Assembly (NCBI GenBank): GCA_963702095.1
Contig: OY969706.1
Location: 224,001 to 288,000, forward strand
Length of the DNA stretch: 64,000 nt
Direction: 5' to 3'
Source of the DNA: Candidatus Bathyarchaeota archaeon
GTDB lineage: Archaea > Thermoproteota > Bathyarchaeia > Bathyarchaeales > Bathycorpusculaceae
In this document: piece after piece, positions 1 to 64,000 of the stretch
How the letters are laid out: every line of letters begins with the position of its first letter
Numbering within the stretch: the stretch's first letter is position 1
The notes under the pieces: model-generated
Told to the model about the DNA's origin: nothing
What the model saw: the letters and a program-made list of their open reading frames with translations, nothing else
Database searches by the model: none
Position numbers and translations under genes: made by a program

Positions 1-8
1 CAGCAACC

Positions 9-3000
9 GTGTTATTGAAATACAATGAAAACGATTTGTGCCAATTTTTGCTTAAGTTTAATGATAATCTCTCATTAACACGACCTTTTACCTTGTATCT
101 AGCCTACATTTTGGAATACGATAGGTCTCCTGATTCTTGGTTTAATATTCTAAACTTACTGGAAAAAGAGAAAGGTCTGTCTCCCCGGTATCGTCAAAGT
201 GCACTAACAGTTCCACTTATCTCGCCAATGATTCTCGAGATATTGCCGACAATACAACGGTACCTCTTTGAGAATAGCCTGTTGCTGAGAGATTTTTTGA
301 AGGTTATGCGGACCATCTGTGTTACTCCTGATCCATCGGTGTATTCGATTTTTCACGGTTTGCCCGAAGAAGAACTAGAGAAATATCTCGCATATTGGAC
401 AATACCTAATGAGAACCAATGGGTTGCAGTCATTGAGTTATTGCTAGAAAAACAAGACATAATAAAGGGCGAAGTCCTTGAGGAATTCTCGTTTATTTGC
501 GAAAAATGGATGATAGGCTCTATCAATCATAATAATCAGTCACTTAGAAAGAAAATAGCTTTGTTCAGCTTGAGCGTTTTAAACGATGGTTTATTACACG
601 ATTATGAAGATCAACCAAAAAATCGCTATATTCTTTCAGCACTCTATGCCGCTAACTGTTTGGTTGAAGATATATCACAATTCGTTCAAACTAAAGCATT
701 AAGAGATAGCAGTCATGAAAACTGGGGCTTTGAGGATCTAATTTTAGAGCAAGGGTGGATACCTATTTGTCGTTTCTTACCCGAAGTAGCAACTGACTTG
801 CTAAAAGCTATTTTATGTATTGATAAAAGAAATGATGAATTAGAGTATCATGATTTCTTTGAGTTAGGCATAAGGCACAATCACTGGAATCCACCTACCT
901 ATTTCGAAGGACCATTTCTCGGTTTTCTTAGGCTGCATGAAGAAAAAGGTTTAGAACTTATCACTGCAATTGTTAATCATGCAACTGAGGTCTGGAAAAA
1001 AAGAGAGCAATATGATAACAGAAAACCCCTGCCTCAAATACTGAAAATAGACGATAATACTATTGAGTTATGGGGAGACGATCATGTTTATCAGTGGTAT
1101 AGGTTTCCAAGCGTAGCACCGGACACGATCACCTGTGCATTAATGGCACTAGAATATTGGATGAATGAACAGATTAAGAATAACAAAAAGACCCCGCAAC
1201 AGCTTTTCAGGGCTGTTTTGATTGACACACAGTCTATTGCCACAGTAGGTGTTTGCGGGTCTGTTGCTTTGGCAAATATCACTGTTTGTCAGGAAACTAT
1301 TTTGCCTATTTTGCAGAACCCAGCATTCTGGATATGCGACAAACAACGGTTAATTGCTGATTCAACAGCTGCAAATTCAGTACAAGCGTTCGCTAAGACT
1401 TTCTCCTTAAATAGACAAAGAGAAAAAAACAATTATCGAATTCTGCTTGAATTAGCGCAACAACCTCACAGAAGGTTAGACTTTAGAGATTTCATTCTAC
1501 GGATTTTACTAGGACCCAAAAGTCTCAGTCAAAAGCTTGTAGAGTCTATGCAGGACTTTCCAAACAAAGTACCTGTATTTTTTGAAGAGGAAAAGCAGAA
1601 CGATGACCTATTAGAGAGCCGCTTAGATGATTGTAAAATTTTGGCAGCCCAAGCTGAAATAAAAAACTATGAAATTTCGGAAATCAATGGGCAAGTTGTA
1701 ATGCAATTCAAAATGCCCTCAGAATTAGAAGAAGAACAAAAAGAACGAACAGCGCGAATTGAAACTAATATTAAGCTATATAATTTTCTTGGTTGGGCAC
1801 TTTCTTCGTTAAATGGTGATAAGAACGTTTCTTTTCCAGATATTGATTCTACCTTTAAGTTTGCTAATGAATTGGTAAGTGAAGATGATCCTAATTACCA
1901 ACCAAAGGACGCTACGGAGTATTCAGAGATGCGGGCTGACGCTATCGCCGCTTTCGCTGCAGCAATAGTGATTAATAACTGGCAATGGATTCAGGACAAT
2001 GAAAAAATTGCGTGGTTCAAAAAACAATTATTAATTGCTGCGACAAGACCCTTACCGCCCTCAGAAATCAACAACCCAATTACTATCTTTCCAATGGGTT
2101 ACCGACGCTCAACTGCACGGGCAATTTGTGTCCTTCAACAAAAAATTAACGATAGAGACGTTAGAAAAAACATTTTGGCTCTATCTATTGATGTTAATAA
2201 TGAAGTAAAATGTTTTCTTTTTAACGGTCTTAAAGGTCTCTGGGTACTTGATTCTAAACTAGTTTGGGAATGCATTGATGCTAATATTAAGAAAGCAAAC
2301 ATTTTTCACGAGTCCAGTAGAAGAATTAGCAATTATTTGCCTACAGAAATAGAGACGGATATTCTTCTACCAGTACTTTGCTGTATTCCATCGGGTAAGG
2401 AAATAACTGAAACATCTCAGGCAAACACTATAATAGATTTTCTTGAACAACTACTGCTTTTTACAATAGCAAGCTATTCTTTTTATCAAGAAAAAGAACA
2501 TGATTACAATCCTTGGGACCACAACGATTGGAATCAGGTCATATTCAGAATAGTGGCCAGTATTGGTCTTCGGATCCCAGATGATATAGCCAAGGCAAAG
2601 TTATTTGACCATATTTTAAAAAACTGGACTAAAAATCCGTCAATGATGGCAACCTTTTTGAGATCATTGCTCTCGGTAGGCTGCACACCTGAACTTGAAG
2701 ACAGACTGGCGAAACTATGGCCGATAATTGGAGATAATATTATTTCAGCGGACCATTCTAGCAATTTATGCGATTTTTCTGAGATAGATAGTTTACTTAT
2801 TTTTGTAGATACACATGGTATTATGTCCTGGAATGTAACGGAATGGAAACCTCTTAGAAGTCTAATACCCTTCATTGAAAAATGGTGCAAAGAACTCGGG
2901 GCTAAGTCAGAATGTTTTCCAAGTTTAGTGAGACTATTAGAGACAATAGGCTTTGAACTGTTTTCTGAATATGGAATAAATTGGCTTTATGATTGTCTGT

Positions 3001-3197
3001 CTAGAATCGGCGACAAAGGTTCGGTTTGGCAGCAGGTTTCATTTTCTCTTTCCCAGCTTCTCTCGAATGCTTGGTTTAAACAGAGTGAAAGGATTAAAAA
3101 CGACCCAGAAAGAATGCGTCGTTTTGTTTTCATGGTTGATAAATTAGCAAATCAGGGAGATGCTGCTGCGGTACGATTGCAATCAAAATTGTTGTAA
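9..3197 (+). CDS. C-terminal helical region of a large STAND/Avs-like (AVAST type 4-like) defence protein, 5'-partial
   Basis: 1062-aa ORF open from the window edge; helical and Trp-rich; motif WGDDHVYQWYRF...PDTITCALMALEYW resembles the Avs4-like C-terminal region. The NTPase domain is not visible in the window. Confidence 0.5.
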   Translation: MLLKYNENDLCQFLLKFNDNLSLTRPFTLYLAYILEYDRSPDSWFNILNLLEKEKGLSPRYRQSALTVPLISPMILEILPTIQRYLFENSLLLRDFLKVMRTICVTPDPSVYSIFHGLPEEELEKYLAYWTIPNENQWVAVIELLLEKQDIIKGEVLEEFSFICEKWMIGSINHNNQSLRKKIALFSLSVLNDGLLHDYEDQPKNRYILSALYAANCLVEDISQFVQTKALRDSSHENWGFEDLILEQGWIPICRFLPEVATDLLKAILCIDKRNDELEYHDFFELGIRHNHWNPPTYFEGPFLGFLRLHEEKGLELITAIVNHATEVWKKREQYDNRKPLPQILKIDDNTIELWGDDHVYQWYRFPSVAPDTITCALMALEYWMNEQIKNNKKTPQQLFRAVLIDTQSIATVGVCGSVALANITVCQETILPILQNPAFWICDKQRLIADSTAANSVQAFAKTFSLNRQREKNNYRILLELAQQPHRRLDFRDFILRILLGPKSLSQKLVESMQDFPNKVPVFFEEEKQNDDLLESRLDDCKILAAQAEIKNYEISEINGQVVMQFKMPSELEEEQKERTARIETNIKLYNFLGWALSSLNGDKNVSFPDIDSTFKFANELVSEDDPNYQPKDATEYSEMRADAIAAFAAAIVINNWQWIQDNEKIAWFKKQLLIAATRPLPPSEINNPITIFPMGYRRSTARAICVLQQKINDRDVRKNILALSIDVNNEVKCFLFNGLKGLWVLDSKLVWECIDANIKKANIFHESSRRISNYLPTEIETDILLPVLCCIPSGKEITETSQANTIIDFLEQLLLFTIASYSFYQEKEHDYNPWDHNDWNQVIFRIVASIGLRIPDDIAKAKLFDHILKNWTKNPSMMATFLRSLLSVGCTPELEDRLAKLWPIIGDNIISADHSSNLCDFSEIDSLLIFVDTHGIMSWNVTEWKPLRSLIPFIEKWCKELGAKSECFPSLVRLLETIGFELFSEYGINWLYDCLSRIGDKGSVWQQVSFSLSQLLSNAWFKQSERIKNDPERMRRFVFMVDKLANQGDAAAVRLQSKLL

Positions 3198-3332
3198 GGA
3201 GGTCTCCAGAGAAGGCAACGTCCGCGCTACAAAGGCATGTGGCGCCAAAACAGCTATTGTTTATCCGGCTGATGTTTATTTGGTTTCATATTAGTAAAAT
3301 GCTTATATATTATTTTACTTTAATGAAATAAT

Positions 3333-4274
3333 ATGAAAAGTTGCGCTCCCCAATACGCCTTCAACAAAACAGAAATACGGTTGCTTAGGGAGCTCGCTAA
3401 AGGCAAGCAACCGCTCCTACAAATTAAAAGGCTTCTTCAAATAAAACCAGCATTTCTCTCCCGCAATTTGAAAAAGCTCCAGCAGAAGGGAATTATCCAA
3501 ATCGCTGCCGAAGGAAACCAAAAAACCGCATATTTTAGTGAAACTAAGCACGCTTCTCTTCTCAGGGACTTGTTGTTATCCTACGATTTTATGGAGTGGG
3601 AAAACATACTTAGTGGGAAATCAATTGAAATCCTTTTCCGAGCCCTCGATGATGGCGATTTATCAAGTTTTTCAGGCGCTACACTTTGGCGCTACCTCAA
3701 AGAACTTAAAGCAAGAGGCATAATCACAGAAACTCAGAAAGGATACATAATCAATACGCGCTTCGTGATCCTCGCAGATTTCCTAAAAGAATACGAGCGA
3801 TATTTTGTTAACAAGATTTCCAAGACTCTCTCTGAAAACTCTGTTATCCTTTGGCAAAAGGACATGGAATTTCTAGTCAGAGCACCCAAAGCTGTGAAGC
3901 CGCCGTCTGAAGACTTCCATAAAACCGCTACCTCAATCTTCGCTCAATATGATCTTCCGCTTTTCTCAGAATTTGACACCTACTTTTACTCAACAAACAA
4001 AAGAGCAATCAAACCTGAGGATGCTATACTGCATACGCTTGTTGTAGAACCGGGCAATGTGCGATACACAACTTACGCTCTTTTGCTGCTTAAAAAAACC
4101 GAAAAGGAAATCGACAAAACATATTTACTCAAGGAATCTGAAAGATTTAGGCTTAAAAATCAAGTTATCGGTATGCTTGAATTCTTAGAGACTCACACGC
4201 GCCCCGAAGGCCAACCACTACCATTTTGGAACGAATTTATCGCAAAAGCCAATGATTATAAGGTGACGGCGTAA
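3333..4274 (+). CDS. wHTH-containing putative antitoxin (AbiEi-like)
   Basis: N-terminal MarR-like wHTH (LSRNLKKLQQKGII), second HTH (TLWRYLKELKARGII); stop overlaps the start of the NTase gene (TAATG). Confidence 0.65.
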   Translation: MKSCAPQYAFNKTEIRLLRELAKGKQPLLQIKRLLQIKPAFLSRNLKKLQQKGIIQIAAEGNQKTAYFSETKHASLLRDLLLSYDFMEWENILSGKSIEILFRALDDGDLSSFSGATLWRYLKELKARGIITETQKGYIINTRFVILADFLKEYERYFVNKISKTLSENSVILWQKDMEFLVRAPKAVKPPSEDFHKTATSIFAQYDLPLFSEFDTYFYSTNKRAIKPEDAILHTLVVEPGNVRYTTYALLLLKKTEKEIDKTYLLKESERFRLKNQVIGMLEFLETHTRPEGQPLPFWNEFIAKANDYKVTA

Positions 4275-5116
4275 TGGCTCAAAGACGCTCCTTTGACAAG
4301 AACTATCTCAATCAAGAATTCGACAAACTAAACAAGACAACAAAACAGCCTCTTACACTTTATCTTATAGGCGGAGGCGCCATGGCATTCTACGGTCTGA
4401 AAGCTGCTACAAAAGACATAGACATAATCCTCACCGGCCAAGGCGACCTAAACATCCTGCAAACAACCCTAAAAGCCATAGGCTACATAGAGCCCAACCC
4501 AGTACACATTACTAGAGCTTACAATAAAATGCAAACTAACGCCATACTAGAAAACCAAGACGGTTTCAGATGGGACCTGTTTCTTAGCAAAGTCTGCAAT
4601 GCCCTGACTCTATCTGATGAAATGCAGAAAAGAGCAACCCTACTCTACCAAGGCAGCCGCCTAAAAGTTCTCATTGCTTCAAAAGAAGACCTCTTCCTCT
4701 TCAAAGGAATCACCGAGCGAGAAGCTGATCTGGATGATATACGAATTCTTGCCCAATCGGGACTCAACTGGGAAATCATAAGCCGAGAATGCAAAAGCCA
4801 ATCCGAAGCTTCAGGCGTTTGCTGGGAAGATGCACTCTACCAAAACCTCATCGACCTTAAAGCTAAATACGGCATCGAATCTCCAATCGAAAAACCCCTG
4901 CGGAAAGCTGCAGAACAAAAGATTATTGAAACAACGCTGATAAGGCAAATCCAAAAAGGAAACCACACCGTCAAAAGCATAGCAGAAGAAATCAAGGAGC
5001 CGCAGAATTTTATCAGAGAAGAACTGAAGCGATTAGTAAACAGAGGACTAATTACAACAGATAGATCAAACAAGCCCCATAAATTCTTCATTAGTGAAAA
5101 ACAGGGGCCAAAATAA
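4274..5116 (+). CDS. Nucleotidyltransferase toxin-like protein (AbiEii/DUF6036-like) with C-terminal wHTH
   Basis: LYLIGGGAM...TKDIDIIL Pol-beta-fold motif; K...R..D.DD motif (FKGITEREADLDD); C-terminal wHTH. Confidence 0.75.
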   Translation: MAQRRSFDKNYLNQEFDKLNKTTKQPLTLYLIGGGAMAFYGLKAATKDIDIILTGQGDLNILQTTLKAIGYIEPNPVHITRAYNKMQTNAILENQDGFRWDLFLSKVCNALTLSDEMQKRATLLYQGSRLKVLIASKEDLFLFKGITEREADLDDIRILAQSGLNWEIISRECKSQSEASGVCWEDALYQNLIDLKAKYGIESPIEKPLRKAAEQKIIETTLIRQIQKGNHTVKSIAEEIKEPQNFIREELKRLVNRGLITTDRSNKPHKFFISEKQGPK

Positions 5117-5184
5117 TGACAAGCAAATTATTAGCCTACTTGCGATAATAACGCTTTAATGCCAATTCAGGGAGAATACGAACA

Positions 5185-5424
5185 ATGAACCTTACAAAAA
5201 GAGAACGCGCCATTCTTCAACTTGCAAAGCAAGGATTAAGCGATTATAAGATAGCACGCAAACTCAAGACAGACCCACCAAGCGTAACCCGCTCACGCAA
5301 GAATGCACACAGAAAACTCGCCAATGCCATAACAGACATTGAATGGGCATCAAAAATAGCGGTTCGCGTTTCAGAATTAGACATAATACCGCGTTGCATA
5401 ACTAATTTCAGTTATTTTTTATAA
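5185..5424 (+). CDS. LuxR/sigma-like HTH protein
   Basis: LTKRERAILQLAKQGLSDYKIARKL signature. Confidence 0.7.
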   Translation: MNLTKRERAILQLAKQGLSDYKIARKLKTDPPSVTRSRKNAHRKLANAITDIEWASKIAVRVSELDIIPRCITNFSYFL

Positions 5425-5566
5425 TCTTCATTTTTTAGGTTTAAAAGGAAAAATAATGCCCAATGTTTTTAAAATAAATGACATTATACTCAGATCACTA
5501 CCAGATAGTTCTTTAAATAGGCAAAATTTATCTATCAATTAAGCTTATACAAGCACTAAGCTGACG

Positions 5567-7501
5567 GTGACAACTTTGCTTCTATTGTCTGCTCAAATTG
5601 AGAACTTTAAATCAATTGACAGCTCTAACGAATTTTCTGTCAAACCAGTAACTTGTCTTGTAGGAAAAAACGAAGCGGGAAAAACTACCATACTTCAAGC
5701 ATTGTACAAATTAAACCCGGATATTCCCGAAAAAGGTAACTTTGATGGATTGTTTGATTATCCTAGACGAAAGTGGTCATCGTATAAAGAGCGCAAAGAA
5801 GCTCAGCCAGATAATGTGTTAACAACAAAATGGGAATGTCAACCTTCCGACATTAAAGAATTGGAAGAAAAATTTGGACAAAACATACTAAAAAATAACA
5901 TTGTAACGATAACCAAAGGGTATGATAACCAACTGAAATTTCAGGTTGACATTGATGAAAAACAAGTCCTATTAAATTGGGCTAAAGGAAAGTCTTTTTC
6001 AGAAGACGAAACAGCAGAAGTGAGCAAATATACAACTTTTTCTGGCCTCGCTGCTCTAAAGGAAGCAAACCCTACAGAAATTCAAAAGAAAATTCTAAAT
6101 AATTTAGATACAGATTTTCCTAAAGGTCCACAAACTGCCCTTCTGGAGCTATTAAGGAAACGCTTGCCTGTTTTCCTTTTCTTCTCAGATTTCTCTCGAA
6201 TGGCTGGCAAAGTTTCTTTAAATGACCTCCAATCAAGAAAGAATCAAAATCGTATGGAGCAACCTTACAGAATTTTTGAAGCATTATTAAATCTCGCAGG
6301 AACTACAACAGACCAAATGAACGGCATTCAGAATTCTGAAGCTCTCATAGCTGAATTAGAAGCCATTTCCAATCGACTAACTTCAGAAATCTTTGAATAT
6401 TGGAGTCAAAACAAGAACTTGCAAATTGAATTTCGATTCGAGTGCGGCAGACCCCAAGACCCTGCGCCGTATAACAATGGCTATGTTTTTCACACAAGAA
6501 TATTGAATACCCGACATGGGGTAACTGTAGGTTTCGACGAACGTAGTCAAGGTTTTGTTTGGTTTTTTTCATTTCTTGTCTGGTTTTCCCAACTGAAAAG
6601 AGTTTACGGAGACAACCTGTTTATACTCTTAGATGATCCAGGATTAAGTCTACATGCTCGAGCACAAGCAGATTTATTACGATACATTAAGGAGAAGTTA
6701 CAACCACACTATCAAGTTATCTATACAACGCATTCACCTTTTATGATTGACCCAGAAAATTTACAAAACGTTAGAACCGTAGAAGATGATTTAAAATCCA
6801 AAAAAATTCTGGGAACAAAGGTAAGCGAAAAAGTTCTAGGCACAGACCCTGATACCCTTTTTCCTTTACAAGCAGCGATTGGATATGATATAGCGCAGAC
6901 ACTGTTCATAGGTAAAAATACTCTGTTGGTCGAAGGGCCTTCAGACCTACTCTACCTTAAGCTCTTTTCAAAAGAACTGGAAAGCGCTGGAAGAACACAT
7001 TTAGACTCCAAATGGGCCATAACGCCTTGTGGTGGTGTAGAAAAAATCGCGAGTTTTATGGCTCTGTTTAAGGGCAACAATCTCAATGTCGCAGTACTAA
7101 CAGACTTACATAAAGGCATTAAAACAAGAATTAGAAGCCTTCAGGAGTCCGAAATTCTCAAAGCAGGGCACATTTTTACCGCTGATATGTATGCAGGAAA
7201 AGAAGAAGCCGATATTGAGGACATAATTGGGCGGTCCAACTATATTAAAATAGTAAACGATTGCTACACACTCGATAAAACTCATCAAATGCCTGAAGAG
7301 AACAAACTCGATTCCTCGAAAACAGTACTTGAAGAAGTGGAAACCTACTTGAAAGCAAACGTTCCGGATTTAGAATTTAATCATTATACGCCTGCAATGT
7401 TTCTAACCGAGAATAGAAAAGAACTAAAAACACTACCACAAATAAGCGAAGCTCTGGACCGTTTTGAAAAACTATTCAAAAGCCTAAATGCTTTATTTTA
7501 A
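5567..7501 (+). CDS. OLD-family ABC ATPase + TOPRIM nuclease
   Basis: IENFKSI; Walker A GKNEAGKT; Walker B LLDDPG; H-loop TTHSPFMI; TOPRIM VEGPSD; DIED. Confidence 0.85.
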   Translation: MTTLLLLSAQIENFKSIDSSNEFSVKPVTCLVGKNEAGKTTILQALYKLNPDIPEKGNFDGLFDYPRRKWSSYKERKEAQPDNVLTTKWECQPSDIKELEEKFGQNILKNNIVTITKGYDNQLKFQVDIDEKQVLLNWAKGKSFSEDETAEVSKYTTFSGLAALKEANPTEIQKKILNNLDTDFPKGPQTALLELLRKRLPVFLFFSDFSRMAGKVSLNDLQSRKNQNRMEQPYRIFEALLNLAGTTTDQMNGIQNSEALIAELEAISNRLTSEIFEYWSQNKNLQIEFRFECGRPQDPAPYNNGYVFHTRILNTRHGVTVGFDERSQGFVWFFSFLVWFSQLKRVYGDNLFILLDDPGLSLHARAQADLLRYIKEKLQPHYQVIYTTHSPFMIDPENLQNVRTVEDDLKSKKILGTKVSEKVLGTDPDTLFPLQAAIGYDIAQTLFIGKNTLLVEGPSDLLYLKLFSKELESAGRTHLDSKWAITPCGGVEKIASFMALFKGNNLNVAVLTDLHKGIKTRIRSLQESEILKAGHIFTADMYAGKEEADIEDIIGRSNYIKIVNDCYTLDKTHQMPEENKLDSSKTVLEEVETYLKANVPDLEFNHYTPAMFLTENRKELKTLPQISEALDRFEKLFKSLNALF

Positions 7502-7532
7502 TACCAAGAAATCGTTTAAGTAGGGGTCCTCT

Positions 7533-7994
7533 TTAAGCCCCAAAATCCATTTCTGTCTTTCTCCAACTATCCTGACCAAAGCTCGTCATAGCCCAATGCC
7601 AACCTCGCTTCTCTGCAATGTGTTCGCCGAACTCTTTTTCCAAACGCTTATTCATTCGCAAAATCCTTCGGCTTACCTGATGGCGAGTAACCTTAAATCG
7701 TTCCAGCTTCGCCTGCAATTCTTTAGGTAGCAAACCTGGGCTACCAGCTTCAAAGAGTAACTGTAAAATTTCCCGATCCACTTCATCACTACAGGATAGA
7801 CGCTCAATTAGAGATTGCTCAAAATTGAAAGACCCCTTCAGGCCTGCAAAAATCGTTCGAAGTATAAGCTTAACATCTTCGACCTCTGAAAGCGTCTGCT
7901 TGAGTAACTGCTGATTATACTTTAAACGACCTATCTTTTCGCTTTGGCTACGCTTCTTTTTGGTATTCTGAACAGGTTTTTCATTGCTTTCCAT
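7533..7994 (-). CDS. wHTH DNA-binding protein of a mobile element
   Basis: DEVDREILQLL...VTRHQVSRRILRMNKRL...WHWAMT wHTH pattern; likely start MESNEK. Confidence 0.6.
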   Translation of the reverse strand: MESNEKPVQNTKKKRSQSEKIGRLKYNQQLLKQTLSEVEDVKLILRTIFAGLKGSFNFEQSLIERLSCSDEVDREILQLLFEAGSPGLLPKELQAKLERFKVTRHQVSRRILRMNKRLEKEFGEHIAEKRGWHWAMTSFGQDSWRKTEMDFGA

Positions 7995-8176
7995 TTCAAA
8001 ATGCACACTCCATGTTTTCCGCTCCATCAAGATATGGCAAAATTAGCAGTGGGTAATCAGGACCAAGCAACTGTAGACAAGTGACTTCTGAAAAGCATGG
8101 ACTTTTCCCATGCCCTGAGCTTAGTGCTAAAAGTGCTTTTGAACAGCTTTTTACTGCCATTAACTCGGAACTTGAG

Positions 8177-9136
8177 CTAAGAGACGTAGCTTTTGCCTCC
8201 ATTTTCCGACGTCTTAGACGCTTCTTGGGTATTGCCTTCTAAACTTCCCACGAGCCTTCCTAAAGCATCAGCAACCTTAGCCAAGTCACCGCCCAAATTC
8301 TCCAACTTTGCAAGACTAACAGAAATCCTCTCTAAATCACTCAGGGCAGTTTCCACTTGGCCTTCCAGTTTCTTGACCCGTTCAGGCATAAGCAAATACT
8401 CTACTGCAGCGTCACGGCCAAGATGATCCAACTCGCCTTCATCCTCTCCTAGGCTATCGTCAATCAACCGCTTTGGCGTGCTTACCTCAAAATAGCGATT
8501 TAACAGATTAGCCACTGGGTCATCAATACCTAATTCATGGCGCCTGTTAATCTCTCCCTGACCCAAAACACAACCATACTTGCTCATTAAACCCTGAGCC
8601 ACCTTGTCAGCCAAATTCTTAGCCAAAGTCACCAGCTCCCCGGGACTACGACCGTAAAAAGTCTCAACATGAACAATCCACGATGTCGTCGTATGCCTAA
8701 CTTTCACACCCTGCTCTAAACCCAAAAGTGCGGTCCAATTTTGCATCTCAATCCGCCTAAAATCTCCCATTGGATAAACTCCCTCCCGTAAAACTGGATA
8801 CTTGAAAAAACAACGGTGCAAGCGGAAGACGCCGCTGCTGAAGAGGACTCCCTCACAGGATATGAGAAAGTTTTGACCTCGCTCTGTAAGCTCAAAATCA
8901 ACAAAGTTACTGCGCTTCAAACGGCGAATTAACCCTGCCTTTTCCAGCTTTTTAACGTAGTAAGCAACATGCTGGCGCTTCCATCCACGGACACGCCCAA
9001 TCTTGGCAGGATACATTTTGACTTCGATGCCTTTGAGTATTGGTATGACGCGGGAGCGAACCGTATTGAAGTCAAATTTGACTTTTGACTTTGAAAGCGA
9101 AATATTTTGACTTCTACCTTCAGAGGATTTAACCAA
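8177..9136 (-). CDS. wHTH + unknown domain + coiled-coil protein, candidate replication initiator
   Basis: N-terminal wHTH (HVAYYVKKLEKAGLIRR...ELTERG); central RLH and DDSLGE.EGELD motifs; C-terminal heptad repeats; largest gene of the small-ORF operon. Confidence 0.5.
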   Translation of the reverse strand: MVKSSEGRSQNISLSKSKVKFDFNTVRSRVIPILKGIEVKMYPAKIGRVRGWKRQHVAYYVKKLEKAGLIRRLKRSNFVDFELTERGQNFLISCEGVLFSSGVFRLHRCFFKYPVLREGVYPMGDFRRIEMQNWTALLGLEQGVKVRHTTTSWIVHVETFYGRSPGELVTLAKNLADKVAQGLMSKYGCVLGQGEINRRHELGIDDPVANLLNRYFEVSTPKRLIDDSLGEDEGELDHLGRDAAVEYLLMPERVKKLEGQVETALSDLERISVSLAKLENLGGDLAKVADALGRLVGSLEGNTQEASKTSENGGKSYVS

Positions 9137-9148
9137 AACGTCAGCTCC

Positions 9149-9472
9149 CTAACGGAAAAGTTCTAGCCTGATTGTGCCGCCGCCCTCAGTGAGCTTTTCA
9201 CGCAACGGCAAACCAACTTTGAGAATGCCTTTGAGGATTACTTCTTTGCTGGCGCCAAATCTCTTGTTTATCTTTTCAAGGATGGCGTCTTGTTGCTGGG
9301 CGGTCAGTTCCTTCCAGTCTACGAGGAACACTTTTTCAATTCCATCGACGCCTTCCAAGTTTGCAGGTTGAGGAATAATGCTCTGTATGGGTACATCGCC
9401 GTCTAGAAAAATGTCGCCCAAAACGGTTTTGCCTTCAGAGTTTAAGCATGCCCATGTCCGGTATTTCCTCAA
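9149..9472 (-). CDS. Hypothetical mobile-element protein
   Basis: 107-aa ORF tightly packed in the minus-strand operon. Confidence 0.6.
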   Translation of the reverse strand: MRKYRTWACLNSEGKTVLGDIFLDGDVPIQSIIPQPANLEGVDGIEKVFLVDWKELTAQQQDAILEKINKRFGASKEVILKGILKVGLPLREKLTEGGGTIRLELFR

Positions 9473-9648
9473 ACATGAGCCCCCTGAACCTGACTGTTTT
9501 GCTTTTTTCCTCGAAATTTGGAGCAGGCTTCACTTGACGCGATTTTGTTAACCGACATCTTAGTATGCGCCAAAGTGGGCTCGACACAGCGTCCACACCA
9601 GAAAACGCAATCCATGCAAAAGAGAACGTGGGCAGAAAGCGGAGTCAA
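9469..9648 (-). CDS. Small Cys-rich protein
   Basis: CMDC..WC..C...C.KF; TTG start directly after the upstream 32-aa gene. Confidence 0.5.
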   Translation of the reverse strand: MTPLSAHVLFCMDCVFWCGRCVEPTLAHTKMSVNKIASSEACSKFRGKKQNSQVQGAHV

Positions 9649-9650
9649 GT

Positions 9651-9749
9651 TTATGCCTCCCGTTTCCAGTAGCAACCGTTGCCTTTGCAAGCGCTTTGCG
9701 GTTCATCGGGGCATGGTTTACCTGGATAGCCACAGAAAAGTTGCCCCAT
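9651..9749 (-). CDS. 32-aa four-Cys peptide
   Basis: Hand-translated MGQLFCGYPGKPCPDEPQSACKGNGCYWKREA; exactly fills the gap in the operon. Confidence 0.45.
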   Translation of the reverse strand: MGQLFCGYPGKPCPDEPQSACKGNGCYWKREA

Positions 9750-9750
9750 T

Positions 9751-9948
9751 TTACATCACCACCTCCTGCGCCTTCGGTAGATACTGCACCAAAACAGGCA
9801 CCGTGTTCTCTACGCCTCGGAAAACCTTCATGCAATTATGCGAGTTAACCTCAACCGTGCCAATATGGAGCTCTCCGCGATACATGTAAACGTAAAGCTG
9901 GCCATCGTTGCCACGGCGGTAGGTTACATTTAGCGTCTGGTCTTTCAT
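9751..9948 (-). CDS. Small hypothetical protein
   Basis: 65 aa with GGAGG ribosome-binding site upstream. Confidence 0.55.
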   Translation of the reverse strand: MKDQTLNVTYRRGNDGQLYVYMYRGELHIGTVEVNSHNCMKVFRGVENTVPVLVQYLPKAQEVVM

Positions 9949-9992
9949 TCAGACGCCTCCTTGAAAAAGAAAAAAAGAGAGCGGTCGAATCA

Positions 9993-10202
9993 CTAATGTT
10001 CTGAGAACCGAGTACCGCAGTCTCTGCACAAGTATCGTTGAACGTTTCCTTGTGGCGTTTTCCTCATGCCGTCTTTCCAGTTTCGTTGGCTGCCGCACGA
10101 GGCGTATTTGACCTTCTTTCGAGGAATGCCAGTGAATAGATCGTCTGGCAATACCTTGCCACAGTGCGGGCATTTGACTATTTTTCGATTCATGTTTTTC
10201 AT
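9993..10202 (-). CDS. Zn-ribbon protein (InsA-like, resembles N-terminal module of some archaeal integrases)
   Basis: CPHCG and SCGSQRNWKDG...QRYLCRDCGTRFS; no catalytic domain follows. Confidence 0.6.
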   Translation of the reverse strand: MKNMNRKIVKCPHCGKVLPDDLFTGIPRKKVKYASCGSQRNWKDGMRKTPQGNVQRYLCRDCGTRFSEH

Positions 10203-10323
10203 CTCCCGCCAAACTTGCGACGACTTGACATTGGAGACCTCTAAAAAAGAAAAAAGGGAGAGAAGCTGCGGAGAAACTGAGCTGGAAATTGGACGCCGAT
10301 GGTGATACAAGGGCGATTTTTCG

Positions 10324-10346
10324 GGTCCGAATCCCACCCCCTGCAC
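10324..10346 (+). repeat. att-like tRNA(Leu-type) 3' fragment
   Basis: GGTCCGAATCCCACCCCCTGCAC = T-loop, T-stem 3' strand and acceptor 3' strand. Confidence 0.75.
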
Positions 10347-10385
10347 TTTTATAAGTAAAACTACAGGGGGTTTGTCCTGGCGATG

Positions 10386-10526
10386 TTATGCTCGAGTCTC
10401 AAAATCAGAATACAAAGTGCACTCAGAACATGCACATTTTACGCTTAATTCCTTCACAATCTCCGCTTGCGAGAAGCCCAATCCTTCGAGCTTTAGCAAT
10501 CCCGGCCTCCGCTCAACCGTATCCAA
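10386..10526 (-). pseudogene. Truncated HTH gene remnant
   Basis: Hand translation LDTVERRPGLLKLEGLGFSQAEIVKELSVKCACSECTLYSDFETRA, then stop. Confidence 0.45.
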
Positions 10527-10837
10527 GCTAAAGCACCCCCATGAAATTGCAGAAAAACTTCAAACCTGAGCTACGCTGAGCCAATAGCTTGAATTTTTTT
10601 CTTGTTCTTTTTTAGCCAATAGTTAAGCGCCTTTCCACTTTCTCGTAAAGACAACAATAGAGAGCCCGCTCTCAAGACACCACAAAACGAGACAACGATA
10701 ACTAAATAATTAGTGAATAGAAATAAAATTTTCGCTTGGTTCTATGGGTTTGCTGAGTCTCTGGATACATGATTTTAGTTAAGCTAAAAAACAAACGAAA
10801 ACCTCGTCAAACCTTCCTTTAATAAAAAAGGTGGTAT

Positions 10838-10875
10838 GCGGGCGACATCTCCAAGCTCAGAGGGTTCAAATCCCA
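10838..10875 (+). repeat. att-like repeat copy
   Basis: GCGGGCGACATCTCCAAGCTCAGAGGGTTCAAATCCCA, closely matching 35358-35407. Confidence 0.75.
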
Positions 10876-11013
10876 TCTTTGAGCCTTAATAATTAACCAG
10901 TACTTATACTTCTAACTAGATGTAACCATAACTTTATTTTGATAATATATTGATAAGCAAATTAGCTATAATTACTACTTGACATTTATTAGTGGTACTG
11001 GCATGTATAATTT

Positions 11014-11325
11014 GTGTTTATTATGGCAACACCCGAAGTAGGTAAAAATAGAAAAATTGTGGCAAAAGTAACCCCTGTAAAAGAAATACCTGAAGGCAGA
11101 AAAAGAACTAAAGTCCCCGAGTATGATGAAGTGTTTAAACAGATTGCCGATAGCCCAGATAAAATGTTTAAAGTTGAGGTTGAAGGCAAAACCGTGAGGT
11201 CAATGTACGCTCCATTTACATTCCGGATAAAATTATACAATAAGAATCCTGACAGAAAGTTCAACCTAGCAATTAGAATACGCAATAAAGAAGTCTATGT
11301 AGTAAAATTGGATAGAAAAGAATAA
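11014..11325 (+). CDS. Hypothetical basic protein
   Basis: 103-aa ORF in operon with the next gene. Confidence 0.55.
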   Translation: MFIMATPEVGKNRKIVAKVTPVKEIPEGRKRTKVPEYDEVFKQIADSPDKMFKVEVEGKTVRSMYAPFTFRIKLYNKNPDRKFNLAIRIRNKEVYVVKLDRKE

Positions 11326-11327
11326 AG

Positions 11328-11645
11328 GTGAAGGACTTGAAAGATAGAAATGAAGCTGTGTGGGGACAGGTAGAAAAAATTGGTAAAGGCACAAAAGCGA
11401 ACTATGATTCTGTTAGGAAGACCATTACATTCTGCTTCAATAGAAGTGCTGAGACATCCAGCGATATTTTGAGAAATTCTCGACAACAACTCATTGAAGA
11501 ATTAAAAGAACGAGGTTTTGCAAGCCGCATGAAACCTAATGGTGAAATAGTCGTAGATAATATTGCAAAGGAAGATGTGGTTCTTGAAAAGAAAAATCAC
11601 AAACTTATAATACGGTTGAACAGGAAACAAACTGGAGAAAAATAA
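11328..11645 (+). CDS. Hypothetical protein
   Basis: 105-aa ORF 2 nt after the previous stop. Confidence 0.55.
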   Translation: MKDLKDRNEAVWGQVEKIGKGTKANYDSVRKTITFCFNRSAETSSDILRNSRQQLIEELKERGFASRMKPNGEIVVDNIAKEDVVLEKKNHKLIIRLNRKQTGEK

Positions 11646-11988
11646 CCAAAAAAAGGATGCAAAAAAAACTAAATATTCTTTGTCGGTATCGACAGCTAAG
11701 TCATAGACCAAACTAGACTACGACCAAGGCATTTAAGAAGAAATAAGTCTCTCTGAAATAAAGAGGGTAATAAGGATAAAGGGTCTTCTGGAGTATCGTT
11801 TCCTTTCGGACCTATTACAAAATAAAAATGATTTCTAAAAAAAGAGAAAGTGTAGGTTAAGACTGTGGGAAAAAAATAGGTGCCAGATCATATTAAAAAG
11901 AAAGAGGGTTTTTGGGGAGATTTGCCCCCTCAACTTTATAGAAGCCAAAGTGCTAAAAACAAGCGAGCCTATTTGAAAAAAGAGATAA

Positions 11989-12021
11989 GCGGGATATGTC
12001 TCCTCGGTTTTGAGGGTTCGA
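11989..12021 (+). repeat. att-like repeat copy
   Basis: GCGGGATATGTCTCCTCGGTTTTGAGGGTTCGA aligns ungapped with 35358 onward. Confidence 0.65.
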
Positions 12022-12220
12022 GGCAATAAAAGTGCATAGGATGTTTTTACTACCTCCTAACAAGACGGTGAATCGTGTCAAGAAAAACCGCTGTACTTCA
12101 GAAGTAGTCTACTAAAGCAGCTGGGTTAGACCCAGAAAAGATATTAACTAAGATGCATTTGTTAAAAATGGAGTCTCCTTAAAAAAGGCGAATTTCTCAT
12201 AGAAACGATTTGCAATAGGA

Positions 12221-12394
12221 ATGTTAAACATGAAGGATTTTAAGTGTTCAGTTTGTGGAAAAAATACTGAGAAAATATGGGAAAATAAGGAGAAAACAAA
12301 ATACGGTATGAAATGCACCAGAGGACATAATAACAAAGATGGAAAAACAGAGTATCCCACGTTTATTGTTCCAGCTGAGGAGTTGGAACCATGA
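12221..12394 (+). CDS. Small Zn-finger protein
   Basis: Hand translation, 57 aa, with CSVC...CTRGH. Confidence 0.55.
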   Translation: MLNMKDFKCSVCGKNTEKIWENKEKTKYGMKCTRGHNNKDGKTEYPTFIVPAEELEP

Positions 12395-12583
12395 GTCACG
12401 TAGTAACAGAATCTTTCGATGGTTCTGTACGTCTTCTTCTTACTTGAGCAAGTTTCTCTCCAGGTGGAAAATCGTCACGTAACCCTTATTTTGTTATAGC
12501 GGTTACAGGTTGGGCTTTTTAAAACAAGTTTTTGACTTTTCCTTCGATGATATTTCGCATAGTGATGAGGAAAAAGAGGGGTT

Positions 12584-12629
12584 GCGGGTGATATCTCCTC
12601 GGCTGATGGGGGTCGAAGCCACCCCCCAC
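12584..12629 (+). repeat. att-like repeat copy
   Basis: GCGGGTGATATCTCCTCGGCTGATGGGGGTCGAAGCCACCCCCCAC. Confidence 0.7.
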
Positions 12630-13012
12630 AAGAGGGCGATGCTCAATTTTATATGCCAGTTACGCAACTGGAGGATCGGTAATCACTATGCAAACTGCTC
12701 CCTTAAAGTCTAAACGGGGTAGGGAATCGTACTTGAAGTCAGATGCCCACCCCCCGCTCTAGCAACGAGTTAAAGCTGTTTCTTTCGATAAAAAAGGGAA
12801 ATGCTTGTGATATCTCCACTTAGATTATGCAACTTTAATGGCTAAGTCTTCCGTTATGCCGAGATTTGCGCGTTTAATCACATATGTATATAAGATACTA
12901 TGCACATAACATGTTATGCTCATAAGCACTAAAATACAAATAGAACATAACACAATAACAGAATTAACTTCTGAAGAAGAAAATACCAAAATAAACAAAG
13001 TGGCGATAAATT

Positions 13013-13147
13013 CTGGGTCGAATTAGCGTAGATATTTCAGACGAACTAGAAAAACAACTAAGATTGAAAACCGTTGAGCGATTTGGCGGGAAAAAAGGCG
13101 ACCTGTCCCGCGCGGTTGAAGACGCAGTAAAAAAATGGGTATCTTAA
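13013..13147 (+). CDS. Ribbon-helix-helix (CopG-like) protein, CTG start
   Basis: GRISVDISDELEKQLRLKTVERFGGKKGDLSRAVEDAVKKWVS; paralog at 28350-28505. Confidence 0.7.
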   Translation: MGRISVDISDELEKQLRLKTVERFGGKKGDLSRAVEDAVKKWVS

Positions 13148-13212
13148 AACAATAATGCATCTAAGAATTCAATTTACAACGTTTTTGTGCTCTTTCAAAG
13201 AGAAAGGAATTA

Positions 13213-13279
13213 GGGGAAGCCGACTAGCCTCAACGCATGGCTAAGATTGCGTAAGGAACTAAGTAGTCGTGGTCCCCCC
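13213..13279 (-). ncRNA. Candidate structured RNA/DNA hairpin (copy 1)
   Basis: Nested stems; compensatory changes relative to the copy at 28238-28304. Confidence 0.45.
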
Positions 13280-13483
13280 GGTTTAGAAGAGCAGAGTATG
13301 GTAATCCTAACATTATTTGAGATGAGATATGTGATTAATAAAAAGTTGGAACTTGTCTTCCTCGATAAAGACGGTAAGTTTTACCCGCTAGACGAGGTTG
13401 ACAGCGCCGAGTTAGCAAAGGGACTTGAAAGTATCTCTAAAGAAATTGCATCAAGACTTAGGTTGCAGAAAGAACAAAGATAG
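13247..13483 (+). CDS. Small hypothetical protein (true start probably later)
   Basis: FLDKDGKFYPL...ELAKGLESISKEIA; decayed paralog at about 28050-28190. Confidence 0.55.
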   Translation: MRKELSSRGPPGLEEQSMVILTLFEMRYVINKKLELVFLDKDGKFYPLDEVDSAELAKGLESISKEIASRLRLQKEQR

Positions 13484-13979
13484 GTTAATGTTAATGCTTA
13501 ATAGAAAAAAAATGGGCGCTATCAGTCAACCGATTAAAGCTCAAAAACAGATACTGCTAAAACCCAAGATTGATAATCAAAGGCTAACTACTGGGACAAG
13601 TTTTATTGCAAACGCGATATACGCGTTGCATGTTGTTCGAAAAATTCCATTTATAGATTATATGATTCTAAAGACAAACTATTTAGAAAATCGAGAGTCT
13701 TATCATCAAAAAATGAATCATGCATTTGCTAGCCGAACAGGCAACACATCCATTGAAGCGTTTGATAACCTGTTTAGTGCTGTAGAATTTAATGATACTT
13801 CGACACTTTGGGAAAGAAAAGCAAGTCTTGCCAAAAGCATTAACGATAACAAGATAGATGTTATGGGCGCTCTGATAGGCGCAATTTCCTCTTACATTAG
13901 CTCTATTGGAGTTTTCATCCCAATGGTACTCACATTCTACGAGATTGGCATGAAAGCATTCTTTGATTTCTTTTCTTAG
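13425..13979 (+). CDS. Hypothetical protein
   Basis: ORF with hydrophobic C-terminus; start uncertain. Confidence 0.4.
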   Translation: MKVSLKKLHQDLGCRKNKDRLMLMLNRKKMGAISQPIKAQKQILLKPKIDNQRLTTGTSFIANAIYALHVVRKIPFIDYMILKTNYLENRESYHQKMNHAFASRTGNTSIEAFDNLFSAVEFNDTSTLWERKASLAKSINDNKIDVMGALIGAISSYISSIGVFIPMVLTFYEIGMKAFFDFFS

Positions 13980-14211
13980 GTTTCTTGGGATTTCTTTTGT
14001 TTGGAATCTATGAAGGTTACTTTAGCCAATGTAGACTCAAAAGATTGGTGCAGGAGCACAAGGATTACAGCAGTGAATTGATGAGATTACCCTTCTTCTT
14101 GAAAGAAAGAAAGATTTGAGAATTCGATAAACCGCTCTAATTTTAAAGAAATTTCTATGGAACAAGAAAGTCTACGGAGTATGAACAATTGGAAACAATT
14201 GAAATGTAGAA

Positions 14212-14545
14212 ATGATTGAAACACAGGAAGAAAGCGAAAAAGACGATGAAATTATCTTCAAGCTGCTTGTGAACGGAAAAACTTTCTTGGGCTAAGAGCA
14301 CACTCTACAGCAGTTTGGACGATATACACAATGTTTGCCGAGAAAAATATAAAGGATATGGCCGCGAATTGCTATCGTTCATGGAGAAAAACGCCAAGAA
14401 CCACGGTGCAACTTCAATGACTACCTGTGATTTTGACTCTTGTAATGATGAAGCGGCTAGTTTCTTCAAGAATATGTGTTATGATATTAATCCCTCTCTA
14501 AGGGGGTTAAACGGTTACTTAAAAGGACGAAAACTGTTCAAATAA
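14212..14545 (+). pseudogene. GNAT acetyltransferase, frameshifted
   Basis: KGYGRELL and A..FF...Y GNAT motifs; 5' part is in another frame. Confidence 0.55.
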
Positions 14546-14803
14546 GCTATCAGGAACATTCTGGCTAGGTCTTAGACTATTCGTGGAGTTTTTTGGCAGA
14601 AAAGCCTGATTTTATAGTCTCTATTTCCTGTGTTTTCTCGGGGTGGGGATTTAGGGGTTAAAGAGGATGGATTTATTGATTGTAACCCTCTTTGAGCACT
14701 TAGAAACAGTTGTGTTAACAGATTGGCTATCTGTGTTTGAAGCTTTTTCTTGAATACAAAGGGATTACAACAAAAATGAAATAGAAACGCGGCTAACCCG
14801 GCG

Positions 14804-15034
14804 CTATGGGGCACCAAACCATTTTTTGAACCATATGATTGCTTCTTTATCGCCGTCAGCATAAAAGAAGCTGCCGTATTCATTTATTTGAGGAAAATCT
14901 GTTTTTGCCTCGTATATAACCTTATTGAAAAGTTTCTCCACTTCTATTACGTTTTGTTTTCCTGAATCAATTATTTTAGATCCAAGTATTTCCCACATTT
15001 TGTCAAAGAGTTTGCCTTGCTGTTTTTCACTCAT
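14804..15034 (-). CDS. Hypothetical protein
   Basis: 76 aa with GGTGA ribosome-binding site. Confidence 0.5.
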   Translation of the reverse strand: MSEKQQGKLFDKMWEILGSKIIDSGKQNVIEVEKLFNKVIYEAKTDFPQINEYGSFFYADGDKEAIIWFKKWFGAP

Positions 15035-15443
15035 TCAAGTCACCTTAGGCTGATTTATTCTCTGCTTTGCCAGAATAAGGACTTTTACTTATGCTCGGTA
15101 CAATTCGTCTTGATACCCCGACGCACGATAGCACGATACCACTTTTCTATTTTATTTCTGCTTCCGCTGTATTGCCTCCAACCCGATTAATCTTTATTTT
15201 CACTGGACCTTGGAGCTTGGCATCGGCAACATATATTACTGTTTATAGACAGACAACGTAGTGGTTGTTATTTTTTCAGCGGCAAGCTCGAAAAGAGCTT
15301 TTGAAGAACCGAAGCTTTCATTTTGAATGTTGGTGGTAAGTAACATTAAGTAATATCGGCACACTTTAGAGTATACATAAGGAAAATCGCCATCCAAAAA
15401 AGTTAACGTTGGCAGCGTCCTTTTCAGATTTGAGGGGAATAAC

Positions 15444-15932
15444 TTGACAAAAACTGATGATCTTTTATTTGAGCTCAACAGATCAGTCGCCGATTATATG
15501 AGGCGTATTCATCCGTTCAATTATAAGAACAAACCATTCTGTTTAATCGACAATTACGTCGCATTACCCAACATTATGTGTGATGTATGCGGAGATTATC
15601 CCGAACTGGAGATTTCAATCATTGAGAGCGCGGACGGCCACACACTACACGCAGGAGATGACTGTATTGATCGTTTGACTGGGCAGAATGTTTCAGAGTG
15701 GATGAAGAATTTTAGGAAAAAACGAGAAAACATAATTTCAAACAGAAAATACATTGACCAACTAACATTGCTTTTCGAGGCGTATGATAGAAAGGAGCCC
15801 TCAGTTCAGATACCTGAGGAGGATGCTAAAAAGCTCAGAGCAATGTTAAATCAATTGAGCAACGGCCTAAACCTCACTGCAAAACAGCAGCAACTGGCAG
15901 ATGCATATCTAATCGTAACAGTCACAGCATAA
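15444..15932 (+). CDS. Hypothetical Zn-binding protein
   Basis: CDVCG...GDDCI motif. Confidence 0.6.
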   Translation: MTKTDDLLFELNRSVADYMRRIHPFNYKNKPFCLIDNYVALPNIMCDVCGDYPELEISIIESADGHTLHAGDDCIDRLTGQNVSEWMKNFRKKRENIISNRKYIDQLTLLFEAYDRKEPSVQIPEEDAKKLRAMLNQLSNGLNLTAKQQQLADAYLIVTVTA

Positions 15933-15942
15933 ACTTTGGCCT

Positions 15943-16971
15943 TTAGATGCTGACGTGAAATGCCCAATGCATGTATGCACTAATATCACGTGAAAGCACT
16001 AACGAAGGTTCAACGTAGCAGTGCAGACTACATTTTTGGCAGTTTTCGATTTTTTTCCAATCAAATCCTGAAACGGCGCCCTTAATGCCGCCTTCAAAGA
16101 TAGAAGTGCTGCTTGCGTAATCGTTGTGGACATAGCAGGGCAAAACAACCTTCCCGTTTGGGTCGATGTTTATCATGGTCCAGGGTTTGCATTGCCAGTT
16201 TTTCTCGTTAGCCATCACTTTGAGGTAACCGATTGAGTTGGCAAGGGGGTAGCCTTCCCTTTTCATTTCAATAAGTCTATGCGCTATTTTTGGTATTCTG
16301 CCATTGGCAGGTGCCGACGTGTTAGCGTTGCAGTATTCGTGGGCGACGGCTACGGATATTTTTGTGCCCAACTCTTTGGCTAGCGTCACCAAGCTTTCTA
16401 TATCATCAACGTTTTCAGCCATTACGGTGGTGTTAATGGTTACGGGAACTTTTTCTTTTGCCGCATTTATGCCGTCTACCGCTTTTCTAAAGCTTCCAGC
16501 CACGCCTCTTATGGCGTCGTGGGTTTTCTCCAGCCCATCTAACGAAACGTAAATGACGCCGTTAATGTAGGGAGCTATCTCGTCTATTCGGGATTCAAGC
16601 AGTGTACCGTTAGTTATCAGGCTTGTATGCAGGGGCAACGATCGGGAAAAAGCAAGAATCTCCACCAAATCCTTCCTAAGAAGCGGTTCACCACCCTCAA
16701 ATGCAACTCCGCAAGCGCCCGAATTGTAAATTTGCCTCAGAATTGTTTTTTCCTGCTCTAAACTCGAATCTCGGCTGCGCCGTCTCCAAAAGGGGCACAT
16801 CTTGCATTTTAGATTACAGTTGTAGGTTAGCTTGTGCCCGCAGAAAAAAGGAACCCTAACACCTAACAAATTTGAGACTAACCCATTATAAATCCTGAAG
16901 CCCATCCGCACGTTGTCCAAGAGATGGGGGGAATTTTTTTCCAAAGAAAAGTCATTAGAAACCTGTTTCAT
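15943..16971 (-). CDS. Radical SAM protein with C-terminal SPASM/twitch-like domain
   Basis: CNLKCKMC, GGEP, TNG, VSLDG; C-terminal CKPW...PC...CQKCSLHC. Confidence 0.9.
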   Translation of the reverse strand: MKQVSNDFSLEKNSPHLLDNVRMGFRIYNGLVSNLLGVRVPFFCGHKLTYNCNLKCKMCPFWRRRSRDSSLEQEKTILRQIYNSGACGVAFEGGEPLLRKDLVEILAFSRSLPLHTSLITNGTLLESRIDEIAPYINGVIYVSLDGLEKTHDAIRGVAGSFRKAVDGINAAKEKVPVTINTTVMAENVDDIESLVTLAKELGTKISVAVAHEYCNANTSAPANGRIPKIAHRLIEMKREGYPLANSIGYLKVMANEKNWQCKPWTMINIDPNGKVVLPCYVHNDYASSTSIFEGGIKGAVSGFDWKKIENCQKCSLHCYVEPSLVLSRDISAYMHWAFHVSI

Positions 16972-17183
16972 GCTTGAGACCCGATGAAGTTTGAAATCGA
17001 TAAAACGAGTGTTGTTTTTCAGTAAAGTTAGTCTTGCGTTTCCTTTAAACCTAACGTTCTCTCGCAACTTATAGCCTTCCATTTTAGTGCTTACACGAAC
17101 CCATCGCAATCAAACAATCCCACGTTTCTTTATATGACGCTTTTCTTTTTTTGAATATTTTAAACAAAAAAATAGATTATGGT

Positions 17184-17342
17184 TTATTTCCACAGCTTTT
17201 TTCCAGTCAGCAGCCAAATGACTACAAAGATTACGGCAATCACGAGCAGTATATGTATCAATGCGCCTACGCCTGGCAAAGCAAAGAACCCAATCAGCCA
17301 AAGTATCACAACAATGATTGCAATCGTCAACCAGGTATTCAT
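17184..17342 (-). CDS. Small membrane protein, lmo0937/DUF5670-like
   Basis: Hand translation MNTWLTIAIIVVILWLIGFFALPGVGALIHILLVIAVIFVVIWLLTGKKLWK. Confidence 0.8.
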   Translation of the reverse strand: MNTWLTIAIIVVILWLIGFFALPGVGALIHILLVIAVIFVVIWLLTGKKLWK

Positions 17343-17356
17343 AGCAAACGCTCCAA

Positions 17357-17647
17357 CTAAGCCTCAACTACTGGTCTTAGGTACATGTGAAGCTGATCTT
17401 TTGATACTTTTAAGTGTAGACCCTTCTCTGTCCAGCGTGCAACCCCTTTTTCTAAGGCTGAAACGGCTAACATGTTTCGTACTCCACCTTTCTTTGCGCC
17501 AAGTACTGATTCAGCTATGCTCTTTTCTAATTCAATTTCAAGATGAGTAATCTTCCACTCTTCAGGATCAATTTCTATTTCTTTTACTTTGCCGATTTTC
17601 TCGTCTAACGCAAAAACATCTTTATCCATAAATTCTTTACTTTTCAT
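17357..17647 (-). CDS. PRC-barrel protein
   Basis: KDVFALDEKIGKVKEIEIDPEEWKITHL pattern. Confidence 0.85.
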   Translation of the reverse strand: MKSKEFMDKDVFALDEKIGKVKEIEIDPEEWKITHLEIELEKSIAESVLGAKKGGVRNMLAVSALEKGVARWTEKGLHLKVSKDQLHMYLRPVVEA

Positions 17648-17719
17648 ACTATTTACCCCTCCTCGGTATACCCCTGATTTGAGATGTCATAAACATGGTC
17701 ATTGGCAGAGTTAAGCGCT

Positions 17720-17743
17720 TGTGACTGCGAGCCCACACCGACA
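17720..17743 (-). promoter_or_regulatory. Palindromic regulator site 1
   Basis: Sense strand TGTCGGTG-N8-CAGTCACA, 5 nt before TTAA, upstream of the PRC-barrel gene. Confidence 0.7.
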
Positions 17744-18049
17744 GACTGACCGTTGAGCCTTAGAAAGAATTTGAAACTTGAAAACAAATAAAAAATGAAT
17801 TCTCAGGTTAGTCTTCAGCTTTTTCAATCAGGCTCAAAAACTTGTTGTCAGAGGTTGGTTTTTCTCATAAAACGCTTCAATCTTCATCTCAAAAGATTGC
17901 CAAGTGATGATGTTTTAATTTGGGAGAAAACTGCTTCTAAACAGCTCGGAAGGCTATTTCGACTAATATCGTGTTCCCCGGGATGTGGACCAAAAAGCGC
18001 ACGGCTGCACACAGTTCTGGCTAAATAAAAAAAGAAAGAAAAGTTAGGT

Positions 18050-19045
18050 TTAGGTTACTGCAGTGGTTTGATCGATTATTTTTGCTTGTGGAGCATTCGT
18101 CTTTACTGATGCTATGCCATTTTCAGCTGACTGTTTGGATAGGTAGGATTGGCTTACAGCAATTATCTGTCCAGTAGCAGCTTTCAAACGGAAACGATAT
18201 CTATCAGGTGCATTGCATTGAATTTCAAAAACCGGGGATTCAACAATTTCAACGTGGTGAACGGGTATAGTTCCACCTGTTGTGTAATCAGTGGTCTTAG
18301 CTATTGGAGCATTCTTTTTTATTGAAGCAATACCTTTTAGAGCATTCTCTCTTGTCCCGTACGAGTGGCTTACAGCAATTATCTGTCCGTTAGCAGCTTT
18401 CAGATGGAAACGGAATCTACCGGCAATATCACATATAACCTCAAAGACACCTGTCACTTTCGCTACTACCGGAATCGGTTCAGTTATCACTTCAGTGGGC
18501 GGCAATGGTTCCTCAACTGGTAAGATGGGTTCTGGGATTTTATCAGTTGCGTGACCCTTCTGTGTATGAGCATTCATTTCGTAAGTAGTCATGAAGCCCA
18601 ATCCGCATATAGGACATGTTAGATCCATATTTGGCATAAGTACGCCATTCAAAACGTGTATTATGCCGTTGTCTGTTACAATGTCTGTGTTTATCATGTG
18701 TGCATCATTGATTAACGGGTTATAGTGAGAAGTCCACCAGTGGGCGGCGTCAATTTTAACCTCTTGGCCTTGGAAAGTTTTCATGTTTTTCATTTGACCT
18801 ATTTCGTCTACTGTGAACTTTCCTACTACAATATGGTACATCAGAATCGCCTTGAGCTTTGGAATATTTTTCAATAGTCCCTCGACTGTACCTGCAGGAA
18901 GCTTTGCAAAAGCATCATCATTTGGCGCAAAAATTGTAAACGGTCCTTTGCGTTTCAATGTTTCAACTAATCCGGCCGCTTGGACTGCGGCTACAAATGT
19001 TGTGAAGCCCCCGGCTTCAACAGCAATATCAAATATATCTGCCAT
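18050..19045 (-). CDS. Fasciclin (FAS1) + C2H2 finger + two DUF1508/YegP domains
   Basis: TIFAPNDDAF, YHIV, NGIIHV; CPIC..H....H; two FRF.LKAA.GQIIAVS.SY repeats. Confidence 0.85.
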   Translation of the reverse strand: MADIFDIAVEAGGFTTFVAAVQAAGLVETLKRKGPFTIFAPNDDAFAKLPAGTVEGLLKNIPKLKAILMYHIVVGKFTVDEIGQMKNMKTFQGQEVKIDAAHWWTSHYNPLINDAHMINTDIVTDNGIIHVLNGVLMPNMDLTCPICGLGFMTTYEMNAHTQKGHATDKIPEPILPVEEPLPPTEVITEPIPVVAKVTGVFEVICDIAGRFRFHLKAANGQIIAVSHSYGTRENALKGIASIKKNAPIAKTTDYTTGGTIPVHHVEIVESPVFEIQCNAPDRYRFRLKAATGQIIAVSQSYLSKQSAENGIASVKTNAPQAKIIDQTTAVT

Positions 19046-19117
19046 TTATTTTCATCTCTTCAAAACAGTTTTCAAGTTTTATCTGAGTTGTAATGGTGTT
19101 CTTATAATAAATAACTG

Positions 19118-19141
19118 TGTGACTGGGGAGCCCCAGCAACG
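19118..19141 (-). promoter_or_regulatory. Palindromic regulator site 2
   Basis: Sense CGTTGCTG-N8-CAGTCACA directly before TTATTTATTAT, upstream of the FAS1 gene. Confidence 0.75.
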
Positions 19142-19207
19142 GGATGGCAAGCTACACGTAAAAGGGCTAATCGATTTGAAGCGACCGGAGAAATTAGATT
19201 TCTCGGG

Positions 19208-19993
19208 TTAGCTTTCAGCTTTTTGCCAGTCAGACTCAAAACTTGTTCTAAGCACACCAATAAGGTTGCGGTTGTTTGTCCACAAAGAAGGGCTTTCGCC
19301 TAATCCGCTTTCTTTGGAGGTGGTAATCAATGCTTCTTTATCATCAGACATTATGAAGTGATTTAAGGCTTCACGATGAAACCTGATTTGAACCGAAGCG
19401 ACACCAATGAATTTTTTCACTTGTTCTATTAGCAAACCATCTGGGCTTTCTCCTTCAAAAAGTAGTCGAACCTGAGTACCTTCCTTTATTGCCAGTCTGT
19501 ATTCATCTGAAAACTGAGCCAAAATGGGCATGATTCTCGTCTTGTCTGCAATCAAAGCGACTTCTTTTCGTGAGTTATTAATCAGACCTGAGGTCTTTGT
19601 TAAAATTGATTTCTTTTCCGCTATCAGTATGTAGATGCTTTCTTCTCCAAGAGACTGTTGCTTCCACTCTTTGAGGGATAGTTTCTGGACCCTGCTCCTC
19701 ATATCCGTCAACCGTTCCTCGGCTCTGTTTTTTTCTTTCGCCAGTAGTAAAGCCAAGGAATCAGAAATAAGAGTAGCCCGGACCTCAGTTGGTTTACCCA
19801 GCAATCTTTCAACCAAACCCATTTTTTCGAGTGCTGGCAGAAGCCTATAGACGTCTTCCCTGCGCACTTTTGAAAATTTTGCTACTTGTCCTACCGTGGT
19901 TTTTTCCAGTTTAAGTATTGCTAAGTAAACCTTTGCCTGATTAAGAGTCAACCCCAAACCAAGCAGGAGTTCCGTGTTTTCGTCGTTAGCCAT
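19208..19993 (-). CDS. TrmB-family transcriptional regulator
   Basis: LGLTLNQAKVYLAIL...REDVYRLL..LEKMGLV; C-terminal PLD-like effector domain ending FESDW. Confidence 0.9.
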   Translation of the reverse strand: MANDENTELLLGLGLTLNQAKVYLAILKLEKTTVGQVAKFSKVRREDVYRLLPALEKMGLVERLLGKPTEVRATLISDSLALLLAKEKNRAEERLTDMRSRVQKLSLKEWKQQSLGEESIYILIAEKKSILTKTSGLINNSRKEVALIADKTRIMPILAQFSDEYRLAIKEGTQVRLLFEGESPDGLLIEQVKKFIGVASVQIRFHREALNHFIMSDDKEALITTSKESGLGESPSLWTNNRNLIGVLRTSFESDWQKAES

Positions 19994-20348
19994 TCCCGAC
20001 TTCCTATTATTTTTTTGTCTAAATTTATATTTATTTTTTTCGGTTGCTTGCTCCTTCAACTGTTAATTCGCATCAACAATTATGAATCCTCATCTACAAT
20101 GTTAAAATGACTCGCAGGTACTCACAGGACTAAACTGCAATAGGTTTGCATACGATAGTCCGTAATCAGGTTGGATGTTTGAATTAAAAAGAATCACCTA
20201 CAAACACCAAACTCTAAAAAAGTACTTCCAAAGAAAAGGAGTATAGCCGATTGGGATGCAACTAATCTTTTTTTAACTACTGAGGTATTGTTAAGGTTCG
20301 TTTCCTTGCCATTCTTGAGGAAATTAGCAAGAAAATTTTTTTCATTTT

Positions 20349-22097
20349 TTAGATTGCTTTTTTGGCGGTGAAATCCTTTTTATATTTATCCATTTTATCC
20401 TTGAAGACTTTTTTATCAGTATCTTTTTGTTCTTCGAAATCGCTCTTGTCGCTGTCAGTTTTTTCCCTAAAGTCTTTTTTGTCACTGCCTTTCTGTTCAT
20501 TGTAGTCGCTTTCGTTATTATCGCGCACTGTCTCGAAGTCTTTTTTGTCGCTATAGGTTTTTGCCTTAAAATCTTTCCTGTGAATATCCCTTTGGGCCAT
20601 CCGTTTACTTTTGTCGTTGCCAGTTTTGTCCTCAAAATCTTTTTTGTCTATGTCTTTTTGTTGGTTGTACTCTTTTTGGTTATTATCGCGCAGTTTCTCA
20701 AAATCCTTCCTTTGACCGTCGATTCTTTCTTCAAAATCTTTTCTGTCGCTATCTCTTTTTTCCTTGTAGTCGTTTTCGTTATTGCTGCTTAGTTCCTCAA
20801 AGTCCCTTTTGTCACATTCAGTTTTTTGTTTAAAATCTTTTCTATGAATATCCCTTTGCGCTAGCCATTTACTTTTGTCCTCACCTGTTTTATCCTCAAA
20901 ATCCTTCTGGTTGCTGTCTTTTTGAGTTTTGTATTCATTTTCGTTATTGTCGTTTTGTTCTTTGAAGTTCTTTTTGTCGATATCAGTTTTTTCCTTAAAA
21001 TCACTTTGATTACTGTCAATTTGTTCTTTGAAAACTTTTTTATCTCTTTTATTTTTCTCTTTAAGTGCTTTATTCAACAGCTTTTCAGCAGCAGTTCCTA
21101 ATCCATACATTTCAAAAAAGATGAATGATAAAACGAATACAAACCAAAAACTCGCAAACCCCCATAGTAGACTTGAAGCTTGCGCCATGGAGATATTTAT
21201 GCCGAGAACTTGATAGATGCCACTGGAAACTATTTGTGAGAAACCTGTTAATGCTATGCCTTGATTGCTTATAGTGCTAACTATGGTATTTGTGATTATA
21301 ATTTTGTCAAAGCCTATGAAGGAGCCAAGGGAAATGAAAACAAGGTACAAAGCTGCAATACTGCAAATCCAAGTCATGGTTTGAAAAATCATGGGTTTTA
21401 CCATACTTTTTGGTTTTTCCTTTATAATCATTACTACATCATGAAAATTAGCTATTTGAACAACAATCTTTTCTCCAAATTCGACATCAGTTTTTTTGTG
21501 CTTTATTTTAGCAATTACTTGAACAAGAAATTGAAGAAGCTTTTTAGTTACTGAAATATTTGTGCTCAAATAAACTATCAAAATGAGCGGCAGCGCAAAA
21601 AACGCCATAGTTACTCCAATAGCAACTAAAACGAAAGTGTCAATTGAATAATTCAATATTAACAGAAACATTCCCACTATCAAGGCCAAAAGAGTGACTA
21701 AAAGCTCAAGAATATCTTTGACTATTACTGAAGCCGCTACTTTAACTACATCAACACCTTCATCTCCGCCCAAAAGATAAGTCATGAAGATATCCCCCGA
21801 CCAACCCCCAATTATAAGGCAATCAAGAAAAGCGCCAACCCAACCCAGACAAAAAACCCTCTTAAACGTAGTTTTAACAGCAACATTATCAAGAGTAGCT
21901 TTCCAAGCCAATGAATTGAACGCTGCTTGACCTATAACAAGCAAAAAAACCAAGGCGTAAACTGGAATACTTACACCGCTAATTATTATTGCAACTTTTG
22001 TAAGATCTGTAAAGAAAAAAAGGTAGACAACAAAAATTATAAAACCTACTATGGCAAGTAGGCTTACCCATTTCTTAATTTCTGGTCTATTTGACAA
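20349..22097 (-). CDS. UPF0104/LPG-synthase-TM flippase-like protein with a C-terminal 11-residue repeat tail
   Basis: Multi-TM N-terminus (W...L, GGWSGD); about 21 hendecads D.D.KDF.E.. Confidence 0.75.
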   Translation of the reverse strand: MSNRPEIKKWVSLLAIVGFIIFVVYLFFFTDLTKVAIIISGVSIPVYALVFLLVIGQAAFNSLAWKATLDNVAVKTTFKRVFCLGWVGAFLDCLIIGGWSGDIFMTYLLGGDEGVDVVKVAASVIVKDILELLVTLLALIVGMFLLILNYSIDTFVLVAIGVTMAFFALPLILIVYLSTNISVTKKLLQFLVQVIAKIKHKKTDVEFGEKIVVQIANFHDVVMIIKEKPKSMVKPMIFQTMTWICSIAALYLVFISLGSFIGFDKIIITNTIVSTISNQGIALTGFSQIVSSGIYQVLGINISMAQASSLLWGFASFWFVFVLSFIFFEMYGLGTAAEKLLNKALKEKNKRDKKVFKEQIDSNQSDFKEKTDIDKKNFKEQNDNNENEYKTQKDSNQKDFEDKTGEDKSKWLAQRDIHRKDFKQKTECDKRDFEELSSNNENDYKEKRDSDRKDFEERIDGQRKDFEKLRDNNQKEYNQQKDIDKKDFEDKTGNDKSKRMAQRDIHRKDFKAKTYSDKKDFETVRDNNESDYNEQKGSDKKDFREKTDSDKSDFEEQKDTDKKVFKDKMDKYKKDFTAKKAI

Positions 22098-22233
22098 TAT
22101 TTACTCAATACCTGTTGTCTGCCTAGTGTTTCACGCATTTCAGTACCTATTCAGTGTTAATTGTGAAGTGGGGGTCAAATCCTTAGCTCGTGTGCGCTAT
22201 CTTGCGTTATTACTGTCAAACTTACATTTGCTG

Positions 22234-22434
22234 TTATGCTTTCTTTGGTTTTATGCTAAGTTTAACGTTAATCTCAATGGTGTATTCTTTGTCCGTGTTT
22301 CCAACAGCGAAGTTCCAGTTCTTCACCTCTACGTCCATATCCTTAAAATGATTCATTAAAGAATTCTTATATTCACTAACGGTCTGGCCCATATTCTGCA
22401 ACCGTTCAGTTATGTCTATATTTTTTTCAGTCAT
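22234..22434 (-). CDS. Small hypothetical protein
   Basis: 66 aa; GAGG ribosome-binding site; motif-bearing promoter. Confidence 0.65.
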   Translation of the reverse strand: MTEKNIDITERLQNMGQTVSEYKNSLMNHFKDMDVEVKNWNFAVGNTDKEYTIEINVKLSIKPKKA

Positions 22435-22497
22435 TCAAATACGCCTCTAAAACTCCAATTTATACAACCGTTAACCTGCACATTGCTCTTAAGGCTA

Positions 22498-22521
22498 TGT
22501 CGCTGGGAACTAACACCTACA
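22498..22521 (-). promoter_or_regulatory. Palindromic regulator site 3
   Basis: Sense TGTAGGTG-N8-CAGCGACA, 5 nt before TTAAG. Confidence 0.75.
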
Positions 22522-22752
22522 AGTAAATTACAAATTCCGGTACATGAAAATTTTCTGTGAGATTACACTTTCTATCCCAGATCAACGCATGAGAATTTTC
22601 TTTGCAAAAGAAAAGTTACAGGACCATTTTTGAATCGTATCTGAAAAAGGTTCAAGACTGACTCAAAGAGCCTCAATGACCCTGCCTAAGGTGTGTTTTG
22701 AGCATATTTAGAGGGATATAACTTTTTAGCGGTGAAATGGATGTGGCAGGGC

Positions 22753-22776
22753 TGTAGCTGTTAGTTACCAGTCACA
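22753..22776 (+). promoter_or_regulatory. Palindromic regulator site 4
   Basis: TGTAGCTG-N8-CAGTCACA, 4 nt before TTAAAA. Confidence 0.75.
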
Positions 22777-22819
22777 CACCTTAAAATTTCAAAGCATCTC
22801 CTTTGAAGCAGGAAAATAG

Positions 22820-23179
22820 ATGTCTGTAAAATTTTCACTAAGTGAAATAATCGCTGCAATCCTAAATGAAATCAAAGAGGCACTCAAAGAATACGCCAAT
22901 CAAGCGGAAGTCGCCTTCAAAAAACGCATCAAAAAACTCTTAATAATAAGCATAGTCGGCGCCGTCTTGATGTCGCTGGGAATCTCACTCGCTGGGTCAG
23001 CAGCCCTGTTCATCCTCATTGGCTCACTAAGATACCTAGAAACCTCTATGCCCGCATGGCAAGCCTGGCTCATCATGGGAACCACCTCCGCCATCGCAGC
23101 AGCAGCACTATTCACAGTGCTCTTTCTAACAATAAGAAAACAGTTATCCTCACCCAAAGTGCCGCCTGAACAAAAATAA
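22820..23179 (+). CDS. Two-TM holin-like/YqjE-like membrane protein
   Basis: Amphipathic N-terminus, two TM helices with PAWQAWLI loop. Confidence 0.6.
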   Translation: MSVKFSLSEIIAAILNEIKEALKEYANQAEVAFKKRIKKLLIISIVGAVLMSLGISLAGSAALFILIGSLRYLETSMPAWQAWLIMGTTSAIAAAALFTVLFLTIRKQLSSPKVPPEQK

Positions 23180-23378
23180 GGCGCCTACTCTTTTTATTGA
23201 CATTTTCTGAGTCCAATCAGCATTTTGAATTTTTGCCTCTTTATTTCTTGGTGATGAGAAAAACAATGAATTCATGCATAATTTCTACGAAAAGCGAAAA
23301 CAGTCGATTAGTTTGAGGGGTAAAGGAACTATAAATACCCATTGATATAAAAATAATTGAAGTCCAGATTGAAAATCT

Positions 23379-23402
23379 TGTAGCTGTAGGGCCCCATTCA
23401 CA
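23379..23402 (+). promoter_or_regulatory. Palindromic regulator site 5 (orphan)
   Basis: TGTAGCTG-N8-CATTCACA before TTATTTAT; no long ORF downstream. Confidence 0.6.
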
Positions 23403-23729
23403 AAGTTATTTATCCAAAATTAAGCATTAGGTGGAATTGCTTTGGCGGATCAGCGTTAAACAAGATGCGAATGGTTTGTAACCCCTGTTCCTTCTCGAAT
23501 GTTCGCGTTCTGATGGCGTGTGTAGGTCCGCCAAAAATATTCTAAGTCACTTGCGGTTTATCAAGAGACTTATTTGCGCAATCCAAGTTTTGCCGATCTT
23601 AGCAACTGTTATTTCTGAAAAAAAAGCTTAAACAAAAAAGGACAAAGAAAGCAAGTTAAGATTTCGCCGCTTGTAAATTGATTAGCCGTACCACAACCTT
23701 TCGCAAACAGATAAAAAAGATGGGCGTTG

Positions 23730-24099
23730 TTATCTTGCCAGCAAACCGCCTATGAATCCGCCGATCGTTGACGCGATCGCTCCAAAGATAGCAAGGATAA
23801 TCGCTATTACTCCAACTGCCAGCCCAGCCAAGCCGCCGAAAAGCGCCGCCCATAATCCCGCCGGAGACTCCTCCAATAACTGCGAGACCGACGACTGCGA
23901 GGAGGGTAATTATGATACCGCCGAATATGCCTGCGAGGAAACCAGCTAATGCGCCTGTCAATATGCCGCCGCGTGCTATGATGCCTGCTACAAATCCGCC
24001 TATTAACCCACCTATCAAATGTCCAATGCCCGGAAACAGCCAACCAAGAACTAATGTTATGAGGAAACCAACTAAAGCTCCAAGCCACAAACTTCCCAT
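23730..24099 (-). CDS. Gly-rich membrane protein (DUF5518-like), one frameshift
   Basis: GG..GGF.AG repeats; removing one T near 23840 restores ...IGGFIGGLLAR. Confidence 0.7.
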
Positions 24100-24181
24100 A
24101 AAATCACCACCTTTTTTCCAATCAGAAAATTTTTGTCCATAAAACAACATACAACATTACAATTGCGTTTGAATGCTAAGT

Positions 24182-24508
24182 TTATGAGAATATGAAGCCT
24201 ATGATTACACCTGCTATGAGTCCAATGCCTAGCGGTAGCATGCCTATGAGAAGTACCCCGTATTGAACTACTATGGAACCATATGTGTCTGATAGGCCTT
24301 TCAACGCCCCAAGACTCAAACCGAAAAAGCCGAAGTAGCTAACTACCAAGAGTATAATCGCAGCAATAATAGCAATCTTTAGCATTTTGTGGGCTAGATA
24401 GCCGACGACTAAGCCAAGAATGAATGGAATAATCATTAACACAATTGGCGGCAAACCGCCTATGCTCCCGGAAGTAATAAACTGAATTACTTCATCTATC
24501 GCGCCCAA
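24182..24508 (-). CDS. FUN14-like membrane protein
   Basis: G..VGY..HKMLKIA...; C-terminal G.G..AG...G. Confidence 0.6.
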   Translation of the reverse strand: MGAIDEVIQFITSGSIGGLPPIVLMIIPFILGLVVGYLAHKMLKIAIIAAIILLVVSYFGFFGLSLGALKGLSDTYGSIVVQYGVLLIGMLPLGIGLIAGVIIGFIFS

Positions 24509-24560
24509 AATCTACAACTCCACAGTTAAGCCATAGTAGTATAAATGGCTATTAAGCCTG

Positions 24561-24584
24561 TGTAGCTGGGGCTCCCCAGCAACA
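24561..24584 (-). promoter_or_regulatory. Palindromic regulator site 6
   Basis: Sense TGTTGCTG-N8-CAGCTACA, 5 nt before TTAATA. Confidence 0.75.
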
Positions 24585-24663
24585 GAGCGGTGTGCTGTTT
24601 GGGGAATTCAGGGGCGTAGCGATTTAGACTAAAACTCAGCTTATTCTCTTCAGGGAAAAGTTT

Positions 24664-24837
24664 TTAGCGTTTTCTTTGTTGTCTCTGTTTTTTACCAGTA
24701 GACCATTTGCCCGTTTGGGATTCTCCTAGTTTGCGGGGCTCTTTTTTGTTCTCGTGTGAGTATCTTGGCGGTTGCTTTTTTATATGGGGTGTTTGCGGGG
24801 TTGTTTCTTGCTTTTCTGCATTTTCTTTCTCATTCAT
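24664..24837 (-). CDS. Small basic hydrophilic protein
   Basis: Hand translation, 57 aa, MNEKENAEKQ...KQRQQRKR; overlaps the upstream gene end. Confidence 0.45.
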   Translation of the reverse strand: MNEKENAEKQETTPQTPHIKKQPPRYSHENKKEPRKLGESQTGKWSTGKKQRQQRKR

Positions 24838-25147
24838 GCTCTTTTACCTCAGCTCTGTCTTCGCTGTAATCTCTATCCTCATGGGCTTCTTCTTCCACTT
24901 CATCCTGCAACGCTTCTTCACGTCCGCTTGCTTCTTCACCTTCAACGCTTGCCCTGTCTTCAGCCTGACCTTTCGGCGGATACACCTTATCCAACCAAAC
25001 CTCAAACTGTACCTTATATTCAGAGCTCGAAAAGGCCCAATCGCATAATCCACCAATGACTTTACTAACGTCAATATCGTGATCGTCAGCTAACGCTTTT
25101 AGAAAATTCGCCCAATTTACAGGTAAAGGAACTGAAGAACTACTCAT
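24830..25147 (-). CDS. Hypothetical protein with acidic tail
   Basis: RHH-like N-terminus and Glu-rich C-terminus. Confidence 0.55.
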   Translation of the reverse strand: MSSSSVPLPVNWANFLKALADDHDIDVSKVIGGLCDWAFSSSEYKVQFEVWLDKVYPPKGQAEDRASVEGEEASGREEALQDEVEEEAHEDRDYSEDRAEVKEHE

Positions 25148-25447
25148 AAATAGAATCTCCAGTAACCTTATTACTGTTAAGGAATATTTAAGCTTCTTAA
25201 GCACTTGAAAATAGAGTCAACCGAGAAAAATCGACCTAATTGCTAAACGAGTTTAAATCTCCGTGTGGCAATATATAGGCTGTAAGTCAGCGGTTTTGGA
25301 ACAGCAAAATGATAGCCCCCAATCTCTTACTGATCAAATCTATCTTATTCGGCATGACTCCAAAACATGAGCGATCCCCCAAAATTTCGTAGAAAAGCTG
25401 ACTAAGTTAAAAAAATCATTAATGAATAATACCGAGGAAAAAATAAC

Positions 25448-27088
25448 ATGGCATATTTAACACAAACCCAAAGTGGTCAACCTGTACTCATCTTGAAAGA
25501 AGGAACCACACGAAGTAGAGGCAAAGAAGCCCAACGAAACAACATTATGGCAGCCCGAGTAATCGGTGAAGTTCTCAAAACTACATTGGGACCACGTGGC
25601 ATGGATAAAATGCTCATCGACAGCCTTGGAGACATCACTATAACCAACGATGGTGCCACAATTCTCAAGGAAATGGATGTGGAGCATCCAGCAGCAAAAA
25701 TGATGATTGAAATCGCCAAAACCCAAGACGACATGGTCGGCGACGGAACCACAACCGTTGTAGTGCTAGCCAGCGAACTTCTCAAAAAAGCCGAAGATCT
25801 CCTAGACCAGAACGTCCACCCCATGATACTCGTTGCAGGATACCGCAAGGCAGCACAGAAAGCAATCGAAATCATAGCGAAAAATGCGGTGGCCATTGAC
25901 GTTGAGGATCAAAAGATGATGATGAAAGTCGCTTTAACATCCATGGGAAGCAAAGCGGTGGGTGGTGCTAAAGAGCACTTTGCAGAAATAGCAATAGAAG
26001 CTATAAAACAGGTAGCTCAGAAGCAAGGTGATAAGACGATAGCTGATATAGATAACATACAACTGGTGAAGAAGACGGGAAAAAGCCTCATCGAGACGCA
26101 ACTCGTCAGAGGCATAATCGTAGATAAAGAAGTCGTCAATCCAGGAATGCCCAAAAAGATAGAGAACGCGAAAATCGCACTTTTAGATATTGCACTAGAG
26201 ATTGAAAAAACCGAAATAACCGCGGAAATACGCATCCATGAGCCAAACCAGATGAAAGCGTTTCTAGACCAAGAGGATAGTACACTCAAAGAGATGGTAA
26301 CAAAGATCAAAGCTTCAGGCGCAAACATTGTGTTCTGCCAGAAAGGTATCGACGATATGGTTCAGCACTTCCTATCCAAAGAAGGCATCATAGCAGCACG
26401 CAGAGTCAAAGAATCCGACATGGAAAAGCTCGCGAGAGCCACAGGCGGACGAGTAAACTCCAACTTGAATGATTTAAAGGCGGCAGACTTGGGTTTTGCC
26501 GGCTTAGTGGAGGAACGCAAAATCGGCGATGACAAAATGATTTTCGTCGAGAAATGCAAAGACCCCCATTCAGTGGCCATCCTCATTCGAGCAGGGCTTG
26601 AAAGAATGGTGGATGAAGCTGAAAGAGTAATAACCGACGCGTTGTCAGTAATTTCAGATGTCACGGAAAACAATAAAATCGTCGCTGGCGGGGGGGCAAT
26701 CGAAATCGAAATCGCCAAAGGACTCCGCAAATACGCAACCAAAGTCGGCGGAAGACAACAACTCGCAGTAGAGGCATTCGCAGATGCAGTTGAAGTTATC
26801 CCACGCACGCTCGCAGAGAACGGAGGCTTAGAACCAATCGACATACTCATAGAGCTACGTCAAATACACGACAAAGAAGACGGCAAATACATCGGCATCA
26901 ACGTCTTCACAGGCAAACTCCAAAACAGCATCGAAAACGGCGTCATAGAACCAGTTGTTGTCAAAGAGCAAGCTATCAAATCCGCAGCCGAATCCGCAGC
27001 CATGATACTGCGCGTAGACGATATTATAACTGCCAAATCCCCAAAGGGTGGACCAGGTGGAATGCCTGGCGGCATGGGAGAAGAATAA
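25448..27088 (+). CDS. ths: Thermosome (group II chaperonin) subunit
   Basis: TLGPRGMDKM, ITNDGATIL, GDGTTT, GGM tail. Confidence 0.97.
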   Translation: MAYLTQTQSGQPVLILKEGTTRSRGKEAQRNNIMAARVIGEVLKTTLGPRGMDKMLIDSLGDITITNDGATILKEMDVEHPAAKMMIEIAKTQDDMVGDGTTTVVVLASELLKKAEDLLDQNVHPMILVAGYRKAAQKAIEIIAKNAVAIDVEDQKMMMKVALTSMGSKAVGGAKEHFAEIAIEAIKQVAQKQGDKTIADIDNIQLVKKTGKSLIETQLVRGIIVDKEVVNPGMPKKIENAKIALLDIALEIEKTEITAEIRIHEPNQMKAFLDQEDSTLKEMVTKIKASGANIVFCQKGIDDMVQHFLSKEGIIAARRVKESDMEKLARATGGRVNSNLNDLKAADLGFAGLVEERKIGDDKMIFVEKCKDPHSVAILIRAGLERMVDEAERVITDALSVISDVTENNKIVAGGGAIEIEIAKGLRKYATKVGGRQQLAVEAFADAVEVIPRTLAENGGLEPIDILIELRQIHDKEDGKYIGINVFTGKLQNSIENGVIEPVVVKEQAIKSAAESAAMILRVDDIITAKSPKGGPGGMPGGMGEE

Positions 27089-27126
27089 ATGTCTCCCTTT
27101 ACGATAACGCTGAGAAGGGATTAATC

Positions 27127-27351
27127 ATGCCAAAATGTCCAAATTGTACAGCGCACACGCAAAGGCCTGATAAGGAATGGGACTTTGGGCGATTCCGTGT
27201 CAAGTTATATAAGTGTCAAAAATGTGGAAATCAATTTAGAGAATTTTTCATGGAAAATACGCTGAAATTTGTGTTGAGCGCACACAACGGTGGTTTAGGA
27301 AAAATCAGAGCTACAAAAGAAACGCTGGACAGACAAAAAACCTACCAATAA
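27127..27351 (+). CDS. Zn-ribbon protein
   Basis: CPNC...KEW....VKLYKCQKCG. Confidence 0.65.
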   Translation: MPKCPNCTAHTQRPDKEWDFGRFRVKLYKCQKCGNQFREFFMENTLKFVLSAHNGGLGKIRATKETLDRQKTYQ

Positions 27352-27436
27352 CCGTTTTTTAGGTACAACAGAGAAATGATTTCTTAAAATATTGCAAGAA
27401 ATATAGTGAGTGAGCATAAAAAGCTCACTTTACCAA

Positions 27437-28015
27437 CTATTTCACTACCACTTTATGCTTTTTAGGTGCGGGTGCAATCATCTTCTTTGGAACGCAGACC
27501 TCAAGTAATCCGTCCTTAAATGTGGATTCAGCTTTCTCAGGGATTACTTCTTCGGGGAACGACAGTTGTTTGTAAACATGCGAGTAAACGCGTTCTCGGA
27601 CAACAAAGGTCTTCTCCTTGTCTTCTGTTTCAACGTCTGTTTCAGCCGAGATTTCAATACCATCGTTCGTTAGGGCTACATCAATCTTGTCTTTTGCTAC
27701 GCCTGGCAATTCAGCATGCAAAACAAACCTGTTTTCTTCATCAACCAGATCAACAGTTGCCTCACGAACCGGAACTTCAGGTTCAAGACTCACCCAATCC
27801 CAAGGAAAAGCTATGCTTTCAATGAAGTTTTTGCGAAAATCACTGTACAATTCATCAAAAGTTGTCAGAACATGAACTGCGGGAACAGTCTTTGCAGGAA
27901 CATGTTTCGCCGGAAGATGTTTAGCAGGGATAATTTTTACAGGTTTTACTGTTACTTCAGCTTTCTTTATCGCCTTCAACGGCGTATTCTTTTCTTCTTT
28001 ACTCATTTTTTTCAC
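27437..28015 (-). CDS. hsp20: Small heat-shock protein (Hsp20)
   Basis: AELPGV.K..I, RERVY, A...FKDGLLEV.VPK; N-terminal PAK(H/T)xP pentapeptide repeats. Confidence 0.92.
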   Translation of the reverse strand: MKKMSKEEKNTPLKAIKKAEVTVKPVKIIPAKHLPAKHVPAKTVPAVHVLTTFDELYSDFRKNFIESIAFPWDWVSLEPEVPVREATVDLVDEENRFVLHAELPGVAKDKIDVALTNDGIEISAETDVETEDKEKTFVVRERVYSHVYKQLSFPEEVIPEKAESTFKDGLLEVCVPKKMIAPAPKKHKVVVK

Positions 28016-28237
28016 CTCGATTAATTTTTGTTACTAAGATTAACTTGAATCAGCTCTTTTCTTTCTGCAGCTACCGTCTCCCCGCAATTTCTTTGGAGAT
28101 ATTTTCAAGTCCCATTGCTAACTCCTACGCTGTCAAAACTGAATAGCGCGTAAATCTTACCTTCTTTGTCGATGAAGCAACCACCAAATTCCTTACGGCG
28201 GTATTCTGAACCTTTTCAGCACCACATTTCTGAGACA

Positions 28238-28304
28238 GGGGGACCTCAGCTATTAGCCCTTCACGCATTGAACCTTCAGGTGTCGAGGGCTGGCTGGCTT
28301 CCCT
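28238..28304 (+). ncRNA. Candidate structured RNA/DNA hairpin (copy 2)
   Basis: Stems CAGCTA/TGGCTG, AGCCCT/AGGGCT, ACGC/GTGT, closed by GGGGA/TTCCC. Confidence 0.45.
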
Positions 28305-28349
28305 AAATTCTCTCCACAAAAAGATGCCTCAAAATTGAGTTAATAGACG

Positions 28350-28505
28350 GGTGAAAGAGGGGGGCAATCTTTTTTGGTTATCCATGTTATTACTGCTTCT
28401 TCGACTGCTCGGGATAGGTCGCTTTTTTCCACCAAATTTCTCCACCGTTTTCAACCTGAGTTGCTTTTCCAAGTCATCATGTATATCCACAGTTATTCGA
28501 CCCAT
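28350..28505 (-). pseudogene. RHH paralog, frameshifted
   Basis: MGRITVDIHDDLEKQLRLKTVEKFGGK, then DLSRAVEEAVITW in another frame. Confidence 0.7.
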
Positions 28506-28716
28506 ACCAATCATCTTTAGTGTTAGTTTATTGCACGGTTCCACGTGTCAAGCATATTTCCAATAAGCAAACTGCCAAACGCCGATTTTAAATTTTATTT
28601 GAGTCGTCATTTTCATTCACAACGCCTTAGCTTATTGGTTTATCAACATAAGTTACTATACACATACGTGCTTATACGCATATCTGTTTACGTCAGAGTC
28701 TATTAAGCAAGCATTC

Positions 28717-28908
28717 GAAATCGCTAAAGAACTACGCAAAGACAGCATTGAAAACGGCGTCAACGAACCAATCGTCGTTAAAGAACAAGCCATCAAATCC
28801 GCAGCCGAATCAGCAGCTATGATCCTACGAGTAGACGACATCATAACAGCCAAATCTCCAAGGGGCGGTTCAGGCGGCGGAATGCCTGGCGGCATGGGTG
28901 AAGAATAA
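28717..28908 (+). pseudogene. Thermosome 3' remnant with internal deletion
   Basis: EIAKELRK joined to [43 protein letters not shown]...MGEE. Confidence 0.85.
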
Positions 28909-29492
28909 AATTCACCTTTAAATTTTAAAATTTTCTCGTAGAAAACTCTTGATTTTAGGGGTTATTTCGCCCTGCGATTGTGCTTCTCTGGTTAGCGATT
29001 ATTCAGAGTCTATGTCTAAAGTCCATGTCAGTTCTTTGGCGGTTCAATATTGTTTACTTAGTTTTCTTTCGATGATGACCCCTCACGGGCGCTTCCATCT
29101 ACCTAAAAAAAGATAAAATCCGCCAAGATAAAAACACAACAAAATTTTAACTTAAAAGAGCATACAATCCTGCTTATGGTTAAGTTCCCAAGCGCTCTTA
29201 TGTTTTAACCTTTATTCACATACTCTTATGTAACGTAGGATTAGGAAAAGCAAACTCCACCCTGAAGGTTAAAGGATGGACGGTTCCGTCGTTGCTATAT
29301 GTTCCCGCCAAATAATTGCTCTTAATCAATTTTAGTCGAATTGACGTATTATTTGTCTAAAAATTAAAAACAGGTATAATAACTACGCTTTATCTTAATT
29401 GAACTGCGCAGATTGTATTATTCACTTATTAAAGCCCTAATTCGGTTTTTTTGGTTTAGTGAAGATTCTGGCGGGAAAATACAGGTAGAAAA

Positions 29493-30443
29493 ATGACTCT
29501 AATTCAAGAAGTTCCAAAAACACCTCAACGCTTAGTTGAGAAGTGCCCTGAATGTGCCGGCAAAAATCTTGTCCACGACTATGATACCGGCGAAACCATC
29601 TGCGGCGACTGCGGCCTCGTTTTATATGAGCAGATGTTCGATAAAGGCCCCGAGTGGCGAGCGTTTACCCAGCAAGAGAAAGCCTCACGAAGCCGAGTTG
29701 GTATGCCAACATCTTATTCAGTTCACGATAAAGGATTATCCACAACTATCAGTCAAATTGACAGAGATGCCTTTGGAAGAAAGCTTCCTCTTTCCACGAG
29801 GTTGCAGATGTGGCGCCTTAGGAAGTGGCAAATACGAAGCCGTGTGCACTCCTCTGTTGACCGCAACCTAGCACAAGCTATGGCTGAACTTGACCGTTTA
29901 TCGGGCAAAGTAAATGCTTCGCCGCCAATCAAAGAACAAGCCGCACTTGTTTACAGAAGAGCACTCGATAGAGGCTTAGTCCGTGGAAGATCCATATCTG
30001 GCGTTGCTGCTGCCTCGTTATATGCTGCTTGCCGCAAAAGTGGGTTACCCCGATCCCTTAGGGAAATCGCTGAGGCAAGTCTGGTGAATAGGAAAGATGT
30101 TGCACGCTGCTACCGTTTGCTGTTGCAGGAGCTTGATTTTCATATGCCAATTTCTGACCCTTTGACATACGTTTCGAAGATCGCTGAGAAAAATGGTATT
30201 TCAGGCAAAACACAGGGCGCTGCCATAGCGATACTTAGGGAAGCAAGAAAACAGCGGGTTGCGTCAGGAAAAGATCCAATGGGCATGGCGGCGGCTTCAC
30301 TCTACATAGCTTGTCTGCAGAATAATGAAAAGATAACGCAGAAAGACATTGCAGAAGCAGCCGGAGTCACTGAGGTTACGGTTAGAAACAGATACAAGGC
30401 GCTAAAGAAGCAGCTAAAACTTGAACTACCTGAAAAAGCCTGA
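29493..30443 (+). CDS. tfb: Transcription initiation factor IIB
   Basis: CPEC..GETICGDCG Zn ribbon; PEWRAF; two cyclin repeats; GVTEVTVRNRYK. Confidence 0.97.
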   Translation: MTLIQEVPKTPQRLVEKCPECAGKNLVHDYDTGETICGDCGLVLYEQMFDKGPEWRAFTQQEKASRSRVGMPTSYSVHDKGLSTTISQIDRDAFGRKLPLSTRLQMWRLRKWQIRSRVHSSVDRNLAQAMAELDRLSGKVNASPPIKEQAALVYRRALDRGLVRGRSISGVAAASLYAACRKSGLPRSLREIAEASLVNRKDVARCYRLLLQELDFHMPISDPLTYVSKIAEKNGISGKTQGAAIAILREARKQRVASGKDPMGMAAASLYIACLQNNEKITQKDIAEAAGVTEVTVRNRYKALKKQLKLELPEKA

Positions 30444-30744
30444 TTTTTAGCTTGTAGAAGAAGTGCAAATTGTTGCTCTTTCTTCTTCAATCACGCTATA
30501 AATAAAAACACTGCAACGTTTAGCTAAGGATCTGCTTCTAACTCAAGCTTGCACGACTCTATCTGAACTACTGATCATTAATCATACCCACCAAACAACA
30601 CTACAAAAAGCAAAAATGGATAGGTGTAGGTGCGGGTCTTTTCACCGGTTTTTTTACCCACGGGCAACCACTAAAAGGCCACTAAAAGGAAGGAATAAAT
30701 GAAACGCCTAAATACATGCGTGAACTCACTGCAAGATTGATTTT

Positions 30745-31501
30745 ATGAGTAAAAGAACTGTTAGCACATCCAATATCTTACCTTCAATTGCTGAAGAACG
30801 CAAAAACGAGCAGCCGTTGTTTGCTCGCGATAAAATGCTGCCTGCAAAACACAAATATGTTTGTTGGGTTGACGTCATGGGCTCTCAAAGCGTAATGCTA
30901 CGTTCCCTAAACATGTCAGCACACTTCCTAATGAAACTACATCTAGCTTCCTTGCACGCTCATGACGTATCTATAGAGTTATTTCCGGTTATCGATGGAA
31001 TATACGCGTGTTCATCTTCTCAAAAGTCTATCCTGACTTTTCTAAATAAAGTCAACGCAGCCCTTGCAATTACATTCATACTTGAACCAGCAGCTCTCCA
31101 CAAATTTATGATAAGAAGCGGGTTAGCATATGGACCCGTCATTACGGGAAAAGAAACATTAGCATGTGCTAACGAACTTCGACAAAATTCTAAACATATC
31201 AATCAAGTATTTTTTGGCGCTCCATTGACCCAAGCGTTTCAAATCGAAAAAAAAATCCGCGCCATTCGGTGTAACTTTACATGAATCGGTTCGGTCTTTT
31301 GCGCCAAATAAGGAAACCCCTGTGTCTGGAACCTACTGGAAATGGTGGAAACGACCTCAGGAAGATGCACTTGCATCGGAACTCTTTGATTCTCTAAAAA
31401 AATATTATGCATGGTGTTTAGAGCATACTGCAATGTTATCTTATGAGAAGGCAGATATTGAGCGGCATATTGAATTAGCAAAGGAGTACTTTTCAGATTA
31501 A
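30745..31501 (+). CDS. Nucleotide-cyclase-fold-like protein, frameshifted in an A9 run
   Basis: YVCWVDVMG, IDGIY, IRSGLAYG, FG.PL.QA..IE; the frame continues to 31501 if one A is removed. Confidence 0.5.
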
Positions 31502-31564
31502 GTGCGCTTTGTCTCTAATTTGACTAAATAACATTTGATCAAATGACACCACAAGAGGAGCTAT

Positions 31565-31816
31565 TTAATTCCCTGAGAGCTTTTTTGAGTTCCCCCTAAA
31601 AACTGCGGGAATTATTTCTCTCTCAAGTAACGAATATGCACTAATGCCTCTTGTTTCACTATTTGTCTGAGGTAATATAGTAATATTAGAGAATTTTACG
31701 GCTCATCCTTCTTGAGCTAATTCATTTAACTCCTGTTGAAACTTTGATTTTACTGAGGTTCCAAAAGCTAATTCTCCAGAGTAATCTTCCCAATAAACCA
31801 CTTTGTATTCGTTCAT
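31565..31816 (-). pseudogene. DUF4177-like gene with TGA at a conserved Trp
   Basis: MNEYKVV...LNELAQEG*AV...LLERE. Confidence 0.6.
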
Positions 31817-32024
31817 GTTATAGTCAATGGCCCCTCTGCGTTCACTATACAATTTAACACTTTGCTATCTGATGCAGTTTTTCGGTAATCAAAAGTTGTA
31901 CTTGATTATGGGAAGGCCCCTGAGATTTTAGTTGAAAATTTGGCAAACACTGAAATGCTTGTCTGCTATATTTTGTACTCGGAGACAATTTTATGAAACA
32001 TAGCCGATATTTTGATTCTCCTAA

Positions 32025-32483
32025 TTGTGGGGGCTGTATTTACAAAACAAGCAGTTACTGCTGGGGACAATGCTCCCTAAACATTTGGAAAAAAGACAAA
32101 GAATACTAATTATTTTGGAGTGCACGAGCGATTGCATACTAACTTTAGAAGTTGATTCAGTTTTGGAACACACTAACAAGCTTATTGTGAGAGTGGTTAA
32201 CCATCAAAAGAATAAACCAATCCAGAATATTACGGTTAAAGTGTTCAAGATCGAAAAAAAACCAATAACACCCGAACAATGGGTTAAAAATCTAAAAAAT
32301 GGACCTCCCTTTAAAACCTTAGTTCTCTCAATGAACACCGATAACACTGGTACCGTAACCGCCGAATTCCCTGAAGGTACCTATGAAGCTAAAGTAGAAG
32401 GATATGGGTTTAATCAGATTTGCGAATTAACCCAAAATGCTGAAGTTCTCGTTATTGAACCAAAAAAGCATTGGTGGCAATGA
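32025..32483 (+). CDS. Carboxypeptidase-regulatory-like beta-sandwich protein
   Basis: PIQNITVKV...TDNTGTV...EGTYEAKVE; true start likely downstream. Confidence 0.55.
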   Translation: MWGLYLQNKQLLLGTMLPKHLEKRQRILIILECTSDCILTLEVDSVLEHTNKLIVRVVNHQKNKPIQNITVKVFKIEKKPITPEQWVKNLKNGPPFKTLVLSMNTDNTGTVTAEFPEGTYEAKVEGYGFNQICELTQNAEVLVIEPKKHWWQ

Positions 32484-33048
32484 TGTAGTTTGCCTCTATT
32501 CCGCGGTCTCTGCAAAGTCTAATGTTCAATTTGAAATAACCGTTTTGAACTGCATCCATGTTTTCAATTGGGGGTTAGCCGAAGTCCTTTGTGCCGCTAA
32601 ACCCATATTCTCCTGTAGCTTTTCTAGCAATTTTTGGATTTAGTCCGCCTGCAGAGGCGTCGATCGCTATGACTGGGACCTGATTAACTTGAGAAGATTT
32701 AGTCTACTCGCTCGGTCGTTTTTTGCATTATTTGGAGCGGTCAAGCGCGTTTCCTAAGCAATAAAATTCATACAGTTTTGGGAGGCAATGTGTTTCTAAT
32801 TATCTAAAACTGGCTCCCACCTGTTGCTTAGTAGTAACCAACCCTATAAGCGTTATTTTATATATTTTGAGGCTTGATAATGCAACAGGCAAGAAAACCT
32901 TGAAGCTACCCTATAGCGTTTCAGCTTACAAATTCGACTTGTTCCTCATTTTCTTGATTTTCGGTCTCAGCCTTCCAGCTCTCTCTGGATTACTGATTTT
33001 CCCCTTCTCACTAATACCCTGCACCAGCAGATTAACCATGCAAGAGGT

Positions 33049-35019
33049 TTATAACGACTTTATTGCTTTCGTTGAAGAAGGTATTGATGGAGCCAGTTCT
33101 TCTCGGGAATCAGCGATCACACACTTAAGTTCATTTATACTTGTTGAGTCCAATAGAATACTTGGAGGCTTTTTGGGGTCTATGTAAATTTGGAACCAGA
33201 GTTCCAAAGTTAACACCATCCAAAAGAATTGAGAGAGATCATATTCGACTGCGGGATCAATGTCGTCAGTACATAACATATCAAATGTTTTGAGTAACTT
33301 ACTTTGGTTAAATATCCCTCTGTCCTTGAATCTTTCAGAAGATAGGATTTCAAGGATTTCTGGGCGAAGGCTCTTAACCCACTTGATTGCTGGAACAGAA
33401 CTACCAAACTTCCGTCTGGATTTACGAACAGCTTCCGGTATCAAGCCTTTAACGGCCTCTCTTAAAACGTATTTAGATATGCCTCTTCTGCTTTTCTGGC
33501 TTTCTGGCAATGACATACAAAAAAGCATGAATTCGGGGTCTAAACAAGGATATCGGGGTTCAATAGAAAAAGCAGAGAAAATCATATCCTGAGCCTGCAA
33601 AATCTCTACTATGCTTCCTATCGTTCGGTCAACTTGTGATTCTTCGGTTCGAGCAAAATTCTCAGTGATACGCGCACGGGAAATGTATTCTTGGTTTAGG
33701 AATTGTGATTCTTTTCGTGTTGCTGTTGACTCTCTAAGTAGCTTTAGTTGGTTTACTATCTTCCCAAACGTAACGTAAGACAAATCTTGATGCACTATCA
33801 TACCTATTGTTTCAACTAAAAACTTGCCAAATTTCTTTTTTTGCCAAAGGATTCTAAGATATTCATAAATCTCAACATCCCCGCTAAGATATGTATCCAT
33901 TCCAGTCCCCAAGAAAGCCACTTTTGCACGTTCGTTCCCCAACGCCCTGGCTAAACATAATGACATATAAGCACTCTCGAAGTGGCAGGGTTCTTCCAAG
34001 CAAAAAACCAATCGCTCTAACTCTTTCCGTCCGAGTGATTGATGAAGGTTCACGTAATTGACCTCGGTTTCTCGGAACCGTTCGTATTCTCTAATGTATG
34101 GTTCCTCATTTACTCCTCTGGAGTCACCCGCACTGACAGCGGAAACCAATGTTTGCGTTCCAACTTGGTTTATCTTAGCAAGTTCATTAGAAATCAAAGA
34201 AGCAATAGCTTGGCTATCAATGCCCCCGCTCATGCATGTTCCAAATTGCACATCTTTGGGTAGCATTTTCTTGGTTGTATGCTGTAATTTATCTAAGAAA
34301 AGCGAGGAATAGTTATAATTCCCCTTTTTCGGGGCTGACGGAGAGGGAAGATGCCAATACTCAAAAACCTCTGGCTTGTTTTCTCCTAAAGTAAAAACCG
34401 CATAATATCCAGGCAACACTTCCTTTATCTGGGCAAAATAAGTATCACCACTCCTAAAATGGTAACGCTGTAATAAGTATCTGCACAATAAATCATGGTT
34501 GGGTTTACGTGGGATTGTTTGGTCAATAAAAAGGGCTTTTATCTCGGATGCCAACGCATAACTGTCGCCGTTTGCCGTATAAAATAGCGGCTTACTTCCT
34601 AATCGGTCTCTGACAGCAAACAACTTTTCCTGTGTTGAATCCCATATGCAGAAGGCAAAGACTCCGTCTAACTGTTTTATGCAATCTATACCATTGATTT
34701 CATAGGCTTTTAAGACAAGTTCGGCATCTGAGTAAACTGTAGTCGCGTTTTTATCAAGTTGTTCTTTGAGTTCACGACTATTGTATAATGTTCCGTCAAG
34801 GGTAATCCAAATGTTTTTTTTCTTGTTGCAGAGTGGTTGGTGAACAAACTTAGAACCCCTAAAAGACGCAACATTTCCGATCGCTACTTTTGAATCTAAA
34901 AACCAGCCGGAATCATCGGGTCCTCGATGTTTGAGAGCTTGACACATTTTACGTACTAACTCGTAGGATCTACCTGAATCATACCCTAAGAGAGCGACAA
35001 TCCCGCCCAAACATGTCAC
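33049..35019 (-). CDS. Asparagine-synthetase-family protein with divergent glutaminase domain
   Basis: HRGPD, RDRLGSKPLFY, ASEIKAL, SGGIDS, RYPCLD, KYVLREA. Confidence 0.85.
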   Translation of the reverse strand: MTCLGGIVALLGYDSGRSYELVRKMCQALKHRGPDDSGWFLDSKVAIGNVASFRGSKFVHQPLCNKKKNIWITLDGTLYNSRELKEQLDKNATTVYSDAELVLKAYEINGIDCIKQLDGVFAFCIWDSTQEKLFAVRDRLGSKPLFYTANGDSYALASEIKALFIDQTIPRKPNHDLLCRYLLQRYHFRSGDTYFAQIKEVLPGYYAVFTLGENKPEVFEYWHLPSPSAPKKGNYNYSSLFLDKLQHTTKKMLPKDVQFGTCMSGGIDSQAIASLISNELAKINQVGTQTLVSAVSAGDSRGVNEEPYIREYERFRETEVNYVNLHQSLGRKELERLVFCLEEPCHFESAYMSLCLARALGNERAKVAFLGTGMDTYLSGDVEIYEYLRILWQKKKFGKFLVETIGMIVHQDLSYVTFGKIVNQLKLLRESTATRKESQFLNQEYISRARITENFARTEESQVDRTIGSIVEILQAQDMIFSAFSIEPRYPCLDPEFMLFCMSLPESQKSRRGISKYVLREAVKGLIPEAVRKSRRKFGSSVPAIKWVKSLRPEILEILSSERFKDRGIFNQSKLLKTFDMLCTDDIDPAVEYDLSQFFWMVLTLELWFQIYIDPKKPPSILLDSTSINELKCVIADSREELAPSIPSSTKAIKSL

Positions 35020-35183
35020 CAGTCATTTTTTGGCTCTGTAGAGATTTATATTTTGTGTATTGCTAATCATTAAAAAAAGACAATTATCGACCAGTTGATT
35101 TGTGATTGTTAGAAAAATTTAAGGTTTCTTAAAAGAAAGGTGCAAAAAATTTATACAGAACAGAAAAAAGGCAATTCATAGCC

Positions 35184-35227
35184 ATCTCCACGGCTTAAAG
35201 GCTCGAACATCCACACCGCCTGCATCA
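35184..35227 (+). repeat. att-like repeat copy
   Basis: ATCTCCACGGCTTAAAGGCTCGAACATCCACACCGCCTGCATCA. Confidence 0.65.
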
Positions 35228-35357
35228 CAGCCCTCTAAGCGCTGAATTATATAGGCTTAACACCTTGAACTGTTGATGCAGTGCTAAAGCCGCCACACCA
35301 ACCCCATAAAGAGAGAGAAAAGCAAAACAAACGTTGATCTGCTGGTAAAAGAGACGG

Positions 35358-35407
35358 GCGGGCGATATCTCCACGGCTCAGAGAGTTCGAATCCCACCCC
35401 TGCACCA
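35358..35407 (+). repeat. Best-preserved att-like site ending in tRNA 3' end with CCA
   Basis: GCGGGCGATATCTCCACGGCTCAGAGAGTTCGAATCCCACCCCTGCACCA. Confidence 0.8.
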
Positions 35408-35626
35408 AGACCTGACTTTATCGGTTGACTCTTGATTTGATGACTATCAGCAACAGCTAAGCCTGAGAATCCGAGTTACACGCAAAGTCAACAGGCGATT
35501 TTTTTCTGTATAAAGAAAGCATTAATGCTTAAATTGTTCATCACTAATAGGAAACTATTGTAGAGCCGCCTGTTTACTTTTAGGTGATTCCAAATATCAG
35601 CCTCTGTTTTACTTGCCACTAAAAAT

Positions 35627-36287
35627 TTGAAGAAACTGCTTTATCGTTCAAAATATTTCTCTTTAGTATTCTTCATCGTTTTTTTATCTACTTTTTATTC
35701 CATACAGTCAAGGTTATTTTGGTCAGATTTTTCTTTCACTTATAGTGTCACTGGTTCTGGTTATTGCAGGGTTTTCAGTAAAACAAGAGAAAACAATCGG
35801 CCCAATTACCCTGCTGATAGTTTTTGTGACTTTGTTCTTTGTTTGGTTCTTTACAATTCAAGGAAGCCGGCACAGCGAGGAACTTGTGCGTTTTTTTACA
35901 ACAATTTCTTTCTCACTTATTGGAGCCTTGATCTTTATCAACGTCATCAAAACTGAGCGAAAGAAGGCTATTGAGATGGATTTGGTATGGGGTGGTGTGG
36001 CGACTTATCTTTTGATCGGGTTGGCTTTCGCTTCGATTTACCGTTTGGTTGAATTATACGTGCCGGGCTCTTTTTCCAGTTTATCGACTCCGCCTATGCA
36101 TGATTTTTCTAATTTTATTTATTTTAGCTATTATGCGTTGACTACGATAGGTGGACTTATGACGCCCAACACCTTGCAGGCACAGTCGCTTGTGATGTTG
36201 GAGCCTATTATAGGAACGTTGTTTATCGCTATTTTGATTTCACGCTTGGTAGGCATTGTTGGGAGTAAAGAAAACCAAGCCTCGTAA
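35627..36287 (+). CDS. Ion-channel-domain (Ion_trans_2-like) membrane protein, frameshifted near 35730
   Basis: YLLIGLAFASIY, FIYFSYYALTTIGG, E.IIG.LFIAILISRLV. Confidence 0.75.
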
Positions 36288-36387
36288 TGAACCGAAAGAA
36301 TGCAAAGGATAGGCGGGTAGGGGGAGCATAATCGCGTCAAATAGTTTTTAAGTAATATGAGGTTACCTTTAGGTAAGTGTTGGTTTT

Positions 36388-36669
36388 ATGGTTGAAGATT
36401 TTGATCTTGAAGACTTTAATCTGATTGACATGAATGCGAAGAAGGTCCTGGTTGCTCTATCAGACTTTGACAAAGGATTACTGATTAAAGGGGAAATGGT
36501 ACATAAGAAAACTGGTTTAACCCCCGCCGACATAAACGATGCAGTTAGAAGCCTAAAAGAGTCCTTGCTGGTCGATATACCCGATGCCCTCAAAAACTTG
36601 CTGCCCTACGACTTCTACGCGGTGGAAATCACGGATTTTGGAAGACAAGTGCTGGAACAATACGGGTGA
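36388..36669 (+). CDS. Small wHTH protein
   Basis: TGLTPADINDAVRSL....LV...ITDFGR. Confidence 0.65.
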   Translation: MVEDFDLEDFNLIDMNAKKVLVALSDFDKGLLIKGEMVHKKTGLTPADINDAVRSLKESLLVDIPDALKNLLPYDFYAVEITDFGRQVLEQYG

Positions 36670-37037
36670 GAGGCTTCTTATTATTTTTCCTTTGTCGCTT
36701 TTCTTAATTACCCTCCAAGGGTTATTTTATAATGTAAACAAATGTAAAGCGACTCCCCTGACTCCCTAAAATAATTAAAGTAAAATGAAAAGGGGTTTGC
36801 AGATGGCCTCTCTTGGCCAACAAAGGGTCGACTCCTACCTGTCCATAAAACATAGAATGAGTTTATTGCTTCTGGATTATAGGTTATCTACGTTATGCCT
36901 CTTTTTGGAATAGCGCACTAATAATCAACCATTCTATCGGTACTACTCTAATAAAGAAACAAAAAGAATGGAGAGGCGTGTCGCTACTTTTCAGCAGCGA
37001 CCTCTTTGGATTTCATGTTTATCTCTCTCGAAGAATT

Positions 37038-37259
37038 TTACTGGGGTCGCATGCTTCTATTGCCGATTATGTTGAATCTTATTAGCCCTAAAGCAAGTAT
37101 TACTATGCCTAAGACAAGCGATGCAGTACCTAAACCTGACCCGCGTAATAGATTAGGTAAAATTATTATCGCTGTTCCCACTAACGCCAGTATTATTCCA
37201 ATTAAAGCTAGAAGACTCCCTTGTTTCTTGTTTTTCCTTATCGGTCGTTGTTCAACCAT
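37038..37259 (-). CDS. Small two-TM protein
   Basis: Two hydrophobic segments. Confidence 0.55.
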   Translation of the reverse strand: MVEQRPIRKNKKQGSLLALIGIILALVGTAIIILPNLLRGSGLGTASLVLGIVILALGLIRFNIIGNRSMRPQ

Positions 37260-37775
37260 CTTAGCCCTCTCCGTGTAGAGACAGGGTGAACTGTTCGTAT
37301 ATTAAAACATTATCAGCAGGACTTGATTCAAGTATCCAAATTGTAATGGATACAATGTTACATTTGCTCAGAAATTAGGCGCGTCATCCATTGATCCCCC
37401 AACAACCGTTAACCTCAACAGTGGTACCAATCATAACAGTTAGCACACTTAGTGGATGAGCTTAGAGGAAAAATGAATCCCTAAAGGTGCATATACTCTA
37501 ATTACACTATCACCGCTATCAAGACAACAAGCGCTAAATCCAACCATAACACCTTAACCTCCAAATTTAGTGCCTCATCCTCACCCTTAACAAAAGGCAA
37601 TCTCTCTGCACAGGTGGTAATCATATTACCGTTTCCAGGTCCCCGTATTATTTGAGGTCATGTTAGTAGTCATCATAATTATCTCGCTGGTATAGTGCTT
37701 TTTATTAGGTATCGAAACAGTAAGTCCAATGAGCTTCAAATAACATAACTATGTTAAGAGCGGGAGCTAGAATAA

Positions 37776-37943
37776 GTGAAGAAAAAAGACAGCGTCGAAG
37801 TAAGCGAATGCGAAACCTTCCAGTCCTACAACGAAAAACTCAAAGCAAAGTACGGTGACCAGTGGCTGGGAAAAGGCAAGTGTACTGGACTGGAGTTCAA
37901 ACGCTGGATAGCTCTACGGGACAACCTCACAGAAATCCCCTGA
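37776..37943 (+). CDS. Small hypothetical protein
   Basis: Hand-translated 55-aa ORF, GTG start with upstream GGAG. Confidence 0.4.
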   Translation: MKKKDSVEVSECETFQSYNEKLKAKYGDQWLGKGKCTGLEFKRWIALRDNLTEIP

Positions 37944-38082
37944 CCTCTCACTTGAAAAACCGCCTTTGACTATTTCTATTCAATAGTTTTTTAAGGCAAC
38001 ACAACAATAACTTTTCATTCACTATAGTATTTACCTATGGTCGGGAGTCCAACCACTTGCCACATTTAGGGATGCGAAAAAC

Positions 38083-39195
38083 ATGAACAAACAATTGCTA
38101 ACAGGTATTTTTATTGTATTTTTCCTTTTTTCAATTCTAGTTATCCCCCAAATAGTCTACTGTCAAACAGATGCACCGTCCGCAACAGAGCCAGCGCCAA
38201 CCGAAGCAGCACAAGGAGGCTTTAACTGGTTACTTGTGGGCGGAATCTCGGCGGCTGTGGTAGCGGCTGTTGTCGTCGTAGTTGCATTTGTTTTTACTAA
38301 GAGAAGGGTTAGCGAAAAAAGCCTCAGAAAAGTTTCATCCCGTGCCTTCGAAGATTGGGTTATTAAGCGGTTCAATGGCAAACCAAGCGATCCGACTTCG
38401 GGTGTAAGTGCAGTTACCGAGGGAGGTCAACCGCTCTTAATCGTGCAGTCTGATCATATTGGTTTAGCCGAGGTTGAAGATTTTGTTAAAGTATTGGCTA
38501 GGGGCGGAACGCAGAAGGGTACGATTGTAGCTTTCAATTTCGATAATGACACCGTCGAGGGAAAAGTAGCAGCATTGGATAACGGCATTGAGCTTCAGTT
38601 GGTACGTGTAAATGAACTGGTGAATAAACGCTATGCTGGAAGGATCAAAAGCCTTGCCCGTTCACAGGCAACCTTTGAGGCCCCACCGGTTGGCATCATG
38701 GAAGATCAAGTTCCTGAGACAAAAACACCAGCCTTTGAAAGAATGCCCATGGCAAGTAGCCACTCAGGAGATGCTCTGGGAAGACCCCGGGTCTTCATAT
38801 CTAACAGCAACACAAAGGTAGCGGACCAAGTAAGAAAAATGCTGGATTTCCTAGATTACGGCTATGTCACGGGCGACAAAGAAGAAACTACAGTGCCTAT
38901 TTCGGACAATAAATTTGGGTTAATGCAAAACTGCGACTGCGCGATAATCAACATAGCCGCAGCTGAACAGGAAAGACGGTACAGCGGACTCTACGTTCTA
39001 AATTCAACGGTTTCCTCAGAAATCAACGCTGCGTACCTGAAATATAACACTCAAGTGGTTCTGCTGGTTGAAAGAAAAGTAGATTTACCTCCAAACCTTA
39101 AAGGGGTAAACAGAATTGACTATGACAGTGATGATTTGTCTTTCAACGCAGCAATGGATCTTAAGAAAACCTTAGAGGGCTTTAAAAAAATATAG
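38083..39195 (+). CDS. Membrane-anchored Mrr-like + TIR-like domain protein
   Basis: Signal plus TM; FEDWV..RF Mrr-like start; RVFIS...CDCAII...SEINAA...LP.NL.G TIR-like domain. Confidence 0.65.
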   Translation: MNKQLLTGIFIVFFLFSILVIPQIVYCQTDAPSATEPAPTEAAQGGFNWLLVGGISAAVVAAVVVVVAFVFTKRRVSEKSLRKVSSRAFEDWVIKRFNGKPSDPTSGVSAVTEGGQPLLIVQSDHIGLAEVEDFVKVLARGGTQKGTIVAFNFDNDTVEGKVAALDNGIELQLVRVNELVNKRYAGRIKSLARSQATFEAPPVGIMEDQVPETKTPAFERMPMASSHSGDALGRPRVFISNSNTKVADQVRKMLDFLDYGYVTGDKEETTVPISDNKFGLMQNCDCAIINIAAAEQERRYSGLYVLNSTVSSEINAAYLKYNTQVVLLVERKVDLPPNLKGVNRIDYDSDDLSFNAAMDLKKTLEGFKKI

Positions 39196-39217
39196 TTAAG
39201 CCTCAAAACCCGAGGTA

Positions 39218-39509
39218 TTAGGTTTCTTTTGAGAGTTTCTCAACCAACTGCTCTCCTTCCGCGGTAAGGTCGTATTGACGGTACTCGCTTCGGGCAGTTT
39301 CTTTTAATTCGCCTTTTAAGAGGCGGGCTCTCTCCAAGACAGCCAAATCATGCATCACCTGCTTAACATCGTAAAACGCTGGGCCCTCACTCTGAGGCAT
39401 CATATCAAAAGGCCGGCACCTTTGCCACCCGAATCAAAAGAGACCGGTAGCGTTCAAACCCTTCCTCAAACTCTTTCATTTCACGTGCTTTGTTTTCTTC
39501 AGCAACCAT
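39218..39509 (-). CDS. wHTH-like protein, frameshifted
   Basis: DL..LE.A.LL....YDLTAEG; N-terminus MVAEENK is in another frame. Confidence 0.45.
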
Positions 39510-40305
39510 ATTCAACCTATTTTTTAATTCTAAGGACATAAAACGCCAACCCAAAACTATCTAACTAAAGAACCATTTTTAATCAGCTTCTGTGGCTAAA
39601 GAGTCTTTAGGCGACTTAGCACTTATTGCTTCGCCGTTTCCTGCCTGCATGACCCGTTTACGTTGGCTATGATGATGCTTGGGTATCACAGGTTCCTGAG
39701 TTTCCGGCAGCGTTGGCGGCAACGGTTTGTTTGCTTGTAGTGACAGCAGTAGCAATCCTTTTTGATTGTATAAGATATTTAACTTTTACCCTTATCCCTC
39801 AAACGCTTCAAAACAGAGGGGCATCTAACTAAGCGAGTGCCCGCTTACAATGAAAAAGAGATTGTAGGATGCATCTGCAACGTTAAAGCGGTTTAAATCC
39901 ACCATTGTACCATTACTACTTACCTGTGTCGGATTGCAGGCAGTTTTGGCTTTCTTAGCCACTTCTTTTATGGCAGTAAAAGAGGGGTCTGCTCCACAAA
40001 ATGGCAATAGGGTAATTGACAGAACAGCGCCTGCTTAAGTGATTATAACCAAGTTGCATGATTGCTCAGGGCAGTAGGTAACGCCACCCAACGACGGAAA
40101 GTCCGTTAAAAACGTTCACATATACAACTAATAGATAGTAATAGTAAACTTTAACAGATTAAACGCCGGGATTTTTGAGTATCTACTAAGCGGTCTTTTA
40201 GATTTGACGTTTCAATGCAGAAACTCTCTGATAAAGACAAAAACCCAGCTTTTTTGGAGCTTTTGGGAAAACAACTAAATAGTTGAAGAGTTCAATCATA
40301 AGACT

Positions 40306-40998
40306 ATGACCTACGTAAAGAAACGCTCTAACCTCAAAGTCTACATCGCCGTAACCGCAGTTATTGTACTGGTCATAGCTGCCTTTGCTGGGATCTACCT
40401 ATTGAATTCTGGTTCCAAACCTGTAACTGTCGGTGTACGAGTTGGTGACACCTTCACTTATAGTATAGTGGGTACTTCAGAATTCGCTGAAGAAGGAACC
40501 AACGACACCCCTGGTTTTGACCAATACAACCAAACGGATTATTTCAAGATAACAATCACTGACGTAACTGGAACTAACGTTTCCATGGATTCTGTTTGGC
40601 GCTTCCTAAACGGTACACAGTTATCCTATAAACAAACCCTTGACATTGCAAGCGGAAACAAGACCGACGCAAACGGTTTCTGGGCTATTTACCCAGCCAA
40701 CCTAACTGCAAAAGATCTGCTACGCCCAGTGGGTGCCGACGGCAGAATCGTCAACAAAACCATCACACAAGTCTACACAAGCGGTAACCGAGATACAAAC
40801 TTCTGGTTCATAAACAACCAGTTCTATGACTCCAGAGATACAAGCTACGGTACACTCATGTACGATTACCGCAACATCTACTTCGATAAGGTAACGGGCG
40901 TGTTGACTTCGTATGACGAGTATCAAGTGTTTAACAATCCGCAGATGCAAGAAGTCATCAGTTGGAGACTAGTATCTACCTCAGTTTGGGATGTATAA
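40306..40998 (+). CDS. Membrane-anchored extracellular protein
   Basis: N-terminal TM; VGVRVGDTFTY; YFDKVTGVL. Confidence 0.7.
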   Translation: MTYVKKRSNLKVYIAVTAVIVLVIAAFAGIYLLNSGSKPVTVGVRVGDTFTYSIVGTSEFAEEGTNDTPGFDQYNQTDYFKITITDVTGTNVSMDSVWRFLNGTQLSYKQTLDIASGNKTDANGFWAIYPANLTAKDLLRPVGADGRIVNKTITQVYTSGNRDTNFWFINNQFYDSRDTSYGTLMYDYRNIYFDKVTGVLTSYDEYQVFNNPQMQEVISWRLVSTSVWDV

Positions 40999-41157
40999 CT
41001 GCCCAACAACCCCTTTCTTCTTACCTAACCAACAATGTAAGCCTCAAAATTTAATTTTTTACTTAAAAAAGCTATGTTAAAGATGAAAAGTCTGACTGCA
41101 TTTTGAGCTTTTTCTTTAAGTCAAGTATTTATAGCGTTTTTTCTTTGAACTATACAG

Positions 41158-41391
41158 GTGCTTTTAATGGAAAAATCAGAAAAAAGGATGAGCCAAGCTT
41201 CTGGGTCCATGGAAAAAACAGCCGAAACCATAGGAGACACAATCATAGCAGTCCTTGACAGACTTGCCGGCAAACAATCTGATCTTAAACTCAGCTTCGA
41301 AGACTTAACCCTCGACACAGGAGTCATGAAGGCAAGAGTAAACGGCGCAATCGTTCTAGACCTCGTTATGGCCAAAGAAACCACAGCTTAA
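41158..41391 (+). CDS. Hypothetical protein
   Basis: 77-aa ORF paired with the next gene. Confidence 0.6.
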   Translation: MLLMEKSEKRMSQASGSMEKTAETIGDTIIAVLDRLAGKQSDLKLSFEDLTLDTGVMKARVNGAIVLDLVMAKETTA

Positions 41392-41415
41392 AACAATTTT
41401 AAAGGGCGAATTAAA

Positions 41416-41835
41416 GTGCAAATAACCACTTTGCTAGTTGAAACTATGAAATCTGGGAAAATAACGATAAGCCAAAACAACGTTGAAGCCGTCGAAGTAA
41501 ACGTGAAGGACAAAAAAATCGACGTTAACGCAAAAGACAAGGCCTTCATCAAAGAAATCGTTTCCAGCGCACGCGGAACAAGCACAAAAGGCGGCGTCAC
41601 AGAAACCATCCGCAGAGGCGTCGGCACCTTAAGAGAAGCCAGAAAGTCACAGCCGCTGGTCAAAGAAATCGTCGAAGACCTATGCCGAGAAGGCGTCACC
41701 ATAACAGTTTCTTACAAAGGCGACCGCGTGGTAACAATCGGTTCAGAAGCAGACTCAAAGTTCACCAAAGTGGTCACTGGAACCAAAGGCATTGAAATCA
41801 ACAGTCCACTCAAACTTGCAGAAATGGGGATTTGA
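41416..41835 (+). CDS. Hypothetical protein
   Basis: 139-aa ORF. Confidence 0.65.
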   Translation: MQITTLLVETMKSGKITISQNNVEAVEVNVKDKKIDVNAKDKAFIKEIVSSARGTSTKGGVTETIRRGVGTLREARKSQPLVKEIVEDLCREGVTITVSYKGDRVVTIGSEADSKFTKVVTGTKGIEINSPLKLAEMGI

Positions 41836-41876
41836 GCGCCAAACAGCAGTTAGGATTATGCACCAACCCAATTTTT

Positions 41877-43796
41877 CTATTTCTTCCTCTGTTTAGCTTT
41901 TATGAGGGCTAATTTTCCGCCGGCTAAAACCTGCTCTTTTTCATTGCGGCTCAAGTTCAGGCTTACAGTGATTTTTATGCCCTTGGTTTTGTCAACGACC
42001 ACCAAGTGCTCTTTTAACCCGTCAACCTCAAGTATCAACTCATCGCCCATTTCAACGGCATCATAGTCTTTTTTGTCAGCAAACGTCAAGGGCAGAATGC
42101 CGAAGTTTATGAGGTTCGCCAGGTGGATGCGTGCGAATGATTTGGCGATGATGGCTTTGACGCCGAGGTACTTCGGGGCCAAAGCTGCGTGTTCGCGGCT
42201 GCTGCCTTGACCATAGTTTTCGCCGCCCACGACAAATCCGCCGCTTTTTTCCATTGCGCGGCAGGCAAAGGTTTTATCTAAGTGGCAGAAGGTGTAGGTG
42301 CTGATTTCCGGGATGTTGCTGCGTAGGGACATGATTGCGCTGCCGCCGGGAATGATGTCGTCGGTTGTGATGTTGTCACCTGTTTTAAGCAGTACTTCTC
42401 CCGTCAATTTGGAGGGAAGCGGTGGAAAGTCTGGCAGGGGTTTGATGTTGGGTCCCATCGGAACTTTTGTGGTTACGCAGAAACTCGGTTGGATGAACAT
42501 TGCGTCGCTTAGCAGGAATTTCTCGGGCATCTTGATTTCCGGGTATTTGCCGAGTTTGCGTGGGTCAGTGATTTTGCCGTTTAGGGCTGCTGCCGCGGCG
42601 GTTTCGGGGCTGACTAAGTAGACTTTTGCGTCTTGTGTGCCGCTGCGTCCCTTGAAATTGCGGTTGAACGTGCGCAGAGAAACTCCTCCTGAAGGCGGAG
42701 CTTGTCCGATGCCGATACAGGGTCCACAGGCGTTCTCCAGCAATCTGGCGCCTGATTGGATGAAAGGTTCAATTTCCCATGCTGCAGCCAAATTCAACAT
42801 AACCTGCCGTGAACCCGCTGAAACGGTTAAGCTGGTGTTTTCGTTGACTTTTTTGCCTTTGAGCAGCGCTGAGACGATTTTGAGGTCCCGAAGGGACGAG
42901 TTGGTGCAGCTGCCGATGCAGACTTGGTCAACTGGGGTACCTTCGAGTTCAGCGACGGTTTTGACGCAGTCGGGGCTGTGGGGCAAGGCGATGAGGGGTT
43001 CGAGTTTGGAGAGGTCGATTTCTATGGTTTCGTCGTATGTTGCGTCTGGGTCAGCTTTGAGTTCTACCCACATTTCGGGGCGTCCCTCTGCGGTGAGAAA
43101 GGCTTTGGTGACTTCGTCAGAGGGGAAGATGCTGGTGGTGCAGCCTGTTTCGGTGCCCATGTTGGTGATTGTTCCACGTTCAGGCACGCTTAGGGTTTCT
43201 ATACCAGGGCCGTAGTATTCGAGGATTTTGTTTACGCCGCCTTTGACTGAGAGAATTTGGAGAATTTGGAGAATGAGGTCTTTGGCGGATACGAAAGGCT
43301 GCAGTTTGCCTGTGAGTTTGATGCCTACGATTTTGGGCATAACCAAATAGAAGGGTTCGCCTGCCATGGCTGCAGCGACGTCTAAGCCTCCTGCACCGAT
43401 GGCAATCATGCCCATGCCGCCTGCGGTGGGAGTGTGGCTGTCGCTGCCCAGAAGTGTTCTGCCGGGGCGGGCGAAGCGTTCAAGGTAGAGTTGGTGGCAG
43501 ATGCCGTTGCCGGGGCGGCTAAACACTATGCCGTATTTGGCTGCTACGCCTTGGAGGTAGCGGTGGTCGTCGGCGTTGCGGTAGTCGTTTTGGAGCATGT
43601 TGTGGTCGACGAAGCTGAAGCTTAACTCGGTTTTAACTTTGGGAACGCCCATGGCTTCGAATTCTAGGTATGCCATGGTGCCTGTGCTGTCCTGTGTGAG
43701 GGTGTGGTCGATTTTTATAGCGATTTCTTGGTCTGCAGCCATTTCGCCTTCAACTAAGTGTTTAGCTATGATTTTTTGAGCTAAGGTCTGCTTCAA
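41877..43796 (-). CDS. Aconitate hydratase
   Basis: DHN, GICHQ, DSHT, GSCTNS, CGPCIG, NRNF, GSSREHA. Confidence 0.93.
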   Translation of the reverse strand: MKQTLAQKIIAKHLVEGEMAADQEIAIKIDHTLTQDSTGTMAYLEFEAMGVPKVKTELSFSFVDHNMLQNDYRNADDHRYLQGVAAKYGIVFSRPGNGICHQLYLERFARPGRTLLGSDSHTPTAGGMGMIAIGAGGLDVAAAMAGEPFYLVMPKIVGIKLTGKLQPFVSAKDLILQILQILSVKGGVNKILEYYGPGIETLSVPERGTITNMGTETGCTTSIFPSDEVTKAFLTAEGRPEMWVELKADPDATYDETIEIDLSKLEPLIALPHSPDCVKTVAELEGTPVDQVCIGSCTNSSLRDLKIVSALLKGKKVNENTSLTVSAGSRQVMLNLAAAWEIEPFIQSGARLLENACGPCIGIGQAPPSGGVSLRTFNRNFKGRSGTQDAKVYLVSPETAAAAALNGKITDPRKLGKYPEIKMPEKFLLSDAMFIQPSFCVTTKVPMGPNIKPLPDFPPLPSKLTGEVLLKTGDNITTDDIIPGGSAIMSLRSNIPEISTYTFCHLDKTFACRAMEKSGGFVVGGENYGQGSSREHAALAPKYLGVKAIIAKSFARIHLANLINFGILPLTFADKKDYDAVEMGDELILEVDGLKEHLVVVDKTKGIKITVSLNLSRNEKEQVLAGGKLALIKAKQRKK

Positions 43797-43946
43797 GTTA
43801 CTCTTCCTCGTTAATCGTGTCGTAGTTATACGCCAATTGGGAGCAGAGAAATTTTAAGTTTCGCATGTCACTTGAAGGTTTAAATCCTAAAAAGACGATA
43901 AAAAGTGAATAGTTAATCACTATAACAGACAAGAGGCACCACGAGT

Positions 43947-44714
43947 TTGTCGTTTAAAGGTAAAATGCAAGAAGCAGCCAAAAGCAAAAACTCACCGCTA
44001 GTTCTGGCGCTTGATTTCCCCTTTGAAGCCGCTGAAAACCGCAACAACATCCTAATCAAAGCACAGAAAATCCTCAAAGCCGTCCACCCCTACATTGCAG
44101 CAGTAAAAATCAACCATCACCTCACCCTGCCCCTTGGCACCTTCGACGGCGTCCAATTTCTCGTCGAACAAATCCGTGGACAAGGCTTGCTGGCTATCAT
44201 GGATGCAAAAGTCAATGACATCGGAGCCACCAACCAAACTATAGCCGAATACTACTACGCCGCAGGTTTCGACGCCATCATCGCCAACCCATTCGTCGGC
44301 TGGGAAGAAGGCTTAAAACCCCTCTTCGACGTTTCCAAACGCCTCAACCGCGGCGTCATTCTGTTAACTTACATGAGCCACAAAGGCGCCGCTGAAGGGT
44401 ACGGCCAAACCATCGTTGACCCCTACACTGGGCAACAGATGCTACAGTACATTTCTTTTGCTAATAAAGCGCTGCAGTGGGGTGCTGACGGCGTCGTGGT
44501 GGGCGCTACGGTTCCCGAAAAGATTGCTGAGGTAAAGCGGATTTTGGAGGATAAAGTCGAGATTTACTCGCCGGGCGTAGGAGTTCAAGGCGGCGGGGCT
44601 GTGGCGGCGGTTAGGGCTGGCGCAAACTATTTGATCGTTGGCAGAGAAATAACTATGGCGTCTGACCCTGCGGAGTCGGCTCAGAGGATTCTGTGTTCAA
44701 TAAAAGGGGTTTAG
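43947..44714 (+). CDS. pyrF: Orotidine-5'-phosphate decarboxylase
   Basis: LALD, DAKVNDIGAT, SPGVG.QGG, IVGR. Confidence 0.93.
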   Translation: MSFKGKMQEAAKSKNSPLVLALDFPFEAAENRNNILIKAQKILKAVHPYIAAVKINHHLTLPLGTFDGVQFLVEQIRGQGLLAIMDAKVNDIGATNQTIAEYYYAAGFDAIIANPFVGWEEGLKPLFDVSKRLNRGVILLTYMSHKGAAEGYGQTIVDPYTGQQMLQYISFANKALQWGADGVVVGATVPEKIAEVKRILEDKVEIYSPGVGVQGGGAVAAVRAGANYLIVGREITMASDPAESAQRILCSIKGV

Positions 44715-44718
44715 GCGG

Positions 44719-44874
44719 TTATCTGCCGCGTTTGTTTTCCCAGAGTTCTTTTTTAAGCAGGTCACGGACTGAGCTGCGGATGACGCTGCTTCTGCTTGGA
44801 TACATGTTTGCTCGAACCAATTCATCTAAGCCTTCGAGGTAGGCTTCTGGTAATAGGACTGTTACAAGTTTCAT
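44719..44874 (-). CDS. RHH regulator (CopG/CdrS-like)
   Basis: Hand translation MKLVTVLLPEAYLEGLDELVRANMYPSRSSVIRSSVRDLLKKELW. Confidence 0.85.
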   Translation of the reverse strand: MKLVTVLLPEAYLEGLDELVRANMYPSRSSVIRSSVRDLLKKELWENKRGR

Positions 44875-44954
44875 TTTTGTTTTCTCTCCCTTAAACTATG
44901 TATGCCATATGTTATGTGGCAAATATAAGAGTTAGCCCCTAAAAGAACAGCCAT

Positions 44955-45797
44955 CTACAAACGCCTAAGCTGATTTAACGTACCCAAATAAGTACCATCC
45001 AAAAGATATAGTTCAGCATCATCCACATCCACAGCTTCTGAGCGCAACACGGGTCCAATCAATGCTTCGGCGCCGCTTTCTTTTCTGGGTCGCGATTCGT
45101 TTATGGGTCTGCCGCCTAAGAAGTCGTTAAAACTGGGGATAATGAAGAGCTCCGAGGCTTTGGGTTTGACGCCGAAGTGTTTCTGCAGGGTTTTCTCTAT
45201 TGAACCCTCGATTTTCACTTTGCTTTTCTGCAACAGAATTCTCGCTAAGGCTTCAGTGTCTAGGGTTGCCCTCATCCACACTTGCCGCGTCAACTTGCAG
45301 CCAGTTGGGTCCCTGAAAACCACCACAGGATGCAGATGCCCCATAACCAGCGTCTTGCAGCCCAACAACGCAGGCGACGGCCATTTGTGTCCATGGAAAA
45401 CGCCTACGTCGCCGATGACTGCGCCGGTGGCAGGCAGAAATTCGACTTTTTCTGGGAGAAGCGGTTCAAGGTTAGCGTCATGGTTCCCCCGCACAACCGA
45501 TATCTTGCCAACGCAGTTTTCGAGTTTTTTGAAGAATTCGGGGATGTCTTGCCACTCTGCCATTTGGCTGGAAACCACCGTGTACTTGACGTCGCCCAGA
45601 ATCACCAGTTCAGCAGGCTTGTACTCGGCGAGAATGGCGGACAGTTTGGCGAGGAGTTTGCTGGTTTGGCTTGGCACGTGGATGCCTTTTTCCTGCAGCT
45701 CCATTTCCCAGCCGATGTGAGGATCAGCGATAAGCAGTGTCCTGGTTTTTCCGTTTTTCACCATAGCAGCGGGATGGGGCAAAAGCAGACTAAACAT
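44955..45797 (-). CDS. Metallophosphoesterase
   Basis: DPH, GD, GNHD, HGH, GHLHP motifs. Confidence 0.9.
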   Translation of the reverse strand: MFSLLLPHPAAMVKNGKTRTLLIADPHIGWEMELQEKGIHVPSQTSKLLAKLSAILAEYKPAELVILGDVKYTVVSSQMAEWQDIPEFFKKLENCVGKISVVRGNHDANLEPLLPEKVEFLPATGAVIGDVGVFHGHKWPSPALLGCKTLVMGHLHPVVVFRDPTGCKLTRQVWMRATLDTEALARILLQKSKVKIEGSIEKTLQKHFGVKPKASELFIIPSFNDFLGGRPINESRPRKESGAEALIGPVLRSEAVDVDDAELYLLDGTYLGTLNQLRRL

Positions 45798-46617
45798 TCT
45801 TGACCAAGCTGAGGATCTGTTTGTGTAGTTCTTTGTTCGCTGAAGCAATGAAGTTAAGCGTTTGCTTGGGGTCAAGGGGCACGTTGATAGGTTGATTTTT
45901 TGTGTCGGTTACTGTTGCACCTGCTTCTTTGGCTATGATAAAGCCTGCGGCGACGTCGGTTGTACGGATTTTGCTCCGCAAATCAATGAAGGCATCAGTT
46001 AACCCCTCTGCAACATAGCAGATTTCTAGGGCGTTAGCGCCAAAATGTCTAGTGTGCCTAGTTTCATGTATTACTTTGGTGAAGGTTTCGACGTCGGCTT
46101 CGGTTTTGTAAGTGTTTATGTCTAAGCCTACTACGGCTTCATCTATCGAAGTAGTTTTTGATGTGTGCATGGGCTTGCCGTTTCGGTAGGTGCCCTTCCC
46201 CTCAAATGCCATGTAGGTTACGCCGTGGGCAAGATCAGCCACCATGCCTGCGTATACAGAGGCAAGTTCTGGTTTGCCAGAAACAGCTATTGAGGAGGCG
46301 TAGAATGGCAAGCCGTGGGTTAGGTTGGTGGTGCCATCTATGGGGTCAACTGTGATGTAGCAGCTTTGGGGGGATTCACCGTATTTTTTGATGCCGGATT
46401 CTTCGCTGACCAACGTGAAGGATACGCCATGCCGTTTTAGGGTGTCTACTATGGCTGTTTCTGCGGCTAAGTCGACGGGTTTCATCATGTCGCCGCCTGC
46501 GTTGACGCCTAAATTGGGCTGTGGCATCCGTATGGCTGATAGAGAGGGGATGATGGCGGCTTGAACGTTGTTTTGGCATTCGATGAGGATTTGTTGCCAG
46601 TCTGGTTGGTTTTTCAT
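45790..46617 (-). CDS. suhB: Inositol monophosphatase/FBPase family
   Basis: SEE, DPIDGTTN, DVAAG. Confidence 0.9.
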   Translation of the reverse strand: MKNQPDWQQILIECQNNVQAAIIPSLSAIRMPQPNLGVNAGGDMMKPVDLAAETAIVDTLKRHGVSFTLVSEESGIKKYGESPQSCYITVDPIDGTTNLTHGLPFYASSIAVSGKPELASVYAGMVADLAHGVTYMAFEGKGTYRNGKPMHTSKTTSIDEAVVGLDINTYKTEADVETFTKVIHETRHTRHFGANALEICYVAEGLTDAFIDLRSKIRTTDVAAGFIIAKEAGATVTDTKNQPINVPLDPKQTLNFIASANKELHKQILSLVKNV

Positions 46618-46720
46618 TGCTTAACCTTCGCATCTATATTTGCAGGCAAGTTGATAAAGAATTTACTTTTTCGGGGACTTTTGAAATTAATAAATTATTT
46701 ATCCGTAATAGTGATAGTTA

Positions 46721-48148
46721 ATGTTGAGGAATGACAGTCGCTTGAAAGCTGATAGTGCCCTGTCGGTGATTTTGTTTGTTGTTATTCTATCGTCGTCCTT
46801 GCTGGTTTATGTTGAGCCTGCTTCAGCCAACGCCGATAGTGAGAATACTTGGCAGGCGGCGGCGCCGTTGCCGGAAGCTGTTGTTGGGGGTAGAGCGGGT
46901 GTTGTGGATGGGAAAGTCTACGTTATGGACGGTTATCTTAATTACCAGTATGACCCGTCGACAAATACTTGGACGGCTAAAAAACCTATGCCTACACCTA
47001 GGCTCCAGTTTGGAATGGCTGTGTGGCAAGACAAAATATACGTAATAGGCGGGGGGAAAGGCGTGGATTCTACGAATTATCGCTGGAGCCTCTTGTCTGA
47101 TGCAGTTGAAGTCTATGATCCTTCAACTGACACTTGGCAGACTAAGCAGCCGATGCCGACTGCCAGAGTCCAATTACAGGCAAGCGTTGTTAACGGTCAA
47201 ATCTACTTGGTGGGTGGAAAGGAGGATAACCAAAATAAGGTTAATTTAAACGAAGTTTACAATATTGCTAACGATTCGTGGTCAACGGCAGAGCCAATTC
47301 CCTATGCAGTTTACAGTTATACGTCAGCGGTATGCGACGACAAAATCTACATAATTGGCGGTCAAAGCCTGCAGGCGCCGATACTGAATCTTAATTACGC
47401 CCAAATCTATGACTGTGCCAATAACTCTTGGAGTTTTAGTGCTCCTATGCCCACTTCAGTAACGTATGCCGCTGCATGTGCAACAACAGGCGAAGCGGCG
47501 TCTAGAAGAATATATGTTATAGGCGGGGTTTTGGAGGGCAGCTATGACCATGTTGTTTTGGGTGATGTGCAGATTTATGATCCGCAGACTGATTCGTGGA
47601 CGTTTGGCGCATCGATGCCTTCAGTCCGAAACTCTCATACCGTTGCCGCTGTTGATGATAGATTGTACGCGATAGGTGGCAAACCCTACGGTGAGCCTCA
47701 TCCTGTACTATCTGGTGATAAGGATACGTTTACGCATAATGAGGTTTACACGCCGTTTGGTTATGGTGTGCCTGATCCTGCGTATGTGTTTGAGCATACG
47801 CCGCCGCGTGTGACGCTTGAGTCTTCGCTGAATGGGACGACTTTTACTAATTCGTCTGTGCCCTTGGTTTTCTGTGTGGATAAAGTGTTGGATTGGGCTG
47901 GTTATAGTCTGGATGGGCAGGGGAACGTAACTGTATCGGGTAACTTTACTTTGACTGAGCTCTCCAGCGGCACACACAGCGTTGTGGTTTACGCTAACGA
48001 CACCTATGGCAACATGGGTGTCTCTGAAGCCCTGGCTTTCAGTGTAGCGGAGCTCTTTCCAGTGGCGTTTGTGGTTATTGCGGTTTTAGCTGTTGCCGTA
48101 GTCGGTGTGGTTGCTGGTGTGGTTGTTTTCTTTAAGAGACGCCGATGA
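46721..48148 (+). CDS. Kelch-repeat cell-surface protein
   Basis: Signal peptide, repeated IYVIGG...YDP.TD.W, Ig-like domain, C-terminal TM with KRRR. Confidence 0.9.
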   Translation: MLRNDSRLKADSALSVILFVVILSSSLLVYVEPASANADSENTWQAAAPLPEAVVGGRAGVVDGKVYVMDGYLNYQYDPSTNTWTAKKPMPTPRLQFGMAVWQDKIYVIGGGKGVDSTNYRWSLLSDAVEVYDPSTDTWQTKQPMPTARVQLQASVVNGQIYLVGGKEDNQNKVNLNEVYNIANDSWSTAEPIPYAVYSYTSAVCDDKIYIIGGQSLQAPILNLNYAQIYDCANNSWSFSAPMPTSVTYAAACATTGEAASRRIYVIGGVLEGSYDHVVLGDVQIYDPQTDSWTFGASMPSVRNSHTVAAVDDRLYAIGGKPYGEPHPVLSGDKDTFTHNEVYTPFGYGVPDPAYVFEHTPPRVTLESSLNGTTFTNSSVPLVFCVDKVLDWAGYSLDGQGNVTVSGNFTLTELSSGTHSVVVYANDTYGNMGVSEALAFSVAELFPVAFVVIAVLAVAVVGVVAGVVVFFKRRR

Positions 48149-48500
48149 GTATTGCGGGAAAAAACAGGTCGATACATGCTTTCACACCCACCGCGGCGGC
48201 TTCAACATGGAGACATGCAGGGCATGTGAAAGAAAACGCATATCCCACACCGAAACAGACGCAGAAAAACATTGCAAACCCAAAACACAACCGCATCCAG
48301 TTGCAGTCTTATGCTGCCCCGTAAACTGCAACACCCACATAAAGAGACAGAAGTGTACAGGTCAACAAAACCTCCGTTATGTCAACCAAGTTTTAGCTGT
48401 GCGCGTTGAGGTCAGCTTTGACCATGAAAAAGCAATGCATCGTCCATAACACAAAAAAACCCCTCCTTTCTCCAATAATAGAGAACTCTGGTGACTACAA

Positions 48501-48863
48501 TTGGTTAAGAAACCTCATGTCTCAACCATATTCAAACGAGCAATAAAGAGCACGTTTTCTAAGCCAGCGACCGAACTCTACCCCGCCCAGAAGCCTGTGC
48601 TGCCCGAAAAGTACCGTGGAGAACCCTGCTTTGACTTCCAAGCATGCATCGGCTGCGGCTTATGCGCCAGAGACTGCCCCGCCAAAGCCATCGAAATGGT
48701 CACGGTCGACGGGAAAAAAAGGCGCCCGCAGATTAACCTCGCCAAATGCATTTTCTGTTACCAATGCGCCGAGACCTGCCCCAAGAAAGCGATAAGCACC
48801 TCCTGTGTTTACGAGTTGGCAACAACCGACAAGTCGGATTTGGTTGTGAAACCCCCAAGTTAA
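48501..48863 (+). CDS. 2x[4Fe-4S] ferredoxin, NuoI-like
   Basis: YP....RG; CIGCGLCARDCP; CIFCYQCAETCP. Confidence 0.88.
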   Translation: MVKKPHVSTIFKRAIKSTFSKPATELYPAQKPVLPEKYRGEPCFDFQACIGCGLCARDCPAKAIEMVTVDGKKRRPQINLAKCIFCYQCAETCPKKAISTSCVYELATTDKSDLVVKPPS

Positions 48864-49007
48864 CCCTAAACCCTGATTCCTTTTAATCGGCGGGTATGGG
48901 GCTGCAAGCATACGTTTGTAAACCAGAATTCAGCCAAGTTGAAAACAGAAAAACCATGAAAACTCTTAAATTATACAAAAGCCCACAGAAGAGACAAGGT
49001 CTCGTCA

Positions 49008-50015
49008 ATGGCACCAAGTAATAGTTCATTTGAAATTCAAAGTTACGACGAAAAAAAGCAAATGTACTTTGTTAAAACAAAATATGGCGTTGTACAGGTA
49101 CAGGATACTTTTGCAGAAATGTTCCCGCTTTGGGCAGCAAGAGTATTAATCACTGCCGCAAACGAGAAATGGGCAGAAATCGCCGCGTCCATAACAACCG
49201 GCTACGCAACAAGCGTTATAGCCGCCTCAGCTGAAGCATCCGTTGAACGGTCTGTTCCAGCCAGCGAGACACCAGACAAACGCCCCGGCATCCTAATTCA
49301 AATTTACAATAAAGACCGTTTTGAACTCAAACACTCCCTTATGGGACGCATTGGTCAGTGCACCATGACCTGCCCAACCACCGCAGCCTTCAACGGGCTT
49401 TTGGGCAAACGCGTATTGCTCATCGGCAGCAGCCTCCGCTACTTCGGCGACGGCTTCCAAGGAAAATCTCTAATCGGCGGACGCAAATGCTGGAAAATCC
49501 CAGTTATGGAAGGCAACTTTTTCGTAGAAGACGGCTTCGGTGCCACAGAAGCGGTTGCAGGTGGCAACTTTATGATATTCGCTAAAACAGACGCTGAGTG
49601 CCTTGCAGCTTCAGAAGCAGCCGTGGACGCCATCCGCGCGCAAGTTCCCGATGTCATCATGCCTTTCCCAGGCGGTGTCTGCCGCTCAGGAAGCAAAGCG
49701 GGCTCACTGAAATACAAGCTTAAGGCTTCAACTAACCACGTTTACTGCCCAACGCTTCGTGAAATCGTACCCGACACTGTTGTTCCAGAGGGATGCACAA
49801 GCGTTTTAGAGATAGTCATTAACGGTTTAACCCTTGATGTAGTCAAGAAAGCCATGACAGTCGGTGTACAGGCAGCCCTCACTTGCCCAGGCATCATAAA
49901 AATTTCTGCAGGCAACTACGGCGGCAAACTCGGGCCATTCAAAGCTTACCTAAAAGAAGCCATAGGCGTCCCTGAACCAGCCCCTGCAGCAGCGCCAAAA
50001 GCACCCAAAGCCTAA
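49008..50015 (+). CDS. ftr: Formylmethanofuran-tetrahydromethanopterin formyltransferase
   Basis: DTFAEMF, TPDKRPG, RIGQC..TCPTT, PFPGG.CRSGSK, SAGNYGGKLG. Confidence 0.95.
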   Translation: MAPSNSSFEIQSYDEKKQMYFVKTKYGVVQVQDTFAEMFPLWAARVLITAANEKWAEIAASITTGYATSVIAASAEASVERSVPASETPDKRPGILIQIYNKDRFELKHSLMGRIGQCTMTCPTTAAFNGLLGKRVLLIGSSLRYFGDGFQGKSLIGGRKCWKIPVMEGNFFVEDGFGATEAVAGGNFMIFAKTDAECLAASEAAVDAIRAQVPDVIMPFPGGVCRSGSKAGSLKYKLKASTNHVYCPTLREIVPDTVVPEGCTSVLEIVINGLTLDVVKKAMTVGVQAALTCPGIIKISAGNYGGKLGPFKAYLKEAIGVPEPAPAAAPKAPKA

Positions 50016-50095
50016 CCGACTTTTTTGGAGTCGGAACTTTTATTTTCCTCATCTTAACGTAAGTATTTGAATTACCTTTATTTCAGTGAAGCTAA

Positions 50096-51365
50096 TTGAG
50101 TACCGCAAAAAAAAGCTCCCTATGAACTATTCAGGCTAAGAAAAACCATCAACTCATTAGCCCGCAAAGAGGGCAGTCACACAGAGTTAATTACGATTTA
50201 TGTGCCGCCTGACAAACAAATCAGCGACGCCCTAAACCTGCTCCGCAACGAATACGGCACCGCAAGCAACATCAAATCCAACGTCACCCGCAAAAACGTG
50301 CTGGACGCCATCACCAAGGCACAGCAGAAACTAAAACTCTTCAAAGACCCAGGTGAAAAAGGCATCGTCATCTTCACTGGCGCATTGCCACAGGAAGGCG
50401 GCGGACCCGGAACCGAACGCATGGAAAGCTACGTCATTGTCCCCCCTGACCCCATCAGGATTTTCCTCTATCGATGTGACAGCCGCTTCCACACTGAGCA
50501 TCTGCAAGAGATGCTGCGGGAAAAAGAAACCTATGGCATCTTACTGGTGGACGCTAATAATGCTACGATAGCCACTCTGCAGGGGAAACGGCTAGATATC
50601 GTTCGCCAAATGCATTCTGGTGTTGCAGGCAAAACTAAAGCTGGCGGTCAATCAGCCAGGCGTTACGAGCGGCTCCGCGACATGCAGCTAACCGAATATT
50701 TCACCCGCGTCGGCGCTCATGCAAACGAGATTTTCCTCCCCATAGACACTCTCAAAGGCATAATCATCGGTGGACCGGGACCAACAAAGTTTGATTTCGA
50801 AAAAGGCGATTTCCTGCATTATCAGTTGAAAAACAAAATCTTAGACACCGTCGACACCGCGTACGTTGAGGAACAAGGCGTTAAAGAAGTTATGGATAAA
50901 GCGCCTGAAATCATGAAGAAAGTTCGCTACATCGAAGAGAAAGAACTCATGCAGAAGTTCCTCTTTGAAGTCGGGCATGACAGCGGATTAATCACTTACG
51001 GCGAAGCAGAAGTTCGGCGCTTGATGAATGCTGGCGCGGTCCGAATGGTTCTGCTCTCAGAAGACGTGGATTTGGTCCGCATAACAGTCAAATGCAGTGC
51101 ATGCGGCTACCAAGAGGAACACACCGTTAAAAGCAAAGACTTAGCCGACTTCGAAAAAGGCTTAATCGGGAAACCATGCAGCGGATGCCAAGCACCCTCC
51201 ATGACGATTGTAGACAAAAAAGACATCGTCGACGACCTGGCAGAACTAGCTCAACTAACCAACACTGAAATCGAGGTTATTTCCAGTGAAACCGAAGAGG
51301 GGCAGATGCTTAAAAACGCCTTCGGCGGCATAGCAGCCATGCTGCGCTTCAAAATGCAAGGCTAA
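50096..51365 (+). CDS. prf1: Peptide chain release factor aRF1, with +1 frame break after codon 9
   Basis: TASNIKS, YRCDSRF, GGQSARRY; the conserved N-terminus has no start codon in the main frame. Confidence 0.95.
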
Positions 51366-51584
51366 GTGCCTGTTGCTCTGCATATACCTTCCCTCCCCTA
51401 TTTGTTAGTTGATTCAATTTTGGGCTTTTTTGTTTTTTCTAGTATTAGAAGATGAGAGTTCCGCCCTTACGCATCTTCTTCTAGTAGGCTTGGCAACCGT
51501 CTGTGTTTTTGCGCCAAGCAGAACACCAATTTTGGTCAACAGATAAAGCAGCTTGGACATCAAAAAAGTACTCTAAGACGTGCC

Positions 51585-52037
51585 CTACTTGCGTGGAATC
51601 ACCCGTACGGCTCGAACGAGTTCTGTGCCATCGGGGGTTTTGGCGATTTGCTCCAAAATCAACCCGACAAACGGCTGCTGCTTAGTCCGAGAAGGCGACT
51701 CATACATGCCGCCCCGCCCAGTCTTAGCCACGTAGAGGAAATCCTCAATCGGCAACCCAAAATGCGCCCCCTTACCCTGCAACGTCTGCAAATAACAGAG
51801 CATCGGGCTTCTCTTCGGCGGCTCTAGCTGGTAGCGGTGCCCCTGCTTCGGATTAACCAAAACATGGTTCTGAGCCGCAAGCAACTTTACCGCCTGCCAA
51901 AGCGCAAAACACGGTGACCCTGCTGTGGCGCATTGGCGGCAGAACTTGGTTTTCCTGTCACCCATCCAGTGTATGCAGAAAGCGGTATCCATCTTACGTT
52001 TTGCTTTTGGGTTCATTGCATCACTCTGCTCGAACAT
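51585..52037 (-). CDS. Hypothetical protein
   Basis: 150-aa ORF with Cys cluster. Confidence 0.5.
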   Translation of the reverse strand: MFEQSDAMNPKAKRKMDTAFCIHWMGDRKTKFCRQCATAGSPCFALWQAVKLLAAQNHVLVNPKQGHRYQLEPPKRSPMLCYLQTLQGKGAHFGLPIEDFLYVAKTGRGGMYESPSRTKQQPFVGLILEQIAKTPDGTELVRAVRVIPRK

Positions 52038-52145
52038 CCATTTGTATGTTTGTTTGGTGGCTTCTGAGTGGGTTGGGGTGTCGGCGGCAACATTTTTAAA
52101 TAGTTGTAAATAGTTATTACTTTACAAACAGGCAGGCTAACACAC

Positions 52146-52640
52146 ATGAAAGTCACAAGCACCTTATCGGCTCCCCTTAGTCAAACACAAAAAACCGTCT
52201 GGTCAATGATAACAAAAGGGCTATCCACCACAACCATCGCTGAAAAACTAAAAACCACCCGCCAATTCGTCAACCAAACCAAACTAGCCGCAGAAGCCAA
52301 ACTCTCCACAACTCTGCTAGACATAGCGCAGGCAAACGATTTCCAAGTCACTAAACTCTACCCCCAACAAGGCATGCTCTTAGGCTACCATCCGGGATTG
52401 AAACGCAAGGCAATTCTCACTTACAGCACCAACTACGGCATAAAAGTCTGGTACTGGCATAACAACGCCGAAGAGGTAACAAATGAAGAATTCCTTCGCC
52501 AAACACGCATTTATCTGCTTGATGTCGCAAAAGAAAGAGGCATAGAAATCGAAGACGCTGAGAAGCTGCATCCGGCAAGGCTTGCAGCCTTAATTTTTTC
52601 CAAGCTGATGCCTGACGCGGGACTAAGCGAACAGCAATGA
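52146..52640 (+). CDS. HTH regulator heading the ABC operon
   Basis: GLSTTTIAEKLKTTRQFVNQ. Confidence 0.7.
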   Translation: MKVTSTLSAPLSQTQKTVWSMITKGLSTTTIAEKLKTTRQFVNQTKLAAEAKLSTTLLDIAQANDFQVTKLYPQQGMLLGYHPGLKRKAILTYSTNYGIKVWYWHNNAEEVTNEEFLRQTRIYLLDVAKERGIEIEDAEKLHPARLAALIFSKLMPDAGLSEQQ

Positions 52641-53566
52641 CGAATCAAGCAAACGTTTTAGGTAGTTTTGTGGGTGTAACCAAAACTTTTGGTAACCACA
52701 AAGCATTGGATGGGCTAAACTTTAAGGTTTACAAGGGCGTCAACGGTTTAATCGGTCCCAATGGCGCAGGTAAAACTACTACAATCAAGCTGATTTTAGG
52801 ATTAATTAGAGCAAACACGGGACAAGCGGAAATGTTTGGGCTCGACTGCTGGCAGCAATCACAAGAAATCCGCTGCAAAATCGGCATACTCTACGAAAAA
52901 ATAGCCTTCTATGAGCACCTGTCAGGGTTTGAACACCTAAAGTTCATAGCAAAAATCAAAGGCGTCACTGACCCAGCATCAGAAAGTAAAAAGGTGCTCA
53001 AACTTGTCGAACTTGACGGTGAAGCACAAAACAAGCGCATAGGCACCTACTCGGCAGGCATGAAGCAACGAATAGGTTTAGCACACGCACTTTTGGGCAA
53101 ACCTGACCTTGTGATTCTTGATGAGGCCACGTCAAATTTGGATCCGTTGGGCAGGGAACACGTAATCAGGTTAGTTAATGAACTTAAAAAGGAGGGGTAC
53201 TCGTTTCTGATTTCAAGCCATATTTTACCTGAACTGGAAAAGGTTTGTGAACACATCTTTTTGATGAATAAAGGTCGAGCCGTAAGGCAGGGGCTACTTA
53301 CAGAATTGCTTGGAGAAATTTCTCCTCAGACATTTGCAATTAAGGTTCAACCAATTGCACCACTGTTTGAACTGCTGAAAAACGAAGCATGTGTAAAAAC
53401 AGTGACCCTAAACAACGGCACATTAATTGTTGACACAAAAGACCCCAATGCCTTCAAGCAGCGACTTCCATTGCTTGCCTCCGCGGCACATGTCTCTCTT
53501 GAAGAAGTCAAAGCAGGCGGCAAAGACTTGGACGCCCTATTCAAACTGGCAGTTGAGGAGACCTAA
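52637..53566 (+). CDS. ABC transporter ATP-binding protein
   Basis: GPNGAGKTT, YSAGMKQR, ILDE, SSH. Confidence 0.95.
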   Translation: MTNQANVLGSFVGVTKTFGNHKALDGLNFKVYKGVNGLIGPNGAGKTTTIKLILGLIRANTGQAEMFGLDCWQQSQEIRCKIGILYEKIAFYEHLSGFEHLKFIAKIKGVTDPASESKKVLKLVELDGEAQNKRIGTYSAGMKQRIGLAHALLGKPDLVILDEATSNLDPLGREHVIRLVNELKKEGYSFLISSHILPELEKVCEHIFLMNKGRAVRQGLLTELLGEISPQTFAIKVQPIAPLFELLKNEACVKTVTLNNGTLIVDTKDPNAFKQRLPLLASAAHVSLEEVKAGGKDLDALFKLAVEET

Positions 53567-53568
53567 GC

Positions 53569-54384
53569 ATGGATTCAAAAGGTGCAAAGATGGCGTTGCT
53601 TAAGACAGAGGTTAAGCGGGTTTGGGGTTTTCCAGTTCTTGAATTAGCCGCGGGTTTTTTGGCTTTTATTGCGGTTACAATGATTCCTACATTGCAAGAA
53701 ATAGTGAATCAAAGTAAGGCACAAGCCACCTTTAATGGGATTGTAGCAAAATCGGTCTACGACGCGATGAGCGCACAGTTGCTGCCTATCGGTTTATTTT
53801 GCGGCATACTAGTTGCGTTGTCGTTTGCCAAAGATTACGAGCAGGGGTTAATGCAGACGCTGCTGTCTTCGCCATTGTCGCGTTCAACCGTGTTTATTGT
53901 AAAATTTGTCGCTGTAACAGTACCGCTGACACTGCTGACTTGGGGCATAACCACCTTTATGATAGCCCTTAACTACAGCTTAGGCGGAGCCACCGTTTCT
54001 TTGCTACTCCAAGCCGCAGCGGCTTCATTGTTAACCACGTTTTTATCGGTGTTTTTCTTTGGCGGTTTAGCCATCTTAATTGCGTTAACGGTTAAACGGA
54101 CCATTCCGACAGCCCTTGTGACAATGATGCTAAGTTTTCTAATGTACTTTGTAACTACGCTAAGGGCTGAAACAATAGGGTCTTTAGCGAATTATATTGC
54201 GGTTACTCCTTTCAAAGCGCCGCTTGTTGGGCTTGGCAAACTGTTGGGCGTAGGTTTTGCGGAGAATACGCTTGAGAGTTCCGTGCCTGCCCTTGGATTT
54301 TTGGCTATTGCTTTGGTTTATGAGTTGGCGCTTGTGACGCCAATGTATCTTTATTTTACTAGGAGGTTTGAAGTACGAGAATAA
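53569..54384 (+). CDS. ABC-2 type permease
   Basis: DYEQG....LSSPLSR....KF; six TM. Confidence 0.88.
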   Translation: MDSKGAKMALLKTEVKRVWGFPVLELAAGFLAFIAVTMIPTLQEIVNQSKAQATFNGIVAKSVYDAMSAQLLPIGLFCGILVALSFAKDYEQGLMQTLLSSPLSRSTVFIVKFVAVTVPLTLLTWGITTFMIALNYSLGGATVSLLLQAAAASLLTTFLSVFFFGGLAILIALTVKRTIPTALVTMMLSFLMYFVTTLRAETIGSLANYIAVTPFKAPLVGLGKLLGVGFAENTLESSVPALGFLAIALVYELALVTPMYLYFTRRFEVRE

Positions 54385-54956
54385 ACATAACCCGCTTAGG
54401 CCTTGTTTGCCTAATCATCGGTTTAATCATAATGATTAACGCTGCCTCATCCCATGTGAGTCTGATAAGTAACGTCGTTGATGGCGAAATTGATTCAGGC
54501 GAAACATCGTGTAAAGTCCTGTTTATGGCACCTGTAGGTAAAGGCAACCTAACAGTAGGATACAACATACCACCCGGAAAGAACAGCGCATTGTCTCAAT
54601 TTCTTCCTGAATATGTAGTTTTGCCTGTTAATCTGAAAGTCATTGATCCAGCCGGCCATACGCTGCTCGAACAAGATATAATCACACCTGCCAGCTTCCC
54701 AATTAATTTCGATACAAGAGGCGAATACAAAGTCTACTTAACCAACAATGGTTCGGAACGCAGCGGTATCGGAATCGGCACAATGTTTGAATCAGGTAAT
54801 CCTCAAAACCGAGAAGCAGACAAATACTTGCTCGCCTCAGCTTTAATTGTAGCCGGTGTCGTTTGCACGTTGGCTGGTTTAGCGTTAAATCTGGTTTATA
54901 GAAGGCTGAGTAAAACAAACTCTAAAATCTTAAAACAAACTGGTGTAAAACCATGA
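54381..54956 (+). CDS. Membrane-anchored protein, possible ATA start
   Basis: The frame extends upstream of ATG 54432 to give a full signal helix. Confidence 0.6.
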   Translation: MNITRLGLVCLIIGLIIMINAASSHVSLISNVVDGEIDSGETSCKVLFMAPVGKGNLTVGYNIPPGKNSALSQFLPEYVVLPVNLKVIDPAGHTLLEQDIITPASFPINFDTRGEYKVYLTNNGSERSGIGIGTMFESGNPQNREADKYLLASALIVAGVVCTLAGLALNLVYRRLSKTNSKILKQTGVKP

Positions 54957-55567
54957 ACTGCCGCATACATATTACAACTCAAGGCTGGCTTCCACAAGAC
55001 CCCTACATACCAAGCCACCTAAAAATTGCCTCTAACAAGCACAGACAAATAAGCAAAGCAAAAATTTTTGCTGGATCAACTTTGCTGCTCATTGGCTTAA
55101 TTGCATTCTCGATGTTTCTTGGGGCTTCGGAACAGTCCTTCGGGGCTTTGGATTACACTTATACCTTGAATCCCGGCGTCAAGGATTCGCCCTTCTTTGT
55201 TTCAAGCACATATCATACAGCGAATTCTTACGATAGGCAACCAACCCATGACGGCAAAATTATAGTTAATGGAGGAACAGTTGAGCTCACAGTGCAAGAC
55301 TCAAAAGATAGTCGTCAAATAATCAGCACAACAATCGATGATACATACTCTTTTAGTATTCCAGCCAGTAGGGACTATGAATTTGTTTTTCACAATGTAG
55401 GCAGCCAGAAAGCAAGAGTGACCTTAGAATATGGAACAAATGCGACATATATGGTTCCGCTGATTATCGGTTCAGTTGCGCTGTTAGTTACTGCTCTTCC
55501 CGGAACAGTTCTGATCGTGAAGGGGCTTAAAGGCAAAAAAGCGCCTATGATGATGCCGCTAAATTAG
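54953..55567 (+). CDS. Membrane protein with GOLD-like loop
   Basis: Two TM flanking a beta-rich domain (Y.FVFHN). Confidence 0.6.
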   Translation: MNCRIHITTQGWLPQDPYIPSHLKIASNKHRQISKAKIFAGSTLLLIGLIAFSMFLGASEQSFGALDYTYTLNPGVKDSPFFVSSTYHTANSYDRQPTHDGKIIVNGGTVELTVQDSKDSRQIISTTIDDTYSFSIPASRDYEFVFHNVGSQKARVTLEYGTNATYMVPLIIGSVALLVTALPGTVLIVKGLKGKKAPMMMPLN

Positions 55568-56490
55568 CGGTCTTGGAAAAGCCACTGGTATGCCCTGTGC
55601 ATGACGTCTAGCACGTTCTGGGGCGGAATGATGCCTTCTTCGCAGATTATGCCGTGGATGTAGCGGTTGGGTGTGACATCGAATGCGGGGTTTTTGACTT
55701 TAAGTTGCGGAGGCGCTTCAGCCCAGACTTCGGCGGGACTTCGCTGCTCAATCTTCTCGCATCCGCCATGTAGGGTTTCGGGGTCGAACTTTAGCAACTC
55801 AGACACCACGTAGAAGGGCACACGAGACTCGCTTGCGATAACTGCTATGCCGCCTGTCCCAATCTTGTTAACCACATTGCCTTCTGAGGTGATTGCGTCG
55901 GCGCCCACGAAAACCACATCCACATCAGCCATGAACGTTCGAGCAGCGGAGTCCACGATGAAAGTGGTGTCGATGCCCAGCCCGACTAGTTCTTTGGCAG
56001 TGATTCTGCCCTGGTAGGCGGGGCGGGTTTCTGTGCAGATTACTCGGAAGTCTACGCCGTCGGCTTTGGCTTTGGCGAGCATGCGGGTGACGGTTGAGCT
56101 GTGGCAATGGGTGAACACAACTGATCCGTCGCCTATGCGTTTGGCGCCGATTTCGGCAGTGCGGTCCCGTGAACTGTCAAGGTCACTGAGGAACTTTTCG
56201 GCGTGAGAAATCACAATCTGTTTGAGGTCGCCGATTTCTTCTGTCTGCGCATTTATGGTTTGGTTGATTACATACCGCAGTCCATTGCGCATCAGCGGCT
56301 CGGTTTCTCGGGCAGCAGAAAACAGCCCCTGCGCATCCCGCAGTTCCCCTAAGAGTTCGGTTTTGGTTTTGGCTTGGGTTTTTTCTGCGAGGGTTTGGAG
56401 GGCTTCCACAGCGGCGATGGCGACGTTTCGGGCACCTTGAACGTGGAGCAGGCGAATTTTCTCCGCCGTTGTTTGGATGTTTTCTGCCAT
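55564..56490 (-). CDS. Ribose-1,5-bisphosphate isomerase / eIF2B-family protein
   Basis: VQGA, THCHS, ETRP, GADAI, NKIGT, NPAFDVTP. Confidence 0.9.
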   Translation of the reverse strand: MAENIQTTAEKIRLLHVQGARNVAIAAVEALQTLAEKTQAKTKTELLGELRDAQGLFSAARETEPLMRNGLRYVINQTINAQTEEIGDLKQIVISHAEKFLSDLDSSRDRTAEIGAKRIGDGSVVFTHCHSSTVTRMLAKAKADGVDFRVICTETRPAYQGRITAKELVGLGIDTTFIVDSAARTFMADVDVVFVGADAITSEGNVVNKIGTGGIAVIASESRVPFYVVSELLKFDPETLHGGCEKIEQRSPAEVWAEAPPQLKVKNPAFDVTPNRYIHGIICEEGIIPPQNVLDVMHRAYQWLFQDR

Positions 56491-56562
56491 TTTTTTCAAC
56501 CTTTGATCTCTGTTGATTAGGATATTTGTGGTGAAGCATATAAGCAGATTCGTATCAACTGG

Positions 56563-57713
56563 TTGGTGAGTGTTATGTTGCCTGACCAAGACGCCATAAA
56601 CAGCATTCTGCGGCCGTATGTGCAGCCGTGGTACGATTCGCTCTTGGACCCAGCGCAGGCGCAGATGGGGGTGTTGGCTGATTTGCTGCCAACGTATGCT
56701 ATCACGGATTATGGCATGAGCCACAACGCCTCTGAAATTAAGCAGTTCTCAGATTTTCAGGCAAATTTTCCCATAACTAACTATAACGGGCTTGCTCCAT
56801 ACCTCGCATGGGTTAAAGAAGGTAATTATAAAGCGCTTCTGCCTGAACCGCCCCAAGCTTGGGTTATGACCCGCGGCTCCACAGGGCACAGCAAAGTCCT
56901 CCCAGCCACCCAAACCCACCTCAAACAAATCTACAGTTGCGGCGCAAGAGCCATCCTCAACTATGCTGTCAGGAAAAAACAGTATGACGTGTTTTTAGGT
57001 GTAATTTTGAACCTCAATTTCCCCTCAAGCGTCCACACCATGACCCAAGACGGCAAAAAGTTAGCTACGGCTACAGCAGCGGCACCTACGCCCGATTAAA
57101 TCCCATGTTTGACCGCGTCAGCCTCCTGCCCCGCCAAGAAGACATCGACAAACTCGGCAGCGGGATTGGCAGAAAAGACTGGCAGCAACGCTTCGAACTC
57201 GTCTATGAAATGGCGAAAGACCAGAACGTAACCGCCACCATGGGTGTAACCTCCGTTATCCTCTCCTTTGCCCGATACATCAAACGCAAATACGGCAAAC
57301 TCCCCAAAGACATCTGGAAGCCACAGGCGCTTTTCTGCACCAGCGTCCGCAAAATCCAATACAAATACGGCCCGATCCTGCAAAAATACTTCGGCGAGGT
57401 GCCCATCGTTGAGATGTATACGGCGACGGAGGGTGTGTTTGGGCAGCAACTCGATGACAACCCCTACATAACGCCGAACTATGACGCTTACCTCTTTGAA
57501 GTGGCAACAGGCAAAGGCGTAAAATTGCTACATGAGCTTAAACGGGGCGAATGGGGCAGCCTCGTAGTTTCTTCATGTATGCTGCCACGGTATGAAATAG
57601 GCGATTTGATTGAAGCAGCGGGCAAAAACTATTATCGGGTCTTCGGACGAAAAAACACTTTGACGTTGCTGGAGCATCGGTTGTACCGCGCTTTTCTGGG
57701 TTGGCTGCTCTAA
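56563..57713 (+). CDS. GH3-family acyl-adenylate-forming protein, frameshift near 57058
   Basis: TRGSTG.SK, YTATEG, RYEIGD; two ORFs join at an A5 run. Confidence 0.8.
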
Positions 57714-58114
57714 TGCGGCATAGGGCTGTGTCTGCGGGCGATGACTGCCACGTAGACTGCGCCGATTATGATGATTATGCCGATGATGAGCAACATCAGT
57801 GCCCAGCTTTGGCTTGGATCCACAAGGGGGGTGCCGCTTATTTGCAGCACAGAGAAGACGCCTATGGTTATTAGGATTAAGCCGCCGATGAGGTAGCCAA
57901 CAAAGCCCCGTTCGCCTTTCTCCTGTTTCTCTCTGCCCTCATGTTTTTCCTGTTTTTCGTCCTTCTCGTTTTTCTCTGATTTCTCGTGCCTCGGCGGATA
58001 AGTCGGCGGAGGAACCGGCGTTGCCGCTTCTGCACCATTCAGAGATGCCCCGCAACGTGGGCAAAACGTCATGGTGTCATCGACTTTGTTGCCGCATTTC
58101 GGACAATAAGACAT
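57710..58114 (-). CDS. Zinc-ribbon membrane protein
   Basis: YCPKCG...FCPRCG; EK repeats; two TM. Confidence 0.8.
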   Translation of the reverse strand: MSYCPKCGNKVDDTMTFCPRCGASLNGAEAATPVPPPTYPPRHEKSEKNEKDEKQEKHEGREKQEKGERGFVGYLIGGLILITIGVFSVLQISGTPLVDPSQSWALMLLIIGIIIIIGAVYVAVIARRHSPMPH

Positions 58115-58214
58115 TGAACTTTTCTCCACTACTCATTTTATCTGCTCTGACTATTTAAAACATGCACTTGCCCACTTAGCAGAAAGATATATCTGCCTTT
58201 TATTCCATTTTTGA

Positions 58215-58730
58215 ATGGAGAACGACGGTTTGATTAGTGCCAAGTGGGGTCACGGTTTATCTGATAAAAGAAAAGAAAACCTTGTAACCGCCATTTATGT
58301 GGGCTCAGTATTTATCGCTTTAGCGGTTATCTACATTAGCCATCTCCCCAGCAGCCTCTGGAATCAGATAGTGGATTTCTTTATGTCCCTCACCCTTGCG
58401 CCGGTACCAGGAACTGGCATCGCCCTGCCTGCCCCCATCGACCCCACAGCCTTCACTGAACTCTACATGGCAGGATTCCAGTTTGCCATAGCTGTGGGTG
58501 CAGTCGAAATTGGGATATTGCTGCTTCGGGTGATGATGCGTTCACCGGTGTCACGGAAAGCTGAAACCATCGAAAACCTGGTGTTCTGGCTTTGCACAAG
58601 CTTCCTCATAATCACCTATCTGGTCAACGCGACGATTGCGGCTGAATGGTTCGTGTTCTGGTCGGGTATAATATTGATTTTTGGGTTAGCACTCATTGCC
58701 CGATCATTCGTGTTAATAGCTAAACGATAA
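58215..58730 (+). CDS. Membrane protein
   Basis: Four hydrophobic helices. Confidence 0.7.
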   Translation: MENDGLISAKWGHGLSDKRKENLVTAIYVGSVFIALAVIYISHLPSSLWNQIVDFFMSLTLAPVPGTGIALPAPIDPTAFTELYMAGFQFAIAVGAVEIGILLLRVMMRSPVSRKAETIENLVFWLCTSFLIITYLVNATIAAEWFVFWSGIILIFGLALIARSFVLIAKR

Positions 58731-58731
58731 G

Positions 58732-59478
58732 CTATTTCTGTTTAATTTTTAGGGTCCACCAGAGCCCCATGATCTGCCAGAACATACTCCATGAGTCTTT
58801 GGCAAGATGGACTTTTGTATCTTTGCCGCTTTTCCACTCCACAGGGAACTCGTTGATTTTATAGCCGTGGCTGTATCCGCGGACCATGACTTCGGTGTCC
58901 CAGAACCAATGCGTCGCCTTAACCTCACCCAACAAACTCAAAAGCGATTCCCGCTTGAACGCTTTGAATCCGCATTGGTGATCATAGAGTTTGGAGCCCA
59001 ACATGTGGCGGACCAAGAAATTGTAGGTTTTCGAACTAAAGCCCCTGCTAAATGTGCGCTCCGCTGCGCTCTGCGGCATCATGCGTGAACCCGTTGCGAA
59101 ATCGTAGCCTTCCAAGCTGATGGCTTCGACCAGTGGCTTGAGGAATTTTAGGTCAGTGGCCAAATCCAAATCCATGTAAACCAAGACTTCGCCGCTGCTC
59201 TGCTTAAACGCGTTGTTGAGCGCTGTTCCCCGCCCTAATCTGGCATCTCTATGAATATGCCTGACGCAGGGGTACTTCTGCACCAATTCTTCGGCGCGTT
59301 CTGCGGTGCCGTCGGTGCTGCCGTCTTCAGCGATGATTATTTCATAGGATTTGGTGAATCTGTTTAGGGTTTGGATTGTTTTTTCCACTGCCGGAGCTAA
59401 GTAGTCGACTTCGTTGTAGGCGGGAAGCACCACTGAAACCTGCACTTTCCCGCTGATGGGGGGTTGTGTCTGTGTCAT
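58732..59478 (-). CDS. GT2 dolichol-phosphate glycosyltransferase
   Basis: PAYNE, EDGSTDGT, DLD, GSR, DHQCGFK, WDTE. Confidence 0.9.
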   Translation of the reverse strand: MTQTQPPISGKVQVSVVLPAYNEVDYLAPAVEKTIQTLNRFTKSYEIIIAEDGSTDGTAERAEELVQKYPCVRHIHRDARLGRGTALNNAFKQSSGEVLVYMDLDLATDLKFLKPLVEAISLEGYDFATGSRMMPQSAAERTFSRGFSSKTYNFLVRHMLGSKLYDHQCGFKAFKRESLLSLLGEVKATHWFWDTEVMVRGYSHGYKINEFPVEWKSGKDTKVHLAKDSWSMFWQIMGLWWTLKIKQK

Positions 59479-61328
59479 GGCGCGAAATACCAGCTTGGGA
59501 ACCACTTCAGATAATGAATGTACTCAGACGTTGCTGGGGCACCCTGAGATGACAGGATAGAAAGCTATGAACATGGCGACGGTTGCAGCGAATATGGCTA
59601 TGGCAGCTACTTTGCCGGCGGGTTTATGCCAGTACTTGTTGATAAAGTAGGTTATTGCCAGGCAGAGCAGGGGTACGCTTAGGTAGTAGTGGTAGATGTA
59701 GGTGGCTCTGCCTATGAAAACGTATGGCAACCAAGAGAACGCGTACACGACTAAGATGAAGATCGCTGCTGCATCCCATCGTTTACCCCGTAAGCTGATG
59801 TGTTCTTTCTTGGTTATGCGTCTCCATAGCTTCGGAGCCCACTCATCTATGCGGAACGCAATTACCGCAAGCACTATCACGGCGCCAAAGCCCACCCACC
59901 ACACAGCGGGGTTGCCCAGTACCGTGATGGTGGAGAGTTGGTTGTTGGGTAAACCATAGGTTATGTCGAACCAGCGGGGCACAGTTGCGCCATCGAACCT
60001 AAACATCAAGGGCCAAGACCACCAAGGCGAAGAAGAAGCATCCACAACAGTGCCTGAATGGAAGGAAAACATGGCGTTCTGCAGGTTCCAAATGGTGCCC
60101 AAAGAGTCGCCCATCAGCATCTCTGGGATGTAAGTTGCAAAGTAAATGCCGACGAATACTCCGACAAAAGCCAGCATCAACAGGAAGGGGCGACTGAAAA
60201 ACGCCACATACTTGTCGCTTAAGCTGCCCTTGAGGTTCTTAACGTCTCGTAACCGCAGCACACAAGCAACCCCAGCATACCTAAAGCGCCGAAAAGTGAA
60301 AACCACTTCGTCGAAAACGCCAACGCCGCACAAACCACCGCCAAAAACAGCGGTAAAACCGAAGTTTTCCAGCCGCTTTTTAGCACATTAGCAAAGTACA
60401 CTAAGAAGAACAACTGGGTAAGCAAGGAGAAGAACACCACATAGGTGTCTACGGTGCCTATGCGTGCCATGGTGAAATGCATGAAGTCAAAGGTGAACAG
60501 GAACGCTGCGGAGAAGCCGCCGATCCAGGTTCCGAACAGTTTTTTGCCCAACAGATACATCAGTGGGACCATCAAGGTGCCGAATAAGGCGCCCATGATG
60601 CGCCAGCCAAACGGAGTGTCACCGAAAGCCGCTATGCCCGTTGCCTGAATGAGTTTGCCCAGTGGCGGATGTGTCCGCTCCAATGGGATAACGTGGTTGA
60701 GGTAGTCTTCGGCTGCCCGTGCAAAGTAGACTTCGTCAAAATACATTTTTGACATGTAAGTTGGCGGTATCTGCAGGATGCTTTGTTCATCGACTAGGTT
60801 GGTCAGTGTTGAGTCGGTGTTTTCCAATCCGACTATGCCAACGATGGGGATTTGGGTGTTGTCGCTTTGGCTTGAAATCCCGATTTCGGAGATTTCCACG
60901 TAGGGCGAAGGTTCTTCGTCGGTGGGGTTGGTGATGCCCCAGTTAGAAAAGTTGGGTCGGGAATCATAAGTTACCGCTTCAATGTCAAAGCGCAGGTACT
61001 GCGTAGTTGTGAATAAGCCGACTTCTTTTTGAACGGAGTAGTCGGTGCCTCTGTCTTGGAGGCTAAAGTTGCCGATAAACGTCCAATCGCCCGGCGAACC
61101 CGAATAGGCGGATAGTGTGCCGTTGCCAGTTTTTACCCAGAAATAAGCGTTTTTCACCTGTTGAGAGGACCCTAAATCAATGTAGAAGCTCTGATGCGTC
61201 GTATTCTGCCATTGTGTTTTGGGTGCCTGGACTTCGCCTAGGTTCCAAGCGGCTATGCCAAAGAAGAGGACTGACAGCAAAACGATGGTTAAGACGTCTT
61301 TTTTGGTTATTTTTAGGTCAAAGATCAC
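59475..61328 (-). CDS. Dolichyl-phosphate-mannose protein mannosyltransferase (GT39-like), two frameshifts
   Basis: FDEVYF, HPPLGK, FGWR, KW, WSWP, GNP, YIYHY; indels near 60262 and 59541. Confidence 0.85.
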
Positions 61329-62572
61329 TTTGGCACCTCACCTCTCTCATTTGCCTGCTCCGGCAAGGCGGATTTTAGCATTGATTTGCCTCTTAGTTCC
61401 TCGAAGAGGAGCACTGTGGCATAGAAGAACATGACTAAATTAATAATGCTTACCGCTAGAACCACCAAATCTCCGCTGGGAATAAACGCGTTCATGTTTA
61501 GGTAGTAGAGAACGTAGGCTTGGTTGACAAATAAAGTAGCGGATAAGACAACGTAGAACAAGCGGATTTTTTTGGCAAACGGCACCAGCAAAACCAGCAT
61601 GCTAATGGCTGGAAACAGGTACCGCTCGTGGATACGCGTGGGCAACATAAAGAAGCTGAATAGCAACATAAACGCTGCAAAAAAGGCAAGCATTTCGCCT
61701 GAAACGTGAAAACGCCTATACAGAACAAAAAGCGTCAAGACAGAGAAAACGCCGAAGAGCACCCAACCTATGAGGTAGAGACCAGTATCAGACAGCCAGA
61801 GCCCAAACAGCCCCCACAGGTTAAACGCATTAATCGAAGTGTATTGGTAACCGTTGTATGCGCCAAAGTAGATTCTGCTCAGGAAATCCACGGGGTTGCT
61901 CCATTCAAACGGCAGAATAACCAAGAAAATCGTCGCCGCAAACGCGCTAATCGACGTCAAAAGCCTCTTGGCGCCGCTCTGCATAAAAATAACCAATGCA
62001 ACCAGCGGCAACAATGCGATGCCCTGTGGCTTAGAAAGCAGTGCCAACGCAAAAATCACCGCTGAAACCTCAGGCTTCCGCTTCAACGCAAAGATTAGCG
62101 AGAGCACCAAGAAGAGGGTATAGATGGCGTCGAATTGTCCCCACACGGCGACGTTGAAGATTATGGCTGGGTTGAATGCGTAGAGGGCGGTGGCTAATAG
62201 TGTTTGGTTGGTGGTGAGTTTTTGGCGCAGGAACAGGTAGATGACGGCTATGGTGGCTAAGTCAAAGATTGTGGGGACTACTTTTACCATGTAGTAGATG
62301 TTGATGTTAAGTGAGTGGGATAGGTTGCCGAAGAACCAGAAGAGGTAAATGTTTAGGGGCGGGTAGTCGACCCATGCTGTTGCCGGGTTGCTCCAGAGGA
62401 TGCTGTAGAAGGGGCGTACGCCGTTGTCTGCTGCTGTGTTGAACCATGAAGCGAAGGAGGCAAGGTCGTTTTGGTAGCCTTGGAGGGGGAACAGGGCAAG
62501 CCTGATTACGAGGGCAGCGAGCAGGAGGACTATTAAGCCTATGACTTCACGTTTGTGGAGCGAGAAGTTTAT
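61325..62572 (-). CDS. GT-C fold mannosyltransferase, possible ATA start
   Basis: In-frame upstream DYPP; NP, WGQFD, KPQ, HERY; GAGGGG before ATA at 62572. Confidence 0.8.
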   Translation of the reverse strand: MNFSLHKREVIGLIVLLLAALVIRLALFPLQGYQNDLASFASWFNTAADNGVRPFYSILWSNPATAWVDYPPLNIYLFWFFGNLSHSLNINIYYMVKVVPTIFDLATIAVIYLFLRQKLTTNQTLLATALYAFNPAIIFNVAVWGQFDAIYTLFLVLSLIFALKRKPEVSAVIFALALLSKPQGIALLPLVALVIFMQSGAKRLLTSISAFAATIFLVILPFEWSNPVDFLSRIYFGAYNGYQYTSINAFNLWGLFGLWLSDTGLYLIGWVLFGVFSVLTLFVLYRRFHVSGEMLAFFAAFMLLFSFFMLPTRIHERYLFPAISMLVLLVPFAKKIRLFYVVLSATLFVNQAYVLYYLNMNAFIPSGDLVVLAVSIINLVMFFYATVLLFEELRGKSMLKSALPEQANERGEVPK

Positions 62573-62661
62573 CGTGTTGACCCCTCTCTAGGGGCAATAC
62601 TGATGCTTAAACATAAGAAGCTTTTTCCAAAACCAACCCAACAACACAGGCAAAAACGGAG

Positions 62662-63534
62662 CTAACGGAGAGCCATCTTACGTTGCAAAACCCTAAGTGC
62701 CGCTATGCTTTTGAGGGCTTCTCTTCTGCCAGCTTTCGGTCGCAGCTCCAAAACTGTGTTCCTAACCTTCAACTTGCTGATCGCGTCGAAGATGCGGGCG
62801 GCTTCGACTTTGCCCTGTCCCAGCGGAAGGTGCTGGTCACCGAATTTCTCGTCAACCACTTCGGGGATACCCATGTTGTCGTGGATATGCATGTGGACAA
62901 GGTAGTGTGAGAGCATCGATATGAAATCCAAGATGTCGAAGCCATATTGGTTTGCGGAGAGGGTGCCGTGTCCGATGTCGAAGCAGAACTTGAGGTTTTC
63001 TTCGTCTACCGCTCGGATTACCTGCAGAATTTCATGAGGCATTATGCCTATGCGGTCGTTTTTCTTTTCTTTATGCAGGTTCTCGATGAGCACTGTGATG
63101 TTGTAGTTGGCTGCCATCTTGGACAGCTGCTTTAAGTTTGAGATTACGTTTTGGAAGGCTGCACTGTATTCCGTTTCAACCCTGTCGCCATGCATGACTA
63201 CATGTTCAGTGTCGAGGTAATCGGCTATCTCAAAAACCTTCGCCATTACCTCAAAGTTGCGGTTGTTTTTTACTCCTAAGTTGATGGAGTTGCCGTAGTA
63301 GTCATGGTCATAGGTGAAGGGACCATGGACGGAGAACTTGTTTCTAAGTGTAGAGAACTCTTCGAGGCGGAGATGGTCGATTTCGCCGTTTTTGAGCACG
63401 CCTGATTCGCCTATGCCAATTTCTATTAGGTCTACTTCTTCGCTGAAGATGGGGCCGTTTGAAACCTCTTTAATCATTCGACTGTTTATTCCGACGTTTA
63501 AGCGTTGGAACGTTTTGGTTTCTAACTGTTGCAT
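62662..63534 (-). CDS. Xylose-isomerase-like TIM barrel (sugar phosphate isomerase/epimerase family)
   Basis: IEN, FDIGH, HIHDN, DQHLPLGQG. Confidence 0.85.
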   Translation of the reverse strand: MQQLETKTFQRLNVGINSRMIKEVSNGPIFSEEVDLIEIGIGESGVLKNGEIDHLRLEEFSTLRNKFSVHGPFTYDHDYYGNSINLGVKNNRNFEVMAKVFEIADYLDTEHVVMHGDRVETEYSAAFQNVISNLKQLSKMAANYNITVLIENLHKEKKNDRIGIMPHEILQVIRAVDEENLKFCFDIGHGTLSANQYGFDILDFISMLSHYLVHMHIHDNMGIPEVVDEKFGDQHLPLGQGKVEAARIFDAISKLKVRNTVLELRPKAGRREALKSIAALRVLQRKMALR

Positions 63535-63696
63535 CCTGCGTTCCTGTAGCCTACTAATAGGTCAGCTTCTTATATCGATTGGTTAAGTAAACTATTTTCA
63601 GTATATAGACGCAAAGAACAAGAAAGACAAACATGAGCCTTCGTTGGATACCCGCTTAAGGCATCAAACGCCCGTTTTGCTTTTTGATTAATTGTT

Positions 63697-64000
63697 TTAT
63701 CCCTCTGGAATGGAATCAGAGCATGCTGCTTTTTTGGGGAACAAGAACTTCCCCGCGAAGATAAGCCACACTACATCCACCACCAGGCATACCGCGGCAG
63801 GCAGGGCTCCTTCAGGCCCAAGAGCACCAACGCCAACGACGCCGCCATGCCAGTGTTCTTGTAAGTGCTGAAAAGAACTTTGGAAACGGCTCTTGTCTGT
63901 TTTACGCCGCTTTTATGGAGAAAACGACTACAGACTATGCCGACGCCAAAGATTCTAACAGCCGCAAACACCACTAAAGCCGCCACCACAGTCCCCGCTG
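63697..64000 (-). CDS. Bile acid:sodium symporter-like C-terminus, partial and frameshifted
   Basis: YKNTGMAASLAL...ALPAA. Confidence 0.6.

Follow-up and report, generated by a model that had tools for sequence, protein, structure and literature searches.

The tRNA-Leu(TAG) locus and the site copies of the window

The DNA analysed here (the window) is a stretch of 64,000 nucleotides from the chromosome of a member of the Bathyarchaeia (genome G000, contig OY969706.1, positions 224,001 to 288,000); coordinates refer to the window unless marked as genome positions. The initial annotation of this DNA had pointed upstream of the window for a cognate tRNA and an integrase, and both are located there. 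ARAGORN identified an intact tRNA-Leu(TAG) gene 10.8 kb upstream (genome 213073–213160), followed on the opposite strand by an intact gene for a Xer-like tyrosine integrase of 429 amino acids (genome 213221–214507), one of three intact integrase paralogues in the genome. Its catalytic core matches PF00589 (E = 2e-21; 76.8 bits versus a cut-off of 27.1), and its N-terminus is a zinc ribbon. The ORF ends about 60 nt (58–60 nt) before the tRNA gene and stays whole.

A direct repeat of 67 bp (89.6% identity), which comprises the 3′ end of tRNA-Leu(TAG) and 41 nt of its downstream flank, links genome positions 213135–213200 with window positions 10323–10388 and therefore delimits a 21.2-kb element, here called A. 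Element A starts at genome position 213161, right after the tRNA, and its distal half occupies window positions 1–10294 (plus strand). According to Pfam, the cargo in this half includes a 1062-aa ORF, HTH proteins, a DUF6036 nucleotidyltransferase and an OLD-family ATPase/TOPRIM nuclease (5567–7501). They are accompanied by a distal gene set (7533–9472, minus strand) that has further copies at other places of this genome and in a region of G046 that bears an integrase. Close to the distal end, still within the element, lies a small zinc-ribbon ORF (9949–10212, minus strand) whose start is conserved in G005. No family in Pfam or NCBIfam matches it; its second ribbon resembles part of the N-terminal domain of the integrase (amino acids 46–78; tblastn E-values from 4e-6 to 3e-9), and the ORF may encode an accessory factor that binds the arm, or be what is left of the 5′ part of an integrase gene. 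The distal junction (attR) of element A (10295–10388, plus strand) consists of a left box that is present only in diverged form (GGTGATA), the tRNA-Leu core, which spans T-loop to acceptor (10324–10348), and 41 nt left over from the right arm of an older element, behind which (10349–10388) no integrase remnant was found.

Beyond this junction, the initial annotation had listed further copies of a partly tRNA-like repeat, eight in total including the one at 10324, all in the same orientation; each was indeed found in its place and on the plus strand. We searched for them with a profile built from 23 sites, all taken from other genomes. Strong matches were obtained for the copies 10838 (10819–10879; left arm plus T-arm; E = 5e-13), 35358 (35348–35407; E = 1.5e-8) and 12584 (12569–12629; left arm plus degenerate T-arm; E = 5e-8). 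The copy at 35358 is the best preserved, with left arm, T-arm mimic and a Leu acceptor including CCA from which one C is missing; in the copy at 10838 the sequence 3′ of the T-arm differs from the Leu acceptor. Weaker matches were found for 12803 (12786–12822; E = 1e-3), which is an arm-only copy as described before because its similarity ends before the T-arm, and for 11989 (11976–12025; E = 0.048), which has a changed left box and stays similar only up to a point within the T-loop (GGGTTCGA|GGCAA). The copies at 10324, 35184 and 36799 were not recovered with this profile (E > 1). That at 10324 is upheld by the 67-bp repeat. The copy at 35184 (35160–35235; E = 1e-8) is found only by a profile made from the window's own copies, which makes the match circular; by its appearance it is a degenerate neighbour of the copy at 35358. 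The proposed weak copy at 36799 (36780–36850) had no match with either profile and is not supported. A 25-mer pattern of the tRNA end gave no match in 100 shuffled sequences. An additional core remnant, CCCTGCACCA, was observed at 33016–33025 (plus strand); it is absent from the earlier list of copies.

Several structural statements of the initial annotation are borne out by the alignments. The tRNA-derived portion extends from the T-loop to the CCA end alone, the 5′ strand of the T-stem reads GAGGG or GAGAG in the sites as opposed to GTGGG in the tRNA, and the left arm is a shared sequence unrelated to tRNA. Intervals between copies range from about 110 nt to 20–22 kb, and several of them contain 0–2 small ORFs. 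The close spacing of the pairs 12584/12803 and 35184/35358 (219 and 174 nt, respectively), in each of which one member, said to be the second, is degenerate or arm-only, would be compatible with tandem duplication or slippage of a single scar. We consider this improbable, however, because the DNA between the members of a pair is not repeated, because arm-only sites and sites truncated in the T-loop also occur singly in other genomes, and because such local events would leave the whole array and the insertion relative to the related genome G007 (see below) unexplained.

Segments between the sites and the same tRNA in relatives

Two short units follow element A. Unit u2 (10880–11975, plus strand) contains two small ORFs (11014–11325 and 11328–11645) without a Pfam family, and a stretch that is 73–80% similar to it is located behind a left-arm site in G020. 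Unit u3 (12026–12568, plus strand) carries a 54-aa zinc-ribbon ORF (12230–12394). Its relatives reside in G004 (79.7%) and in the tRNA-Leu(CAG) array of the present genome (genome 857431–857755; 82.5% to the G004 unit), and the similarity of the window copy to them is cut short at the left arm. Next comes segment B (12823–33015, plus strand), about 20 kb of accessory DNA without an integrase gene and without a left arm at its end. Pfam assigns its genes to radical SAM, fasciclin/DUF1508, TrmB, LPG-synthase-like, thermosome, Hsp20 and TFB proteins. A related gene set in G046 (thermosome 85%, radical SAM 77%) has an integrase gene on one side and, on the other, the distal gene set known from element A. 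The gene for an asparagine synthase (asnB paralogue by Pfam; 33049–35019, minus strand) lies between the core remnant at 33016 on one side and the copies at 35184 and 35358 on the other.

In G007, the closest relative (about 87% nucleotide identity), asnB begins about 40 nt after the 3′ end of tRNA-Leu, and its counterpart in G000 (82.5%) follows the remnant at 33016–33025. Synteny between both genomes breaks at the 3′ end of the tRNA and resumes at the core remnant (33016–33068); segment B is absent from this place in G007. Since G007 has asnB directly after the same tRNA, about 43.9 kb must have been inserted in the present genome, with the remnant at 33016–33025 as the right end. The asnB gene of G007 is also 83% similar to a second region of G000 (genome 1595521–1597407), and G007 has unrelated DNA at the place of the site 35348–35407. 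An element homologous to A with the same distal genes is present in G005 and ends at the equivalent of 10278–10324, and G046 harbours a different filling of 18.5 kb at the same tRNA. Segment boundaries in G005 and G007 thus coincide with the repeats, as had been anticipated. Four features that characterize an island in Islander-type analyses were found: an intact, regenerated tRNA gene at one end, an integrase gene inside the island adjoining it, the displaced 3′ part of the tRNA as a direct repeat at the far end, and relatives (G007, G005 and G046) with an empty site or another filling and with breaks at the repeats. The G+C content per 2-kb interval is 34–44% up to about 41.8 kb (with one value of 47%) versus 45–51% beyond; no att remnant was seen at the right edge of this low-G+C region (about 41000–41900).

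Anatomy and distribution of the probable attachment sites

The left arm consists of an A-run, GGGG and GCGGGTGAYATCTCCAC, and it is conserved across the genus, its 15-mer being present in 13 of the 41 genomes searched (the reversed control gave no match). DNA upstream of it is not conserved, nor did we find a conserved upstream gene among 30 loci. In these sites the left arm abuts 3′ ends from several kinds of tRNA (Leu, Cys and others). In G070:C26 and G002:C3 the left arm, the core, the right arm and the 3′ end of the integrase gene are contiguous. We read the left arm as the portion of the attachment site that the element contributes. The right arm is composed of TATAAATAAAC, AGGGGGT and a GGYGAY box, which starts 29–33 nt past the tRNA end in 25 of 56 distinct contigs (background, 1.3%). 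The GGYGAY boxes on both arms are putative arm-type binding sites for the zinc-ribbon domain. Strand exchange would take place between T-loop and CCA; only 6 (up to 13) of 80 distinct sites lose their similarity within the T-loop, so that the sites do not point to one crossover position.

A tRNA-adjacent integrase gene together with a left-arm site in the expected orientation 3–30 kb downstream was found in G000 (at tRNA-Cys), G064, G046, G059, G065, G060, G055 and G015. Conversely, G012 (16 site matches), G021, G051, G057 and G075 have sites and no integrase of the zinc-ribbon family at E ≤ 1e-20, and G007 and G068 encode four integrases each with only one weak site match. The zinc-ribbon integrases are thus linked to the sites by association only, and we infer that this family may act on them.

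Other identities of the repeat were considered. The left arm is strongly conserved in nucleotide sequence between species, and a T-run on the opposite strand could end a transcript; both might suggest a small tRNA-like RNA gene or a tRNA-derived miniature transposable element. Yet Rfam gave no match at E ≤ 1 between 9000 and 42000, ARAGORN detected neither tRNA nor tmRNA in the window, and the consensus of 27 sites folds with RNAalifold into merely three invariant pairs (–0.74 kcal/mol) without covariation. Moreover, the copies are found downstream of tRNA genes, in the same orientation, and bear the 3′ end of that very tRNA. An RNA gene is therefore rejected, and this group of explanations as a whole appears extremely improbable. 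We also discarded the idea that a split integrase gene of the SSV type begins in the left arm, with ribosome-binding site, start codon and the codons next to it: the start codon lacks conservation, the reading frame soon stops past the tRNA end, and the integrase is whole. Viral contigs yielded no excised or circular form; ten exact 17-mer matches without A-run, T-arm and integrase were taken as chance.

Descriptions of mobile elements are scarce for the Bathyarchaeia, an abundant and uncultured group. The locus and its relatives supply an integrase family along with a full sequence model of its presumed attachment site, in which either arm has conserved boxes and the T-arm of a tRNA is mimicked, and also a defined candidate site–enzyme pair that can be tested in vitro.

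Origin of the array and comparison with known systems

The window probably contains the inner part of a genomic island that grew as elements inserted again and again, in a site-specific manner, at the 3′ end of tRNA-Leu(TAG) and subsequently decayed, and the repeats are best read as junction scars of mobile elements from one integrase family in this Bathyarchaeia (Bathy-6-type) chromosome. The agents would be integrative elements with a gene for a tyrosine integrase of the Xer-like type whose N-terminus is a zinc ribbon. The attachment site of such elements would comprise, in this order, the left arm, about 8 nt, the T-arm mimic, the core from T-loop to CCA that element and target tRNA have in common, and the right arm, with the integrase gene next to the latter on the opposite strand. 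Integration would restore the tRNA beside right arm and integrase gene, while the left arm and the tRNA end that was displaced would come to lie at the element's other extremity. Every newcomer would enter at the tRNA and shove older elements outward, which would then lose their integrase and most of their cargo by deletion, leaving remnants separated by scars of one orientation. Parts of this model can be read directly from the genomes: tRNA and integrase are both there, the repeats form a family, the inserted DNA stands out against relatives, and left arm, core, right arm and integrase gene adjoin one another. Of the two readings offered by the initial annotation, repeated accretion by one element family is the better supported, given the tRNA, the integrase and the boundaries in G005 and G007; the integron-like system found no backing in an IntI-type integrase or a folded attC.

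Metagenomic data provide further views of the locus. Among 79 contigs anchored on tRNA-Leu(TAG), 50 had at least 1.2 kb of downstream sequence, and these contained a zinc-ribbon integrase gene directly after the tRNA in 10 cases, integrase gene fragments in 4 and downstream left-arm sites in 10. In contig L105, the tRNA is followed by a 55-aa C-terminal integrase fragment and then by a left-arm site; together with the right arm at 10349–10388 that has no integrase gene behind it, this makes decay directly visible. Contigs L090 and L123 share a flank of 97.8% identity and differ in the distance from the tRNA to its displaced copy (0.8 versus 6.8 kb), which marks tRNA-Leu as a hotspot with different filling in near-identical populations. 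The cargo, which includes genes for thermosome, Hsp20, TFB, OLD nuclease, AsnB and nitroreductases, indicates a concrete path along which genes of stress response, defence and metabolism may enter Bathyarchaeia genomes.

Short units are less easily explained by decay alone. Since only 6 of 46 retain any integrase remnant, decay must have removed the integrase gene cleanly from most of them. An alternative is that integrase-less units of 0.5–2 kb, often with one gene, are excised and re-inserted, at the tRNA or another site, by integrases supplied from other loci of the cell. On this view the array would be an active platform for gene capture and not a graveyard, a proposal that is partly compatible with serial integration. 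It would fit the same-orientation arrays with a spacing of 0.6–1.3 kb that recur in many genomes of the genus, the three intact integrase paralogues of the present genome, and the occurrence of related units in different arrays. Of 35 distinct units below 2.5 kb, 15 are at least 600 nt long with one ORF covering at least 60%, and the cargo of short units is varied (nitroreductases, phosphofructokinase, acetyltransferase, OLD-like ATPase and membrane proteins). Contigs L107 and L166 have one gene without integrase between the right arm that follows the tRNA and a left-arm site, and in L122 an integrase-less unit lies between the tRNA and an older integrase fragment. On the other hand, one gene per interval of about 1 kb corresponds to the normal coding density between any two intergenic points, the ORFs of the 15 units have mixed orientation (10 forward, 5 reverse), and decay intermediates exist. 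In related units that can be aligned (G013 versus G001; u3 versus the tRNA-Leu(CAG) array and G004), similarity does not start or stop at the sites, and we found neither a circular unit nor a pair of strains differing by exactly one unit bounded by left arms. Because short one-gene units without integrase recur across the genus, we retain integron-like exchange as a less likely alternative.

A broader version of this proposal is unlikely in our opinion: that the genus runs a tRNA-anchored form of gene capture, a term used for Sulfolobus, which is integron-like in its working and built from different parts. Zinc-ribbon Xer-like integrases would shuffle integrase-less, mostly single-gene units, each equipped with a site of about 70 bp (left box plus T-arm mimic); arrays would be living cassette stores, and one left arm would serve several tRNA targets. 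If short integrase-less units do move alone, they would constitute an archaeal functional analogue of integrons. The resemblance lies in an array of short units, many with a single gene, which are each closed by a conserved recombination site and lie next to a Xer-like tyrosine recombinase. By contrast, the anchor is a tRNA gene instead of attI, the integrase gene is inside the mobile element, and the units are of mixed orientation. The integrase scores far below the cut-offs of the integron integrase models (TIGR02249, 56.9 versus 265 bits; NF011946, 26 versus 435 bits), and the sites lack a conserved fold of the attC type, as documented above.

Serial integration followed by decay, in turn, has precedents, and the island is a new member, in a little-studied host group, of a kind already known from tandem archaeal integrated elements and the tycheposon islands of Prochlorococcus. 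Tandem integration by tyrosine recombinases at archaeal tRNAs likewise targets the tRNA 3′ end, regenerates the tRNA and leaves displaced fragments as direct repeats, and the elements stack, with older ones losing their integrase. The part of the review on these elements that was available to us differs in naming neither Bathyarchaeota nor a family combining a zinc ribbon with a Xer-like integrase (the terms 'Bathyarchaeota' and 'zinc' are absent from it), and in the portions of the literature at hand we found no description of a long conserved element-side arm beside a T-arm mimic that is common to elements aimed at different tRNAs. In Prochlorococcus, as far as the accessible text describes it, newly arriving elements insert at the tRNA and displace older ones outward, and the islands contain scattered fragmented integrases, partial tRNAs, varied cargo and Xer-like integrases (bioRxiv 10.1101/2020.12.28.424599). 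The likeness to the present locus extends to all these traits and concerns the island-building model; tycheposons differ in their bacterial host and in that their excision was demonstrated experimentally (bioRxiv 10.1101/2020.12.28.424599).

CIMEs, which arise by accretion and mobilisation at the att sites of ICEs or IMEs in streptococci (review PMC5704250), provide another parallel, because recombinase-less, att-flanked units lie beside an integrase-bearing element and may be mobilised in trans; those are conjugative bacterial systems, whereas no conjugation or mobilisation genes were seen at the Bathyarchaeia locus. SSV-type ("suicidal") integrases share the tRNA target and the archaeal host, to judge from the available excerpt (PMC7253208); unlike theirs, the zinc-ribbon integrase gene ends before the tRNA and is not split by integration. 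An element of the SSV type, with a split integrase gene running through tRNA-Thr, is located next door.

Repeat copies and the tRNA-Leu(TAG) locus

The tRNA-derived repeats of the window, which comprises bases 224001–288000 of one 2.94-Mb contig and carries archaeal genes (TFB, thermosome and TrmB by Pfam), form a real family. Exact and near-exact patterns matched exclusively at the places claimed in the initial annotation and never in shuffled sequence, and a repeat finder grouped the copies into families D6, D10 and D15. A profile built from the window's own copies scored these copies high; this test is circular, and we therefore used a second profile of 23 sites taken solely from other genomes. 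It recovered the copies at 10838 (E 5e-13), 35358 (E 1.5e-8), 12584 (E 5e-8), 12803 (E 1e-3) and 11989 (E 0.048), and did not match those at 10324, 35184 and 36799. The copy at 10324 nevertheless stands, being of a different make: window 10323–10388 repeats the last 26 nt of tRNA-Leu together with the next 41 nt downstream (89.6% over 67 bp). Of the eight copies proposed, the one at 36799 is unsupported, and the one at 35184 can at most be a degenerate copy next to 35358. These two neighbouring sites lie between asnB and an ion-channel gene, where the related genome G007 has unrelated DNA. The original observation was largely right.

ARAGORN found no tRNA within the window. Applied to the whole genome, it located tRNA-Leu(TAG) at genome 213073–213160, on the window's strand and 10.8 kb before it. 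An intact ORF for a 429-aa tyrosine integrase follows 60 nt downstream on the opposite strand, so that the anticipated pair of Leu-type tRNA and integrase is indeed present upstream. The protein combines a Phage_integrase domain (76.8 bits) with an N-terminal IS1-type zinc ribbon; its top NCBIfam models are XerA and integron-integrase, with scores far under the cut-offs. The relatives retrieved with this integrase all bear the label Bathyarchaeia or Bathyarchaeota, several of them "Bathy6". Further left (genome 206128–212917; 2128–8917 of the left-hand stretch L031) lies a distinct element of 6.7 kb, whose integrase is of the SSV type (PF16795). Its integrase ORF passes through tRNA-Thr(GGT), and a 45-bp repeat of part of this tRNA, preceded by an N-terminal integrase fragment, marks its far end.

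A probable two-armed attachment site

Sites with a left arm share a fixed order of parts: an A-run and GGGG, the 15-mer GCGGGYGAYATCTCC, about 8 variable nt, GGGTTCAAATCCC, and the acceptor strand of differing tRNAs. A search of 41 genomes found the 15-mer in 13 (reversed control, 0); its invariance among the aligned sites is a product of site selection, a bias to which neither the A-run nor the spacing nor the T-arm is subject. The T-stem 5' strand reads GAGGG, which is not the tRNA's own, and tRNA identity therefore begins at the T-loop. This bears out the view that only the right part of the repeat is tRNA-like and that the left arm is a shared non-tRNA sequence. No conserved genes were found upstream of the left arm. 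A sequence model of the site has matches in each of the 61 genus genomes sampled, with a maximum of 41 in one genome; the weakest matches may be true tRNA T-arms.

The right arm is conserved in 79 metagenome contigs anchored on tRNA-Leu(TAG). Of 56 distinct contigs, 29 have TATAA[AG]NAAA no more than 25 nt from the tRNA end, and 25 have a GGYGAY box that starts 29–33 nt past this end, as compared with 1.3% of background windows. The same hexamer, in unchanged orientation, forms the central part of the left arm. From this pattern we infer that the boxes on both arms are putative arm-type sites, which the zinc-ribbon domain would bind. More speculatively, the A-tract of the left arm might bend DNA or, on the other strand, end integrase transcripts of the excised form. 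Left arm, core, right arm and integrase 3' end are contiguous in G070:C26 and G002:C3, as would be expected of an unsplit attachment site or of the place where two stacked elements meet. The conserved two-armed architecture, which different tRNA targets would share, is of interest.

The present genome holds two paralogues of the integrase. One adjoins tRNA-Cys, and 29.6 kb downstream of this tRNA, oriented as expected, there is a consensus left-arm site that carries the tRNA's 3' end. A second, smaller array (genome 857323–857843) follows tRNA-Leu(CAG): a left-arm site stands 1.2 kb past the tRNA, and 0.5 kb beyond the site comes an exact 24-nt copy of the tRNA end. An orphan Leu-type left-arm site occupies genome 817963–818033 on the other strand. 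The integrase family is present in 53 of 61 genomes. Eight genomes show the arrangement that the model predicts: a tRNA, an opposite-strand integrase and a left-arm site 3–30 kb downstream in the tRNA's orientation. Arguing against an association of integrase and site are five genomes that have sites yet lack an integrase at E <= 1e-20 (one of these genomes is 95% complete), and two genomes with four integrases and one weak site match each.

Proposed growth of the island by serial insertion

Comparison with G007 (aconitase 94% identical, DNA about 87%) reveals the inserted DNA. There, asnB comes about 40 nt after the same tRNA-Thr/tRNA-Leu pair, and behind it stand the ion-channel gene and the DNA of window 37833 onward. 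Some 43.9 kb of our genome, between the tRNA end and about window 33015, is thus extra. Just before asnB, at window 33016–33025, lies the scar CCCTGCACCA, which the initial annotation had missed. In G005, the homologue of the first 21 kb, an element with the same distal genes and an integrase of 73–77% identity, ends at the equivalent of window 10278–10324 with its own tRNA-end copy, behind which unrelated DNA begins. Segment boundaries in relatives therefore coincide with the repeats. G046 has the same tRNA followed by a different 18.5-kb filling. Measured in 2-kb steps, the first 41.8 kb or so of the window have a G+C content of 34–44% (one value of 47%), and the rest has 45–51%.

The tRNA and its integrase, the boundaries in G007 and G005 and the decay intermediates support the proposal of repeated accretion by one element family. 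The array belongs to an already known kind of island. Two articles describe, for archaea as well as bacteria, arrays in which elements with tyrosine recombinases re-use a single site (PMC6563490; PMC8371274). The same model of island growth as proposed here has been put forward for the tycheposon islands of Prochlorococcus, in which each newcomer shifts its predecessors outward and the island is strewn with incomplete tRNAs and pieces of integrase (bioRxiv 10.1101/2020.12.28.424599). Among the matches listed, literature on Bathyarchaeia and integrases, tRNAs or mobile elements mostly concerns viruses or proviruses. Our search found none joining integrons, attC and Bathyarchaeota, and the words 'Bathyarchaeota' and 'zinc' are both absent from the available text of the archaeal recombinase review (PMC8371274).

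Turnover is visible in natural populations: metagenome contigs L090 and L123 share a 97.8% identical flank, yet the displaced tRNA copy is separated from the intact tRNA by 0.8 kb in the former and by 6.8 kb in the latter. The copy of L090 is a true 57-nt tRNA fragment without a left arm, and hence at least two integration systems use tRNA-Leu(TAG).

Segment B (window about 12.8–33.0 kb) has no integrase. Because G046 places related genes between an integrase gene and the distal gene set of element A, the ~21-kb element next to the tRNA, segment B would fit an old element of the same family. Within it, inverted repeats of 125–155 bp (75–79% identity) lie 15 kb apart at window 13014–13510 and 28025–28504, with a third copy near genome 2921145. 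A 33-nt periodic repeat of at least 12 units (20345–21058) falls inside a 582-aa ORF (20349–22097, minus strand) whose N-terminal part is an LPG-synthase-type membrane domain. The thermosome gene 3' end (26917–27099) is duplicated 1.8 kb downstream (28734–28919; 82–86% identity), probably as a gene fragment.

The cargo of element A at window 3333–7501 is defence-like: an HTH protein whose C-terminal domain is HVO_2833, a nucleotidyltransferase (DUF6036) that carries a TrmB HTH, and a AAA/TOPRIM nuclease of the OLD family. Its distal gene pair (7576–9123; ORFs of 165 and 319 aa, the latter with a weak MarR-type HTH) recurs at genome 650232–652331 and 1112432–1114405 and in G005 and G046, and may be a conserved module of the element family.

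On a larger scale, copies of a ~150-bp repeat (L031:1963–2114; window 51426–51509) flank a ~69-kb stretch. Its genes run in inverted order as compared with G007 and G046; in these two genomes window 48.4–51.5 kb comes after PEP carboxylase, and 46.7 to 37.8 kb comes next, reversed. A MITE-like ~115-bp repeat (L071:3578–3711) has more than 40 copies across the genome (72–85% identity), and in relatives one copy adjoins the tRNA-Thr/tRNA-Leu pair.

Short units without an integrase

Same-orientation site arrays are common in the genus, with eight sites in G064:C17, five within 3.4 kb in G045:C11, four in G059:C5, and two left-arm sites plus a plain tRNA-end copy at the orthologous tRNA-Leu(TAG) locus of G013. 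Such arrays keep alive the alternative that integrase-less units are exchangeable modules of an integron-like system, as do the make-up of the units and their scarce integrase remnants. Distinct units below 2.5 kb number 35. In 15 of them, each 600 nt or longer, one ORF fills at least 60% of the unit (10 forward, 5 reverse; varied products), although ordinary coding density already yields one gene per kilobase. Of 46 short units (35 genomic, 11 from metagenome contigs), no more than 6 keep a detectable integrase remnant, which leaves 40 without; integrase tails, however, survive in L105 and L114. While in L107 and L166 a single gene lies between the right arm that follows the tRNA and a left-arm site, plain decay intermediates exist as well, such as window 10349–10388, a right arm with nothing behind it. 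Moreover, where related units could be aligned, similarity neither began nor ended at the sites.

Possible movement of integrase-less units is of interest in its own right. In G013 (L081, C4; unit 4537–5088) and G001 (L011, C3), a small gene with 80% identity stands behind a left-arm site; judged by eye, the product looks like an archaeal histone-fold protein. The sites upstream of it in the two genomes end in different tRNA types.

Follow-up and report, generated by a model that had tools for sequence, protein, structure and literature searches.

The 64,000-nucleotide stretch of Candidatus Bathyarchaeota DNA analyzed here (the window) carries a palindrome in front of several of its genes, which raises the question of what reads this element and what it does to the genes behind it. 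The first-pass annotation had described six copies with an invariant 8-nt spacer, each lying about 3 to 6 nt before a TTAA/TTTA element. All six were recovered, with the 8-nt spacer in 6/6, 0 to 2 mismatches to the pattern as first written, and gaps of 5, 3, 5, 4, 3, and 5 nt (in window order) between the end of the site and a TTAA/TTAT box. The whole window yields 14 strand matches at 7 places, against an expectation of 0.72 from 100 shuffles, and the seventh place is a weak match at 36979. Five of the six sites point into a gene on the correct strand, as had been claimed, with the ORF start 43 to 72 nt beyond the site.

Site 1 (17720..17743, minus strand; PWM score, 20.2) is followed after 5 nt by TTAACTC and after 72 nt by the start codon of a 96-aa PRC-barrel protein (17357..17647, minus strand; PF05239, 21.9 bits versus a cutoff of 21.2), with a 52-aa DUF5670 small membrane protein as the second gene (17184..17342, minus strand; PF18919, 37.8 bits). 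Site 2 (19118..19141, minus strand; 3 nt, then TTATTTATTATAAG) stands 72 nt before the ATG of a 331-aa protein in which Pfam recognizes a Fasciclin and two DUF1508 (YegP-type) domains (18050..19045, minus strand). Behind site 3 (22498..22521, minus strand; 5 nt, then TTAAGAG) the ATG of a 66-aa ORF without a Pfam family lies 63 nt downstream (22234..22434, minus strand), and this ORF is followed by a 582-aa membrane protein of the LPG_synthase_TM (UPF0104) type whose C-terminal part is repetitive (20349..22097, minus strand; PF03706, 81 bits). Site 4, an exact palindrome (22753..22776, plus strand; 4 nt, then TTAAAATT), precedes by 43 nt the ATG of a membrane protein of 119 aa that matches holin-X/YqjE-like proteins weakly (22820..23179, plus strand) and whose orthologue in the related genome G001 likewise lies behind sites. 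Site 6, also exact (24561..24584, minus strand; 5 nt, then TTAATAGCC), leads after 52 nt to the TTG of a 108-aa ORF (24182..24508, minus strand) and then to a DUF5518 membrane protein (23656..24150, minus strand; PF17647, 37.9 bits). The target families proposed earlier are therefore borne out by Pfam for the PRC-barrel, Fasciclin-DUF1508 (YegP), UPF0104-type, and DUF5518 proteins, but the "YqjE-like" protein reaches only a subthreshold match to Phage_holin_3_6 (23.7 bits; cutoff, 28.4) and the "FUN14-like" 108-aa ORF matches no Pfam family at an E value of ≤0.01.

The remaining copy, site 5 (23379..23402, plus strand; 3 nt, then TTATTTATC), has no credible ORF ahead of it and faces a conserved RNA-like stretch instead. 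The site and its TATA box are kept in the genus member G013, where the ATG of the sole small ORF behind the site is not conserved. A long hairpin closed by UUUGGCGGAUC and GGUCCGCCAAA (23441..23535, plus strand) is a candidate structured small RNA; the region is 74 to 78% identical to the G013 island, and its predicted fold has an energy of −33.4 kcal/mol (z score, −3.0). Among its 30 pairs, 7 are kept through one-sided changes and 0 through compensatory ones, and Rfam returned no family at an E value of ≤0.1 over positions 17000 to 25400. Site 5 may thus drive a conserved hairpin RNA, which we treat as a candidate.

The palindrome is a feature of the whole genome (G000), so the first-pass annotation, which saw a cluster of six, understated its case: the six sites exist, but the regulon comprises about 80 promoters. 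With the genome-wide consensus TGTnRCTG-N8-CAGYnACA (24 bp) and at most one mismatch, 29 sites were found (6 exact and 23 with one mismatch), compared with 2.8 (0 and 2.8) in five third-order Markov genomes, and 28 of the 29 are intergenic by crude gene calls under which 79% of the genome is coding. Enrichment is confined to the 8-nt spacer; other spacers of 4 to 12 nt yield 1 to 5 sites each. The genome also holds a separate palindromic repeat, present in about 45 copies and unrelated to the motif, onto which the first iteration of the PWM drifted, and the PWM was rebuilt without it. A TATA-like box lies 2 to 6 nt downstream of 75 of the 90 sites with a PWM score of ≥16, versus 1 of 14 in a shuffled genome, the arrangement of a factor-type site directly upstream of BRE/TATA. 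The gap in 71 motif promoters is 2 nt in 7, 3 nt in 12, 4 nt in 24, 5 nt in 25, and 6 nt in 3, and conservation is limited to the 16 specified bases, the spacer and flanks being variable. The element is an operator abutting the TATA-like box of roughly 75 to 90 promoters, and it appears to stand mostly before small stress-type genes. The families behind it, by Pfam, include KGG, Hsp20, LEA_2, PRC-barrel, DUF1508/YegP, fasciclin, SDR, 3mA glycosylase, and P-type ATPases, and for 48 of the 76 first ORFs lying outside the window, Pfam returned no family.

The host is an uncultured soil/peat archaeon, and the motif is found in its relatives as well. Within the genus sample, 16 of 19 genomes carry 13 to 38 sites each, with 0 to 2 in controls; G006 and G018 lack the motif and G011 has 1 site. 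The wider family is patchy, with at least 5 sites in 29 of 151 genomes. The same target families recur in G001, G016, and G017. The site occupies the same upstream place in 11 of 15 full-length orthologues of the FAS1-YegP gene and in 0 of 17 homologue loci in bacteria.

The statistics, fixed geometry, conservation, and gene content are observed, whereas binding of a protein to the palindrome is an inference, as is activation, which is read from position only. Our preferred reading, to which we assign a probability of roughly 0.45, is that the palindrome is the conserved operator of a dimeric TrmB-family regulator that activates stress-protection genes. The dimer would dock on the 24-bp site and help TBP/TFB onto weak core promoters, switching on the stress-protection set. 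The opposite sign is possible though not probable; the dimer would then sit over the BRE region and hold the stress genes silent until released by a signal. It is kept in view because the proximal half-site ends where the BRE would lie, 3 to 5 nt from the TATA box, at the position where TFB would touch it. At T2 genes (described below) the site falls downstream of the TATA box and ahead of the start codon, and TrmB represses through steric hindrance at BRE/TATA (PMC4706686). However, the 4- to 5-nt gap in 49 of the 71 promoters and the one-sided orientation fit contact with TBP/TFB, and occlusion needs neither; most of the site also lies upstream of the BRE, a position from which TrmBL1 activates.

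Candidates for the activator of the preferred reading come from the TrmB family, one member of which is embedded in the window. This 261-aa protein, T1 (19208..19993, minus strand), has an N-terminal TrmB-type winged helix (PF01978, 53 bits; cutoff, 25.6) and a C-terminal Regulator_TrmB match below its cutoff (PF11495, 20.4 versus 22.2 bits), and its residues 3 to 260 align to TrmBL2 (5BPD; E value, 4.9e-6). Its own promoter, as read from the sequence, has an A-rich BRE/TATA and no palindrome upstream. T1 shares the recognition helix K[VI]RRE[DE]VYRx[LI]PxL[EQ]KMGL with T2 (a TrmB-MEDS protein) and T3, and this helix is absent from the 15 other TrmB paralogues of G000; proteins that carry it are the predicted binders. 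In at least 12 genera, the TrmB subgroup to which T1 belongs is found physically linked to the palindrome. A site lies about 115 nt past the stop codon in 9 of 11 T1 loci (from 9 genomes, with G000 and G013 excluded). For T2, in G050, G088, G070, G048, and G053, the palindrome lies 10 to 30 nt ahead of the start codon and the TATA box lies beyond the palindrome, G032 shows a weak version of this layout, and in G030, from another family, the same layout in the T2 promoter holds the only site of the genome. Both sites of G070 (67% complete) flank its T2 gene. Among the other TrmB paralogues of G000, none beyond T1 and T2 is found close to sites.

The first-pass annotation had named the embedded TrmB as the most likely activator. 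The subgroup's tie to the palindrome and the shared helix speak for it, but most motif-bearing genomes lack T1, and the gene is fragmented in G012, a genome with 24 sites. At ≥65% identity, T1 has orthologues in 11 of the 151 genomes of the family, each with 4 to 34 sites, and true orthologues are found in 3 of the 15 other motif-bearing genus genomes (G009, 56% complete, not counted). Across the 120 genomes with at most 3 sites, T1 is found in 0 and T2 in two, G032 and G070. T1 is thus probably not the required regulator, and we would regard it as an accessory, island-borne one rather than the master.

Given motif-rich genomes without T1, T2, or T3, a second factor would have to read the same palindrome. 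A search with the N-terminal domain found no T-type TrmB in G017, G161, G051, G077, or G124 (14 to 27 sites each; best identity, 29 to 46%), and none was found in the motif-rich G001, G010, G005, or G014. At a locus formed by a HAD gene, a site, and the small gene S, the strong site is kept in g59 genomes and in G161 although T2 is absent there, so something else reads it in those genomes. The palindrome is in the promoter of S at 13 of 20 loci, few-site genomes among them, and this promoter site adjoins T2; the link between T2 and the palindrome could therefore be second-hand. The AlphaFold model of S (pLDDT, 70.6) shows a beta-beta-alpha-beta core and a C-terminal helix. S was set aside as a DNA binder: its conserved core is acidic, it has no Pfam family, Foldseek against the PDB gave no match at an E value of ≤0.001, and it was not found in G017. 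A second candidate, the HTH_45 protein H (G000:1186592-1186945; PF14947), matches Sso10a (PDB 1R7J and 4HW0; E value, 8.3e-7). It is a paralogue specific to the lineage, and 19 of its 20 orthologue loci have the palindrome upstream. Sso10a itself is said to be a chromatin protein. H is found in 12 of 151 family genomes and is absent from six genomes of the genus (G001, G002, G010, G012, G013, and G016), and it was classed as a member of the regulon rather than as an autoregulated master.

These absences also bear on the possibility, which we rate as tentative, that in every motif-bearing genome the palindrome is read by a stably inherited non-TrmB factor, with the T-type TrmBs, H, and S as its priority targets. 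None of T1, T2, T3, H, and S is present in all motif-rich genomes: G001 and G010 (29 sites apiece) lack both a T-type TrmB and H, and G017 lacks both a T-type TrmB and S, with the same motif throughout. Sites also stay at the S locus where T2 is absent. Yet no protein presents itself for the role. A local iterative HMM search for winged-helix factors stayed within TrmB (18) and HTH_45-like (17) proteins. In G030, G070, and G147, moreover, such a factor would be needed for little beyond the T2/T5-like genes and the S locus.

Under the preferred reading, the best candidate for the second reader would be T5, a 561-aa TrmB-CBS protein encoded outside the window (G000:1505929-1507611) with the Pfam architecture TrmB, Regulator_TrmB, and CBS. 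Judged by gene presence and absence, T5 is the best fit to the phyletic pattern of the motif. All 16 motif-bearing genus genomes have an orthologue (with an internal TAA in G014 and a partial ORF in G009), it was not found in G006 or G018 of the genus sample, and in G011, with its single site, the gene has an in-frame TAG. Across the family it occurs in 16 of 151 genomes, each with 8 to 34 sites, and motif-poor members of genera g1, g22, and g41 (G110, G178, G040, G116, and G142) lack it. In G147, the only site, and S with it, directly follows a homologue of 44% identity that lies upstream. That T5 is the master, with its CBS pair as a sensor of energy or adenosyl-ligand status, is nonetheless unlikely: no palindrome lies within 1.5 kb of it at any of 17 loci, its own promoter holds a different conserved dyad, and its recognition helix differs from that of T1, T2, and T3 at the variable positions. 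T5 is also missing from motif-rich G050, G053, G048, G109, G097, and G089, and any clade-specific gene would give a similar phyletic pattern.

Very little weight is left for the reading first proposed, in which the embedded TrmB and a neighboring TFB regulate a local regulon of six promoters. T1 is among the six sites, the order T1, site, PRC-barrel recurs in at least 7 genera, and its helix is common to T2. Against this, the regulon is genome-wide and phyletic data contradict part of the scheme, T1 being absent as described. The TFB has three near-identical paralogues in G000 (79 to 84% identity) and is no closer to any relative's copy than to these, and eight motif-bearing genus genomes (G003, G004, G005, G007, G008, G009, G015, and G017) have a single TFB of this type, so the special role given to it is not supported. 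The motif-less G006 and G018 also hold a TFB of the window type, and no distinct TFB paralogue co-occurs with the motif in the genus sample. Nor is there support for the supposed lack of a purine-rich BRE at the motif promoters: the A fraction at −6 to −3 is 0.48 to 0.56, versus 0.33 to 0.46 in 610 ordinary promoters, which were chosen by TATA match, so TATA strength stands outside this comparison. The idea that the palindromes are ends of mobile elements or recombination sites, for which the 45-copy repeat might be cited as a precedent in the genome, can be dismissed given that only 16 bases are conserved, with variable spacer and flanks, at fixed distances to TATA and start codons and upstream of orthologues.

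Bathyarchaeia abound in soil, peat, and sediment, but to our knowledge none of this lineage is in culture, so almost nothing is known of its gene regulation, and our literature search found no paper on a palindrome regulon of Bathyarchaeia. One easily recognized promoter element for about 80 genes offers a handle on stress physiology from sequence alone and a shared context for dozens of orphan small proteins. The 24-bp site, 4- to 5-nt gap, and few TrmB candidates make a clean in vitro system for cooperation between a factor and TBP/TFB, and the case suggests how an autoregulatory operator private to one TrmB could expand into a global regulon.

The closest relative in layout is the TrmBL1/TGM system (TrmBL1/Tgr and the Thermococcales glycolytic motif). 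There, a TrmB-family factor with a palindromic site at some 30 to 70 genome places (operator TATCAC-N5-GTGATA) activates from upstream of BRE/TATA and represses from downstream, and both are possible at one divergent promoter (PMC4706686). Both geometries are present here, upstream of TATA at targets and between TATA and start at T2. The operators differ, since the motif here is 8-N8-8 (24 bp) and does not fit TATCAC-N5-GTGATA; the spacing to TATA is rigid here; the candidate TrmBs carry MEDS, CBS, or TrmBL2-like C termini; and the targets of TrmBL1 belong to sugar metabolism, whereas those of the palindrome are small stress-type proteins. Ptr2 and TFB-RF1 reportedly act from sites immediately upstream of weak BRE/TATA elements. 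For EarA of Methanococcus maripaludis (PMC5512572), the factor site likewise lies immediately upstream of a weak BRE/TATA, where it is needed for transcription. These three factors serve one or a few operons and may belong to families other than those of the candidate readers, in contrast to about 80 promoters with one phased site.

Bacterial general stress regulons are governed by SigB, RpoS, and EcfG/PhyR-NepR, and their gene content is alike (KGG/GsiB-type, Hsp20, PRC-barrel, YegP/DUF1508, short-chain dehydrogenase, LEA-like, and small membrane proteins). An alternative sigma factor sets the promoter class there, whereas here a palindromic factor site stands beside TATA, and the small conserved partner S under the same control recalls anti-sigma feedback. 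It is a rather doubtful extension that in peat and soil Bathyarchaeia this promoter class of about 80 genes, including a small RNA, is an archaeal counterpart of those regulons. Interchangeable one-component TrmB sensors of the CBS, MEDS, and TrmBL2 types would read the site, and S, which in this picture is invariably controlled by the palindrome and frequently encoded next to a sensor, would feed back like an anti-sigma factor.

All six of the palindromes that the first-pass annotation had described, each with an 8-nt spacer, were recovered by pattern matching in the window (17720, 19118, 22498, 22753, 23379, and 24561). Seven places match TGTNGCTG-N8-CAGYNACA with at most two mismatches, namely these six sites and a weak one at 36979, and the 14 strand-matches to the palindrome pattern compare with 0.72 expected from 100 shuffles. 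On the gene-facing strand, TTAA or TTAT lies 3 to 5 nt after each of the six sites, which are packed within 6.9 kb, and a start codon follows 43 to 72 nt beyond five of them.

The genome (G000) is a single 2.94-Mb contig with the window at 224001-288000, and it contains 6 exact and 23 one-mismatch copies of TGTNRCTG-N8-CAGYNACA versus 0 and 2.8 in five third-order Markov genomes. Other spacers within 4 to 12 nt yield only 1 to 5 sites each, and 28 of the 29 palindromes are intergenic according to our own crude gene caller, which marked 79% of the genome as coding. A position weight matrix, rebuilt after removal of an unrelated palindromic repeat, found 90 sites at a threshold of at least 16 bits versus 14 in a shuffled genome; 75 of the 90 have a TATA-like box 2 to 6 nt downstream on the oriented side, versus 1 in the null. 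The gap between site and TATA box is 4 or 5 nt in 49 of 71 motif promoters, and start codons mostly lie 43 to 75 nt downstream of the palindrome. This distance agrees with the position of TATA-like words before ordinary genes, which are most frequent at about −50 to −40 relative to the start codon (Shine-Dalgarno sequences lie at −12 to −8). Given the genome-wide site counts and this TATA phasing, the six window sites are a dense cluster within a promoter class that numbers about 80. The proposal that these promoters lack a purine-rich BRE did not hold, as the frequency of A at −6 to −3 is 0.48 to 0.56 in motif promoters versus 0.33 to 0.46 in 610 ordinary promoters, with G depleted. The repeat that was removed from the matrix is present in about 45 copies (e.g., G000:C1:506527, 1299887, and 2459365, all outside the window); its flanks are conserved, and it looks like a MITE or an IS end.

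The palindrome is predicted to be a protein-binding operator, the only reading that fits base conservation in two arms of 8 nt each, an 8-nt spacer that is free to vary, a location outside the transcript, and constant phasing relative to the TATA box. Pfam searches bore out most of the family names proposed earlier for the window targets, which include a PRC barrel protein followed by DUF5670, a protein with Fasciclin and two DUF1508 domains, an LPG_synthase_TM protein preceded by a 66-aa ORF, and a DUF5518 protein; the "YqjE-like" target has only a holin-X match below the Pfam threshold, and the "FUN14-like" ORF returned no Pfam match. The thermosome and Hsp20 genes at 25448-28006 adjoin the island yet have no palindrome, and this pair would be under another control circuit. 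A possible defence or mobile island at 3333-7498 groups the genes for an HVO_2833_C/HTH protein, for a DUF6036 nucleotidyltransferase that has a weak TrmB-type HTH, and for an AAA_15/OLD-like TOPRIM protein.

No credible ORF lies behind site 5 (23379). Together with its TATA box and some 150 nt of downstream sequence, this site is 74 to 78% identical to a stretch of the island in G013, a genome of the same genus, where the ATG of the only small ORF behind the site is replaced by ACG. The stretch of about 95 nt at 23441-23535 on the forward strand gives a long hairpin on folding (−33.4 kcal/mol; z, −3.0), in which the comparison of the two sequences shows seven pairs kept by one-sided changes and none by compensatory changes, and it has no match in Rfam. 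We regard it as a candidate small RNA of the stress regulon.

The close relatives of the source genome are Candidatus Bathyarchaeia/Bathyarchaeota MAGs of peat and soil origin. Within the genus sample, 16 of 19 genomes (source genome counted) have 13 to 38 sites at no more than one mismatch, with 0 to 2 in controls, and G006, G011, and G018 have 0 or 1 site each. At least five sites were found in 29 genomes of the family sample (151 genomes, 70 genera), mostly the larger ones, and 120 are motif-poor; counts can diverge within a single genus (29 sites in G106 versus 0 in G040), and twelve genomes from other families of the order have 0 to 3 sites each. A site lies 75 to 130 nt upstream of FAS1-YegP in 11 of 15 full-length loci, with differing spacer bases, and the palindrome was found in none of 17 loci of bacterial FAS1-YegP homologues. 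The strongest sites of G001, G016, and G017 precede the same families as in the source genome, namely DUF5670, PRC, fasciclin, KGG, the YqjE-like protein, an ABC ATPase, a TFS paralogue, and RAM-domain and C2H2-type small proteins.

The embedded TrmB, possibly acting with the nearby TFB, had been proposed as the activator of this regulon, and neither idea came through intact. The embedded TrmB (T1; 19208-19993, 261 aa) has true orthologues in the genus sample only in G002, G003, and G013, together with broken pieces in G012 and a 217-aa relative (44% identical) in G016. In the family sample, T1 at 65% identity or more occurs in 11 of 151 genomes, every one with 4 to 34 sites. A site about 115 nt past the T1 stop codon in 9 of the 11 loci scanned is the PRC-barrel promoter, and the promoter of T1 is of the ordinary kind, with an A-rich BRE/TATA and no palindrome. 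The candidacy of T1 as reader is favored by a recognition helix common to two other TrmB types (T2 and T3) and weakened by its absence from most motif-bearing genomes. A dedicated role of the nearby TFB is not supported. Five TFBs are encoded in the source genome, and four of them (window 29493-30440; G000:C1:577935, 2106746, and 2921527) are 79 to 84% identical to one another and no closer to any relative's copy, the fifth being divergent (47%). The copy number of this main type ranges from 1 to 4 across the genus, with a single copy in eight motif-bearing genomes, and G006 and G018, which lack the motif, likewise encode this type.

Among the 18 TrmB-like genes of the source genome, the closest paralogue of T1 is T2 (G000:2175816-2177228), a 470-aa TrmB-MEDS protein with orthologues in 8 of 151 family genomes. 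T1, T2, and T3 (the latter in G140 and G162) have one helix in common, K[VI]RRE[DE]VYRx[LI]PxL[EQ]KMGL, from which the 15 other TrmB paralogues of the source genome differ at the variable positions. According to the ORFs as read here, the palindrome lies 10 to 30 nt before the T2 start codon in G050, G088, G070, G048, and G053, and weakly so in G032, with a TATA-like box 4 nt past its far edge. The divergent gene at these loci has the usual upstream site, and for T2 the site follows the TATA box and precedes the start codon, the geometry of autorepression; TrmBL1 behaves likewise at one divergent promoter (PMC4706686). Both sites of G070 and three of the six in G048 flank T2. G030 belongs to a different family of the order, and its single site is 25 nt ahead of a T2-like gene.

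A search with the first 90 residues of T1 gave best identities of only 29 to 46% in G017, G161, G051, G077, and G124, which have 14 to 27 sites each, and 44 to 48% in G001, G010, G005, and G014; the helices of the best matches in these nine genomes are of other types, and G017 (97% complete) has one TrmB-family match in total. Genomes of genus g59 and G161 have the gene order HAD-site-S-Zn-ribbon, where S is an orphan small protein, the same arrangement as in the HAD-T2-site-S-Zn-ribbon locus of G050 and G088 except that T2 is missing, and the site there is still strong (25 to 27.5 bits). Since a strong site is kept without T2 and no T-type TrmB was found in the nine motif-rich genomes, another reader, as judged from these gene patterns, must exist in such genomes.

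The best phyletic fit among the candidates is T5 (G000:1505929-1507611), a 561-aa protein with TrmB, Regulator_TrmB, and CBS domains by Pfam. Within the genus sample, all 16 motif-bearing genomes have an orthologue, although it is interrupted by an internal TAA in G014 and is a partial ORF only in G009; none was found in either G006 or G018. G011 is alone in the genus in keeping T5 with almost no palindromes (1 site; 1.2 Mb, 58% complete), and the gene there is split by an in-frame TAG (G011:C3:33514-35177; L328 and L330). In the family sample, T5 occurs in 16 of 151 genomes, all with 8 to 34 sites, and in 15 of the 17 with at least 10 sites; the exceptions, G050 and G053, have T2. This pattern would also be expected for any gene private to the same clades. 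The T5 recognition helix differs from that of T1, T2, and T3, and none of 17 T5 loci has a palindrome within 1.5 kb. The T5 promoter has its own conserved dyad (TTGTAG...CTACAA type), about 40 to 90 nt upstream of the start (L313-L328), which either abuts the TATA box or precedes it by about 20 nt. This dyad differs from the stress palindrome and may be the operator of T5 itself.

Taken together, we give a probability of roughly 45% to the reading in which a TrmB-family protein would activate most palindrome targets, with T-type proteins, embedded T1 included, as predicted binders in the genomes that have them and T5 as the most likely stand-in elsewhere. A reader from outside the TrmB family is less likely. 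A role of the palindrome as a repression site, an arrangement that the T2 loci suggest, is about as probable as such a reader.

Two small proteins were also considered in the search for the reader. H, an Sso10a-like HTH_45 protein (G000:C1:1186592-1186945; L031:162-515), is preceded by the palindrome at 9 of 9 loci in the genus and at 10 of 11 in the family (19 of 20), from several genera. Its presence is patchy (in the genus sample, 9 of 16 motif-bearing genomes, source genome counted; in the family sample, 12 of 151), and H was taken instead as a regulon member, putatively a regulated transcription factor or chromatin protein. S (60 to 125 aa; G000:C1:2177431-2177667, L047:191-457, and 20 loci in L266-L285) has a conserved core, FQ[VL]L.L.ND...VEV.E.E.IDF..V.EHL..G.SVFIT, and often a WYFTHI-like C terminus. 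The palindrome lies upstream of S in 13 of 20 loci, including the sole site of G147 and sites in G083 and G137, which have few, and likewise before S2 orthologues in G001, G010, and G013. S returned no Pfam family and no fold match (its structure model is modest, with a pLDDT of 70.6) and was not found in G017, and it was not adopted as a DNA reader. It adjoins T2, T3, or, in G147, a T5-like gene, and may be a partner of TrmB sensors.

Full-text searches of an open-access library turned up no publication on a regulon or promoter motif of Bathyarchaeia. The present analysis adds phyletic tests across the family for T1, T2, T5, H, S, and TFB, the recognition helix common to T1, T2, and T3, the autoregulation geometry of T2, and the small-RNA candidate behind site 5.

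Outside the window, 76 ORFs come first after a site; 28 of them have a Pfam match (E ≤ 0.001), and the other 48 gave no family at this cutoff. The matches are stress-type proteins (KGG of the GsiB type, Hsp20, LEA_2, fasciclin, short-chain dehydrogenase, and 3-methyladenine glycosylase), enzymes and transporters (cytochrome b5, F420-type oxidoreductase, MGH1-like hydrolase, DUF3131, GT1 glycosyltransferase, PPDK, peptidase A4, two P-type ATPases, and ABC parts), and transcription or RNA proteins (a C2H2 finger, a TFS-like zinc ribbon, two HTH_45 proteins, and Rpr2); the LEA_2 match scores just below its Pfam cutoff (24.7 versus 25.4 bits). The TFS/TFIIS-type zinc-ribbon paralogue is a conserved palindrome target (G000:C1:1467156-1469319, L042:314-661; L188 in G017) and is reminiscent of TFS paralogues that are induced under stress and target RNA polymerase. 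Compared with the gene content of bacterial general stress regulons, the palindrome target set as a whole looks like a regulon of this kind.
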